Shown here: positions 1 to 64,000 of the stretch, in pieces
Layout: each line of letters starts with the position of its first letter
How positions within the stretch are numbered: the first letter of the stretch is position 1
Source: Leucoraja erinacea
Lineage: Eukaryota
Assembly: GCF_028641065.1 (NCBI RefSeq)
Contig: NC_073378.1
Span: forward strand, 108,252,001-108,316,000
Direction of reading: 5' to 3'
DNA length: 64,000 bases
The notes under the pieces: generated by a model
What the model was told of the DNA's origin: nothing
Database searches by the model: none
The model's input: only the letters and a program-made list of their open reading frames with translations
Made by a program: the position numbers and the translations under genes

Positions 1-1007
1 TCATACAGACGGTGATAAATAAATCAAGATTGTGTATGGGCATATTCAGTCCAGCTACATCAAAACTATTACTAAAAGTGATCTTGACCACTTCCTATCT
101 ACGTTGTAAATAAATTTTAGAAAAACACTACCCTACATCGCTATCATTTTTTTTCGCCATCTTACTCACTGTCCTCTCCAACCGTCACAAGGTTTTTTCC
201 GATCGGTGAAATAATAATAAAAAAGAATGTTTAAAAAATTGTGAGATCAGCAGTTGGTTTTCACGCATGTCAGTCACCATGATGAAGGTAACGCCCCTTC
301 CGGGGGGCCAGGAGAATAAAGCCCCAGAGGCCGGACGTGAGTCAGTCACCCCGGAAGACCGTGAGTGAGAGTTGAGTCCTGAACTGTGAGTCAACGCTGT
401 GAGTGAACTGAACTGTGAGTCTGCACTGTGCTGCTTGAACTGAATGGAAGGGCTGGTCTGCACTGTGCTGCTTGAACTGAATGTCGCGCTAAATCCGGAA
501 GTCCCGCTCACTGCTGAAGTCCCGGTCAGGGGAGAGGCCGCGCTCAACCACGTGAGTAGATTCAAGAGAGTTTTACTGTCATATGTTGTGTGTGAGAGTG
601 TGTGATGGATGGTGTGAGTGTGTGTGAGAGATGGTATGTGCGTGAGATGGAGGGTGTGTGTGTGAGAGAGATGGAGGGTGTGTATGTGGGTGTGTGATGG
701 AGGATGTGTGTGTGAGCCTACCAACCGTGAGTGAGTCAACTGCCAGCCCACCAGCCGTGAATGTGTTGGCTGTCAGCCCACCAGGCCCGAGTGACTGAGC
801 TGCCAGCCCACAAATCCATTAGGGTCCACAATGTCCAAACTAGCCCTTAAGAAACCAGTCCCTTCGGCACACAGCACCCATACTAGCGCTCCAGAAAGCC
901 CCACCCACTGGCCACCAACATTGGAATTGGTGGAGAGGTGGAATATTGTGTTGGGGGACCATCCCTCCTGTGTGAACATGGGACCCAATGGATCCCACGT
1001 AGTCTAG
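1..1007 (+). mobile_element. Putative non-autonomous Helitron-like element with internal GT-rich/short tandem repeats; 5' end undefined
   Basis: Imperfect subterminal hairpin TGGGACC-CAAT-GGATCCCA (979-997) followed by CTAG (1004-1007) and T. Internal (TG)-rich tract at about 585-715 and a duplicated ctgcactgtgctgcttgaactgaatg. Confidence 0.45.
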
Positions 1008-1139
1008 TTTAGTTAATAAAAGAGCCTTTGTTGAGCAGATTCCCAAGATGGAAAGGATGGGGAAAAGAGTTATTTCTTTTGCAAACCTGTTTCTAAATTA
1101 TTACAGAACAGATTTGGCAGAAGGCCTGTGAAGAAATAA

Positions 1140-1449
1140 GGGCGGCACGGTGGCGCAGTGGTAGAGTTGCTGCCTTAGAGCATCAGAGACCTGGGTTCAA
1201 TCCTGACTACAGGTGCTGCCTGTACGGAGTTTGTACATTCTCCTCGTGAGCTGCGTGGGGTTTCTCCGAGGTCTTTGGTTTCCTCCCGCACTCCAAATGC
1301 ATACAGGTTTGTAGGTGAATTGCCTTGGTAAAAATGTAAATTGTCCCTAATGTGTGCTGAATAGTGTTAGTGTGCGGGGATCGCTGGTCAGTGCGGACTC
1401 AGTGGGCCGAAGGACCTGTTTCCGCGCTGTATCTCTAAACTAAACTAAA
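1140..1449 (+). mobile_element. tRNA-derived SINE (HE1/V-SINE-like), full length
   Basis: Pol III A box TGGCGCAGTGG (1151-1161) and B box GGTTCAATCC (1194-1203), central core, LINE-like 3' end gggccgaaggacctgtttcc and (TAAAC)n tail. Confidence 0.85.
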
Positions 1450-1474
1450 TACCTATAGTTTTGACCCTGTACAA

Positions 1475-2160
1475 AAAATCAAAGTAGTGGAGAAACTCAG
1501 CAGGTCAAGGAGTGGAACTAAAATGTCAGACAAAATATTGGGTCAGGACCCTTCAGACTGGTAAAGAGGGGAGAAAGTTGGACCAGGCAGTTGAGGGAAG
1601 GGGTGGGGGAAAGAACTGGCAAGTGATCAGTGGATTCAGGTGAGGGGTGATTGGCAGATGGGTGGAGATTGCAACTAAGGCTACAGGTAAGAGGAGAAAA
1701 AAGTTTGCAAATACGGAATCTGATAAGATGTTAGATGGGGAGTAAAATGTAGAACCAGAAGAAAGGATTGTGGGTGAAAGGGAACAGGAGAACAGGGGAG
1801 GGGAATTGAGGACCTCAGACGAGGGAGGGGTGGTAGATGACTGCCTGGAAGAGGAAGGGAACTGCATGATGGGGACAGGGGAAATGGAAAGAAGGGTGTG
1901 TGTCCAGGAGAGGGTGGTGGAAGGAGCGTAATTACCTAAAACTGGAGAATTCAATTCAATGTTCATATGTGTAAGCTACACGTGGAAGATGATGGATGTG
2001 CCTTCCTTCCAGTTTACGCAAGGCATCACTCAGGCAATGGACGATACCGAGGACAGAAAGGCAGGTATGGGAATGGGATGTGGGGTTTAAATGGTTAGCA
2101 ACTGGGAGATCCAGCAGACCCTGGCGGACACGAGTTCAAGCGTACAGCAAAACGGTGCCC
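1475..2160 (-). mobile_element. Degenerate Penelope-like retroelement 3' fragment
   Basis: Minus strand reads MNIELNSPVL, like the GIY-YIG C-terminal tail at 57400, followed by a pyrimidine-rich UTR and a terminal-repeat-like segment at 1475-1560. Confidence 0.6.
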
Positions 2161-2349
2161 CACTACAGCTCAACTGACAGAATGGACAAGGGAAAAGGAG
2201 ACAATTTTTTTTTCTTTTTTACATTTTGAGAATAGTTCACTGCTGTTTCAAGATTGGGTTATAAACAAACACATCTCATTGTTGAAGATAATAGTTCACC
2301 ACCAGAAAATAAACAAAAATGGGTGAACTGGCATGTGGATTCATATTTA

Positions 2350-2597
2350 AGAAAGGACTGCAGATACGGGAAAAATCGAAGGTAGACAAAAATGCTGGAG
2401 AAATTCAGTGGGTGAGGCAGCATCTATGGAGCATAGGAATAGGTGACGTTGTGGGTCGAGAAGGGTTTCTTCAGAAGGGTCTCGACCCGAAATGTTGCTT
2501 CTTCAGACAGAAGAAGGGTCTCAACCCGAAGCGTCGCCTATTCCTTCGCTCCATAGTTGTTGCCTCACCCGCTGAGTTTCTCCAGCTTTTTTGTCCA
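2350..2597. mobile_element. Penelope-like terminal-repeat element, quasi-palindromic
   Basis: gacaaaaatgctggagaaattcagtgggtgaggcagc pairs with gttgcctcacccgctgagtttctccagcttttttgtc; two central gaagggtctc(g/a)acccgaa motifs. Confidence 0.65.
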
Positions 2598-2817
2598 CTG
2601 TGGATTCATATTAATCCATTCTTTCCCCTCATATTTGTTTATGACAAATATTCAACTTTTTAAAAAAGATTTATCTTTTATGCCATTTTGATTTAAAGAA
2701 GTGGCAACTTTCCTTACATATGTACCAGCATGCAGGTTATCCTACTGAATCCTACAGAAATCCTATGGTTTTTAGATCTGTATGTAATTCCAAATAACTG
2801 GCAAATGCTTGCAGTAC

Positions 2818-2992
2818 CTAATGTATAGCCATATGGTGTCAGCACTCGAGAAGCAAAGTAATTCCTTGCTCCTAGAAGGTCAGTCAGAGCATTCTTCACT
2901 TTGCCATAGAGATGTTCATCCACCAAGCTTTCTATCGACTGTCCTGCTGTTAAAAATGATTTTACCCGATACTTGGGAGGAAGGCTGTGACC
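2818..2992 (-). CDS. FASTKD3: FASTKD3 third coding exon (175 nt)
   Basis: caacag|GGT...TTA G|gtactg. Encodes GHSLPPKYRVKSFLTAGQSIESLVDEHLYGKVKNALTDLLGARNYFASRVLTPYGYTL, matching the recalled FASTKD3 motifs LPKYxVKSFLT and LLGARxYFAxxVLTPY. Later exons lie left of the window. Confidence 0.93.
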
Positions 2993-3344
2993 CTGTTGAG
3001 AAACAGATAGCAATGTTTGTACATTTAAAATGCCATTAGCAAACTGTTATGTTATTGCAATACAGAGCAATCTTATTGCTACAAGCCAAAAACTATTAAA
3101 CCATAGTTTTATCAGCAAATGAAATTGATACTTTGAAGATTTATATTGGCAGCATATAAAAATCACAAAACAGCACATTGTGAATGAGACCACAGAATGT
3201 AATATGCTTCCAATATGTTACGGAATATTGAAAACTTCCACCCAGTAACAGCTCTGGGCAGTATTTGTGGAGCAGGAAGGGAGAGAGAACAACTAGCCTA
3301 GAACTTTCTGCTTCTACACTTACCTACTTCTACTTCTTACAGGA

Positions 3345-3765
3345 GTCAGACATCAACAGAGCCATCTCCATCATCAAAGACCCTTACCACCCATCGCATG
3401 ACTTTTTCACCATCCTCCCATCTGGGAAGAGGTACAGGAGCATCAGCTGCAAAACCAGCAGGATGCTCCTCAGCTTCTTCCCACAGGCTATAAGACTGTT
3501 AAATGAACTTTCCCCCCTGCCAAGTATCGCGCACAAACCCCCCACACTGCAGCAGAGCCACTGTTGTGCCGCTGCCGGTCGGAACGGCTGTTGAATGTTA
3601 TTAGAGGGTTAAATTGTTCATGACATGTATTTTAATTTTAATTGCTATTTATTTTGTAACGAAAACTGAATGGACACTGGTTGAGAAACGTTTTTTTTGT
3701 TTCCTCTGAGTATGCGAATACTCAGGAAATGACAATAAAGATTTACAATTACAATTACAATTACA
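3345..3765 (+). mobile_element. Rex1/Babar-like LINE 3' fragment
   Basis: Encodes IIKDPYHPSHDFFTILPSGKRYRSI...SFFPQAIRLLN, followed by a 3' UTR and a (TTACAA)n tail. Confidence 0.75.
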
Positions 3766-4219
3766 CACAAGGACTTCTACCATCCTTTCTGATCTTTCCT
3801 ACACTGCTCCACCACAATGTCCTCCTCATTCTTCCCCTTGTGTTCATATCTAAATGCATTCCAAACCTTCCATAATATGAACATTTTTGCTTCTGCCGCT
3901 TCTTTCTCTGCACATATCCTTTTGGGCCAGAAGTTTCCCCTGACTTTCCCCCCAGTACATTTGACTGCAATGGTATTAGTTCATGAACCCACGCAAAACG
4001 AAGAATATATTTTACTGTCGGGTTCCACCTTGTTCTTGCCATTGCAGATTCTTCCCTTCCCTTTCTTCAATTTTACATCTCCATCTTGGGGACAGCCTCG
4101 ACGTCCACAGATCTTATTTCCTCCCACCCCAACCACCTGGAGACAGCATTTGGTCTTAACTTCACATGAGCAATGCACAAGGGGAAAAAAAACGACTGAT
4201 CATTTAACAAAAACCTTAC

Positions 4220-4305
4220 CTCATAAATTCGGCACTCTAGTTTCATTGTCATGAACAGCTGGGTTAGTTGGGCCAGAACAAATTTGTCTAGTCCAGTTCC
4301 TTGGG
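4220..4305 (-). CDS. FASTKD3: FASTKD3 second coding exon (86 nt), absent from the ORF track
   Basis: ttttttaatag|CC CAA...TAT GAG|gtaagg. Encodes (A)QGTGLDKFVLAQLTQLFMTMKLECRIYE; phases (1 in, 0 out) fit both flanking exons. Confidence 0.92.
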
Positions 4306-4469
4306 CTATTAAAAAATAGAAACTAAAATTAAAACCAAACCAACTGAGAGAACTTGCATTATGTGATTATTTATTTATTCCACCCAACCCTCCCATGCAC
4401 ACACAGAATTTTCACTGGAGCGCTTTTTATTCCATATTTTGGATTCTTTGGTTGTGATTTGTGAAACCT

Positions 4470-4855
4470 GTCAGGGCAAATTTGAATTTTGTAATTAGCT
4501 ACAATTGGGTGACTAACTAATTATATGCTTTAATTTCAGGTCATCCAAGTAAGATTGTCTCATATTTGTTTCAGAATGCTTCAATCTATAATAACTGAAA
4601 ATTTCATTCAGTTCTCTTAATTTTTAAGAAAGTTATGGGTTTTTGACTCCTTGAACACAGCTTTTGAATTAAGTCAATGGAAAAGCAATAGGGAACAAGA
4701 TGCTAATTTCAGAGTATGAAAATGGCCATAACTTTTTTAATACTGAAGATATGAAAGTGAATTAGGTGTCAAATTAAACTTCTTTGTCTGCTTTATCTGA
4801 TGGCATAAATTGCAGACTTGATTTTTAAAATCTCACAATTTTGTAACATTGCTAA
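4470..4855. repeat. AT-rich interspersed repeat, possibly a DNA-transposon arm
   Basis: Non-coding block ending in acattgcta that resembles repeats I recall from skate genomes; family not established. Confidence 0.3.
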
Positions 4856-5259
4856 TATTTGTAGACTTTTGAAACAACTATTTGTAATGGATGCAAGAGC
4901 ACTGGAGAGTATAAGATTATAGATCCCACCACTTGGAAAATTTCAAAGCATCCCTTTCAGGCTGGATATGTTACTTCCCAGAAATAATGTTGAGTCAGTA
5001 TTCTTTGTGGGTTTTGATGAAAGGTCATTGAGCTGATACATTAACTTAACCACTCTATCCACATATGCGCACCGTTAGTGCATTATCAGTTTCAATGGTT
5101 GGAACTTGAGTAGTAGGTCAGAAAGGGGAAGGAGTGATAGGAAAGTAGAAGTGTTGATCAAAAAGACTCAAAGGGAGGGTAAGCATGGAGAGGGAGGAAT
5201 ATTGTAACGCTGATGCGGTGAAGAATGTTCACTTCAATCCAAGGAGGATTGTGGAGAAA

Positions 5260-7260
5260 GCAAATTAACCTAGAGCTTGGATCAGTGCTTTGGAATATGG
5301 TGTGTGGCCATTGGAGAAATGTGTTGTGAGAGGGACATGACTGGCAGCTCAATGTTCAGGGGTTTAGATGTTTCAGACGTGATTGAGAGGAAGATAAATG
5401 AGGTGGATGTATTGCGCTACTAATCAGGATGGCTGTCACGATGATACTCAGGATATACTGGAGGATTTGTCTCCTGAGGCAATATGAGTATAGCTTAGAA
5501 ATAAGAAAGATGCAAGCCCTCTAATGGGATTGTACTATAGCACCCCCCCCCCCCCCCCCCCCCCCCTTCTCCCCGCCCCCCAATAGTGAGCGGGAGATAG
5601 AGGAACAGATATGTAGACGAATTACCAAAAGAAGCCAAGGCAACAGACTTTCGGCAGTGTATTAAAGAGGGGTGGACCTTGCAGGGAAAGTGCCAAATTG
5701 GAGCAAGGTAAACTACAACTTTTCGGCAGGTGCTCGGAAGGGTATACTGGGAGCAATTGTTATTGGGGAAGACCACATCTGATACGTGGGAGTCATTTAA
5801 AGACCAGTTGATCGAAGTTCAGAACCGGCATGTTCTAGTGAGGAGAGGGGTAAGGATATCAAGAGAATCTTGGATGACCAAAAAAGTTGTAAATCTGGCC
5901 AATACGAAAAAGGAGCACATTCAAAGTTTAAGAGGATGGAATCAGATGTGGACTTTGTGGAAAATAAGGGCCATAAAATTGCTTTGCGAGTCAGATTAAA
6001 GGAAGTCCCAAAGCTATTTAACCTAAATTAAAAACACGAGGGTAAACCGGGAGAAGGGATGACCACTCAAAGATCAAGAAGGAAATGTGTGTGTCTGGGG
6101 AAAGTAGGCGAGGTAGTAAATGAGCACTTTGCATCTGTTTTACCTAAGGAGAAAGACATGGATGACAGTGAGATTAGTGTGGAGAATACTTGTATGCGAG
6201 TGCAGTAGGATATTAAGGAGGAGGTGTTTGGGCTCCTGAAGATCATTAAGGTTTTAAATCTAAAGACCTAATAGGATTTATCCATGGTTATTGAGAGAGG
6301 CAAGAAAGGAGATTGCAGGAGCCTTGACAACCATTTTTGCACCTTGTCTAGCCACAGGCGAGATCCCAGAGGATTGTAGTGTAGTTAATGTTGTATCTTT
6401 ATTTAAGAAGGAAAGTACCCATGGAATTATAGGGCGGTGAATCTCATGCCAGTGGTTGGAAATCAATTGGAATGAACATTTGGAAAAGAATGAGCTAATT
6501 AGGGATAGTCAGCGTATGTTTGTACACAGCAAGTTGTGTCTTCCGAACTGGATTAATCTTTTTGAGAAGATTGAAAGTGATGCATGAGGATAGTGTGGTG
6601 GGGGGGGGGACTTGATAGAGGTCTTTAAAATGATGAGAGGGATAGACGGAGTTGATGTGGACAAGCTTTTCCCTTTAAGAATAGGGAAGATTCAAACAAG
6701 AGGACATGACTTCAGAATTAAGGGACAGAAGTTTAGGGGTAACATGAGGGGGAACCTCTTTACTCAGAGAGTGGTAGCGGTGTGGAATGAGCTTCCAGTG
6801 GAAGTGGTGGAGGCAGGTTTGTTGGTATCATTTAAAAATAAATTGGATAGGCATATGGATGAGATGGGAATGGAGGGTTATGGTATGAGTTGCAGGCAGG
6901 TGGGACTAAGGGGAAAAATAATTTGTTCGGCACGGACTTGTAGGGCCGAGATGGCCTGTTTCCGTGCTGTAATTGTTATATGGTTATATGATAGGGCTTT
7001 GGATGTTGTCTACATGGATTTTAGTGGGGCATATGATAAAGTCCCCCATGGTAGGTAGGATGATCCGGTAGATCAAGATGCATGGGATTAATAGCGACTT
7101 GGTTGTATGGATTCAAAACTGGCTTATTGATAGAATAGATGCAAATGTAGAAATGTAGTTAGAACATTTGCAGAAGACACCAAGACTGCTCAGGTCGTGG
7201 ACCATGAGGAAGGCTGTCAACGTATACAGCAGGATATAAATCATCTACAAGTTGCTACTT
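5260..7260 (+). mobile_element. Decayed CR1-type LINE ORF2 (endonuclease to RT)
   Basis: Fragmentary motifs WESFKDQLIEVQNRHV, PEDCSVVNVVSLFKK, DVVYMDFSGAYDKVPHGR and FAEDTK, with many stops. Confidence 0.8.
6601..6990 (+). mobile_element. Younger CR1 3' fragment nested inside the older CR1
   Basis: Open frame GDLIEVFKMMRG...TRGH...FTQRVVAVWNELP, then 3' UTR and gttatatggttatatg tail; the host RT resumes at DVVYMDF. Confidence 0.8.
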
Positions 7261-7537
7261 TCAGGGAACTGCAGACTCACATCCAAGATTCTTCAGCACA
7301 TCTTCGTTCCTCACGGTCCTCCTATTTACTGCATGCTTTGCTCTTGCATTTCTCTTCCCAAATTGCTTTACCTCAAATGTCCAGTAAAACTCAATATGCC
7401 ATATCTGTACTCAAATTTCTAACTGCCATTGTATCCAATGACAACCTGCTTCACTATCTGCAATTCCACCCATTTTTGTGTAGTTTGCAATCTTACTAAT
7501 TAGACCACTGACAGAGATCCCAGCATGGTTCCTTATT

Positions 7538-8738
7538 GGGCATTTGCATACAGGGCAAATAGATCAACAGAGGATGCCATCTCTCTGGCTCTTCACACTG
7601 TCCTGACTCAACTGGACAGACAGGGCACGTACGTGAGGATGCTCTTCATTGACCATAGCTCTGCATTCAATACGGTCATCCCCACCAAGCTCACCACCAA
7701 ACTCCACCAGCTAGGCCTCAGCTCGCCGATATGCGATTGGATCCTGAACTTTCTGATGGAGCGACCGCAAGCAGTGAGACTGGGCCCGCACCTGTCCTCC
7801 ACTATCACCCTGAGCACTGGCACACCACAGGGCTGTGTACTAAGCCCCATGCTCTACTCCCTCTTCACTAACGACTGTGTTCCTGCATTCGACACCAAAC
7901 CATCGTGAAGTTTGCAGACGACACACCAGTGATTGGGCTGATCACCAACGGTGATGAACCAAAATACAGAGCGGAGGTGCAGAACCTGGCGGACTGGTGC
8001 ACACGTAACAACTTGTCACTAAACACCTCCAAGACCAAGGAGCTGATTATTGACTTCAGGAGGTCCCATAATGGAGAATACGCACCAATCTCCATTTACG
8101 GGGAAAGTGTGGAGTGTCCAGCTTTAATTTTCTGGGCACCCACATTTCAGAGGACCTCACATGGTCCACCAACACCGCTGTGCTGGTCAAGAAGGCACAG
8201 CAACGACTGTTCTTCCTGAGGACATTAAAAAAGACTGGTCTGCCCCAACAGCTGCTGACAACGTTCTACCGCTGCACCACAGAGAGAACGTATGGCATCT
8301 CTGTGCGGTATCTCAGCTGCACGGAGGCGGAGAGGAGAGCTCTTCAGCGCGTCGTCCACAGAGCGCAGAGGATCATAGGGACACAGCTACCAGCCTTGGA
8401 GGGCATCTATCACACACGGTGCCTCAGGAAGGCCGTCAGCATCCATAAAGATTCCTCACACCCTTGTAACGGACTGTTCGAACTACTTCCCTCCAGCAGA
8501 CGTTACAAGGCCTTCTACGCCCGAACCTCCAGACTCAGAAACAGCTTTGTTCCCAGAGCTATAGCGGCTCTGAACTGGCCCTGCTGAGTGCCCCCCACCC
8601 CCCCGGACAGTCTCCCTCGGATGGTCACGTCACACAGTTTATTTATTTATTTTACTTTTCTTTTAACATCGGTTGGAAGCTGCATACTAAATCTGGTTGC
8701 ACTGATGTGCAATGACAATAAAAGATATTATTATTATT
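7538..8738 (+). mobile_element. 5'-truncated Rex1/Babar-like LINE with frameshifted RT
   Basis: [50 protein letters not shown]; 3' UTR and (TAT)n tail at about 8725-8738. Confidence 0.88.
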
Positions 8739-8739
8739 A

Positions 8740-10020
8740 CCACTGATCGTAGACCTCGAATCACAATAATATCCCGTTACTGTTGCCCTATATCTTCTTT
8801 GATCAATTTTGAATCCAATATACAATTCATCATGGATCACTTGTGACTTAAACTTCTAGATCAGCCTACCATAAGGGATCTTGTTAAATGCTTTATTAAA
8901 TTCAATGTAAACAACATCCACTGTCCTAATCTTATGAATCACCTTTGTCATCTCCTCGTACACAAAGCCCTGCTGCTTTTGCTTAACACCCGGTTTTCCC
9001 AAATACCAGTGAATCCTGTTCTTAAGAATCTTCTCCAATAATTTCCCAATCACTGACGCAAGGCTGACTGGACTATAATTTCCTGGTTTGTCCCTATTGG
9101 CCTTCTTAAACTGCCTATTCTCCAGTCTTATGGGTCTTTGCTGCATTTAAACAAGGTAAAAAGATCTCAGCTGAGGCCCCAACAATCCGTTCCCTTGCTT
9201 CCTTCAATATCTTGGGATAGATCTCATTAGGCTATGGAGACATATCCACCTTAATGTTCTTCAAAAGCCCCAATATCTCCTCCTCCTTAATATCAACAGC
9301 CCCCTCCCTCCCTGATCTCACAGTCATCGGTGTTTTCCCCTTGGTCAATATCGATGCACAGTACTCATTTAGTGCCTTGCTCACTTCCTCTGGCTCGAGG
9401 CATAAATCCCACCCTTTGTTTTTCCGTAGACCTGACCTTTTGCTGGCTACCCTCATGTATTTAATATATGTAAAATGTCTTGGGAATTTTCTTAATCCTG
9501 TCTGGGGAATGGGATGCCCTAGGAATTTTAGCTTGTTTAAGTTCCTTCCGGGTTCCTTAAAGGTTTTGCCCAAATTCAGCTTCCCAATGCATTTACATCC
9601 CAGCTTACATATCCATTTTTTAATTGTTTTGACTAAATTTACAACATCTCTTTACTATACTTTAGACTTGAATCTCTTGTCATCCAAAATTCCAGAAACT
9701 TATCAGCCTTATCTTTTACTTTTGTTGACATGTGCTGGTCCTGAATTCTAACAAACCGGGCTCTAAAAGATTCCCACGTCAGTTGTGGAATTTACTCAAA
9801 AACAGATGTTCCCAATCTATTTCCCCAGTTCCTGTCTAATATTGTTGTAGTTAGCCCTTCCCCTGAAGTGTAATCAGCACTTTCCCCTGAAGTCCAGTCT
9901 CATCTTTATGGATTACTATCTTAAAACATACAGAGTTATGATCATTGCTCCCAAAGTGCTCCCGCACTGAAACTCCAATCGACTAGTTGGGCTCATTTCC
10001 CAATACAAGGCCTCTTCCCT
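8740..10020 (-). mobile_element. Decayed CR1 LINE (minus), probably continuing at 7260-7535 across the Rex1 insertion
   Basis: FKKANRDKPGNYSPVSLASVIGKLLEKIL, VDVVYIEFNKAFNKIP and LNEYCASILT. Confidence 0.8.
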
Positions 10021-10814
10021 GGTTGATACTCATTGGCTACCACCGCTCCACCTAATATTATTTTCTTTCCCTAAGATGGGATATTGTTTTAAATATGCCT
10101 CTTGCTGAAATGCCCAGTAATTAAATGCAGCCTTCATGAGTGAAACTTCAAATTTCTCAGCTTTTCAAAATTGCTCTCTTTTATATTCTGCACTCTGTTG
10201 CTGTTCTCTTTTGCATTATTGTAGCTCGGTACATATAATAATAATAATAATAAACTAATACCTTTCCAAATCAAGTTGCATATGCATATTAGTTTGATTT
10301 TTAGTTTTAGCTTGTTACTTTAGTTTGTATAGTCTTTACTTTGACTGGATAGCATGCAAACAAAAGTTTTTCACTGTGCCTCGGTATACGTGACAATAAT
10401 AAACCAAACTAAACATACGGGGAAATTGATTTTGTCACATCAGGACTACTAAATAGTTCAGACAGGGTGAAGAAGTGGAATTGGAGGATATCTTGCATTA
10501 CAAAATTCACAAGGATGCAACGATTAAAAAATTCACACCATCAGCTATTGCATGATAAACCAATGTACACTTATGCAACTGAATTGACTAAATAAAACCT
10601 CAGGGCTAACTTTCAAATCTTCCAAAACGCTCCAATTATCTAATAATCAAAATATTACTTTACATTTTCTAAACTGAAATAATTAATATTTCACTATAAA
10701 ATAATTACTTTGGTAATTATTTTTATTCAAGAATGAATGAAAGATGACTTTGGTACCCCTGAACCTGATGGTAAGCAAGGTATGAAAAGGTTGTAATAAA
10801 ACAAGTAAGCTCAC

Positions 10815-12252
10815 CTTCCAGCAGCTGCAGAAAGTAGGGACTAAAGATTTTGGACACAAAATTCACAGGAAATCGTCCTATTAATATACAGGAGTGAAGT
10901 AAGTTCAGTAGAGTTCGAGGCTGGAATTGTGAAAATCGTCCCCTTAATAGGTCTTCAATCTTTCGAAACAGCTGACCTACATTTGGAGGCAAATAATTTA
11001 ACCTGCCAAATGGCATTATTTGTAAGGCAATTTCTTTAGTTGTAAAGTTGTCTGAATTGTAAACAAAACTCTCAGCAACTGCATCAAATATGGGTGGTGA
11101 AAGGATCCGCTGCTGGTTGCAATGTTGCATCATCTTACTGATTGCTTCAGGCTGCATGACAAAGGCTTTTTTTGGGATATTTTGCTCCAGGGCATTAATA
11201 AAAAACCTGTCGCTGAGTCCAAAGCATATTAGAGCGTTCAGTACTATTATGAGCTCCTGGTCAGAGAAATGAGGAACATGTCGTACTGAATGTTTGCAGA
11301 GATTAATTACCAAAGGAATTGCTTGGGTTTGCTTGAGAACAACCATTGCATTGAGTATGTCGCATTTGGCTTTATGGCTCATTCTGGAAGCTAAATGAAG
11401 GGAACGAGAATTCATTTTGTTTAGCAGCTCCTGGTATTTTCCTCCTTTTCCCACGCCAGCCACCAGCAGGTTATAAACCATTGGTAGCTCTTCAGATGTC
11501 CAGTTCTCCAATGTCTGTCCTTGAACTTGCTCCATTATTTCCTTTAATGTTCCACATTCTGGGCCCTCCAAATTCAGCAGAGCCTCACCCAGCAAACACA
11601 AGTCCTTAATGAGCATCTGACCTTTGCTAAGCCGCTCTTCACTTTCGCACAACATTCTCGTCATAAGTGTGCTTTGCGGGTCAACATACAATTGGATACA
11701 GGCATACAGTGCAGTAACCAACGCCGTGGTGCTCAGCCTCTGAGACTCCTGCTCAAACTGGAAGCACAAAGCCTTGACTGTCTCATTCTCCAGCAGGATT
11801 GCAGACTTTCCCAGCTCATTCTCATCCGTTTCAACCTGTGATATTTTAAGCAAGGCAGAAGCAGCCATTGTGTCTGTAATGGACTTTGAGGATTTCAGTA
11901 GTTTAAAGATCTGTTTGGCTGTTTTACTAATGTTCAGATATTTTAAAAAGTTCTGTTCGTAGGACAACTGTTTGCTGCCCATCTCCAAATTGGCTGCAGC
12001 ATCTCCATGAAGGCACACTGTCCCTGAAGTGAAATCAGGCTGATCCCTGATCACACTGTGGTATCCGTTATGAGGGACCCATTGATGGCATATCTTTAGA
12101 CATCCTGTCGATAAAATCGGGCCATATTGTGGGTACAGAATTTTGTTAAAACGTTTGCAAGGGTACAATTTCCATTTCATAATTTGTAAGATGTTGCAGG
12201 TTTGAAATTTAGATGAAAGGAAATCAAAGAATCTTAACAAATTCAATGCCAT
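10815..12252 (-). CDS. FASTKD3: FASTKD3 large first coding exon (FAST kinase domain-containing protein 3, mitochondrial RNA-binding)
   Basis: Acceptor ttttttgtcgtag| gives exon start 12264, ATG at 12252, donor GAA G|gtgag at 10815 (1438 nt, phase 1). Motifs IFDAVAESFV, IMPFGRLNYLPPN, FQPRTLLNLLHSC, FPVNFVSKIFSPYFLQ. The ORF tail beyond the donor is intron. Confidence 0.95.
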
Positions 12253-12539
12253 AGCAGCAGCTTCCTACGACAAAAAAAGGGAACAAAAATGTGCTTTAGG
12301 AATAGCGAAAAGGTCCATGCACAAATGCACTGTAGTTATAATTTGCAGTTATTTTTAAGAAAGTCAAAGGATGTAGGTTGAAAACAAATTACATACTCTT
12401 AAATATTTCCATAATATAATGGCCTAAACTCAAGATTTAATTAATAAGTAATGACCAAAAATATATCTCCATATAATCTTTATCACAATAATTTACAATT
12501 TCATTTGTACAATCATTGCTGATAGAGAATCAATAACCT

Positions 12540-13830
12540 GGCCCAACCATACAGCATGGGAATAGGCCTTTCTGCCCAACTCATCCTGCCCAACAAAGAC
12601 GCCACATTAAAATAGTCCCATTTGCCTGTGGATGGCCCATATTCCTCGAAATCCTTTCTTTCCATGTACCTGTGTAAGTGTGGTTTAAATGCTCTTAAAG
12701 TACCTCCCTCAACTACCTCCTCTGACAGCTCATTACATATAAACCAGTATCCTCCGAGTTAAAAAATTGCCCTTCACTTTCTTTAAATCCCTTCCCTCTC
12801 ATCTTCAGCATGTGCCCTTCTTGATTCACTGATCCTGGGAGAAATGAGTTTAAATATCTCTATAAGAGCACCCGTCAGCCTCCTGCACTACAAGGAAACA
12901 ATTCCTAGCCAACCGAACCTTTCCAGAAAGCTCAGGCCCTCGAGTCCTGGCAACATCCTCGTAAATTTTCTCTGCACTCTTTCCAGCTTAACAGCACCCT
13001 TCCTGTAGCAGGAAGACAATTCTCCAACTGAGGCTCAACAGTGCAACTCTAGTGCAACTGTAACATAATATCCCAACTTCAACTTCATGTTCAATTTTCA
13101 GGTGATGTGAAAACTGGTTGTGCTGGTGATACTGTGGAGGGTAGTCTTTGCCTCTAAATGAATAGGGAAGACAGAGCAACAGCAGGTGGAATTTAATCCT
13201 AAAGTGATCTAATGCATATTGGAAAGAATCCTTAGGCTAGGATATATGTGATGAATGGTCGGACCAGAGGAACTACTGTGGAACTGACACATCTTCAAAT
13301 AGATGCCCAACAATCCCTGAGAACAGGTAGATAACGGGTTTTAAATGAATATTGGGTATTTGCTTTCATTAGGTTGGGAATAGAAAGAGTACGTAATGGT
13401 ACAATCTTTGGTTGGACCTCAGTTGGAATATTGTGTGCAGGTTACGTGCAGCACATTACAGGATGGGGATGAGTGCATTGAAAAGGGAGCAGAGTAGATC
13501 CTCCAGGCTGTCACCTGGGATTGAGGGGGGACTGGATGTTTCCCCTGAGGCAGACATGGATCCTGGTACAAGTTTACAAAATGATGTGGGGCATGGATTG
13601 GGTACACTGCAAGAGGCTTCTCCCCCACTAGTGGGAACAGGATTTTGGTGAGGATTAGAGATCTGAGGAAGATGTTTTTCAGTGGGATGAGGCTGTGTGT
13701 TGAGGGTGTGGTTGAGGCAGAGGCTTTGCGATATATCTGGACATTGACATTGGAGGCAATGGATCAGCAGAGGGTTGGCATGGGGATAGGGCTTGGACCG
13801 CTCGGATTCTCTCTCCATGGATGTTGCCTG
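12540..13830. mobile_element. Two decayed CR1 3' fragments (about 12540-13100 minus, 13170-13830 plus)
   Basis: CR1-like segments ctcaggccctcgagtcctggcaacatcctcgtaaat (minus) and gttggacctcagttggaatattgtgtgcag (plus). Confidence 0.65.
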
Positions 13831-13850
13831 AACTAGTTGATGATGTTTCA

Positions 13851-15130
13851 CCCCCCCCCCCCCCATTTCTCACTCAGACCACCTCTCTCCCTACCCCAAC
13901 CCCCCCCAAAATCCCACCTTCTCCCCCAACACCCCCCCCCTCGCCCCCAACCCCATCATGCCCGATCCACCCCCATCCGTACTCCACCCCCCATCCCCCC
14001 GCTCCTGCCCCCAACACAGTCCCCCCCAGCCTACTCCACCCCCCAACCAGTCCCCCCCACCCCATCCCCACTCCACCCCCCCACTCAACCCCATCCCCAC
14101 CATCCCCATCACTACTCCACCCCCATCCCTCCATACCCCCATTCCCGAACCACCCATCCTACTCCACCCCCCATCCCCCATCCCTACTCCACCCCATTCC
14201 GCTTACTCCACTCACCATCCCTACCCACCACCCACCCCATTCCTACTATCCACCCCATCCCACATCACAATCCAAACCGCCGAACCTCCCTTCGCCCCGG
14301 TCCTCCACCGGTGCATCCGCGGCCCGCCGACGCGCCCACGATAGCTTCCCCCGAGTTTCCGATCCTCATGTCCAGACAACTGAGCGGTTTCCCCGTGAGT
14401 TTAAAGCGCGGGCGGATGACGGCGTTCCCGCAGTCAGTTCAGCAACAGAATTATAAGAAGGCTGTTGGTTTACAGGCGGCAGGCGGGCGCTGTCTCAACA
14501 GCAGTTCCCCAATCCCCTCCTCCAGATCACTACTAGAGGACATCACCTGCTCTAGTACTTCTTTGGTCCCCACATCCCTACCACCCCCATCCCCATTGGA
14601 CATACACAATCACTATCCACCCCCCATCTCTGGGTTGGACCCAGTTGCTTCCATCCCACTCCAGGAGTTATGGGTCTCAAAAAAAACCCCCCCCCATCCC
14701 TACACTGTTGGACCCCCATCAGTGTGTTCGCGAACCTACTCACCCCCAATCCCTACTGTGAAGGCAACTCCAAAGGTCCCCATTGATCCAACTTTGCCCC
14801 CATCCTCTCCACCCATTTTCCCCCATGCATACTCCACACCCCATCATAATCCAGGCCCCACACTGTGGATCTGATCCCCCCCTCCCTACTCCACCCCCAG
14901 ATCCCTAGGGATCCCTACTCAATACCCTACCAAATCCCCTCCTACTGAAATACTACTCCACGTAACTCCACCACAATACTCAGCACCTCCTTTGCAGCTC
15001 ATTGCATTCTCCACACCCCCAATGTCTTTGTCGGTCATACTCGCAACAGCCCCCCCAATAACTACGCCACCCCCATACAATGCACGTTCCCTACTGCTAT
15101 ATATACGCACCACATTCACCTAACACCCAT
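13851..15130 (+). repeat. C-rich degenerate array built on (C)TACTCCACCCC motifs
   Basis: Motif recurs near 13980, 14032, 14112, 14160, 14184, 14830 and 14887; it generates spurious Pro/Gly ORFs. Confidence 0.75.
14277..14500 (-). promoter_or_regulatory. Candidate FASTKD3 promoter and non-coding exon 1
   Basis: CpG-dense island inside the C-rich array, GC/E2F-like gcgcgggcgg, and a possible minus-strand donor GAG|gttcgg at 14286/14285. The coding exon's acceptor lies 12 nt before the ATG, which requires an upstream exon. Confidence 0.5.
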
Positions 15131-15837
15131 GAAGACCCACCCCAGGCCCAGACTGCAGATGCTGGAATCACTTGACATCCGAAAGGCCAACCGACAGCCT
15201 GGAAGTTACGCTCAGATAAATGACCGCCTCCGGAGTTGACAGCTTCCGTGGAAGATAGAGGGTTTGGGTTAATGTCCCAACAATCCCAACAAAGGGGAGT
15301 GCCCTAGATCTTTCGTCCGTTTGAGCAAAGGATAGGATCTATGGTTGGATTCTTAAGCAAAAAACATGAGAACCAGTGGGTCGAGTGGGGCAAGGGTCCA
15401 ACTGTCGGAGCGGTTCAAGAAGTAGGTGCCACACGGACAGAGGAGATGGATTAACAAATAGTGGGCGTAAACTAAAGCCTCCTTTGCCCTGTATTGATCC
15501 TGTCTTGGCTATACCTTACAATGCACGTTCCACATGATACAGGTGAGGCTGGAGTGTTTGGAAAGAGCTTGGTGACAGGCTTCATCAGATGGGCGATAGG
15601 GGTCTTCAAAAGATGGGCCTGGGGAGATCAAAGTAGAAAGAATAGGTGTGCAGGACAAAGCTGGCCATGTGAGGCTGGCCTGTCTTCTCTCACCTTAGCA
15701 TCGCCATTCAATAGGGTGATTTCCACGAAAGGGGTTACTGGAAAACATAGAAACAGCGGAGTAGATTTGGCCTCGAAACCCCAGCTTGACCGAAAATTTG
15801 AAGTCACCGAACTGTCAGCTGTCAATTGGACAAAATC

Positions 15838-16078
15838 AGGACATTTTATTATTTTCCAAAATATCTTTCTCAATGTTCTTGTTTAAAGGCTGCACATCCA
15901 CATTCACCCAAACTACTTATTTATTTTATTTCTTTAATCCATCGAATACATTCCTATGCTGCAGGCTTGTCTGTTATTAGATGATAAAGAAATAAATAAA
16001 TAAAGTAGTTTGGGTGATAGTGCAGGCTTTATAAACAGAAACATTGAGAAATATATTTTGGAAATAATAAAATGTCCT
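15838..16078. repeat. Imperfect inverted repeat, arms about 100 bp, spacer about 35 bp
   Basis: aggacattttattattttccaaaatat... is mirrored by ...atattttggaaaataataaaatgtcct. Confidence 0.85.
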
Positions 16079-16379
16079 AAGCCTAAGAGGTAAATCTAAC
16101 TCTCTCTTGAAACATTTTCAGTAAATTTTGCCTCCACTTGCTTTATCTGTGACAGAGATTCCACAAATGCACAACTCTCTGGTGTGAAAAGGTTGGAAGA
16201 TTGAGCTTCATTTACGGATCATGTTAGCACGGAAAACATTCGCCCACCCGGCACACAGATAAAACCCCAGCTTGTTAATTATCGTCCAAAGGGTAGTGTG
16301 TGGTCTCTCACTCATGTACTGCTGCATTCATTTGGCATATCTTCCCGCAGGTTTTTAGCAGAAAAGTTACAGATAACAG

Positions 16380-16820
16380 CGCCCCTGCACCGCCCGAGAT
16401 AGCCCCAGCACTCTACGCCACTGATCCCTTGCCGGGGACAACTGCCCGACCACCCGCCTGACGTCACCGCGCTGCACCCGCCTCCCCTTCGTCATTGGCT
16501 CACTACCGTCGTCCTCCAGACGCGATTGGACAGTGGTGCTGTCCATCAGGGGTGGGGGGGCCATTGGCGCACTTCCGCCTGGGGTCGATGTTGCGAGTGA
16601 GTGGAACGATTGAGTGTATCCAGGGGGAGTTCCATCTACTCTCACTGCTCACACACAAGCCGCTCACCACCAGCCGTGCCGCCCACACTGTCGTCTCTCT
16701 CACCCAGCGGGGTTTTCACTATTGTTATATCGTTTCTCAGTCAGCTGAGGGCCACTTCTTCCGCGGCTCCCATCGAATAGAGACCATTTGTCGTAATCAG
16801 TCCACCAACGTAAGGTAACA
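16380..16820. promoter_or_regulatory. CpG-rich promoter-like element
   Basis: Full CRE TGACGTCA (about 16459-16466), three ATTGG (CCAAT) boxes (about 16494, 16524, 16563), ETS-like ACTTCCG (about 16571) and GC boxes. Confidence 0.55.
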
Positions 16821-19189
16821 CACGTGTAGGAAAAGGAAGTGCAGATAGATGCTGGTTTACACGAAGACCGAAGAAAGACACAACGTGCTAGAGTAACTGG
16901 AGTAACTGGAGTCAGGGTCGGGCAACAATCTCTGGAGAAAGGAGTAGGTGACATTTCGGTGATCGCTGACCCGTCTTCACCTTATTCCTTTTCTCCATAT
17001 GATGTCTGTTCTGAGACACTTATGAGTTACTCCAGCTCTTGTGTGCCTATCTTAAGGTGACAGGGGTTCAAGCAAAGATCCTATAGCTATCAGGGTCTTT
17101 GGTTTCACAGGCCAAGGCAGTTATTGTCACATGTACCAATAAGCGGTTGGTATTCCGAAAAAAACGCAAGGAACTCATGGGATTTGTCAAAGGTCCTCGC
17201 GATAACACCCCCCGACAACCGTGCCGCCGCATGCACATGGACCCGCGCCCAATCACAGCCAGGTTGACCGCCAACCGTCCCCGTTCTGCCCGGTACCCCA
17301 ATCCCGGCGTTGGAGAAGACGGCGACCCCGGAGAACGCACCATTCCCGCCGCGGGCGGCCCAGGACCGGAGAAAGACGACAGTGCCAATTCCACCCCTGC
17401 CTCCATGCTGGGTTAACCAACAGCCCAAACCGGTTTCACGCGGAAAAGCGGGCCGACACACTGGCCAGAGGGGGCCACGGGTACAGCCGCCCAGGCAGGG
17501 AAAGGGAAACTGGGAGGGACAACAGCCAAGCATCAACTCAACCAGTGCCAGAGACCCAGGACTGAGAATGATTATCGCGAGTGACCCATGATCTGTATGA
17601 GCATGTGCAGTCGGAATACCGAACTCCTATTAAGGTACAGTGAAATTTCGAATTACCAACATGTTGTTTCTGACGTTACTGGACGGCTGGCGGTTTATGC
17701 TGCATGAGGTTGGATTGTCGAGGATTTGCCAGGGTCCACTTGTCAAAAGAGATTTACACTCGTTTGACTCACACGGTAACGTACATAAATTGCAAAGAAG
17801 ATCCGAAGCCAGGGTTGTGCCTCCATTGTGTAGTGAGGGGAGTGTGTAAAACTAGTGTGGTGAATGGATGATGATTGATGGGGGGCATGAACTTGGTGGG
17901 CCCAGGGGCCTGTTTCCATGTTGTATTTTAAACTAAACACCACCTCTTTTTACCCTTTCAACCTCTTGCTTATTCAGCTTTATACTACAATCAGTACAGG
18001 AAAGGTTCCCAACTGAAACGTTGCCGGTCCATTCCCTCCACAAAATGCCGCCTAATCCAACAGTTTCTTTTAGCAGAGTTAATGTTTGTCAGCGCTGTAA
18101 TTACTTTATCTCAAACCAACATGAATGATGCTTACAGAAGATTTTCATCATAAACTACAATTTATTTAACAAATGCAGTATTATGTAATTTCAATTGATC
18201 AATTATGGCTGTCTATGTATTTGGGGGATTAGTGAATTGGGCGGGGGAAAGGGAACACTGAAGGAAAGGCGATTCCAAGGACATGGCAAGATTGGTGACT
18301 AAGACAGAGTTGAAATGAGGGTACACAAAAAATGCTGGAGGAACCAACATCCAGCGAGTGCCCAGCAGCTGCCATTCTATGTGAGCTGAAGGAAATATGG
18401 TCCAACACTTGTGTGCGCGAACACCGCTCGTTCAGGACTGATTTTTCCAGCATCTGCAGTTCTCTTTTCAAACCACAGTTGAAATGATGGTGGGCAGTGT
18501 TCTGGTTTCTGATCACTGTTTAAAAATATTTATAAATAACAGCTTTAAGACACATTTGTCACTGTACTGAGTTGAAAATCTGACCCCATTTTTTCAGGCG
18601 CGTTGCGGATTACTAGAATAGATGTCTATCACTCAACGCTGAATCTGATGTTTTATTGTTAGTACATGCACAGGCATATTCTCAGCCAAACATTTCATCT
18701 GGGAGAACTTTTTCTCTCTGATTTGTGCTGGAATTTAATGAGACTTCCTCAGAGAAGAAAGGGCTTGACTCCAGGCAGCATACTCCAATTGTATGGGAAT
18801 GCCATTGTTTTGGAGATGTCCATTTTTATACCTGAGGTTTTGTCAATTGAGTTTCTAATTATCGTTTGCCTCGCGTGGAAGATTTTAATGGAATTAATTC
18901 AAACAGAAAATGTGGCATAATTTTTCTACAGCATTCTCTTCGCACATTAGTTGAACACCACAGAACTTTACACAGGGCAATATCCCTATTATTTAATAGT
19001 GAACACAAGGGCAATACTCCAAAAATGTGTTGAACGGAAGCGGCTCTAAGGGAGGAGTAACAACCCCAAACAATGGAGCACCTAGGGCAATTCTGCCAAC
19101 GGTCGCTAAAAACCAAATGGCTATCGATAGAAGGTTGGATTTTGGTTTAGGTAGCTCTGCTTAGTTTTTTATAATTTCTGTTTTAAACC

Positions 19190-19760
19190 AAAGCCAGGAT
19201 AGACAGCAAAAGCTGGATTGTACTCAGCGGGACAGGCCAGCATTCTCTGGAGGAGATGGATAGGTGGGTGACATTTTCGGGTCGACACTTCTTCAACTGG
19301 TTGGGGTCTGGTGGTCCGAGTGGAAGGGCGGCTAGATATTTCGTGACAAGTGGATGTGGAGAGAGAATGACACACTGATGAACGATATGCAAAAGTATGA
19401 TATGATTGAATCAGGCATTGTTAGCTGTTTGTAGGCGAAACAGAATCTAGCCGTGACTTGGGTTGGGAGAGAGATAGAAGAGAGTGAATGCCTTGGGACT
19501 ACTGAAGTGGATAAATCATCATTGATACAGCCACTGGGCTATAAATGCCCCAGCGAAATATGAGATCTGTTCCTCCAATCTCTCGGACTTTAGCCTCTCT
19601 CTGACATCATGGAGGATCCCTACGGCAGAAAGGTCTGTGGGGGAAAGGGGATGGGAGCATGGAGAATTAAATGTGTTCAAGCAACCGGGAGCGTCATGTA
19701 GGTCACCACTGGCTTATTTTCTGACAATCATCATGGCGCCCATCCTGCCGTTTGGGTCTC
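19190..19760 (-). mobile_element. Degraded Penelope-like 3' fragment
   Basis: Terminal-repeat motif tactcagcgggacaggccagcattctctggag...gggtcgacacttcttca plus GIY-YIG tail remnants. Confidence 0.5.
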
Positions 19761-20015
19761 GCGATATATAAGAGGTCCACAGTCTTGAAACACGGGATCC
19801 GTATATGATGTTTGGAGGATGTGCAAGTTTAACCTCTGCCCTAACATGAAAAGGATTGGTCGGACGGTACATGGACAGAGTGTGATAGAGTAGTATAGGA
19901 AAGGTGTTGGGCATCTTTTCATCTACTCCTCGTTTGTTATTTCTTCTCCATAAGTCTCTGAACCTGCAGTTCCTTCTTAAACAAGCCTGGGTTCTTGATT
20001 TTATTACTGATCTGG

Positions 20016-20115
20016 NNNNNNNNNNNNNNNNNNNNNNNNNNNNNNNNNNNNNNNNNNNNNNNNNNNNNNNNNNNNNNNNNNNNNNNNNNNNNNNNNNNNN
20101 NNNNNNNNNNNNNNN
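20016..20115. other. Assembly gap (100 N)
   Basis: Run of exactly 100 N, typical of a scaffold gap of unknown size. Confidence 0.99.
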
Positions 20116-23100
20116 TCTGGGTAGTCCGGAGTTTCTGCCCCACGTGAAATACATTGGGGATTAATTGGCTCCAATAGAGTATGGTTTTTCCACATGACAT
20201 AGTAGGATTTACGGTTTCGGATGGGAATATCAAAATTATTCGCTGGCAGAAAGAGAAAATATGTCTGATAACAATGGCTTTGTTTCTCATTGTTTTCATT
20301 GGACCTTAACCCAAATAAACCACTGCCTATACGCGCGAACTGAGTGTCGGCAGCGCCCCGCCCTGTCACCGCTACAGGCAAGCAAAGAGGTGCCACCCAG
20401 AAAAAATCTACAAAAATTACCTCTATCCCTGTTAATCTATTAAGGATTGCATTCATATTTCCACTTCGTTTTGACTTGTAAAATGTTGCAAGTATAGCGC
20501 TGGCAGTAAGGTAAACAGATATTAGGCAACACAAACTATTTTTATTTGAAAATCTTAAATGGATTTTTCTTTTTAATCCAGGGCAAAAACAGCAGAAGAA
20601 AGTCGTGTGATGTCCTCCCAATGAGTGTCAGGAGAGCATCGCAGGATCATTCCTGAGCTGCGCTTGAGGTTTACTGGTGTGAAAGTCGCCCTCAGATACC
20701 GAACAGCGGATGTACAAGCGCAATGTTGTTATCACTGCTTGTAAAGTGCGTGTCTGGGATTGAATGGACCCCCTTCTTGCTGCTTTTTAAAAAATACTAT
20801 TGCCCACCCTCTTTTGCTGTTCATATTTTTGGCTCAAGTTGAAAAGATGTTGAGATTTCCTTTTGAAGGTTAAATTTCTGAAAATTTTTACCCGTATTTT
20901 GTATTTGTAACCATGTCCTCACGTGCTTTAAAATCCTGCAAGTGAAGCATTAAAGCTCAAGCACTAGCCCAAGTAGCATTGTGTTAATGCTCTCTGAACA
21001 TGATACTGACCACCATGTATGTGTCCAAGTGGGGCCTTCATTTTTGGTTTATATGTAGGACTTATATTAGTTCTTGTATTGAACTGGGGCCCATTTTAAC
21101 TGGAAATAATTGATGATTTCTTGAAGAGCCACACAAGAAGATTCTGTCTCAAACTGGAGAATGAAAGTCAATAGAAAAGGAATTGCCTTGCTTACTATTT
21201 AATGAAGTACTCAATGGTGGTTTCGTGTTAATGAAGTCTTGACACAAAGATTGCACGAATATCTTCTTAACATTCCAGGGCATACTCGTTGGGGATTCCA
21301 GCAAATGTAGCAGTAAAGTTGAGAAACCACATTTAATGATACACCTGAATGTCCTCTGCAAGACTGTACAAAATTAACAGGAGAACTTGTGTGTAAGTTG
21401 GTTAGGTTTGTCCATAAGGCCGCCTGATTGTGATGAATTAATCAGTGGACCAAGAACTAGTGGGAGTCATAGACAGTTTTTTAACGAAGAACTAAAGTTA
21501 GCGGGGAGTTTTGAACGAAAAATGATTTTCAACACTGTGGAGGGGACCGCAGGAAACCAATGGCATGTTCCAAACACCTTTGATGACAAAAGAAACTGCA
21601 AATGCTGTAACCTTGATCAAAACAAGTGCTGTAGGAATTCAGCGAGATCTCGTAGCATTTGGGGTGGTAATAGAGAACGACATGTCAGGGCCTAATCTGA
21701 AACGTCATCTATCATTCCAATCCACGGATGCTGCCTGACCCACGGATTCCTCAAGCACAGTTCTGGTTTTGATTTGTAGGGACAGTGTGGTATCAGAAAT
21801 TGAGTGTGCTGATAAAAACTGAAGTATAATGTGGAACTCGGCAACAGTAATTGTTTGAAAAAAAATCAATTATGCCCAGAGTGGTACTTAAACTCTTAAA
21901 AAGATGGTATGTGATGTGCAGTTTTTCTTTATTGAACTATTTACAATACATTATTATTCTTTATAGAGGAAATATCTGTATGTCCAAGTGTGCATCTGAC
22001 TATTTTTGATAGAGCAGAGAAAGTCAACTAGACCACCCCACCACCAATTGCCATCTAAAGGCAACAAATACCAAGTAAAGACGTACCAGCGGATATGCCA
22101 TTGTTGTGAATCACTACCACTATGATCTTACTAATAAACTGTCTTATCCAACAACCATAACAAGCTAATTATAAAAGAAAGAAAATGTAATTATGTAAAA
22201 TGAATTCCGCCAATTAGAACCTCTGAGATTATCAGAATTGGAACCAAGAGTAAATACTCGGAGATGCTATTTGATTTTAATGGATTAGGAACGTCTAGTC
22301 GTATTCTCAGAAAGCAGGGATGACGGGCTTTTGGCTATAATAGGAGAGTGCTACATCGTGCCATGTGTTAAAGTTACTCAGTTTACTCAAGCTGCGTATA
22401 TTGCACCAATTTTTCAAACTTATGACTCTATTTAGTTAAACTATAACCTAACTATTATCTGGATTAAACCATAACATCATTAAAGTATTAAAGGAATCGG
22501 GACATTGAGCTCCTTACAAAATCCCCGCCCCCCTCTTACCCACCCGCCGCCACCCCTCCCCATTAGTTTTAGTTATTATCTCTTCCTGGCACAAACCTGC
22601 ATTGTGAATGTTCAACCAAGTCTTGGTTGCATTGCAAATTCCAGTGTGAAAAGGCTACACTTTAGCATACGTGGAGTTAAGGATGACAACGAGGTTCAAC
22701 ATGGCACGTGAACCGTAACCGCAAGCAGGTGCGAACTCCCATACTTTATCTTGCCCTAGTGGCAAGAAAGTACAGGGAACACCATGGGGAGGTACTGGCC
22801 TTCGACAGTGCCGAGGCGTTGGCGATCTCTGGCTTGTTCGCAGTAGCTTAGTCCTATTCCTTCCTTCTGAAGGGGAATCTCATGCTTCTCTCTTGCCGTT
22901 TGCCCCTACTTGAGAGGAGTGACAGATGGTACAGGTTTTATTCTGGCAGTTTAGCCTCTTGGGCTTGGAGAGGCGGTGTGGCAATCTATGGATTATTGTG
23001 GCGGCCAGGTCTTTTGTGGTGTTGTAGTGCGGTGTATGTTTTTAGCTAGTTTGGGTAGAGCCGCATGCTGTCTAGTGCAATCGTGAGCCTGCGACGGGTG

Positions 23101-25379
23101 GCAATACTACTAGAAGGGATCAGAGCATAACACCCAAGGCAGAGGAAGACTGTCACATATAGTGAAAATGTGCAAACACAGAAAGCAAGGCGGTCATTTA
23201 AGCAATGAGCTCTTAGACTTGATTCATCTCCTGCACCAATACTTCTGTTGTTTTTAATACTCCTCTGCTTAGGAAAAAATGGTACTCTCTACCTACTCGT
23301 CGCGAAAGATCCCTCAATGTATTTTAAGAAAACCATTGGATAGTCTGCTCCATTGGAGTTTTCCTCGGCTCAGCAAGAGAAAACATTTCATCTTATCCAA
23401 TCTTCTAGCCCCCCCCAAAAGCTGTTGGAGTTGTTTGTATGTTGTAGTCCCGTCCAGTTAAAATCTGGCTTATTTGTAATTATAAATTGATACATTATGG
23501 GACCTTGGGCATTCTGGAAATTCACCAAGAGGAAATCATCACACAGTAAAATTTCTCCATGGGCAAATAGCCAACGACGAAATTTGACCTTTAATCAAAT
23601 AAGCAAAATAAGGTGTGGACTTTAAAGGATTTTAATAAAAGAATGAGAAAACTGAGCCATGACTTCTTTATCCCTCGCTCATTAAATTTATGTGCTATGG
23701 ACTTCACCGTCATTACCACTTCTCTTCTACTTGTTGCTGAATCTTGAGGAGTATGGTGTCATTTACAACACTAACCAGTACATGTGATTTTAGAGTTGCA
23801 TATAGGCCAGTCCATGTAAGATATCTGTGAATTTTACGGCTCTTTTATCTGGGGAGGTATTTAGTGTAGATGAGGGTGCCTGCAGCTGGGCATTTGCCAG
23901 TTTGGCTCTGAATTGGTGCTTAGTTGATGAAAGCGGAAGGGTTCACGGAAATTTTGCATGTTGGTACGATGCACAACAGTTCAACTTCGATGTTGTTACA
24001 TGCACATGCTACTTGGCCAAATGCTGAAATTAAAATAATTTTCTTTAATCATCCAGATTGACAATGGAACAATTGCCCCTGCCGCCGGCAAAAAAAGCCA
24101 TTCAGGAGGAAAGCAATCAGCTTTGATTACTTTGATGTTCCCTAGACTAAAGACATGCTGGTTTCTGAGTATATTTGGACGCCCAAAGCCTATAGAAAAT
24201 TATGGACAAGGAAGTAACGATTTTTATCAGTATAGCATGAATAAGAGAGCTGGTTACGTAAGGAGAGACCGTTTTGTCAAATCATAACTTCAATCAAATG
24301 ATAACAAAATGGGATTGCAAATCTCCACTTGTAGAATTATCAGAACATACATGGGAAACCGAGTGAACGAGCAGCTAGAATCAAGGGGCGGGATGAATTG
24401 TGTACTGTCGTGTTTCGGCTCAGCTCCCTCTGTGTTGCTTGCTGACAAGGACAATGCTGATCTATGGCTTATTTGTTTTCTCCCTGGTTGTGCTTTTGAT
24501 AAATCTGCTTCCCAGCGTGAACAAGGTTAAAAGGTAGTTGCTGTAATTCTGGATAGCAAAAAGTAATGAAATTACTTTGAACCATACTGACATGAGGCAT
24601 GTCTTACGATGTTAACATTGTGTTTGAAACCAACGCAGGGGAACCTACGCTCAGATATCGGGTTTTGTATATAGCAAGTAGTTAGCATTAAAGGATGATT
24701 CTTCATTTGAAACTTTTCATCCCAGTAATTACCAAGGCCACATTGGTTGTGGACTGTTGAAAAATTTCTCTCTTCGAACTGATTCAATGAGTAATTTGTT
24801 TTCCTTTGTAAACACACTTTTGGATAATGACATCTATCGTTGTCTCACATGGCTGTGCCCGATCTGTACCGTTGTGTTGTAGCACTTTTACTATGCATAG
24901 TTTAATGCCTTCTGAAAATGTGAGGATATGAGGGTAAGGTAAGTTATTGCAGAAACCTGGTCCGGAAATATAAATTGATAATTGTTTGGCCGTTAGTACG
25001 CGTTTTAACTTGTTGTTATTGTGATACATAGCAGGGGCACCTAATGTATTGGCACCGTAACTATTTACAATCTACTATTTTAATGAGTGAAAAATAAAGG
25101 GATGAGTGCACTGAGCAATTTAAATTTGGTGACCCCCCCCCCCAACCTAAAAGATAGGTCAGGGACATCTGTGACATTGGCCGCAAAGAATATTCTCCAA
25201 CTTCAAAGTAAGGGAACTACATTGGTTCCCTCTATGCATCCTGTCTTGTTACATTTACCTTTTATAACTCCTTAAACTACATTTTATCCATTAAAAACTC
25301 GCAGAATTACCCAGTCTTGGTACTTAACAAAATTGCGACCATGGGGTAAAAAAAAAAAGAAAAAACAAAAAATAAGCAA

Positions 25380-25650
25380 CAGCCACCAGTAGAGTTGCTG
25401 TATTACACAGCAACAGGGACCCGGTTTTGAACCTGGCCAATGAGCTGTTGTTTTACGGAGTTTGCATCGTGCTCCCCGTGACTGCGTTGGGGTTTACCTG
25501 GGAGCTGAGGTGACACTTCCCACACTCGAAAAGCTGTACAGGTTTTGTAGGATTTTTCAATTGGCTTTGTAAAGATTGTAACTGGTGCATAGTGTGGCGG
25601 GATATGTACTGTTTAGTGGATATGGGACGGCTGGTTGGCATCTGATCTCA
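25380..25650 (+). mobile_element. Degraded copy of the tRNA-derived SINE
   Basis: gtagagttgctg...acggagtttgcatcgtgctccccgtgactgcg aligns with 1140-1449. Confidence 0.65.
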
Positions 25651-26879
25651 TGTGGACACTATTTATTCAATATCTTAAAAAACGACATTTCATCCAATAA
25701 CATCTATCAGTTCTGACGATATTACTTTCTGCCTTTTACTCCCCTCCGTGCTAAACAGTGGGCTATGCATTGCAATTTGTCCAATATACGGACACTTGTT
25801 CCCCAAGAATATTTAAACCAACACTATCTACACGAGTTTTATGACCTATTTAGAAGGCAGTTCATCAAGTCCAGGCGTTCTTGTGGATTTTGAATCGTTA
25901 TTACGTTGGATTTTCCTTTGCTACACAATTAGGTTTTTGCTGCGTTTTTTTTGGGGCATAGCAAAATCGTGGTCATTATATGCTTCCTTTATGCTTTGTT
26001 TCGTTTTACTCGCATCTAACCATCCCATTATACAATGTTCCATTTCTTTTTCTACAGAATTGTATGTCTGGATTTCTTGCCCAGCTGCAGTTCTTGACCT
26101 TAATGGATTATACGACATGAATGTAGTAGTGAGGGAAAGTTTCGCTATTGTCCATATTGTCCTGATAACAGAACATATGATTTCAATTCTTACTGGCAGC
26201 AGCCCAACAGATATGTATAACATAGCCAACTCTTCCCTTCCCACTCTTATTCTTACTTGCGACCAACCAGATTCAGATCCTATAAGAGTAGACTGGAGAA
26301 ATTAGTTCATACATTTACAAGCACCCGCAATTTCATCGAAGGGATAACCGTTTTGGAAGAATTTATAGAACCCAATACAAAATTTTAATTGGTCTCATTT
26401 AAAGGTAATCGCAGGGAGAGACCAATAGAATGTTTTTTCTGTCATCAACCTTTAAAAGCTTGGACCAAAGGACACAAAATATTCTTGAAAAAAAGATTGT
26501 ACAATGCTGGTCTATGGCAAAGGCTCTCTACACAATCAATAATAAATTCGGAGATTGGGAAAGTCAAGGGAGGAAGGAAGTATAGAAATGATTTTCAATA
26601 AGGAGGATGAATTTTAGGTCCAGGACAGCAAGTTCTTGGAGGGGTAAAGATTGTCACAGACCTGTTGCGCTGACCATGGGTTTCCGTGCTTTCTGTTTAA
26701 AAGATTTCAAGTAACCCCAAATGGAGCTAATTATACCGTAGTAAGTCGCAGTCCAGCTCTAAATGATTTATCTCATGGTGACAAACAAACAGCTATGATT
26801 GTTTTTTTTTTCACATTTGCGAAAACCCATCCATAATGACTGAGGATTATTTCTGGTGTTCCCACTGCCGTTTTCCCTT

Positions 26880-27070
26880 TGTTTTTCATGCCGTAGTCTC
26901 TCATATGGTAGACAAGGGCCATCTCCAATGGTGCACTCACTCAGTATCACAAAAGTTACTACTCTTGGATGGGCAATGATAAATTATCGGCCAGGATCCC
27001 TATTCCCACTCTACAGACATGGTCATTGCTGCAAATGAAGAGTACCATGCCTGGAGCTTAGTAACAAGAT
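26880..27070 (-). CDS. Link/fibrinogen-like gene: domain 2, exon d (heavily frameshifted; 3' boundary approximate)
   Basis: ctacag| acceptor. Fragments SNDHV-RV, LADN-SLPIQ, APLEMA and RLR parallel ANDVVW...LPVQEVRFGDTHDLPIEMAFHRIGPLRC of domain 1. Confidence 0.6.
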
Positions 27071-29294
27071 CTGTAGCGCATAAAAAAACCCATAAATGAT
27101 ACACCAGATCAACTTGGTATATTCTTCCGACCTCAACCACCAGTGTTATACACCTAGAAGGATCTTAGCTCTTTATGACAAATCATTATCCCGCTGATCA
27201 CATACCTATGGAGCACTTCAAAAAAATTCCCCTCTTAACTTCAGTTACTAATTACGTTCTTACCTCTAGAATACTTTTAAACTACACCCTAAACTAACAT
27301 TCATGGAACAATAGCTCTGAATCTCGAAAGTTCACTGTAACTCGGTACCCATTGCAAAACTATACCTGAGCTCATGCAAGCCTGTTCCTTCAATAGGTTT
27401 CATGTTAATATCACAAAGAGAAAAATAGTATGTGGATCGTCCTCACCTATTTCTATTTAGTAATAGTTAACTTCCAGGTTTAATATGCTTTCTTCCCTCC
27501 TGAAAGCTCCAAATTGATTATCAGATGAATGTTTGGAGGGAATTTTGCATCGAACATAACCTGGCCTCAGGTGCGGGCTCAGTTTGGCCTCTTATCAGTG
27601 AGAGAGGGACTGACACATAGAGCTCTCGTTTCCAAGCAGGGGCAAGTCCTTTATAAAAATATACCGTTGCTTTTAGCAAAGATTTGCCAAACATTCAGAT
27701 ATTGTTATATTCCCAAAGACACACATGTTCCACATGTGAATTGTACTCCTTTGAAAGATTCACTATTGATCACTATTTAACCTCTGGTGCCCCTTGTCAG
27801 TGGAGTGGCGGTTCAATCCCTACCCCTATCCACAGGTCCTCCACCAGCCCCGCCTGACGGCACTCTACCTCCACATTCTATCTGTCCCGTCCCTACTCCC
27901 CTACCATCACGTCTGCAGAGTGGGTTTACGAAAAATTAATAAAATACTTTTAATGACCTACATTAATAACATTTATGCAAGGAATCTGTGAAACCACACA
28001 AAACGATTACTATTTCTGTACGGAAGCCCCAGAAGGGAAAACATTAAGTCACCAGGAGGGCAGGAATGCTATTCAAATAAAATTAACTTGTCTTATTTAT
28101 CTTTATTTATTTAAATATAAGGCATATTTCAGCTGCAAAGTTAGACTGATGAGCTTGCAACGCCGCTTTTCCCTTGAACCCAACAGATATTTTGAGGAGC
28201 ACATGACCCGAGGGCCAGTTTAGCTGGAGTTAGATAGAGGATCACGGTTTCCTAAGAGTACATGGAACAACACAAAATAAAGTCATAAGGAATAGAAGCT
28301 AGACAGCAATTAGGATATTCGGATCCCATTACAAGTTTCTACTCCGCTCATTCATCATGGCTGATTTTCTCCCTCCTAAACCCCCTCCACCCAATAACTA
28401 CCTCCGACACCTGTACTATCAAGAATCTGTCTCTGCCTTAAAAATATCATCCACAGCCTTCTGTGGCACAGGCTTCCAAGAGATTCACCCTCATTTTAAT
28501 TTTATAAGAGTACATACAGTGGTATCGTTTTACAGGTTCCAACAATTATGTGAACACATACACTTGGCTCTGTACAACTTTTTTTTTTTTTTTTTTTTTA
28601 AAGAGAGAAATAAGAAAGAAGAGACTGAAGATAAAAGGATACTTAGAGGAAAGTCTAGCGCAGCTGTGTGGAGTTCTAACAAGGAGGAAAAAAGAGATAT
28701 TGGGGGAAAATAAATGAATAGACAATTTGAAAAGGAAGCAGGAAGATAGCAAATCGTTCGCAAGGAGAGGGAGTGATTTTAATTATTGAAATATTTCGCC
28801 AATACCTGATTTCCCCACCCTCTGACTAAAGAAAGGTCTCCTCATCCTCCTTCCTAAAAGGATGGCCTTTATTCTGGGGGTATGACCTCTTAGCCTACGA
28901 CTCCCACATGTGGAAGCATCCTCTCGACATCCACTCTATCAATGTCTTTCACTATTCTGTATGTCTCAATGTGTCCCCCTTTATTCGTCTAAACACCAGG
29001 GTGAGTACATTAGTGGCCCAGTGACGGACAAACGCTCATCATAAGGAACCAATGGGAGCAAAGATTGAAACAATTGGGGACAAAAAGTTTAGGGCGTGCA
29101 ACATTACCGGGTTGTTTTTTTTAAACCAGAGAGTCATTTATGATCTGGAATTCACTGAGGATGGGGATGAGGGAAAACCAAAATCAACAGTGACGTGATG
29201 AAAACACTATAGGCAGAAAAAAAGGGTTCCCCATGGGTTGGAGAGAAGAGATAAGTTCAGGTTAACGAACCAAGTATTTGGCTGAGTCTGGCGC

Positions 29295-29422
29295 CTGTCA
29301 TTCCACAAGCACAAGCGTCCACTGTTGGAGGGTTGCACCTCCCTAGTGAAACATTCGCTTCCCACCCACGATGTCAACAGCCCCAGCCGGCTTGTATGAA
29401 GCGAATGTGGCGGACAGTCCAA
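29295..29422 (-). CDS. Link/fibrinogen-like gene: domain 2, exon c (frameshifted)
   Basis: gtacag|TTG GAC TGT. Reconstructs as LDCRHIRFIQAGWG..TSW.GKRMFH.GGAT.NSGR.CACGMTG (Caspr-type WGG...CACG). Confidence 0.75.
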
Positions 29423-29849
29423 CTGTACGTACACAATAGGAAATGTTTGGTCAGAGCAGCCAACAGCCATAAGCTTAATTAGCCCCAGTCTTTTTTTTTT
29501 TTCCCATGCTCAGTGTTAGTATTTCACAGTGTGATACAGTAGTTGGATTACCATCTGGGAAACATGTCAGGACAGGCAGGAAAAACACCAAAATCTGCCA
29601 CAATTCGCTAATGATTCTAAGACCCCTACCCACAAAATCCAAAATCTTGCTCAAGAATTAACGAACTGCAGTACAGGAAGAATAGCGAAAAACAATAGCA
29701 GGGATATTTGGCAAAATACTCAAGGTCAGCTAATATGTGAGAAAGAAGATTAATAGGTCAGTTTTCTACCCACTGCCACCTGATTTTTTGAATACTTTAG
29801 ATTTCAAAAGTAATAGGGGTTTTGTTCCCATTACCTAACAGGGGGTCAG

Positions 29850-30250
29850 ATCAGATTCAAACGTTATTGTCCATTGTGCAGTGTACAGTACAGAAGAGAG
29901 ACAACGAAATACAGTTAGCATCTACCCAGAAGAGCGAACATAGAATAATGAGCAATAAATATATATACGTAATACAGTCGTAGTTAGTAGTGCAATTTTT
30001 CTGGGGAAAGGGAGTGTCCGGGGGAGGGGGCGTGATGGCAATCACCGAGTTTTGGTACAGAGTTAAGTAATGTAACAGCCCGCAGGAAGAAGCTGTGTTC
30101 CTGGAACCTGCTGGCCCGGCAACGGAAAGAGGACCTGTAGCGACCTCCCGGATGGTAGGAGGGTAAACAGACTGTGTGGGAGGGTGAGAGTAGTCCTGAC
30201 GATGGCTCCACTGCGCGCCCTTCGCAGACAACGCTTTGCTATGGACAGAC
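29850..30250 (-). mobile_element. Rex1/Babar-like LINE 3' fragment
   Basis: HSLFTLLPSGR, SFFLRAVTLLN and a (gaatct)-like tail at about 29850. Confidence 0.7.
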
Positions 30251-30836
30251 TCAGTATTTTGTGGAAATACTTAATTGCCACAGTTGCAAAGATAGAGTGG
30301 TGGCTGAACAGGATCTAGTTTCTCCTGACTGTTGATGGTCGCACACAAACAACCTTATTAGTTTCCATATTTATTTTGAATTGGAACAAGCTATGCTTGT
30401 TTTTTAATCTTATTGAGAAATCAGAGTTAACTGCCAAACCCTATTAGGTGCCAGGGAGATTTGTGAGAGAGGGAAAAAAAACGGGGTTACTGGGGGGAAA
30501 ATTAGACAAATCAGACCATGATCAAAAATAATTAAATTGGGCGCTGAAAAACTATTAGAGAACCGATTGGAGGAAAATTCCTTTTTCCAGTCAGAGTTCG
30601 AGGGAATCAGAAGAATCGAAGGCCTAGACACGGAGTAATTAGTCAAATGTGTTCAGAAAAGTTTCCTCAAGCAATATGGAGAGGGGCTCTACAAGGGAGG
30701 AGACCCAAAGCTCGATTCTACTCTAGGAAATTGGGATTGACAAATGATGTCAGTGGCGAGCCTTTGGCGTCCAGTCACCACTTGTTCTATGTATTAAAAT
30801 AATTCAGTTAATTAAGTCCCTTGTCTGGTATCTCAC

Positions 30837-31001
30837 CTTCACAGAATACTTGTTCACAGGAGTCCGAAATAAGCGTCAGGGCATTTCAACTGGATCAGTT
30901 CTGCAGCATATTTGATCTTCCTGCTGTAACAGCAGCCCTGTCCCTCACAGGGGGCAACTCGTATGCGTCCTTCACTGTCATGGCCCACCACCGTTTTAGA
31001 G
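30837..31001 (-). CDS. Link/fibrinogen-like gene: domain 2, exon b (frameshifted)
   Basis: gtgcag|...AAG|gtgaga. Reads TVVGHDSEGRIRVAPCEGQGC-YSRKIKYAAELIQL-ALTLISDSCEQ-VK (Caspr-type TVVxHD...CEQ). Confidence 0.8.
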
Positions 31002-31438
31002 CTGCACCGACACATGACAGTCAGTGCCTCACCAAAAAACTCAAGGATATAATTGCATAAGTATTTTTGCGCGAGTCATTTTTGACTCTCTGCCCAGATG
31101 GAGTGTTTTAATGAAATTGTAGATCATTTAAATAATCCAGGGGATTTCCATTGATTTCGTGTCAGCCGATACGAGATAAAATTATTGTTTAAATTAATGG
31201 CCGATCGATCTTAGCAAATTTGTGTTTAGATATTAAACCCATGCTTTTTTTAGATCGAATGGTTGATCCAAGATTTTCAACGAAAGAGGAGAGTACAGAT
31301 GATGCGATTCATTAGAATGGTCTGTGCCTCTACCGGACTTTCTGTGCCCATGGTTTTGCTAGGCAACTCTTGAACATAATAGTAAGATTTGATTTATCTC
31401 AGTTTAAGATTAAGTATTTGCAAATAATACCAATTAAC

Positions 31439-31602
31439 CCACTGATGGAGGAGATGTCATGTCACAGAAGACTTGAAACTCCCTTGAATCCTGTTCCAAC
31501 TCCATCTGGATCAATGACATAGTGAACCCTGACAGCTTGGAATCCTGCCTCCTTCAAGGCGGTTGGGTGGCACATGGACTCCAGCACCGGCACAAGAGGA
31601 AC
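31439..31602 (-). CDS. Link/fibrinogen-like gene: domain 2, exon a (frameshifted)
   Basis: tttgcag|...GTG G|gttaat. Reads VPVLES..LKEAGFQ..G.YVIDPDGVGTG..EFQVFCDMTSPPSV (IDPDG...VxCDM signature). Confidence 0.82.
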
Positions 31603-31699
31603 CTGCAAACCACAGTCCCCCAAAACCCAACAGCGTCACCAAATCCCTGCAGGCCAGTTATCAGGTTGACTGGATCTACAAATTAATGCCATTGTTAGT

Positions 31700-31955
31700 T
31701 CTATATGTTTTTCACCCAGAGAGTTGTGAATACTGTTGAGATCTCTGCCCCACAGAAGGCAGTGGAGGCCAATTCACCTGGATTGGTATTCAAGAGAGAA
31801 TTAGATATAGCTTTTAGGGCTAACGGAATCAAGGGATATGGGAGAGGAAGTGGAATGGGGTACTGCCATTTTGGATGATCAGCCATGGATATTGAATGGC
31901 CGGTTGCTGTGCGTGGAAGGGCCGAATGCCTACTATTGCACCTATTGTCTATGTA
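31700..31955 (+). mobile_element. CR1 3' fragment
   Basis: ttcacccagagagttgtgaat...gatcagccatg...ctattgtctatgt, the same family as 63270-63670. Confidence 0.7.
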
Positions 31956-32539
31956 TCTCATTAAATTAGCAAAAACAGAATTATCAGCTGCCACATCTCT
32001 GCCATTAATCAGGTTTGCAAACTGGTCGGCAATAACATGTCAAAGGATTTGCATGTTTAATAAACTGTTCAGTGTACCAGTAAAAGAACAGGCCCAATCG
32101 GCCCATAAGTTTGTGTTTCGAACGATGGATGGGCCCAAGTACCAACTCTTTACTGCATGCACCGCAAATATCCCATATCCCTCACCCATTCTCCTGCATA
32201 TCCCATATGGTGTCCCTGCATATCCATACAATTACATGGGATACAGGGGCACAAGCTGTGCGAACGGTGGAACTAGTTAGGGCGACACCCGGGAGAGATG
32301 GTGGAGGGGAAAAGCCTGAATGCAGGAGTTACGTTGAAATTAGCGACAAATCAAAGGGTAGACACAAAAAGCGCTAGAGTAACTCAGCAGGTCAGACAGC
32401 ATCTTGGAGGAAAGGAGAAACAGGAATAGGTGATGTTTCTGTTGAGAAACCTATCATTCATACCACTTGGTTGTAAGCTGCACAAGAAAAATATGTGGTG
32501 CTGTTCCTCCAATTTGAATGTGGCCTCACTCTGGCCCCT

Positions 32540-33150
32540 CTTACCTTAAACCTTTGTCCTCTATTTCTTGATTCTCCCAATCTGGGGGAAGGACTGCATT
32601 AAATTTCTCTCATGATTCTTGTACACCTCTGTAAGATCACCCCTCAGCCTCCTGTGTTCCAAGATAATAAAAGTCCTAGCCTGCCCCGCTTTTCCCCATG
32701 GCTCGGCCCTTGAGTCCCCCGGCAACATTTCATCATTCATTTTCAAAGCCAGCCTTCTCAGTTTCATGACATTTCTTCCTACAGCACCTGTAGTGATCAA
32801 AACAGTACTACAATACTGCAAATGTGGCCTCACCAACGTCATGTACAACCATAACGTAACATATTATACTGACTTACTGATTGCCAATGTACCAATACCT
32901 TCGTAACCCCTATCTACCCGTGACGTCACTTTCAGGGAACTATGTCCCTCTATTCCAAGATCCTTCTGCTCTCAACACTCCCTAGGGCACTGCCATTCAG
33001 TGTGAAGATTCCTGCCTTGGTTTGACTTACCAAATACAACACCTCATGTTATCTGCATTTTAAACTTCATCGCCTTTCCTCAGCCCACTTGCCCAGATGA
33101 TCAAGATCCTGCCAACATTTTTTAGATAAATCATCGTCACTTTCGTGACA
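32540..33150 (-). mobile_element. Degraded CR1 RT C-terminal fragment
   Basis: YMTLVRPHLQYC and LEHRRLRGDLTEVYK. Confidence 0.7.
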
Positions 33151-33259
33151 TCACCTACTTTAGTGGTTTTGACTAGAAAAAAAAAGAACATAATCTCCAT
33201 ACTAATTTCTCATAACTATGCTTTTATCCAAATCACAATTAAGTGCCCTGCATTGTCAC

Positions 33260-33416
33260 CTTCGTATATGCTTGGCTGGCCTTTTGAATATTGATTCCAT
33301 GCAAGGGACGGGACCAGGCTCTTTCCAAATACCATTTTGTACACCATCCCAGGAGTCCCAATTGCTTGTGTCTCACATGTTTTCACCTCTTTCAAAAGCC
33401 GCCCCTCTTGCATGTA
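33260..33416 (-). CDS. Candidate linker exon between the two fibrinogen-like domains
   Basis: ttttatag|...GAAG|gtgaca; Cys/Trp-containing fragments TCK and VQNGIWKEPGPVPCMESIF; no single open frame. Confidence 0.35.
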
Positions 33417-35294
33417 CTATAAAATAAGATCACCTATCACAATGCTTTCACCTCAGTTAAGAGAGAAACAAAAACAATGCATTTCTGGATTTTTTTTTTT
33501 TAAACTGTGAAAATAACAGCACTTGTGAGATGGGGAGAACAAAATAACTATTACTCCAGAAGCTAATGGAAAGTTCTTCCACGCGAAATGTTAACTCCTT
33601 TTCTCTCCCTACAGATGCACTTGACCTGTTTGTGTTCTTCTAACATTGTCAGTTTTTATTTCATTTTCTCCGTAAGAAGAAGATTGCTATCATGTGCTCC
33701 TCTCTACCTGAACGGTTTACTCCCTCCCCAAAAAATGGTCTCACTCCTGGTTACCCTCCTGGGCTCGTGGCCATTACGGAAGTTCTTATATTAGCCTTTC
33801 ACACTATGCTGGATGCTGGTCTTCTTCTAATTGTGATCAATCGCCTTCCGCTACCCCAATCTCACTTCACTAGTGCAACTCTCGATATTCTATCAGTCGG
33901 CAGGATCATGAGGTGCGGATCAGGGGGCAGGATCATCGGATGGCTCATCCTTTCCTTCTCCCATAGGTGTTACAAACTGTGACAACATTTGTGGCAATAG
34001 TCGAAAAGTGGCACCCTCGTTCGGTGGACACTCGAGCCCAACATTAATTATTAAAGCGATAAATTACAGATAGTGATACCAGAGTGCAACTGAGTTACCG
34101 CCCGTAAATGAGTTGTCTCTTCGGAATATATAATCATTTTTGTTCTGAGAAATCGGGTGTAAAATTACCTTGTTACCTCAGTTCTATCATGAGTACTCCA
34201 AACTTTTCGGAGAAAGAAAAGGGCCTGTCACACGGGCATTTGCGCGCCATTTGTTCGACATCGTTGCCTGCCATCTTGGGCGTGGGTTTGAATGTTTCCG
34301 GTAGCATGGGTGCGCCATTGGTAGAGCTGTTGTGGGTAGGCAGTGCGTTGGTTTTGTGGCGCAGGTGTACTCTGTGGTCGCATGTTGAGTTGTAGTGTGG
34401 CTGCGAGTGGTCGTACGCAGTCGTTGCCCTAGGACCTGGCGATGCTGCATCGCGCTAATCTTGTGTTACGCAGCGTCGCCAGGAAGTTTCGTGCTGTACG
34501 AATGTGCACATTGCATCGTGGTTGCGCCACAGCCTGTCATGTAAATGATGAATGGCCATCAGTGGGACAGGGTGACGTTCGGGCGGGGAAAATCGAAGGG
34601 GTGACGTTTTTCGACGTCATACCGGGCAAGGCCCTTCTTCAGACTGAAACATAATCCATTCATTCCTCCAGAGATGCTTGCCGGGTCCTGCCTAGTCTGT
34701 GTTACTCATGCATTTTGTGTCTTTCTTCAATTTAAAACCAGTCATCTGCAGTTCCTGCCCATCAGATTAATTTGGTCATGCAGCGTGACTACTTTTCACT
34801 TCAACTCTTTTCTTGATTATAAGGGCATTAATTCTGCAGTTGCTGTCCAATGCTAGCCCCACCAATCAAGCAAAACTGCCACCGAACCTTAGAAAATCAC
34901 AATAAAATAATCATAAACTGGGTTAAAATATCATAAACTAGCTGGTATTCAAATATCGTAAGCGTCCAGCGAGCTGTTGGGTGCTCAGGGGTGACGTTTG
35001 CAATGGACCGCACTGATAGAAGCCGACCACGTCGCACTGTCACGCAGCGTCAGTCCTATTACCGGCCTAGTCACGTAAATGACGGCCATAGGTGGACAGG
35101 CCCTAAAGGATCTAAAAATAATGTAATTGCCATGGTAGCCCAAAGATAACCAACAAATAGCCTATAACGTGTTTAAATAGGAAGTAAACACAGAAGCCAA
35201 TTAAAACTGCAGTCTTTTTTGCATATCTTCTTGTTCGTTATCTCAGCTATATCACCATCTGATTTCTCTAATTCCCTTCCCCCTGACTCTCAGT

Positions 35295-35322
35295 CTGAAG
35301 AAGGGTCTCAACCCGAAACGTA
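35295..35322 (+). ncRNA. Minimal hammerhead ribozyme core in a Penelope-like terminus
   Basis: CTGAAGA-A-GGGT-CTCA-ACCC-GAAAC-GTA gives CUGANGA, stem II, GAAA, palindromic ACGT and an NUH site. Confidence 0.6.
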
Positions 35323-36957
35323 CCCTACTCCTCTCTCCAGAGATGCTGTCTGTCCCGCAGAGTTATACTCTCCACTTTTTCGTCTATCCCCAGCTTCCAG
35401 CTCTGTTCATTTCACTACTGACGCAAGACAAAAACTCGGAACAGATACAGTGCCTGGAAATCTGGAGCTAGAGGATTGTGCTTGAAAAAGGTACATGATT
35501 TGGAAAAAAAATTGATTCAATTCAAACAAAATATCATTGCATAAAATCTTTTGATAGTATGCAATACTAAACATAAAGAAAACAGAGAAGAGAAAGGCCT
35601 GCTGATCATATTTTTCAGATTATTACTACTTGAAACTAATTCAAGGCATCCGGGGATACTTGTCTTTCTTGTCTAGTCAGGGAGTTGAATACAGAAGTGA
35701 GAGGTTTACGCTCCAACTTTATAAAACCTTGGTCAGACCTCAGCTAGAGCATTGATGCTGCTCTGATCACCAATTTATAGGCAAGATGCATTAATGTTGG
35801 AGATTCATCAAAATATTACCTGCGATGGAGCATTTTAATCAGTAGGGAGAGATTAAACATAGAAACATAGAATTAGGTGCAGGAGCAGGCCATCGGCCCT
35901 TTCGAGCCTGCACACGCCATTCAATATGATCATGGCTTGATCATTCCAACTCCAGTATCCCGCTACCTCCTTCTGTCTCATACCCCCGGATCCCCTTAGC
36001 ACAAGGGCCACATCTAACTCCCTCTTTTAAATATAGCCAATGAACTGGCCTCAGAGATTAGGTCATGTTCTCCCAGGAGCAGGAGGTTAAGTGGGGACAT
36101 AATTGAGGAGTATAAAATGGCGAGATATAAAAAACACCCAGGTGATCAATTGTCCGAGTACACAGGTTCCAGGATCGCTTCCAGTCACGAGATCACAGTG
36201 AATGGGATTTGCATGCAATAATCAACAGTGTGCTGAGTGTTCGTAGGAAGTCCAGGATGTGTGTTCTCTGTCTGTGTATTTACAGGTACTCCGGGAAACC
36301 GGTAAGCCTGGTAAGCTCGGGAAGAGGCCTTCGTGAAGATAGACTTTTCAAACGTTTTTCTCAAAAATGTCCACGAGAGCCCCGTGTTACCTGCGACGCG
36401 GCCATTACAGTAAATCTCCAAGTTCGAATCAGGGCAAACTCAGGAGAATCTCTTGAATGAACTCGTACAGTGGGACAGGGCTTAAGGCTCTATGATCCCC
36501 AAGTCCAAGACTTTCCCACAGTCCCGGAAACATCCTCTCCACATCCATCTGTATCCAAGCCCTTCACTATTCGGTAATTTTCAATGAGCCGTCGTCCCCC
36601 TCATCTTTCTAAACTACCGTGAGTACAGGCCCAGGTGCCTCAACACACTTGTTTTGACATGGGGTCCCCTAACAGTAGCAAGTTTCGCTATGGGCATGTG
36701 AAGCCCCCCCTCTTCTGCGGGATATGCCGAGAGGGCTATGGACCAAGCACTGGTAAATGGGATAAAATCGTTTGGATGCGTCGCTGCCCCGTGATTATCT
36801 CTAATAGTCAGCTAACACCACTTCCTCTTACTAATCATATTTATTCAATATTATTACTTAACATGTCACGTTGAATTGCAGTCTAGTTCAACAAACTTGA
36901 AACGATCTGCTTGGATTAAAAAAAAGTCCACCCATTTGTTTTCCAAGAAAACCTTAC

Positions 36958-37150
36958 TCTGTTCCCAAAAACAACGAAGTGGACCAATCCTGTGAAATGC
37001 CATCTCAATTGGTAAATCGTGTGTGTCTCCAAACCTCACTTCCTGCACAGGAAGAACGGTTTTGTGCCCTCAGATGTCCTTCGTCTTGCTCCAAACAACA
37101 TCATTTGCATCACAATTGCAGGTGGAAAAAAGACCAAGAAGCACAGGTGC
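36958..37150 (-). CDS. Link/fibrinogen-like gene: domain 1, exon d (frameshifted)
   Basis: ccacag|GC ACC TGT...|gtaagg. Reads GTCAS...TCNCDANDVVW.QDEGHLR.KTVLPVQEVRFGDTHDLPIEMAFHRIGPLRCF, matching Caspr-type CNCDA...LPV...GDT...PLRC. Confidence 0.85.
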
Positions 37151-37905
37151 CTGTGGTGGAGAAAGGAAAAATATGTTGGGGCTTGTCTTAATGCATCAAA
37201 TATTAGAAACATTGTTCCTATTCATAACATTTCGGATTTATACATACATTAATTACTAACTATAATTTACCAGCTGACTGTCATTATTATCTCATAAATC
37301 TTTTACAGATCATACAATCACAGTTTTAAACAAATTCAACAGAGTTTTCATACTGCCTCAAGAGAAAGATAGCATTGTTTGCGGTTTTGGTTTTGCTGCC
37401 ATTTGCAACTTTCAGTCTGCTCCAAGGCTCAGAATCCCACCACACACTGGTCACATTTTTATTTAAGACAATATTATATCATGGCTGCCAGAGGCTTACA
37501 GGAGCTTATAACCCCTTACAAACAATATTTTAGAGACGGATTTTCCCCATCGCAGGTCCCCCTGGATTGGTCCTGATGTATCATGAATCATACTCATCTT
37601 CTAATATTATTTGAGAACCAAATAGCATGTTTTGGGTGTTGGGGGAAGGCCAGGAGAGCAATGGAGAATGAAGAGGTCTTAAGAGGCAGAGATAGCATCG
37701 ATTTCAGCATGAATGATCATGAATGGTTAGACTTGATGGGCCGAACTGGCCCTAATTCTACTCCTATTCCTTAAGAGTCATTTTTAAGCCTGTTGTCATT
37801 TAAGAAAAAATGAAAACAAGAAGGGAACGTCATGGTTCCAGACATTCACACAAAGAGGATGGAATTTTCTGTTTTTTTTTAATATGATTATCCTATAGCT
37901 CTTAC

Positions 37906-38047
37906 CACTTGTTTCCACATGCCACATTTTCCACTGTTAGTTGAAAGCTCCAACCCCAAGAGTTTATTTTACGTCCATCCTTTGACACCCACCAACCACA
38001 GGTGTCCCCGAGGAAGGAAGCGGATAATTGTGCGAGACGACTCCAAC
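37906..38047 (-). CDS. Link/fibrinogen-like gene: domain 1, exon c (frameshifted)
   Basis: Reads LE.R.IRFL..TCGWWVSKDGRKINSWG-GA-STNSGKC-ACG-TSG with donor G|gtaaga; the acceptor is corrupted. Confidence 0.8.
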
Positions 38048-38889
38048 ATATCCAGGACAAAGAGTATATAACAATTGTTTAATGAGATTTAAAGTTTCTT
38101 GAAACCATATCTGTCACCGTAGAACTCAGATGTAGCAGATAACTGTGTCTGAAAATTTAGTTTTCCTGTCCGTTTTAGGTACCTTGATGCGTATATTAGT
38201 ATTCTCTCAGAAATAAAGAATCTCAAAAGTCAAAACATGGAAAAACATGCTGAAGCTACTTTAACGCAGTCGTCATTACAGGGACTGTCAAAACTGCATC
38301 AAATACACGTACGTATAGGCTGCGGTGTCTCTAAGGTTATAATGGCAGCAAAATCATCACGTTCTATATTTGGAAGCCTCAACCATCAGACAAACATTGA
38401 TGCCCTCTGCCATTTTGAAATAGTTTTGAAGATGATCATTCAAACAACCAACCTTTTGCACCTTTTTGCCTTCAACTTGGAAAAAAATGAGAATAGTGGG
38501 CGAATATCTATAGAAGGGATAAGGGAGGCGACTGTTGAATAGATGACAACTGAAATACAACTGAAAACTGATTTAAAATTATTCTATAGTGTTTAAAAAA
38601 GGAAAGTTGTGGAGGTAAGTCGTAAAGTCTCAGCACTAAGCAGTAACCAATATTCTTTTTTTTTTTCTCGTATTCCTCAAATGGACCAACTGTTGTTTCA
38701 ATTTGCAGGTCACTAAAATGCAACAAAAGTAGTCAACAGGGATACAGGAAGAAGTAACCTGGGATTATTGAAAGTGATTAACACATCTTAATTAAAGATA
38801 CCAAAAATACACATGGAATCTGCAACAAACACAGGTCTTCAGTGCCACAATGCACATGAGATGTCAGTAATAACGTTGAATGACTTAGC

Positions 38890-39082
38890 CTGATATATTG
38901 TTCACACCAGGAGTTTCTTGAGATCTCCGCTCAATGCCTCTAAGTTATGATCAAAGTGATGCCTGATTTGTAAACTAATGATTTGGGAATGAGCCACCCA
39001 GTCCTCCTTCACAGGGCTTCCATGGTCACTACGCTTTCGTCCATTTCTCTTTTTATCAGTGAATATGACCATCACTGTGATC
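38890..39082 (-). CDS. Link/fibrinogen-like gene: domain 1, exon b (heavily frameshifted)
   Basis: ctgttaag|G ATC ACA GTG ATG. Fragments ITVM, PCEGG, GITL, LEALS, ISRN and CEQYI parallel exon b of domain 2. Confidence 0.6.
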
Positions 39083-39419
39083 CTTAACAGAAGTATAGCA
39101 GAAATCATGACATTTCAACTATAATAAAGATAACTGGTCACTTGAAAAAACAAATAGATCAGCGTTGTCAGTTGGGGCTCTATTGACGACATGAGCATTG
39201 AACATGCCTCTTATTATAATTAATCAAATCTCAAATTATTGGCCTGTCAGTGCATGTTTATTTAAGAACACTAGCATCTCCGATATGTGCATTCGGAATA
39301 TGTAAGAGCGGCTTACGCACACCCCCACTCCACATTAAGACGGGACGGACGGGGTTGGAACGTGATTTCTAGCTTCAGGGTTCATGGGAGGTTCAATCAT
39401 CTTCCGATGACCTACTCAC

Positions 39420-40085
39420 CTTGGAGCCAACACCAATACCTCTCTACTCCCCGATCAAGAAGGTTCATCAGCGTCTCTTCTTCCTGAGGAGACTGAAGAA
39501 GGTCCATCTGTCTCCTCAGATCCTGGTGAACTTCTACCGCTGCACCATCGAGAGCATCCTTACCACCTGCATCACAGTATGGTATGGCAACTGCTCTGTC
39601 TCCGCCCGGTCGAAGGCCATTGCAGAGGGTGGTGAAAATTGTACCCAACGCATCACCGGTTCCAACCGGCTCCCCTCCATGAGTCTGTCCAAAGCAAGCG
39701 CTAGTCTGCGGGAGGGGCGCTCAGCATCGCCCAAGTGATGCTTGCTCTCCACCAAACCATGGACCCCCCTGTTTACCCTCGACTAACTCGGTAGGCGCTA
39801 CAGGTATCTTCCGTTGCCGAACCAGCAGTGTCGAGGAAACAGCTTCATTTCCGGCGGCTGTCACTCTTACTAAACAACGTATTCCTCGGTGACTGCCAAT
39901 CTACCACCCCTCCCCCCACCCCCCTTTTACCACACCCCCCCCCCGAACACTTATTTTTTTTTTATTCAAATCGTTTGCTATGTCGCTCGTCAAGGGAGAT
40001 GCTAAATGCATTTCGTTGTCTCTGTACTGTACACCGACAATGACAATTAAAATTGAATCTGAATCTGAATCTGAATCTGAATCAT
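39420..40085 (+). mobile_element. Rex1/Babar-like LINE 3' part
   Basis: KKVHQRLFFLRRLKK...NFYRCTIESILTTCITVWYGNC; (GAATCT)n tail at about 40055-40083. Confidence 0.85.
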
Positions 40086-41039
40086 TCAAGCTGTTGCAAC
40101 ATATTGTAAAGAACCTTAATCAGAATTCCGTACCAAGAATGTAAAGTATAAACATTGATCAGAAAAACTACCCCAATCCACTATAACTCAAGGTACATAG
40201 CCAAAATGTTAATCTTAATTTTTCACTTGGAGTTGACAATGATCCAGAAATAAAATTAAATTACTAAAATTGCAACTAAATAAAATACCAAAAAGTTAAA
40301 AGAAGCGTACTGAATGCAACAAAACACATTTTGAATTCAAATGAAATATATTAGGCCTGCCATCAAATTTTACTTTAAACAAAACATACAAAACCACCCC
40401 GGTTGCCTAAAATTCTCATCCGTTGTTTTTTTTTTTTTTTTTTTTTTTAAATTAAAAACAGGGTTACTGCAGAACTAAGATCCATCAATCGTCAGTCATT
40501 GAACTGCAGTGTGAACCCGAGATAACAAGTGCAAGTGCACTATATTTGATGGCAAGCTCCAATGGGCATCCAATGAAGGCCCACGCGAGGGGGAAATTAT
40601 GGGCCCCTTTGATCAATTCTCGCAGTATAAAAGGCCTTTGACAACCTGCCTGCCCGGCCCAGTACACTACACAAACACTGAAACCTCACAGCTTGGACAA
40701 CACTCACCTCACTCTCCTCCCCCCCACAATTCACCGCTCCGCCCATTCCAACAAACTGCCAACAATAAGTATCTACAACAACATGCCTTGCCGGACAACG
40801 CAGAAACTTGATTCCTTCCCCTATACTCCTTCCAGTGACCCAACAAACAGTGATGAAGGTCATCTCCACTTTGGTCATTCAGCAGCACACTACCTGAAGC
40901 AGGAGTTAAGGGATGTGTTGATCCAACTCTATACAAATGACACTACCCGTGGCAACACCATCAAACAACTGCCTGCCTCACAACAGTCTGATTTATGTAT
41001 CATTTTGGCCTCAACGGCACCTCAGTTGAAAGTAGCATG

Positions 41040-41380
41040 CATGGTGGCGCAGAAGTGGCAGCAGTTAGAGGTGACTGCCTCTACAGTGCCAGAGACCTGG
41101 GTTCAATCATGAACTATGGATGCTGTTTATATGGAGGTTTGTACGTTCTCCCTGTGAGCTGCGTGGGTTTTCTTCTAGGATCTCCGGGTTTTCCCACACT
41201 TCCAAAGGACTTACAGGTTTGCAGGTTAATTGGCCCTTGGGTATCCTATCTGTAAATTGTCACATAGTGCTGTGTAGCGTTTAAGTTAGTGTTACTGTGC
41301 CCAATTGAAGTGCCCTGATCAGGTTGAGACTCAGTAGGCCGCAAAGGTTTTGTTTGGTGGGCACTGTTATCGTTCTATAT
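41040..41380 (+). mobile_element. Degraded tRNA-derived SINE copy (another at about 44270-44540)
   Basis: ggtggcgcag...agagacctgggttcaatc...gtttgtacgttctccctgtgagctgcgtggg. Confidence 0.7.
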
Positions 41381-42270
41381 AACTACACACCCCAAAAATT
41401 AAACCAGTTGTTGAGTGCCCCCCCCCCCCCCCCAACCCAGGACCCCCCAAAATTAATAAGAGTACACCCTTTATATTGACATGAATCCCATTTATTTCTT
41501 CACTACAATAGAACTTATATTACTTTTAGTTGGGGGGAGGCTAGAACCAGGGCGCCACCGTTTTAGTTGACTAAGAATAGCGGCTGTCAGAGCCATTTAG
41601 AATCGGAGACGACAGGAAACACTTTTTCCACTACAGACTTGTGTTTTGTTTTGTGTGGAATTCTCAGCCGATAGATGCAGCGGTGAAGGGCCGCCGCAGG
41701 CCGGTCCTCTGGATACTTTCCCCACCTGCGAGAGCTAGCTAGGGCTCCTAAGCATAGCGGCCCCAGTCAGGGGAATAGGGGGAGAAGGAGTAGGCACACG
41801 GTGCGGCGTGGGGGCGGCTACGATTTGGTGATTCAGCTAGAACATGATCCACATGGATAGGAGCGCGAGATCCCGCCGCTCGAACGCGGCCGAGATGAGC
41901 TTCTCCTCTGAACCCATCCATTGTCTAGAGTAGTCAGGGCATTTACTTGGAACTTTTCCCTTCTTCCAGGAAACAAAGCAGTTAACCCACCCCAGACATT
42001 CCATTCATATGACATATATGTGCTATATGAACCTAGATCCACAAAAACGAAATTCATACCTGCCAAGGAGAGATTTTACCCTTTTTGCTGTGTCCTACAA
42101 ATATACAATATTCAACAAAGCCCATGTGACAATTAATTAACCTGATACAAATTGATAATGAAAACCATATAAGCATGGATTTTGTTGAATAATATTGTTC
42201 CATTTGCTATTGCACCATAAGCTTAGACCAACGGAAACTATGTCTACATAGATGACCGAACCCGTTAAGC

Positions 42271-42426
42271 CAGATGTCAGACTGGTGCTCATGTCACATT
42301 CCACAGGGACAACCCCGGTATCAACCTCCAGTGTCCATGCCATGGGGATCGCTAGGGAACGTCCCGGTACTCTTTTTCCCTGAACGCCGGAAGCACTCGT
42401 TAAGGTTACTGCCACAGGACAGACTC
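42271..42426 (-). CDS. Link/fibrinogen-like gene: domain 1, exon a (frameshifted)
   Basis: cattag| acceptor. Reads LSCG...CFRRSGKKSTGTFP.DP.GMDTG...VVPVECDMSTSLTS, parallel to YVIDPDG...VFCDMTS of domain 2. Confidence 0.65.
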
Positions 42427-44559
42427 CTAATGTGTGTAACATTTTTTTATCAAAGTAAGATGTGAGGAATATCTTGTAACCTCCAGTCTTTAGTCAAAAA
42501 AAGTCATCATTTAAGTGCTCCACTGTTTGGTTTGCACCATGGTCTGTTGCGATTTTCATAGTTTGGAGCATTGTATATTCCCTACTGTTTTTCTACAGGA
42601 TACAGTAGTCACTGACTCACTTCCAGAGTTATACGCACAGATTATGGCATACCATGTTTGCCGCAGAATGAACAACCCCTCGCTTCACATTCATTGTGAT
42701 TTTAAGGTCTGAAGGGGGGGGGGGGGGAGGGCTGATTGAGTTTAATAGCGAAATGAGGGGTTAGTTTTTCTTCCACCCACAAGGTGTGGGTTATGCAACG
42801 ATGCCTGTCAGACGAGACGTGGTGGGCCTGTTGTATCACGTGACAGTGTTTAAGTAACATTTAGACAAGTACTTGAATTGCCCGGACCAGACTTTCAGAC
42901 GGAATTATGGACCAATAAAATGCAGGCCAGGTGGGACTAGTATAGAACGGGCGCGGCCAGTGTGGGCACAAATTTGGACCGGCCTGCAACGGTCTGCTTG
43001 CCACAATGTAAATCTATGCTTTATTTAATTACATTGTCACAACGCTGATCTGAATACAGTCACGTGGGAAGGAGGAACACCAGTCTTGGCATATAACAGA
43101 GGGAATAAATAGATACATAGAAATTTAAAACGACTAGCTACCGTGGGCTGCCCACACTGCAAGCACACTATTTGGTACTTGAGTTATTTCGCTACTGCCA
43201 CGTTAGGACACAGAGGATACAGTTACCAGCGATATTGCTGCAACTGCAAATTGGACATCAGATTTCCCGGGTTACTATCTCACATATAAGGCCTCATATT
43301 TGGGTGAGAGTGCGTGTTTTCTTGCCCCTTTGCTGCACATGCATCAGAACCCTGTTAACACATACCCAAACCAGGCGCAGTGGTGTCACTTGAGACACTA
43401 CCAATGCTTTTAACAGCTCGCTAATGTCCCGTGGATCTCACTTTGACATGGAGGGAAGTGTAAGTTGGCTCTGTCCCGACTTGCGGCCGTCATTTGCGCG
43501 TTGTTCACGCATTTGGTGCGACGTGTGAGGTGAGATTTTGATGAATCCCAAACACTCCTGGGGCACCGCCACTGCCGTGAACGCGCAACTCGTCTGTCAT
43601 ACGCAACCTACGCTGTCTCACCACACTAGACCTATACATTAGAAAAAGGTGCCAGAGTTAGTGATGGCCATTCGGCCGTGCGGTGTACTCGCTGCATCGC
43701 GCATTTTGCTAATATGATCAGGGCCCCCCCCGATGATCATCCAAATCAATAGCAATGATACTTGCCGCCTCCTCTCCCATATACCCCCTGATCCCTTTAG
43801 CCATCAAGCGGGGCCAATATACATACCTCTCGCTCTTTAATATCCAGCAAAGGAATGAATGGCCCTCAACTACTACTTCGGTTTCTTCTGGCAGAGGATT
43901 TACACACGAGTCACAACACTCTCTGTGTAAAAAAAAATAAAAATTCGTTGTGATTTTCCTCCCATCCTCGGTATCCTACACAAGTTTCATACCTTGATCC
44001 TTAAACTGCTGACACCCTTGTTCACATTGAGCCATTGCTGCGCCGTGGTAATGCAACGACCCTGTGTAAGCTATCACGTGCGTGTGTGCATCGTGACGCT
44101 AAATGATCTCGCGTAAATGAACGCGAAAAGGACGCCAAGATGCGTGTCCGCGACTTCAGTTTGCAATTGGGTACGTAAACTACCCAAAATTAGTTTACAT
44201 GCCAGTGATAGTCATGGGTGTCGGATCCGATGCACAGGAAATTGCCGTCCCAAAAACACACAGTGACCACAGTGGCGTAAGTAGTTAGAGTGCCTGCTGC
44301 ATACAGTGACTGGAGAACCAGGGGAAAGATTGACGGCTTATTCGCTTACGGAGTTTGCACATTCTTAGTGACCCCCACGGACCGGTTTTCCTCCGGGAGC
44401 TCCGGTTCGTTACCACACAAAAAGTGTATGGATTGCGTAGGTAGGTTAATTGGCTCTCGTGTGAATACCCTAAGTGCTGTAGGATAGGGAGGCTGTACAG
44501 GCGTTGATCGCTGGCTAGCCAACTGTTGGACATCGGCTTGCGGTTGGTACGAATGCCTA

Positions 44560-45110
44560 CCGAGGCGCGCACATGATGATGAAAGAATGGTCTTATATTC
44601 AATGGATATTTAGAATGACTCTTTATAGGAAACATTATACACATATTTATTGCGGGAGAATCTTGTAGTAAAAATATCAGATTACCTTTCAGGAATTGAC
44701 ACAGGCTAGATGCAGGGTAAAATGTTCTCCTTGCTGCGTGAGAGGAGTCACAGAACCTGATCATCCGATGATGGATAAGCGGCTAGGCCATTTGGAATGA
44801 CGGCTGAGGAAAGACTTATTCAACTTTAGAGGGCTGCATGAAATCCATGAATTCTCCACCACAGAAGGGCATGTGGAGCGCCCAATTCACCCTGGATGTA
44901 TTCATGAGAGAGTTAGTGATATACGCTTTAAGAGGCTAACGCAGAAATATAGGGATATGGCGGAGAACACGTCCAGGAAAGCGTCGGTACGTGTTTTTTC
45001 TGGATATCTGCCCGATCAAATCAGCACGCATAGTATGAATGTCGGTGCTGGCTTTCGACAGACCGGCTGACATGGACTACTCATAGACACCTATTTCTTC
45101 TATGTTTCTA
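44560..45110 (+). mobile_element. Heavily degraded CR1 3' fragment
   Basis: gacacaggctagatgcaggg...gagagagttag...acctatttcttctatgtttcta. Confidence 0.55.
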
Positions 45111-48100
45111 GGCTGCTATCACTTACTACAACTAAATGCCACAGCACCACACTAACCACAATCCACATCAAAACTGTGTGGAGAGATCGAAGGTGCAAAC
45201 TGGCCCAGAGAGTAGCAAGGTTCTCTACCCCCCCCAGTGTGGACGACAAGCATGACCAATAGATGAGTTCAATTAACTTAACAATAAATCTATAGACGCG
45301 TTGGTCAGATAACCAATCCAGACATGCTCCGGTTTTATCCAGCAGTAAGAGGTTGAAGGAGGAGGATTTCAATTGCTTTTCGAATACAGCAAGAAAATGA
45401 CTTTACCAACTTGGTAACTGAATATAATGCTTCCTGCATCTTGGTTTAGCTCAATTAGTGTGGTTAACTCGCCCCTTACCTGGATATTTATGGAAATGGA
45501 AAACTCACGGTACGACAGCCTCATAGGTGGGATTAAGAATAATAACTGTGGTAAATTACAAACAAGAGGCGTGGAAGAAATTTCTCCTTTTACTTTTAGG
45601 TAAAAATCCGTCCTGTCAACTGTGTCCACCCCATGAGTCCGTTTAAGCTCCTTTGTATGTTTCATGTGGACACGTGGTGATGACAGATGAGAACTGGGTT
45701 CCAAACACGATATTGTGAAATATTGGCTCTGCACCACCCAGTCAGTCCATGTACCGATCCAGAAGAACTTTCCGTTGAGTGTGTAATATATGGATATGTG
45801 TTCGAGAGGGACTACCAGGGCCATAGATGACCTCCGCTTCAGCACGGTTGCCATTGCACAGGTCTCTCTTTTCCTTTTAACGTTCCAACGTCCTGCACCG
45901 TCACCTCACTTCCCTATCTACTTTAATCTACGCGAGTGCCTGTTGAATCTCAAGCCCCACTTCCCCTCCCTTTTGAAAAACCCCCCCCCGCCACTATGGA
46001 GATACTGCCGGAGTACATGACATTCTGTGCAAATCGCCGAAGTGACCGTACCCTGTAGCTGATATGTTCCTGCGTATTAGTTTTACCCGACAATTGATCC
46101 TTTTGTTTCCAACAGCCTAGTCTTATCCCTCCCCTGCCATTACATTCTGACGTCCCGCTCTGCTCTCAGTTGCTTACCTTTCTTTCCCGTTTACCTTCCT
46201 TCGCGGCCCCCTTGATTGATAATCCCCATTACCCGTTTTTTCACTCCCTTTCGCGTCCTAACTCCCCTTCGATGCTTACCTCGCGTGGACACGTGTGTGG
46301 GTAGTGTATGCCCGTGTCACAATACTTGTTGTTTACCCGCTAGTCTGCGGAGAAGGCCCCACGTCATTGTACCTTTGAGCCCGCGCGCGGGTAATGGCCG
46401 CTCAGTTCAGATGAAAGACTGCGCGATTGTTTCTCTTTCCCAGCGCTGTATTTTCTGACCTTCTGAATTTTCCCACCACACCCAAACGGCTGTTGTTTAT
46501 TATCCTCGATTTGCCCAAATCCTACCTAAGTTTGGATGGTTTTTTTGGTTTTCCATTGCATTATTTTGGGTGTGCACCTGGACTATTCTAAGTTCCACCG
46601 GTTTAGTTTCCGAGGTATAGCCCTGCCAAACAGCCGTTGCTCAGTTTATCACGCTACACAATGACCAGCATATATCCTGGTCCGACGATCATGCTGGAGA
46701 AACTCAGAGGGTGTTTTTTGCAGCATCTCTGGAGCGCAGGGACACGGCTGTTGGGTCGACACTTCCCTACATTTTATATCATTGCCGCATATCTTATCGG
46801 ACCCCTCCATCGTTTGAAGCAGGGTTTCTCGATTTCCCAACGGAACCATTCCCTCCAGAGAGGGGGCCTCGCCCTTGGTTATGTTATCAGCTTTGTGGCT
46901 CTATCCGGGGTGGTTCACAGTAAACATGCAGTCCTATCTAACCTATCTTATTTACCTTGTAGCATATAGCGGGTCGGCGCCCTAGTTGGCGCCACACTCC
47001 AACCACATACACAACCTTCCAGCTACGGCACCGTCTATGGGTCCTATGTCTTGTCTTCCGCCCCATTTGTCCCTACAGATCCAAATTCTTATACGCCCCA
47101 TGGCTATATACATAGTCTGGCCTCTCTCAATACCGCCGATCTATCTGGCCTATTAGTTTTATACAGTAGCAGGGCCAGAAACTGCCGGCACACTACTAGT
47201 CATGCTAACGCGCTGTGGCCCTTAGTCTAGCCCAACAGCCGAGAATTCAATCAGCGGTGTGGAGAGCTGTGCCCCCATGCTTCCCTTCTGTAGGGTTCAC
47301 AGAGCTGGATGTAAGTGCTTTGCCCCGTTGCTGCCTGAGACCACAGTCTAGGTCCCGTGTCGAGTCGCTACGCAGCGCTGCTCCTACGCGTGGATTGATC
47401 TCCGTCGCCATCGTGGTGTCGCCAGATTTATCGGTCCCCAGTCATCTATCTGCTCCCCCCCTTGCCCCGCACAGCCATACTATTTTAGTCTGCGGCACAA
47501 CCATGTTTTTGTCGAACTCAATCAGCTCCTACTCTCCAGAATACCTCCCTATATTTTGTCCTGTTTAGTTTCCGCCCACAGGCAAACACAATGCTTTGTG
47601 CGTCTTAATCATCTTCTTCATGTGGCATTGATCTTTGACGATCCGAACGCGAGAACCACACCATCAAGACACAGGCCTCTCGTTCCAGCCGATCAGCCCG
47701 CACAGTACTTCCCCCCCCGGTAAACAGCCCTCCGATCTCGTATCCTCTCTTTTGCAACTTTATTCGCATTCGATTTCTTCAATTCCCCTCACATGGCGTT
47801 CTACCCGCATGGACCCAGGCCTTCAGCACCCCCCTGCCTGCTCCGTGCCCACAATCCTGCTCATCTTATACCCGTATCTTTTGGGAGTCTGTTGACTGGC
47901 TTCCATGTCCTCGCCTGTCCCCAAGGTTTGTCCCCAGGGGTGTGAGTTCCGCTCCTGACTATTCCTCTGCCCGGTATCCTCCTACAATTTCCATCTAGCT
48001 GTAGGTCTTCCTCGCTGCCAACACCCATCAGTTGTTGTTCCATGGGGTCGCCTGCGTTTCTGCCAGGTAATACATTGATTGACTTGCTATACCCCCATAG

Positions 48101-51100
48101 CCACCTACGCTGTTGCGGTCTACAATCCTTCCGTGGTTCAATGAGCTGCTGCATCTGACAGACATCTGCACTCGTGGGATTTTACACGGCGCGGTTTAGG
48201 TTATGTTGCGCTGCCCCCCCTGTGTGGCGCCCACGCTTATGTGTATGAACTATTCATGTCGCAGTGGTTCTTTTGAATTTCTCACTCCCGGTACTAGCCC
48301 ATTGTTCGATGGCGTGGGGTTCCCCCCCAAACTGTTTCGATATGTAGGGCAGCCGTGCTTGCGCGTTGTGCTTCTTCCCTATCTACGCAAGAGAGATGGT
48401 ATGTAGAATTACTCAATTTCGTCATCATACTGTGTGCCATGACGACAAAAGCGTCACTCGCCCTAACACGCCCTATTTCGTGTTGTAACCCTTCTATCTT
48501 TTGCGTGATTGCCTACGTACCCTCTTTTTAAGCGAGTTATAGACTCCCAGTGCGGCATCCCAAGTCCCGTGGTCACAACGCCCTCGCCTTTTTTGTGTGT
48601 GTGTTTTGTGGGGAACCCCCCGACACCAAAACATAGTCGTCCCATGTTCATGTCTGTGGATCTCGAATGTACACAAGATTTAGATCAACTCCAGCTCGCC
48701 GCGCACACCGCTCATAGCTTCGCGGCGCTTCCTCTCGGTGCGGCTGTCCACTGGGTGGGTAGGATTGTGGACTAGTGTGGTGTCTGCTGCTCCCTAAAGA
48801 CTTGTGTAGCTTACAAGCCCTGACATCTTGGAAGCAGCGCCTGAGCTGGTCCTAGGGGGCGCTTTGTGCGCCCACTTCACCCCGGGATTTATGTTTATAC
48901 CTACCCTTGTCCCTTCCAACCTGTGTACGGAGCATTACACTGGCAAAATATTTTCCTATGGTCCATTAACACGATTACTTTTATAGTTCCTTTTTTCTAA
49001 CATCTGAATTCCATTTGGTCTGTATCGTACCCAGCATTTTATTCCTTGCGCTTATGGCTAATCCGTTCATCCATCTAGTTTCCCCTGCGAGAACACACTA
49101 CCCCGTATCCCCCCCCCCCCGCATTGTTTTCGCTGCAGCTCTATTGTTTTTTGTTAGCGCCGATGACCATTCGTTTCACCAGTCTTAGCGGGGCTTGCTT
49201 TTGCTCCCTCCCCTCTCTGCTTATTAATTTTCTTCCCTGTGTTCGCTCCGTTCCTGTTCCGACTTGCACCTTCTCCTATTTCCCTTCCAACAGCTGAACC
49301 CACACGGGACGTCTACAACCAATCCCCCTATCCAGTCCCTCACATGTATCACGAGTATCCGGCATTTTTGGTGTGTCCCAACTCACAGACGATCTTCTAT
49401 CTTTTCCCGTCGTCTAATGCCCGAAGGGTTGCCCTGAATGGACATTCGTCCTATGTTACTTCGTCAGCTGCTGTCTCCCTTTGGCCCCTTACTCCTACCC
49501 TTGTGTGTTGTAGGTTTGCTTTGGTCCCCGCGTGGGCCATTTCGCTAGACCCGCCCCCCCAAACGCCTGCTTGCATTACGCCCCTCCCCTTCACCTCATT
49601 CTGACCTTTTTGCACCCCTTAATCCCTGCATGTTCACTCCTGGTGGGATGTCCCGCTCTTTTTTAGTTCTATGCTCTGGCTTCCTGGGTCACAGTCCCGT
49701 GAATTATGGTCCGTTTACTCGCGTACGCGCGCCGCTGGCACCACCCGCCTCTGGCCCAAGGTCATGGGCTTTTTTTTGATCCCTTGTCCTCTTTTTTAAT
49801 TCTCTACCCCTCCTCTACACTCGGGCATTTACGCCCACTCCTAATTAGATCCTTATTTATCTGTGAGTGGGGGCCTTATGGAGACACACTCCCGCCAACC
49901 TTTTTTTTTTAGTCCCGGGAGAATGTGCCCCCTCCCCCCCTGTCATGGAAACCGCTAGGCTTTGGGGCTCTGTCTTTCTCGTTCTGTGCCGAGTTTCCCG
50001 GACTACTCTCTCATCACCTAGTTGTCTGTGGTATTATACCGCACGGAACACCGCCTCCATGGCCTGCTCCCTGACTACGGACTGGATTGTTTACCCACGC
50101 TTTACCGCCCTTTGACGTTTTGTTTTCGCTGTTTTGTGTAATCCTGTGTTGTTTCGCTTTCCGCAGATCATTTAGCATTTTATTTTTCTCGCAATGGCGT
50201 GGGCACCGCTCGCCCCCACCGACAAAGTTCCCCTACATTTAGTTGTTGCTGCGCGTGATATTTAGAGCTTAATCCGACTTGTCTCTCTCTCACCCTTTGC
50301 CACGCAACACCACACGAGAGTCGCCCCCGGCCGCTGACCTCCACACATTATTCGACTCAAAGGGCTATCCACCTCCCTCTACCATCTAATGTGCTCAGGT
50401 TTTAACCAGAATGGACACGTGACAGCTAGGAGATTGACATCGCTTCTCCATGACGCAACCAAGACAGGGGACAGGAAGTGAATTTACAAAGACGCTTCCT
50501 AAAACCTCACGCAAACAGTGAGAGGTTTTTAGTGATCTTTAGTTCACCGGATCCCCCGACCGTTGTATACATCGCCCGGCCTTTCAGCCCTAGGGCGGCA
50601 TGAGTCAGGCGTATCGGATGATCAGAGGTTTCTTTCGAATTTACCCGAAAATCGGGTAGACCCCCGCCCCCCCCTCACGTCACCTGTGTGGTGGGTATGT
50701 GAGCGGATGTAAGGGGGGTGTGTGCGGGGTGAGCCCGTCACCACGCATTCGGTGTGGTCTGCGCGCGCGCAGGTGGGTTGTAGATGGGCCCGTGAGGCAG
50801 ATGTGCCTACGTGAGGGTGCACTCGTATAGCGTGCGTGTGCCCGGTGACATGTGCGGTCTTCGGTACAGACCATTGTGCCCGGGCAGGTGCGGGCTGTGT
50901 GCATGTCTGGTTTGGGGTTCATGGTGGTATGTGTCGTGGTATGTGTATGCGCGCATGTGTGTGTTGTATTTGAGCTGTGCGAATGCTGTTGTGCTGTATC
51001 GGTGTGCAGGCGCTGCGCTGGGAGAGTGTCAATCACGCGCAGACAGCACTTCACACAGCGTAGGGCAAGTGCTAGGACAGTCTCAGCTGTCAAATGTGTG

Positions 51101-53299
51101 TGAACGCGAGCCGCGGGTATGGTACTCGGTGTTGTGTCCTGTGTGTCCGTGCGTGTGGTGTCACATGTGGTCATAATAGCCAACTAAATAACAGATGGTT
51201 AGCGTGGACCTTTTGACGACATGTTGTGATAGAAGCAGTTGCCCGCGATTGTTAGGTTCAAAAGCTGTCTAATAAATTGTTGTTTGTTGTCCGCTGGCTA
51301 GGAACACGCTGTCATCAGTTGTGCGACTTTTGCGTCTTGCGGGGTTGTTGAGTTTGTATGTGATGGCGTGTCTTTGTACGTATCCCGACGAAGAAGAAAG
51401 ACACCCCAGTTTAGAGACGAAAGGTTCTAGCTTGGTCCGCGGAGGGGAAAGTTTGACCAATCCAAGAATTAATCCACTCCCATCTGACCCGCACCAGAGG
51501 TAACTATTATCCAGCTGAGGTCGGGATCGCTTATGCAGGTCAGATGTGTTAAGTGCATAATAGAGCATTACCATGCGATTCTATACACCCTTCCTCACCC
51601 CGATGCCAATAACAAAATTTTTCCCATCCCTGACTAGAACAAGGGCGCCCGATGGACCCTGTGTCTGTAGAGTGCACAGCCCCCGAGCGGAGGTTTTATC
51701 GACTTCGACGCACAGGATCGGGTGCGTGATTTAATTGTCCCGCTTCCTCCGCGACCCAACTTTTGCGGTCGGCTGGTGGTGTCTAGGCGATGTGTGCTCC
51801 AGCAAAACGGTTCCCTACCGTGGGTCAGGATGTGTGCGTACGGACGCTTCGCGGCGAGTCCTTGGGGGTTTGGAGAGCCCCCGGGGCGCTAGCCTTCCAA
51901 GTCCTGTAAAAATAGAAGCAGTTTAAATAGCCAATGACCCGGTGGGCGCTCTAGTCAGGATGATAGTAATCATGGAACCTTGCCCCCCCCCCTGTATCAC
52001 AGTTTCTGTTCTTACCCTGCGTCTCAGACCTGTGTGACCAGAATCTATTCTCCCCTTAATCTGTACCTTGTGCTCCTGCGCAGTTAGCCCGTGTCAGGTT
52101 AATGCCGAAGACAATCTCTGTGGTGCGAGACGTCTGACAGGTACAATACAGCTGTCTTGTTTGGAGTTTCCGATCTTCAAGTAACTCTCGGCTTTTTTTT
52201 TTAGCCGGGATGAACATGGTTTCAAAGCCCAGGACGCCTGTCCCACCCCTGCCCCAGTTTTGCGGCCGACTCACTCTTACCTAGTAAGCCGCGTTCCCCC
52301 CCCCTCCAGACCAGGCCTCCGCTCCCGCGCGCGCTGGGCGCGCCTCCCGCAACCCCGCTGCCTTCCGGGTCCCCTCCCCATTCCCGTCCTCATGGGGTTT
52401 GCCGGGGGCCCGCTCTCGGCTTGCGCTCAATCTTGGTAATGACCTGTCGCACCTGTCAGGGGTGGCTGAACCCAGGCCGCGTTTCTGAGAGCGTGCCACG
52501 CGTGGTTCCTCGACACTGCATTCATCCCCACATGACATAGCCCACCATTCCTCTAACTCCGCGACACCGCTGGCTTGTGTTCCCGCCAGTGTCACCGCCA
52601 TTGCCCGCAACTCCTTTTGCCTAACCCGGGAACCACTTTACCGCGACGCCCAGGGATACAAAGTTTTGGCGTGGAATTCTGTTGGCGAGACAATAACGAT
52701 ATACAGTCCGCAACACACAGGGAAACTAGTCCCTCCAAGTACAATAAAAGCCGAGGTGGTGCGTGTTCGCGTGTCATGGGGTTCCCATGTAGGTGTAATT
52801 CTGGCCTATTTCTCCTCTATCGTAGTCAGAGGATTTCTATCCGTTTTTTCTGTATTCTTTCTTTCCTGAGCTCTATGGTAAGTCTGCTCTTTTCCTTTGG
52901 GGGGTTCTCTTCCTCCAATCTGATGTTTTTTGTGCGATTCTCATCTTTTACCCTGGCTTGTTTGTCGTTATGGGCTTCTCTCTGGTCGATCTCTCTCTCC
53001 TCCTTTTGTTCATTCACGCCTTTCACTCTTCCTTTTCCTCGACACCTCTCTCATTCTCCCCACATCTCTCTTCCCTTCATTCGTCTATTCTTTACCTTTC
53101 TTCTTATCCTTCGCACTCCTTCCCTTATCCTCTTCTCTCTTCCTTTATTTTTCTTGTTAACATTATCCCCTCTCCCTCAACCTCCTCCTTCCACTTTCCA
53201 TCCCCCATCCACTCTCCCTCTCAATCTACTGTCATCTTTCTCCTCCACGCTATCTCTTATTCCGCTATATTACCCTCCCCCTCGTTTTTCCCATAATTT

Positions 53300-54274
53300 G
53301 TTTTTCTTCTGGGTCTTCTCTATACGCACTCCCCAGAGAGTTGGGTTTAGCAGATTCAAGGCCAGCAGTTGGGATAACAACCCCAACATGTTTTTGCTGA
53401 TTAAAATAACCTTGAGAAGGTCTAATACCTTCATCTCCTGCATCATTATTGATTGTAGAGGTTGTAAATCCATCCACAGGCACATTCCAAATATGCAACA
53501 ACTCTGCAGCAGAAGATGTCGATGAATTTCTTATCACTTCAGTTTGGTTTTCATTTTTAGTCCCACTTGTATCAAAAGCTGCAGTAACTTTGCCTTTTTC
53601 TTCAGTCTCTAATGAATGCTTACAATTTGAACATTTATCAGAGTTCTCAATGTGCAATGGTTCCTTACTGCTCTCTGCTTCCAGACTGTTGATGTGAAAA
53701 GCAGTTGACGATTTTACAGATAGGACAGAGGTTGATGTGTCCGTGCTATATAGATGTGTACTGTGCTCACTCTGATACAATGGTTTTGCTATATTGGAAA
53801 ACTGAACATTTATATCTTTCTGTGTCTTGATCTGTTTTGGTTTAGGCATTTCTTGTTTCTTGGAAACATTCTTCCTTGAGGAAGCTAATGTTCTGAGCAG
53901 TGACATGTTCACTGATTTGCTGTTTAAAATGTTGTCTTCCAGTTGTAGCAATTTATTATAATTAGAGCAGTCATCATCAGGTTTATAACAATACACATCC
54001 CATTTTTCCTGCAGGTTTTTTTTGACACCATATGATATTATGCCTACTTTGTTTAGGCCACATTTCCAGCTTCTGTGAATCCTCGGATAACCTACTTCTC
54101 CTGACAACAGCCAGCCTGCCCTGCACTCCTCTAGACCAGAAAGGCAAGCGGTATGAAGTTGATCCCTAGTTGCCATCACAGCTCCAAAGCTTTGTTCACA
54201 AGCCAGTTTGGCAGCAGGAAAAGTCAAAGAATAACGATTCTGCCGATCATAATGAAACACGCCACTCACACGCC
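53300..54274 (-). CDS. Exon encoding a Link (hyaluronan-binding-type) module plus Ser/Thr-rich stalk; 3' boundary lost in low-quality sequence
   Basis: cctttcctgcag|GG CGT (phase 1). GVFHYDRQNRYSLTFPAAKLACEQ..AVMATRDQL...LEECRAGWL..GEVGYP...KCG..KVGIISYG...EKWDVYCY is a full Link consensus, most like TSG-6 by recall, followed by over 200 aa of open low-complexity frame. Confidence 0.9.
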
Positions 54275-55661
54275 CTGCAGGAAAGGAAGCATGTCATTTA
54301 AAAATATGCACTCGAAAAATGTATTTGATACATCCCCTTAAGAGATTTTTTTGTCATTACATTTTCATGATCTAGTTCCACAACTAAATTCTATATTGAG
54401 ACATACCTTTGTTACAATCATTAATAGTTTATCATTTTGCAATTAAGGAAAAACTAAAATAATATCTGCTAAATATAAATAATACATATGCTGACAATTC
54501 AAGGCACTCTACCTGATTTTCTAATACAGTCACACAGATGTAAATCTCAGGATGACAAGTTATAGCATTTAGTAAGCAATTACTTAAAATCTCACTGGGC
54601 ACAGTTGGAAACAGCTAATGATGGATTTACTCCAGTGTAAGAGCACAATAAATACTAAACATATATTCTACTTTTCAGCATTTCTTTCATTATGGATCTG
54701 CCTTTTTTCCTTTTAAAACCAAACAAAAAAAGTACACTGAGATTATAAAAACAGCAGTAGAATAAGAATTCCCAGGCCTCATCTTGGAATGCCAGGTGGT
54801 ATTGTGTTCAGATGAGACTTGGTGATTCATATTACATTTCTGTTTTTATCATCTCAATCCTTGAATATGAGTGAATTTCAAGACAAACTCAGTCTCAGCA
54901 TATTTGGATATAGACATAAGTATGTTCAGAAAATATAACAGTCATTGTCAAGTATAAAAATCATTGCACTCTCTATGCCATTACATACAAATTAATAAAC
55001 TGGTACAATTTTGTATTAAATATCTAAAATTGGACCTGCATTTGGAGGTAGAATACTTCTTAATTGGGGCATTTTCATATCAAGATTTGTTTAGCATTAG
55101 AGGATGAATTGAAAAGGGCTTGCGTAGAACTAAAAACATGAAAAGTTTTCAAACATACAACAGACTTAACTGTAGCTGTTTTCTATTTCCAGTGCAAATT
55201 ATAAAGTGGAAGTTGAGAAATTACTATTACATTGTAGACTAAAGAAAAATCTGCAGACATAATTTGGAACTTGCCACTTGGTATTTTGCAGTTTTCAGTG
55301 GGTCATTATCTGTTTTTTAGTAAGGTTCCTTGCTTTAGGACTTTTTAAAATCACATGCTAACAGCTACAAAATTAAAAATACATGAAAGGAAACTCAAAA
55401 CATTAGAGCATAATTAGAGGTTAGCATTACACGATTGATGATGTCAACTTGATGTCTAATTTCCAAATAAATGAAATCATTCCAATTACATGAAAATGCA
55501 CTGTTTTCTGCCCTTCCGTTGGACAGTTTAGGACTTCAACAAGGAATAATTAGTATCACTGTGGATATTTAACTGCATGAGATTCTTCTATTTCTTCAGC
55601 ATTGTGAAATGGAAAGCTAATTCTTTGATTTTACATAACTACCAGAAGCAGGAAGCAAAGG

Positions 55662-55778
55662 GTAGAGAACTGATGAAGGGAGTGCTTTACTACGTATGAA
55701 CTTTTTCTAAAGAAGAATGATAAAGCAATAGAGGTCACGAAAGCTTAACAGTAGAGAACTGATGAAGGGAGTGCTTTA
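55662..55778 (+). repeat. Perfect 28-bp direct repeat pair
   Basis: gtagagaactgatgaagggagtgcttta at 55662-55689 and 55751-55778. Confidence 0.9.
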
Positions 55779-57180
55779 AGAGAGTCAGGAGTGCAAGAAA
55801 ACTTAAGTCATAAAATGGTAAATAATGGCTGTCCAGGCTGGATTTATGATTCTTATTCTTTTATAACCCCCATACCTGACTCTAGCCTCCCAACGTACCC
55901 TGCCATACGTGCTGGTAACATATTTGTGGCTTTGCCTAATTTTTGGATGAGTTCCCCTATCTGTGAAACTTTCTTCGTGCTTCACAACTCTATCCCCATC
56001 AAACAGATATCCATCTATCTTCTCTCCTTGGCTTGCATACTAGTTGACATTATTAATGATCCCATTTCCTCTATTTCAAACCTTCATCACTCAAAAATAA
56101 CAGTCCTTGAACTCTTTGCCCTTCTCGGACCTCCCATTCATCTCCAAACACTTTGGCTATTACATTACTACAGTATCCCAATCGTTACTGGAACCCCAAC
56201 CCTCCAATTAAATTTCTACCCATGCCACTGCACTAAAATAGCTTCACATCAAGTCACAAATTATATCATGCAAAACTGTGACATAGGCTAAACTGTCCCT
56301 TCTTACCCCAAAATATAATTGCCAAGGTCCTCCAAAAAAAAAAGATCCTTGACGTCTCTAATTTCACGTATACAGTGTATATATATATATATATATACAC
56401 ATATATAGTGCTTCTTGGAAGAAAAAGAAAAAAACACACCATCAGATTGTACAACTACATAAAAATGCCCATAACCATTTCATTGGCCCTCTCTTGACAC
56501 TTCCATTGTATTATCTTGCAGAGCAATGTTGGACCAGAAACCAGAAATCTCCTCCAAAGGTTTTGGAAAGTAAAGCCATTGTCTTTACCTTTCTCCTTGG
56601 AAATTATCTGAGGCTGAACTATACTCACAACCTTGGTGTTATATTTGGCCTTGGACTGAGCTTTAAACCTGATAATCGTGCCATCTATAAGATTCTCATT
56701 TGCTCTCCATAACATTGTCTTACTCAGTTCCTTCAACAGATGCTGCTGCAGAAACCTTGAACCGGACCGTTCTACCTCTAGCCTGGACAACCCCTCTTAA
56801 ACTAGAGATCAACACATTATATTGGCTGTCCCAAATTACACTGATCCATTCACCCATCCATCTCTTCGTTACTGATATTGCTATTGGTTTATTACTTCCA
56901 AATGCAGCAAACTACATCTGCTTTGTGAATATATAACTTTGCTTTCTGCTCCCGAGGCAAATTATACCATATATGGGTGCAAGCATGCCATATGTGAATA
57001 CAGAAGGTAGTGCAAAGGAGAAAATAAATAGTGCATAATGTAGTGTTCCAGCTGCAGAGAAAGCGCAGATAAAAAACATAGAGCAAGGGCCAAAACAAGG
57101 TAGATTGGAAGATTGGGAATTTGTCCAACAAAGAGTGTGATAATAGCTGGGAAGAAGCTGTTCTTGAATCTGTAGTGTTT

Positions 57181-57530
57181 ATCTACATCGGTGAGACCAA
57201 GCGTAGGCTTGGCGATCGTTTCGCCTAACACCTCCGCTCGGTCCGCATTAACCAACCTGACCTTATGGCTCAGCACTTCAACTCCCCCTCCCATTCCGAA
57301 TCCAACCTCTCTGTCCTGGGCCTCCTCCATGGCCAGAGCGAGCACCACTGGAAATTGGAGGAGCAGCACCTCATATTCCGCTTGGCAGTCTGCACCCTAG
57401 CGGCATAAACATTGAATTCTCCAATTTCAGGTAGCCCTTGCTGACTCCTCCCCTTCTCAGCTCTCCCTCAGCCCTCGGGCTCCTCCTCTTCCTTTCTTCT
57501 TCTCCACCCCCCCCCCCCCTCCCCCCTCAT
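57181..57530 (+). mobile_element. Penelope-like GIY-YIG endonuclease fragment
   Basis: YIGETKRRLGDRFA*HLRSV...AQHFNSPSHS...KLEEQHLIFRL..L.PSGINIEFSNFR*, then a pyrimidine-rich UTR. Confidence 0.85.
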
Positions 57531-59119
57531 AGCTGTACATTTCTTGCAGTTCTGGACAGAGTTGCAATATCAGACTGTGATGCATCTGGATAGGATGATT
57601 TGTATGCTATACATGTCAAAATTAGAAAGAGTTATTTGAGACATGCCAAATTTCCTTGGTTATCAGTGGAAGTAATGTCTTTTCTTGGCCATCGCGGTAA
57701 TATGATTGAGCCAGGCCAAATTGGTGGTGGTGATACTTATACTGATCAACGTTGGCTTCCATGTAGTTAATATAAATATTGCAAACATGCCCATGTATGT
57801 GTTCTATAACTGTGGCAACATCGTAGAGTTGCTGCCTGAGTGGAATTTGCACATTCTACCTGTGACTGGATGGGTTTACCCTGGGACTCCCGTTTACTCC
57901 CACATACCAAAGCTGTGTGCCTGGCAGGTTAATTGGCCGTCAGTGAGTAGGTGAATCTGAGCTGTGTTGATGGGAATGTGGGTAAAATAGGTTACATGGT
58001 GAATAAGGGAATGGGATTGGTCTACGAGCCAGATATACTTGATGGGTCAAAATCGTCCCCTGTCTCATGGGAAAATAACATTAAGTATTCTTAACATGCA
58101 GAAAGATAAAACAGATTCAAGGCAAATTTAATTTCCAGTGCTTGCTCTTATGTTGAAAGGTTAATACAGTCTGTGCCGTAAAACGATGTTTTTACATACT
58201 CTGAAGATGCTGCCCGGCCCGCCGAGCTACTCCAGTACTTAAGATGTTTTTACTATAGCTACGGCACGAGTTAGCAATCGTACAGTGGTTAGAGCGCTGG
58301 ATTTAACTGGCACGTTGCGACTAAGTATTGATAATCCGATAACCACTTGGTTAAACAGAAAACAGCACGAAAACTACTTACTGCTCAGGTAGTAAGCGCA
58401 AGTTGGCCGCTGAGTGGAAACAAGACACACGATGGGCCACAACGACAACACGACCAGCAAGAGAAGCATTCTTGATTCTAGGGAAGCAAAACAGCTCAAT
58501 AACTAACCGTGTTCGAACGGGAACAAAACATCAGAGGGGATTTTTTTTTTAATCGTCTGCATGTTGCACGAATTACTGTTCTAACAAAAACGTGAAGGGG
58601 AAAGTGTAAGATCTGAAACAGCACTGACCTGGTGGCTGAAGCAAGGCGACCACTTCGGCTGCTCACAGCGGTGGGACTAAAGGAAGGGAAGGGCAGCTTG
58701 AGGCATCCCCTACCCCAGTATAATCAGCCTGGTGTGGGATGGGCGGTTTAGTGATCGTCTCTCCAGAGCAGGAAACTGCTTTCAACATAAGCTGACTCCC
58801 TCCATACTCATCTCCACACAACTTCAAGAGGAAAGCTGTGGAAATAAAAATCGCCCCAGCCGACAAGACCGAGTGATTTTAAGTAAATTCTTCGACAATA
58901 TGGCCTGAACTGTAGATATTTCCTAAATGGCTGAAAACAATTCTGGGCAGACTGCCTGGTTGAGATAGTTTCCTGCAAGCTCCTGCCAAGGGTAATTGTT
59001 CCCGAATATAATAGAAAATGAAGCTAACCTATAACAGCTACATTAAGAGTAATTTCCTATATTTGGTTTTGGTTCCCAATTAAGCTTTATTTTGCAGAAT
59101 GTTCCCATCGCCTGTTTAA

Positions 59120-59242
59120 GTGTTTAAGAAGGAACTGCAGATGCTGGAAAATCGAAGGTACACAAAAATGCTGGAGAAACTCAGCGGGTGCAGCAGCATC
59201 TATGGAGCTAAGGAAATAGGCAACGTTTCGGGTCGAACCCCT
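59120..59242. mobile_element. Penelope-like terminal-repeat fragment
   Basis: aagaaggaactgcagatgctggaaaatcgaagg...acgtttcgggtcga, the same family as 2350-2597. Confidence 0.7.
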
Positions 59243-60539
59243 AAGTGAATCCCTCTAACATTCACTAATTCGAGTGAATTCACTCATGCCGTCATTCCCA
59301 CTTCAGTAACCCCACGCCCAGGACTTTCTCACGGGATACAGGAGGATCTTCGAACTGCCAGTGAAGGAATCGAACGAAGTTATTAACTGCCATTTGCAGT
59401 GTTTCACTGTGGAATTGGAAAGTCGTTTTAAATTATTTGGAGACATTTGTTTGCGTTTGTGGACGGAGGCAACACTGTATTTAAGCAGAAAAAAACACAA
59501 TGAAGGGAAGGAATGGGCTCCTTGCCACCTTAAAGCCTGCTCAACGATTCGTCCCATTCATGGCCAATGTACAATTTTTCTGCACCGTATCCTCAACTGC
59601 TTTAATATGGATAAATGAACATCACCAATGACTGATCAGGGCTCCACTGACCTCCAGGTTTGAAAATTTCACCATTCGAATGAACTTTCTCTTCATCTCA
59701 CATTAAATGGCCGTGCTACAGCTTTTCTTTTTTATTAACTAATTACCTCAGTGTGTTGCAAATAACACGCGTTGAAATAGTTTTTCTTATTCTGGAGTCC
59801 TGTTCATGTCGATGGTGACCACACCACTGCCAGTGTAGATCCCACCTTCTGCCAATGGAGAATGAATCGATGTGGGAATACAAGTAATTCAAGTCTATTC
59901 AAAAAATTGGTACTGGTGTAATAATCCAATAATTTCCTTTTATTTCAACTATACATCAATTATTTATTTACCATTCTGTTACATTTGACAAGCATGAAAT
60001 TCATTTTTGAAATATGTTGACTCTTATTAGTTTCTAGATGTATTTCTATATATCTTTAAATAGTGATGTAAATAACTTAAATAATGTTATGGTCTCTGAA
60101 TTTATTCTTTTTCACTCTGTAAATTTGTGAATTGCTTTATTAATTATACTTTCATGAAATTATATCTTCATAAGGGAGCAGAATTAGGCCATTCGACCAG
60201 TCATCAAGTCTACTCTGCCATTCGATCATGGCTGATCTATCTCTCCCTCCTAACCCCATTCCCATGCCTTCTCTCCATAACCCCTGACATCCATCACTTT
60301 CATAGCAATTTTTTGTAGCTATAAAATATCTGACCCAGTGTCTTACAAATTTGTTATTTGTACACACAATATGGAAGACGACTGAGTTTCTCCTTGATCC
60401 ACATTCAACTAGGGAGATTAATTTTAATGAATTATCTCTAAGTATATCTACTTGCATTTAACCCTTTCTATCTACTACAACTCATCTCAATGACCTTTTG
60501 ACTTGCAGAAGGAAGTGATGTGTTTGTTAACATTGTCGC

Positions 60540-61250
60540 ACAAGGATTTGAGTTCCATATCGGGCCTTGGTGAGACACCACCTGAAAAGTTGTTGATAGT
60601 TCTTATTGTGTATCCAAGGGAGGAAATGCTATACTTGCAATGGAAGTGCAATGCAAGCTCACTGAATTGATTCTTAGGTTGGTGGGTTATCTTGCAAGCA
60701 GAGCTTTCGCAGATTAGGCTTCTACTCTCTTGCCTTTGGAAGAATAAGGGACGGTCTCAATTCAATTAAATGATAGTTTATTGTCACATGTGCCTGGGTA
60801 CAGTGAAATGCTACGTTTACCATACAACCCGGTAAAATCATACAACAGGTCTCACCTAGGCAGTACACAAGTGTCGCCACGTTTTGGCGCCGACAAAGCT
60901 ACAAAAGTTTGCCGAACAGTCCTATCTACTGCCTTTTTATGGGGATTGACAGTAATAGTGATTCCACTGGCTAAGATGTCTAGAAGCAGGAGGCACTGTC
61001 TCAAAATCAGGAGTCAGTCAGTTAGGATAGAGATGAAAAGTAATTTATTTCCTCGGAGAGTTGTGAATTATTGAATTCACTCCCCCAGTGGTATTGCAGA
61101 GTTGCTACGTATATTCAAGCCAGAGATAAATGGATTATCAATGGAATAAATAGATAGAAAGACAGCACAGGAAAATAATGCTGATGCAAAAGATCAGCCA
61201 TAATCTTACAAGTGGCAGAGGAAGCAAAAATGACAGAATTGCCCACTCCT
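60540..61250 (+). mobile_element. Decayed CR1 3' region
   Basis: ccttggtgagacaccacctg, then SRSRRHCLKIR...FPRRVVNY. Confidence 0.6.
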
Positions 61251-61319
61251 CCTCTTTCTAGTGTTATTGTGTTTAGATTTAGGTTTATTATTGTTACATT
61301 TACAGAGGTGCAGTGAAAA

Positions 61320-61950
61320 GTGCAGCCTTGAGGTGCTCCCATGCTGAATGTTATCAAGTCTGACACATTTCTACCAATACGACCAGACTGTGGTCTGTGA
61401 ATGAGGAAGTCGAGGATCCAATTGCAGAGGGATGCGCAGAGACCCAGTTCGGCGAGTTTGGTAACCAGCTTGGAGGGGATGATTGGATTAAATGCCGAGC
61501 TGTAATCAATGAATAACAGCCTGACATATGAGTTTTTGTTGTCCAAGTGGTCCAGGGCAGAGTGGAGGCCCAGCGAGATCGCATCCACCGTTGATCTGTT
61601 GTGGCGGTAAGCGAACTGCAGTGGGTCCAGGTTTTTGTCCAGGTATAAGTTGATTTGCGCCATGATCAACCTCTCAAAGCACTTCATTGTCACAGGCGTT
61701 AGTGCCACTGGTCGATAATCATTGAGGCATGTCACCTTACTCTTCTTGGGCACTGGTATAATTGATGCCCTTTTGAAGCAGGTGAGAACCTCAGACCTCA
61801 GAAGTGAGAGGTTGAAAATGTCCGTAAAAACTCCAGCCAGTTGGGCCGCACAGGTTTTTAGAACACGACCAGGTATACCATCAGGTCCAGGTGCTTTTCG
61901 AGGGTTACCCCTCTGAAGGATTTCCTGACGTCGGCCTCTGTGACTGAGAC
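61320..61950 (-). mobile_element. Rex1/Babar-like LINE RT fragment
   Basis: [49 protein letters not shown] and GAPQGC. Confidence 0.88.
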
Positions 61951-61954
61951 TGAG

Positions 61955-62125
61955 AAGATGCTGGAAAATCGAAGGTAGACAAAAATGTTGAAGAAACTCA
62001 GCCGGTGAGGCAGCATCTATGGAAGAAACATTGTCTGAAGAAGGGTTTCGACCTGAAACATTGCCTATTTCCTTCGCTCCATTAATGCTGCCTCACCAGC
62101 TGCGTTTCTCCAGCATTTTTGTCTG
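61955..62125. mobile_element. Quasi-palindromic Penelope-like terminal element with a hammerhead-like core at 62035-62059
   Basis: Inverted arms flank ctgaagaagggtttcgacctgaaac. Confidence 0.65.
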
Positions 62126-63269
62126 TCTGTATATTAGTCACTGAAAGTACGCATGCAGGTACAACAGGAGGTGAAGAAAGCTAATGACATGTCGACCAGA
62201 GTTGTGAATTTGTGGAATTTTCTGCCTCAGAAGGCAGTGGAGGCCGATTCACTGGATGCATTCAAGAGAGAGTTAGATAGAGCTCTTGGGGCTAGCGGAA
62301 TCAAGAATTATGGGGAGAAGGCAGGAACGGGGTACCGATTGTGAATGATCAACCATGATCACATTGAATGGCGGTGCTAGCACGAAATGCCAAATGGCCT
62401 ACTCCTGCACCTCTTGTCTGTGTACCTATGTCATCCATTGTTTTTATCCAGAGATGCTGCCTGACCTGCTGAGTTACTCCAGCACTTTTTGTCTATCTCA
62501 AATTTATTGGCTTCCGTAAATTGTCAATAATGTGTAGGATAGAACCAGTATACAGGTGATCGACCGTGGGCCGTATCATTGAACTAAACTAAAGATAGAC
62601 ATAAAATGCTGAAGTAATTTAGCAGGATGTGCTGCATCTCTAGATAGAGAAGGAATGGGTGATGTTTTGGGTCGCGACCCTTCTTCAGACTGATTCAGGG
62701 AAGAGGGAGATAAGGAAAGAAAAGGTGTGAAAACGAGACAAAGGGGGTGACACTCCACGGGACGGTCCGCCCCTACCTGCGCCATCGCGTATATTTACTG
62801 GAGCTGGGGATGGCCGGAGGAGGTCTCCAACCAGACACAATTTTCGATGCTGCGCGGAGTCAGAGGCGTTACCAAACGGAACGCGGCGACTCTGATCTCG
62901 GCGGAGAACGACCAGCTACAAGCGCCCGCTGTGAGTCCCCATCGCACTGCCAGCTCCAGCCCCTTCCCCTCTGGTCTCCCTCGCTGGCTCTTGCCCCCCT
63001 TTCCCCCATGGCTCTTCCCCATCTTTTCTCCGAGCTCTCTCCCACCACCCAGCCCCCTGCCCACACCGACCCTTCGCCCACATGCCAAACCCGCCCACCC
63101 CCTGGGCCCACACACCCGCCATGCCCACACACCCCTCCGCGAAGTAAGGAAGGAAGGAAAGAAGGAAAGAAGGAGGAGAGAAAGTAGGAAAAAAGGAAAG
63201 AAAGTTGGAAAGATGGAAAGAAAGAAAGAAGGATGGACTAGCCATTGGCGAAATTCTAGCGGCTAGAAT

Positions 63270-63672
63270 TTAGAAGATTGAGGGGGGATCTTATAGAAAC
63301 TTACAAAATTCTTAAGGGGTTGGACAGGCTAAATGCAGGAAGATTGTTCCCGATGTTGGGGAAGTCCAGAACAAGGGGTCACAGCTTAAGGATAAGGGGG
63401 AAATCCTTTAAAACCGAGATGAGAAAAACATTTTTCACACAGAGAGTGGGGAATCTCTGGAACTCTCTGCCACAGGGGGTAGTTGAGGCCAGTTCATTGA
63501 CTATATTTAAGAGGGAGTTAGATGTGGCCCTTGTGGCTAAAGGGATCAGGGGGTATGGAGAGAAGGCAGGTACGGGATACTGAGTTGGATGATCAGCCAT
63601 GATGATATTGAATGGCGGTGCAGGCTCGAAGGGCCGAATGGTCTCCTACTCCTGCACCTATTGTCTATGTTA
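63270..63672 (+). mobile_element. Young CR1 3' fragment just upstream of the CHMP5 promoter (related copy at 62140-62430)
   Basis: Intact RLRGDLIETYKILKGLDRL...TRGHSLRI...FFTQRVGNLWNSLP* plus 3' UTR. Confidence 0.88.
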
Positions 63673-63779
63673 CTGAACGTGCTCAGGGTTTCAGCACCTG
63701 TTGTCTCTACACTGCCCCCTGTGGCAGCCACTCGCAACGTAGTGGGCAAAGATCCCGGAGGAGCGCTCCTCTAGGATCT

Positions 63780-63947
63780 TTGGTAGTGGGTGACGTGACG
63801 GACGTCCGGCGGAAGGGTTTTCCGTGCGTGCCGCGTCATTAATCCCGTGGTTTCGCCCACGCCCACGCCCACTGTGCCGCTGCCGCTGCCGCCGTCGCGG
63901 GGTCGGGTGAGGATTTGTTTTGCTCTCGTCGCCCCATCTCCGTCGCC
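63780..63947 (+). promoter_or_regulatory. CHMP5 CpG promoter and 5' UTR
   Basis: CpG-dense; TGACGT CRE-like site, CGGAAG ETS site, (CGCCCA)3 GC boxes and Kozak gtcgccATG. Confidence 0.75.
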
Positions 63948-64000
63948 ATGAACCGGCTGTTCGGCCGAGCCAAGCCCAAGGGGCCCCCGCCCAACCTGAC
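63948..64000 (+). CDS. CHMP5: CHMP5 first coding exon (ESCRT-III subunit), truncated by the window end
   Basis: MNRLFGRAKPKGPPPNL versus the recalled CHMP5 N-terminus MNRLFGKAKPKAPPPSL. Confidence 0.92.
   Translation, partial: MNRLFGRAKPKGPPPNL

Follow-up and report, generated by a model that had tools for sequence, protein, structure and literature searches.

The minus-strand exons in the window, the 64,000-nucleotide stretch of Leucoraja erinacea DNA analyzed here, belong to one real, spliced gene. Our main reading, to which we give a probability of roughly 60%, is that this ancient vertebrate gene likely encodes a secreted matrix bridge and that the window's own copy likely arose as a false duplicate, at raw-read quality, of the intact one upstream (Table 1). 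The gene is apparently unstudied, and our searches found no paper on it and no match to any characterized gene.

The exon chain and its open frame were read directly from the intact copy, where 14 exons with GT-AG signals at 13/13 introns give 4,761 bp and a product of 1586 aa with its sole stop at the end. Exon 2 (2,760 bp) is open along its whole length, and exons 7 to 14 all splice in phase, without a signal peptide of their own. The encoded domains follow the order signal peptide, Link, Ser/Thr stalk of about 800 aa, CUB, SRCR, and two Caspr-type domains. Over 1,424 aligned residues, the product is 97.8% identical to Amblyraja XP_032898788, an uncharacterized model. No C-terminal hydrophobic segment or membrane anchor was found in the 12 family proteins scanned, an absence on which a single-pass type B Link receptor was rejected; the product is likely secreted. 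Splicing of exons 2 to 6 was seen directly in a related skate, in which a 5,582-nt contig (run X2, record 10) carries exons 3, 4, 5, and 6 contiguously behind the last part of exon 2, with the introns gone. The run is labeled "RNA? (probably DNA)", yet the contig is spliced. This comparison took in the end of exon 2 through exon 7, with exons 1 and 8 to 14 outside it. Exon 7, the first Caspr-type exon, is covered in the same run by one contig of equal depth (17.2), and this matching depth suggests that the related-skate transcript likely joins exon 7 as well.

Orthologues were observed directly in skates, sharks, lampreys, sturgeons, gars, eels, and amphibians. Link, CUB, and SRCR occur together in 31 of 85 matches, and 22 of these, from 20 species, cover at least 98% of the part from CUB to domain 2 in one chain; the 20 species with full-length orthologues are cartilaginous fishes, non-teleost ray-finned fishes, and amphibians. 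Eels have near-complete orthologues, and lamprey P0393 is a shorter form with Link, stalk, CUB, and one Caspr-type domain but no SRCR. Word-seeded, length-limited searches of annotated proteins and the best 150 of 10,388 HMMER hits gave no match in mammals, birds, or reptiles. The gene adds a Link protein whose domain order is absent from the known ones, and which is conserved from lamprey to frog and was seemingly lost twice, in amniotes and in most teleosts.

The Link module scores 102.7 bits against a Pfam cutoff of 27, and its core-disulfide cysteines (C55, C80, C101, and C125) are invariant. Conserved residues were read directly from the alignment, with R43, Y44, C80, R81, Y92, C101, and Y111 present in 29/29 rows and R or K at position 114 also in 29/29. 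The kept positions align with TSG-6 K11, Y12, C47, Y59, C68, Y78, and R81 and with CD44 R41, Y42, C77, and R78; hyaluronan-contact roles of Link residues in TSG-6 and CD44 are described in passages of PMC3937638 and PMC5549728. The position of CD44 Y79, called vital in a passage of PMC5549728, is Ala in 29/29 family rows, and that of CD44 Y105 is Ile or Val. TSG-6 H45 is replaced by Glu in 27/29 rows, F70 mostly by Gln or Glu, and K63 is variable. Extra cysteines stand at position 24 in 24/29 rows and at position 132 in 27/29, the latter aligned to CD44 EEDC, and these cysteines flanking the Link may pair into an additional disulfide. The structure model has low confidence in the Link region (pLDDT <50 at 78 to 117). 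Hyaluronan binding is not universal among Link modules; here it is predicted, from residue conservation only.

In trees of Link modules, the family forms a weak sister grouping with CD44/LYVE-1 (94/92 nested; 80/79 in a second tree). The two share a signal, a mucin stalk, equivalents of R41, Y42, C77, R78, and N100, and a PRIH motif. Unlike CD44 and LYVE-1, however, the family has neither a membrane segment nor a tail, does not keep Y79 or Y105, and lacks the extra Cys pair in its chimaera and lamprey forms, and two genes of the CD44/LYVE-1 type sit apart on skate C18. PMC6026378 puts the number of known hyaluronan-binding proteins with Link modules at about a dozen, all catalogued from mammals, and this gene is likely an additional member of the superfamily that would bridge hyaluronan to a protein partner.

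The stalk spans 376 to 1,030 aa in 22 proteins, is 22 to 29% Ser+Thr and almost Cys-free, and holds 0 to 13 Ser-Gly sites. In the CUB, the calcium ligands E, D (+8), D (+41 further; +40 in one), and S are kept in 27/27 rows, with the spacing of the TSG-6 calcium site Glu183/Asp191/Asp232/Ser234 given in a section of PMC4661386. The modeled CUB superposes on 2wno at 1.1 Å, and the C-terminal head is likely calcium-loaded.

The Caspr-type domain was first described as a fibrinogen-like subtype that normally occurs once in CNTNAP, and both parts of that description need amending. In a comparison using a model of mean pLDDT 70.8, its best fold match was the procollagen C-propeptide 5k31 (Z 12.6, rmsd 6.1, 197 aligned), followed by an unrelated fold at Z 6.5, with fibrinogen at Z 5.7. 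Foldseek also matched the procollagen C-propeptide (E 8e-7), a profile match to COLFI gave E 4e-5, and the first Atlas match was COLFI (0.94, on 44% of members). The domain is thus predicted to fold closer to procollagen C-propeptide than to fibrinogen. A full Fibrinogen_C (FReD) domain was rejected, since the match is limited to profile positions ~2 to 54 of 221 and is seen in a subset of orthologues that does not include skate. The family has no collagen Gly-X-Y helix, however, its domain 1 is preceded by SRCR, and it lacks the two Cys, interchain in their role, that the collagen segment carries between its outermost aligned Cys. Nor is the domain normally confined to single copies in CNTNAP. 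Among the matches listed, corals, amphioxus, hemichordates, starfish, and Lingula commonly have it in stand-alone or tandem form, and these copies are closer in sequence: identity reaches 47 to 54% with the stand-alone domain of amphioxus P0146, against 34 to 38% with skate's own CNTNAP-type exons and 35 to 36% with the Caspr-like protein P0107. CNTNAP/Caspr/Neurexin IV proteins have the same domain subtype, with WWxG/WGG/CACG/CNCDA motifs, but the family carries two copies and is without discoidin, LamG, EGF, or membrane segment, and the skate has its CNTNAP-type exons elsewhere, at four sites. The gene offers a small, likely secreted tandem form of the domain for structural work.

In the matrix-bridge reading, the Link module would be the hyaluronan-holding end, the glycosylated, extended stalk a spacer, and the calcium-loaded C-terminal head the part that may hold a protein partner. 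This would follow the lectican working plan of sugar-binding end, long spacer, and protein-binding end, built from other modules. Aggrecan, versican, neurocan, and brevican similarly have a Link end, a very large stalk exon, and a globular C-terminal head, but the family has one Link, no Ig, and no EGF, C-type lectin, or CCP (Pfam scan, 13 proteins), and the skate's lectican- and HAPLN-type Links, which sit at four other loci, group in clades separate from it. More tentatively, the protein may be an undescribed, pre-gnathostome, secreted CD44/LYVE-1 cousin whose C-propeptide-like heads cross-link hyaluronan to a collagen-type or basement-membrane network, in a gel matrix that only water-living vertebrates would need; on this view amniotes and most teleosts lost the gene independently.

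It is unlikely that the protein is instead a DMBT1-like mucosal or innate-immune glycoprotein, with an SRCR-CUB-Caspr-type head that binds microbes and a Link that binds another glycan or just anchors it in mucus or jelly. DMBT1/hensin is likewise secreted and combines SRCR and CUB with Ser/Thr-rich spacers comparable to the mucin-like stalk, hemichordate P0236 pairs SRCR with the same tandem domain, the family occurs only in water-living or water-breeding vertebrates among the matches listed, and some hyaluronan-contact positions are altered. However, the family has a single SRCR (none in lamprey forms), no ZP domain, and a Link whose groove residues are invariant throughout, and the C-terminal head is 58 to 79% identical from skate to frog, which would be slow for a microbe-facing surface. 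Rodent DMBT1 matches are 35% identical and reach across only 34% of the query.

All nine collinear minus-strand exons of the original prediction were found in the window with their order kept, and they are not chance, because they align exon by exon with the intact copy and with public proteins. The Link exon begins at 54,274, preceded by TTCCTGCAG (Pfam Xlink match E 1.3e-29), and 31,602 and 37,150 are exact splice acceptors. The proposal of a single extracellular protein with Link, Ser/Thr stalk, and two Caspr-type domains is borne out by the intact copy, the spliced contig, and the orthologues; the stretch from 43 to 53 kb, called unreadable, is a garbled copy (60 to 75% identity) of DNA with four exons, two for CUB and two for SRCR. 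As proposed, the architecture matched no characterized gene in our searches, but the signal-peptide exon, CUB, and SRCR had been missed, and the gene begins at 58,469, outside the range first given. Nor is it hidden, because public databases have uncharacterized models in many species. The exon 1 product has its hydropathy peak at residue 1. The noise stretch stands where the remainder of exon 2 and some of intron 2 would be expected (~4.2 kb in the intact copy). All 8 Caspr-type exons carry small indels, 5 to 30 per exon, which make it impossible to read through the window copy.

Table 1. Features of the window and position of the intact copy
Feature	Position	Strand	Remark
Intact copy	C2 108,195,159 to 108,165,648	minus	115 kb upstream of window copy
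Scaffold gap, 100 N	20016..20115	.	raw-read-quality decay on both flanks
Low-quality, insertion-biased copy of C2 ~108,159,640-108,190,065 (intact gene there)	20116..53333	.	
Exon 14: domain 2, last part + stop	26832..27070	-	30 indels; no membrane anchor after
Exon 13: domain 2, third part	29295..29422	-	7 indels
Exon 12: domain 2, second part	30837..31001	-	5 indels
Exon 11: domain 2, first part	31440..31602	-	9 indels
Exon 10: domain 1, CNCDA/LPV/GDT/LRC part	36958..37150	-	6 indels, one in-frame stop
Exon 9: domain 1, WWVS/WGG/CACG part	37906..38046	-	11 indels
Exon 8: domain 1, GHD/CEQ part	38890..39081	-	21 indels
Exon 7: Caspr-type (C-propeptide-like) domain 1, IDPDG/CDM part	42262..42430	-	19 indels
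Exon 6, garbled: SRCR second part	45815..45964	-	aligned to intact copy
Exon 5, garbled: SRCR first part	46956..47139	-	aligned to intact copy
Exon 4, garbled: CUB second part	47288..47441	-	weakest placement; collinearity
Exon 3, garbled: CUB first part	48623..48826	-	147 matches / 187 aligned bases, 37 indels
Noise stretch, unalignable to partner copy	49973..53333	.	
Exon 2, readable 5' third: whole Link (53,985-54,263) + first ~215 aa of stalk	53334..54274	-	
Exon 1: start ATG, signal peptide (hydrophobic), first Cys of putative extra disulfide	58382..58469	-	85/88 bases = intact copy, no indel

The contigs flanking the gap at 20,016 overlap by ~104 to 112 kb, and the overlap stops at both gap edges. 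Between 20,116 and 41,347, extra-base events number 37 to 82 per kb in the window against 7 to 31 in its partner, with ts/tv of 0.24 to 0.65. Left of the gap the extra-base pattern is mirrored, and away from it events fall to 1 to 2 per kb with ts/tv of 0.9 to 2.2. Because 20,116 to 53,333 is insertion-ridden, of raw-read grade, and adjoins the scaffold gap, the frameshifts are likely read errors. We consider it improbable that the window holds a genuine tandem duplicate that has decayed to a pseudogene. The two copies do lie apart in the assembly, and their well-polished parts differ by 1 to 3% plus several large indels (up to 4.4 kb), which is large for two haplotypes. The damage, however, forms a gradient on both sides of the gap, affects exons and introns alike, and is insertion-biased with ts/tv near 0.3; moreover, the neighboring CHMP5-, BAG1-, and FASTKD3-like genes within the overlap are also doubled and near-identical, and searches of the skate's own genome found no third copy. 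We flag ~105 kb of the assembly as a likely false duplication in which at least four genes are doubled.

Returning to function, we give slightly less credence still to a TSG-6-like role, in which Link and calcium-CUB would catalyze transfer of inter-alpha-inhibitor heavy chains onto hyaluronan. TSG-6 (TNFAIP6) is also secreted with one Link and one calcium-type CUB, among PDB entries the Link matches it best (1o7b, E 4.8e-22; 48% identity to the skate TSG-6-type Link), the Glu183 equivalent is kept in 27/27 CUBs, and a joint clade with TSG-6 was not rejected (p-AU 0.077). Against this, skate TSG-6 is a separate locus on C7 whose Link groups with stabilin-type rows (99/96), the family places its long stalk between Link and CUB and then adds SRCR and two more domains, its Link occupies one exon where that of TSG-6 occupies two, and its CUB is nearer in sequence to cubilin and PCPE-1. 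The position of Ser28, ester-forming according to PMC4661386, is not conserved: inspection of the alignment by eye shows Ser in 1/25 rows, and that row is a partial model.

Least probable is that the Link-stalk and Caspr-type exons are two separate genes, as split public models might suggest (Callorhinchus P0032+P0031, Rhincodon P0007+P0040, Rhinoderma P0018+P0036, and Pristis P0273+P0118), given the contig spanning stalk to SRCR and the likely joint to exon 7, the in-phase exons 7 to 14 without their own signal peptide, the full-length models, and a Callorhinchus split point within domain 1. P0016 and P0122, both partial models, join Link directly to CUB. Automatic naming labels the sturgeon and chimaera models "versican core protein-like", and we flag public models mislabeled "versican-like", "neurexin-4", "TSG6", and "mucin-5AC-like".

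The clean copy of the gene, about 115 kb upstream of the broken-looking copy in the window, has 14 exons and 13 GT-AG introns that encode 1,586 amino acids with no stop. Over 1,424 aligned residues, its protein shares 97.8% identity with Amblyraja radiata XP_032898788, a model that is without 162 stalk residues. The domain order is signal peptide, Link, stalk, CUB, SRCR, and two Caspr-type domains, and no C-terminal hydrophobic segment is present. One 2,760-bp exon encodes both the Link module and the stalk, the latter with 23% Ser+Thr and 14 N-glycan sites. The two Caspr-type domains share 62% identity, and each has 12 Cys. When the clean copy was projected onto the window, the eight Caspr-type exons of the original prediction proved to be exons 7 to 14, and exons 3 to 6 (CUB, SRCR) mapped into the 43-53 kb stretch that had been called unreadable. 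The gene is not hidden, as had been proposed, because public databases carry automatic models of it.

We favor a secreted bridge between hyaluronan and a protein partner, with a probability of roughly 0.6. From sequence, the Link module would hold hyaluronan, the glycosylated stalk would act as a spacer, and the probably calcium-loaded head would bind the partner. Most of the hyaluronan-contact positions given in PMC3937638 and PMC5549728 are invariant and some are changed, and the four CUB calcium-site residues, as described for TSG-6 in PMC4661386, are present with the TSG-6 spacing in all 27 sequences. Lecticans make a comparable bridge but are built from other modules. A mucosal pattern-recognition protein would be a clearly less probable use of the same domains.

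In the window, six-frame motif scans and translations place the start of the Link exon at 54,274, behind a clean acceptor, and motif-bearing exons further along the minus strand. The Link module itself scores 102.7 bits against Pfam Xlink, and frame changes or stops fall inside the motifs of the downstream exons. The Link exon occurs twice in the skate genome, 99% alike and 115 kb apart. By self-alignment of 264 kb, window 20,116-123,842 repeats -92,361 to 20,015 (coordinates extended beyond the window), and both ends of this overlap coincide with gap edges; the window holds a single gap of 100 N. Identity to the partner is 60-75% at 40-50 kb, absent at 50-53.3 kb, and 98% from 53,334. Extra-base events reach 37-82 per kb in window 20,116-41,347 versus 7-31 in the partner, with ts/tv of 0.24-0.65; left of the gap the situation is mirrored, with the same pattern in the other contig, and far from the gap the rate drops to 1-2 events per kb at ts/tv 0.9-2.2. 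Insertion-biased, transversion-rich noise at contig ends marks unpolished single long reads. Because noise of this kind surrounds the gap, the frameshifts of the window copy are likely read errors. The entire overlap is likely two haplotypes, although their polished parts show 1-3% divergence and indels of up to 4.4 kb. A true duplicate turned pseudogene, with the frame changes and stops as real lesions, is improbable.

The left gap flank (window 14,000-20,015) is also of raw-read grade, 74-84% identical to the partner and insertion-biased, and includes a C-rich repeat. A transposon insertion in 43-53 kb was rejected, since the stretch is collinear with the clean copy to about 49,970 and lacks long matches elsewhere. 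The public 365-aa skate model P0023 tracks the window copy; its last ~23 residues are drawn from the noise at 53,334-53,268, and this truncated model is probably artefactual. Three fragments in the window are presumably from LINE-type reverse-transcriptase repeats.

We found 35 Link matches in the skate genome. By our reading of the sequences, they belong to four lectican/HAPLN clusters, one TSG-6-type, two stabilin-type, two CD44/LYVE-1-type, and one SUSD5-type gene, and the present locus. In the trees, the new Link rows cluster by themselves (88/83 with lamprey included) and are weakly sister to CD44/LYVE-1 (80/79). The second Link tree was made without the half SUSD5-type row, the Link alignment without Rhinoderma, and the stalk table without four rows. 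The flanking Cys pair of the new Link resembles that of type B Links as defined in PMC6026378. A tree test did not reject union of the new rows with TSG-6, and the CUB calcium site has its TSG-6 counterpart; the rows group apart in the trees, and a TSG-6-like transferase is quite improbable. By domain, the protein belongs to the Link superfamily and falls in none of the named subfamilies. The claim that no characterised gene has this architecture holds within the texts searched: open PMC and bioRxiv main texts yielded no publication on the gene and none naming any of 12 gene or protein identifiers (supplements may list it). The gene is known as automatic models.

Identity of the Caspr-type domains is 47-54% to a stand-alone amphioxus domain and 44-52% to coral-type domains, compared with 34-38% to the CNTNAP-type exons of skate. 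The best match of a Caspr-type AlphaFold model (pLDDT 70.8) was to procollagen C-propeptides (Foldseek E 8e-7), with a fit of Z 12.6 and rmsd 6.1 over 197 aligned residues; fibrinogen scored far lower (Z 5.7). Profile and Atlas searches concur with the procollagen match. No match was found in a PDB sequence search with a single-protein query, and none of the Pfam families spans the full domain. In a near-full model (pLDDT 64.5), the head domains are folded and the stalk disordered. A trimer prediction for three copies of domain 2 without alignment scored 0.00, which is uninformative in either direction. Many small proteins of corals and amphioxus, most of them unnamed, form a large family with this domain on its own or combined with Ig, lectin or EGF domains; they are often weakly labelled COLFI. 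Tandem copies are common in invertebrates. The hemichordate protein P0236 has SRCR repeats beside tandem Caspr-type domains, and its alignment to the shark query spans positions 28-535 of the latter. A block of the form SRCR-domain-domain may be older than vertebrates.

Four sequencing runs (X1 to X4), of which X1 and X2 derive from a single study on a related species, were compared with a 10-kb stretch that begins at the 3' end of exon 2 and reaches exon 7. The search for runs with the gene gave none recorded as RNA and named no tissue. One 5,582-nt contig of X2 spans exons 6, 5, 4, and 3 and runs into the end of exon 2, at consecutive record positions with the introns gone, and exon 7 is covered by one contig of equal depth. 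In X1, a 2,395-nt contig joins exons 4 and 5; X3 and X4 gave fragments only. The predicted joint across 43-53 kb is thus upheld by one spliced contig for exons 2 to 6, and probably, by equal depth, for exon 7. The length of 5,582 nt is consistent with the full coding sequence plus about 800 nt, with exons 1 and 8 to 14 in the contig. That the Link-stalk and Caspr-type exons are two genes is very improbable beside this contig. The spliced contig takes a later exon 4 donor, which lengthens the CUB-SRCR linker by 7 residues; the Amblyraja X1 isoform has this extension as well. Stalk and head vary among the public models P0008, P0056, and P0393: an 887-aa shark isoform is without most of the stalk, the Spea model omits domain 1, and lamprey is without SRCR and domain 1. 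Alternative splicing or stepwise assembly are possible explanations.

A search with the CUB-to-end region gave 85 matches, of which 31 had Link, CUB, and SRCR together. Among these, 22 from 20 species (chimaera, sharks, skate, sturgeon, paddlefish, reedfish, gar, bowfin, axolotl, and frogs) cover at least 98% of the query at 58-100% identity. Further pieces of the gene came from eel, coelacanth, newt, and sawfish, and five of the unlabelled HMMER matches with at least 48% identity were, once named, from frog, sawfish, sturgeon, coelacanth, and anemone. Databases name the orthologues "uncharacterized" or automatically. Lamprey P0393 is signal-Link-stalk-CUB with one Caspr-type domain, which clusters with domain 2 (93/90). 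Amniote matches to the query were DMBT1-type only, at 34% coverage, teleost matches, eel aside, were SRCR-only, and no amniote was among the best 120 of 172 matches in a shorter-protein search; neither the CUB-to-end search nor those best 120 contained a Xenopus, lungfish or caecilian row. Because these protein searches returned no full relatives from amniotes and most teleosts, we infer that the gene was lost there. An electroreceptor-only role is unlikely, since gar, bowfin, eel, and frogs, which are not known to have ampullary organs, keep the gene. As a lateral-line lead, the one supplement of PMC5429088 showed no match; PMC7720607 lists a single "CNTNAP5" transcript shared by both organs, which is not attributable.

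The locus is flanked on one side by an NFX1-like gene and on the other by CHMP5-like, BAG1-like, FASTKD3-like, and MTRR-like genes; of these labels, FASTKD3 and MTRR are partly presumed. The CHMP5-like neighbor was found by short motifs and missed by a Snf7 family search. PMC7766421 gives NFX1, CHMP5, and BAG1 as neighbors in mammals and lists the human 200-kb region without such a gene. Their order and orientation in skate differ from those in mammals.

Coordinates of features at the skate locus (G000:C2, the skate contig; L, stretches around the locus)
Feature	Position	Strand	Remark
Clean copy	G000:C2:108,195,159 to 108,165,648
Later exon 4 donor	L026:4442-4465 (G000:C2 ~108,183,341-108,183,364)
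Gap	window 20,016-20,115
C-rich repeat	window 13,966-14,243
P0023	window 53,268-54,290 + 58,377-58,469
Putative LINE-type fragments	window 7,504-8,584; 39,373-39,735; 61,118-62,092
CHMP5-like gene start	window 63,948 onward	+	head-to-head with the gene's ATG, 5.5 kb away; twice in overlap
FASTKD3-like 513-aa open frame, FAST_1 domain	window 10,726-12,264	-	domain match
Second FASTKD3-like copy	115,440-116,978 (window-extended)		98.6% identical
BAG1-like exon	L017:8628-8927		PDB E 9e-9; doubled
MTRR-like exon	L021:9276-9752		weak, E 0.16; outside overlap, single
NFX1-like exon	L003:4590-4922		zf-NF-X1; outside overlap, single
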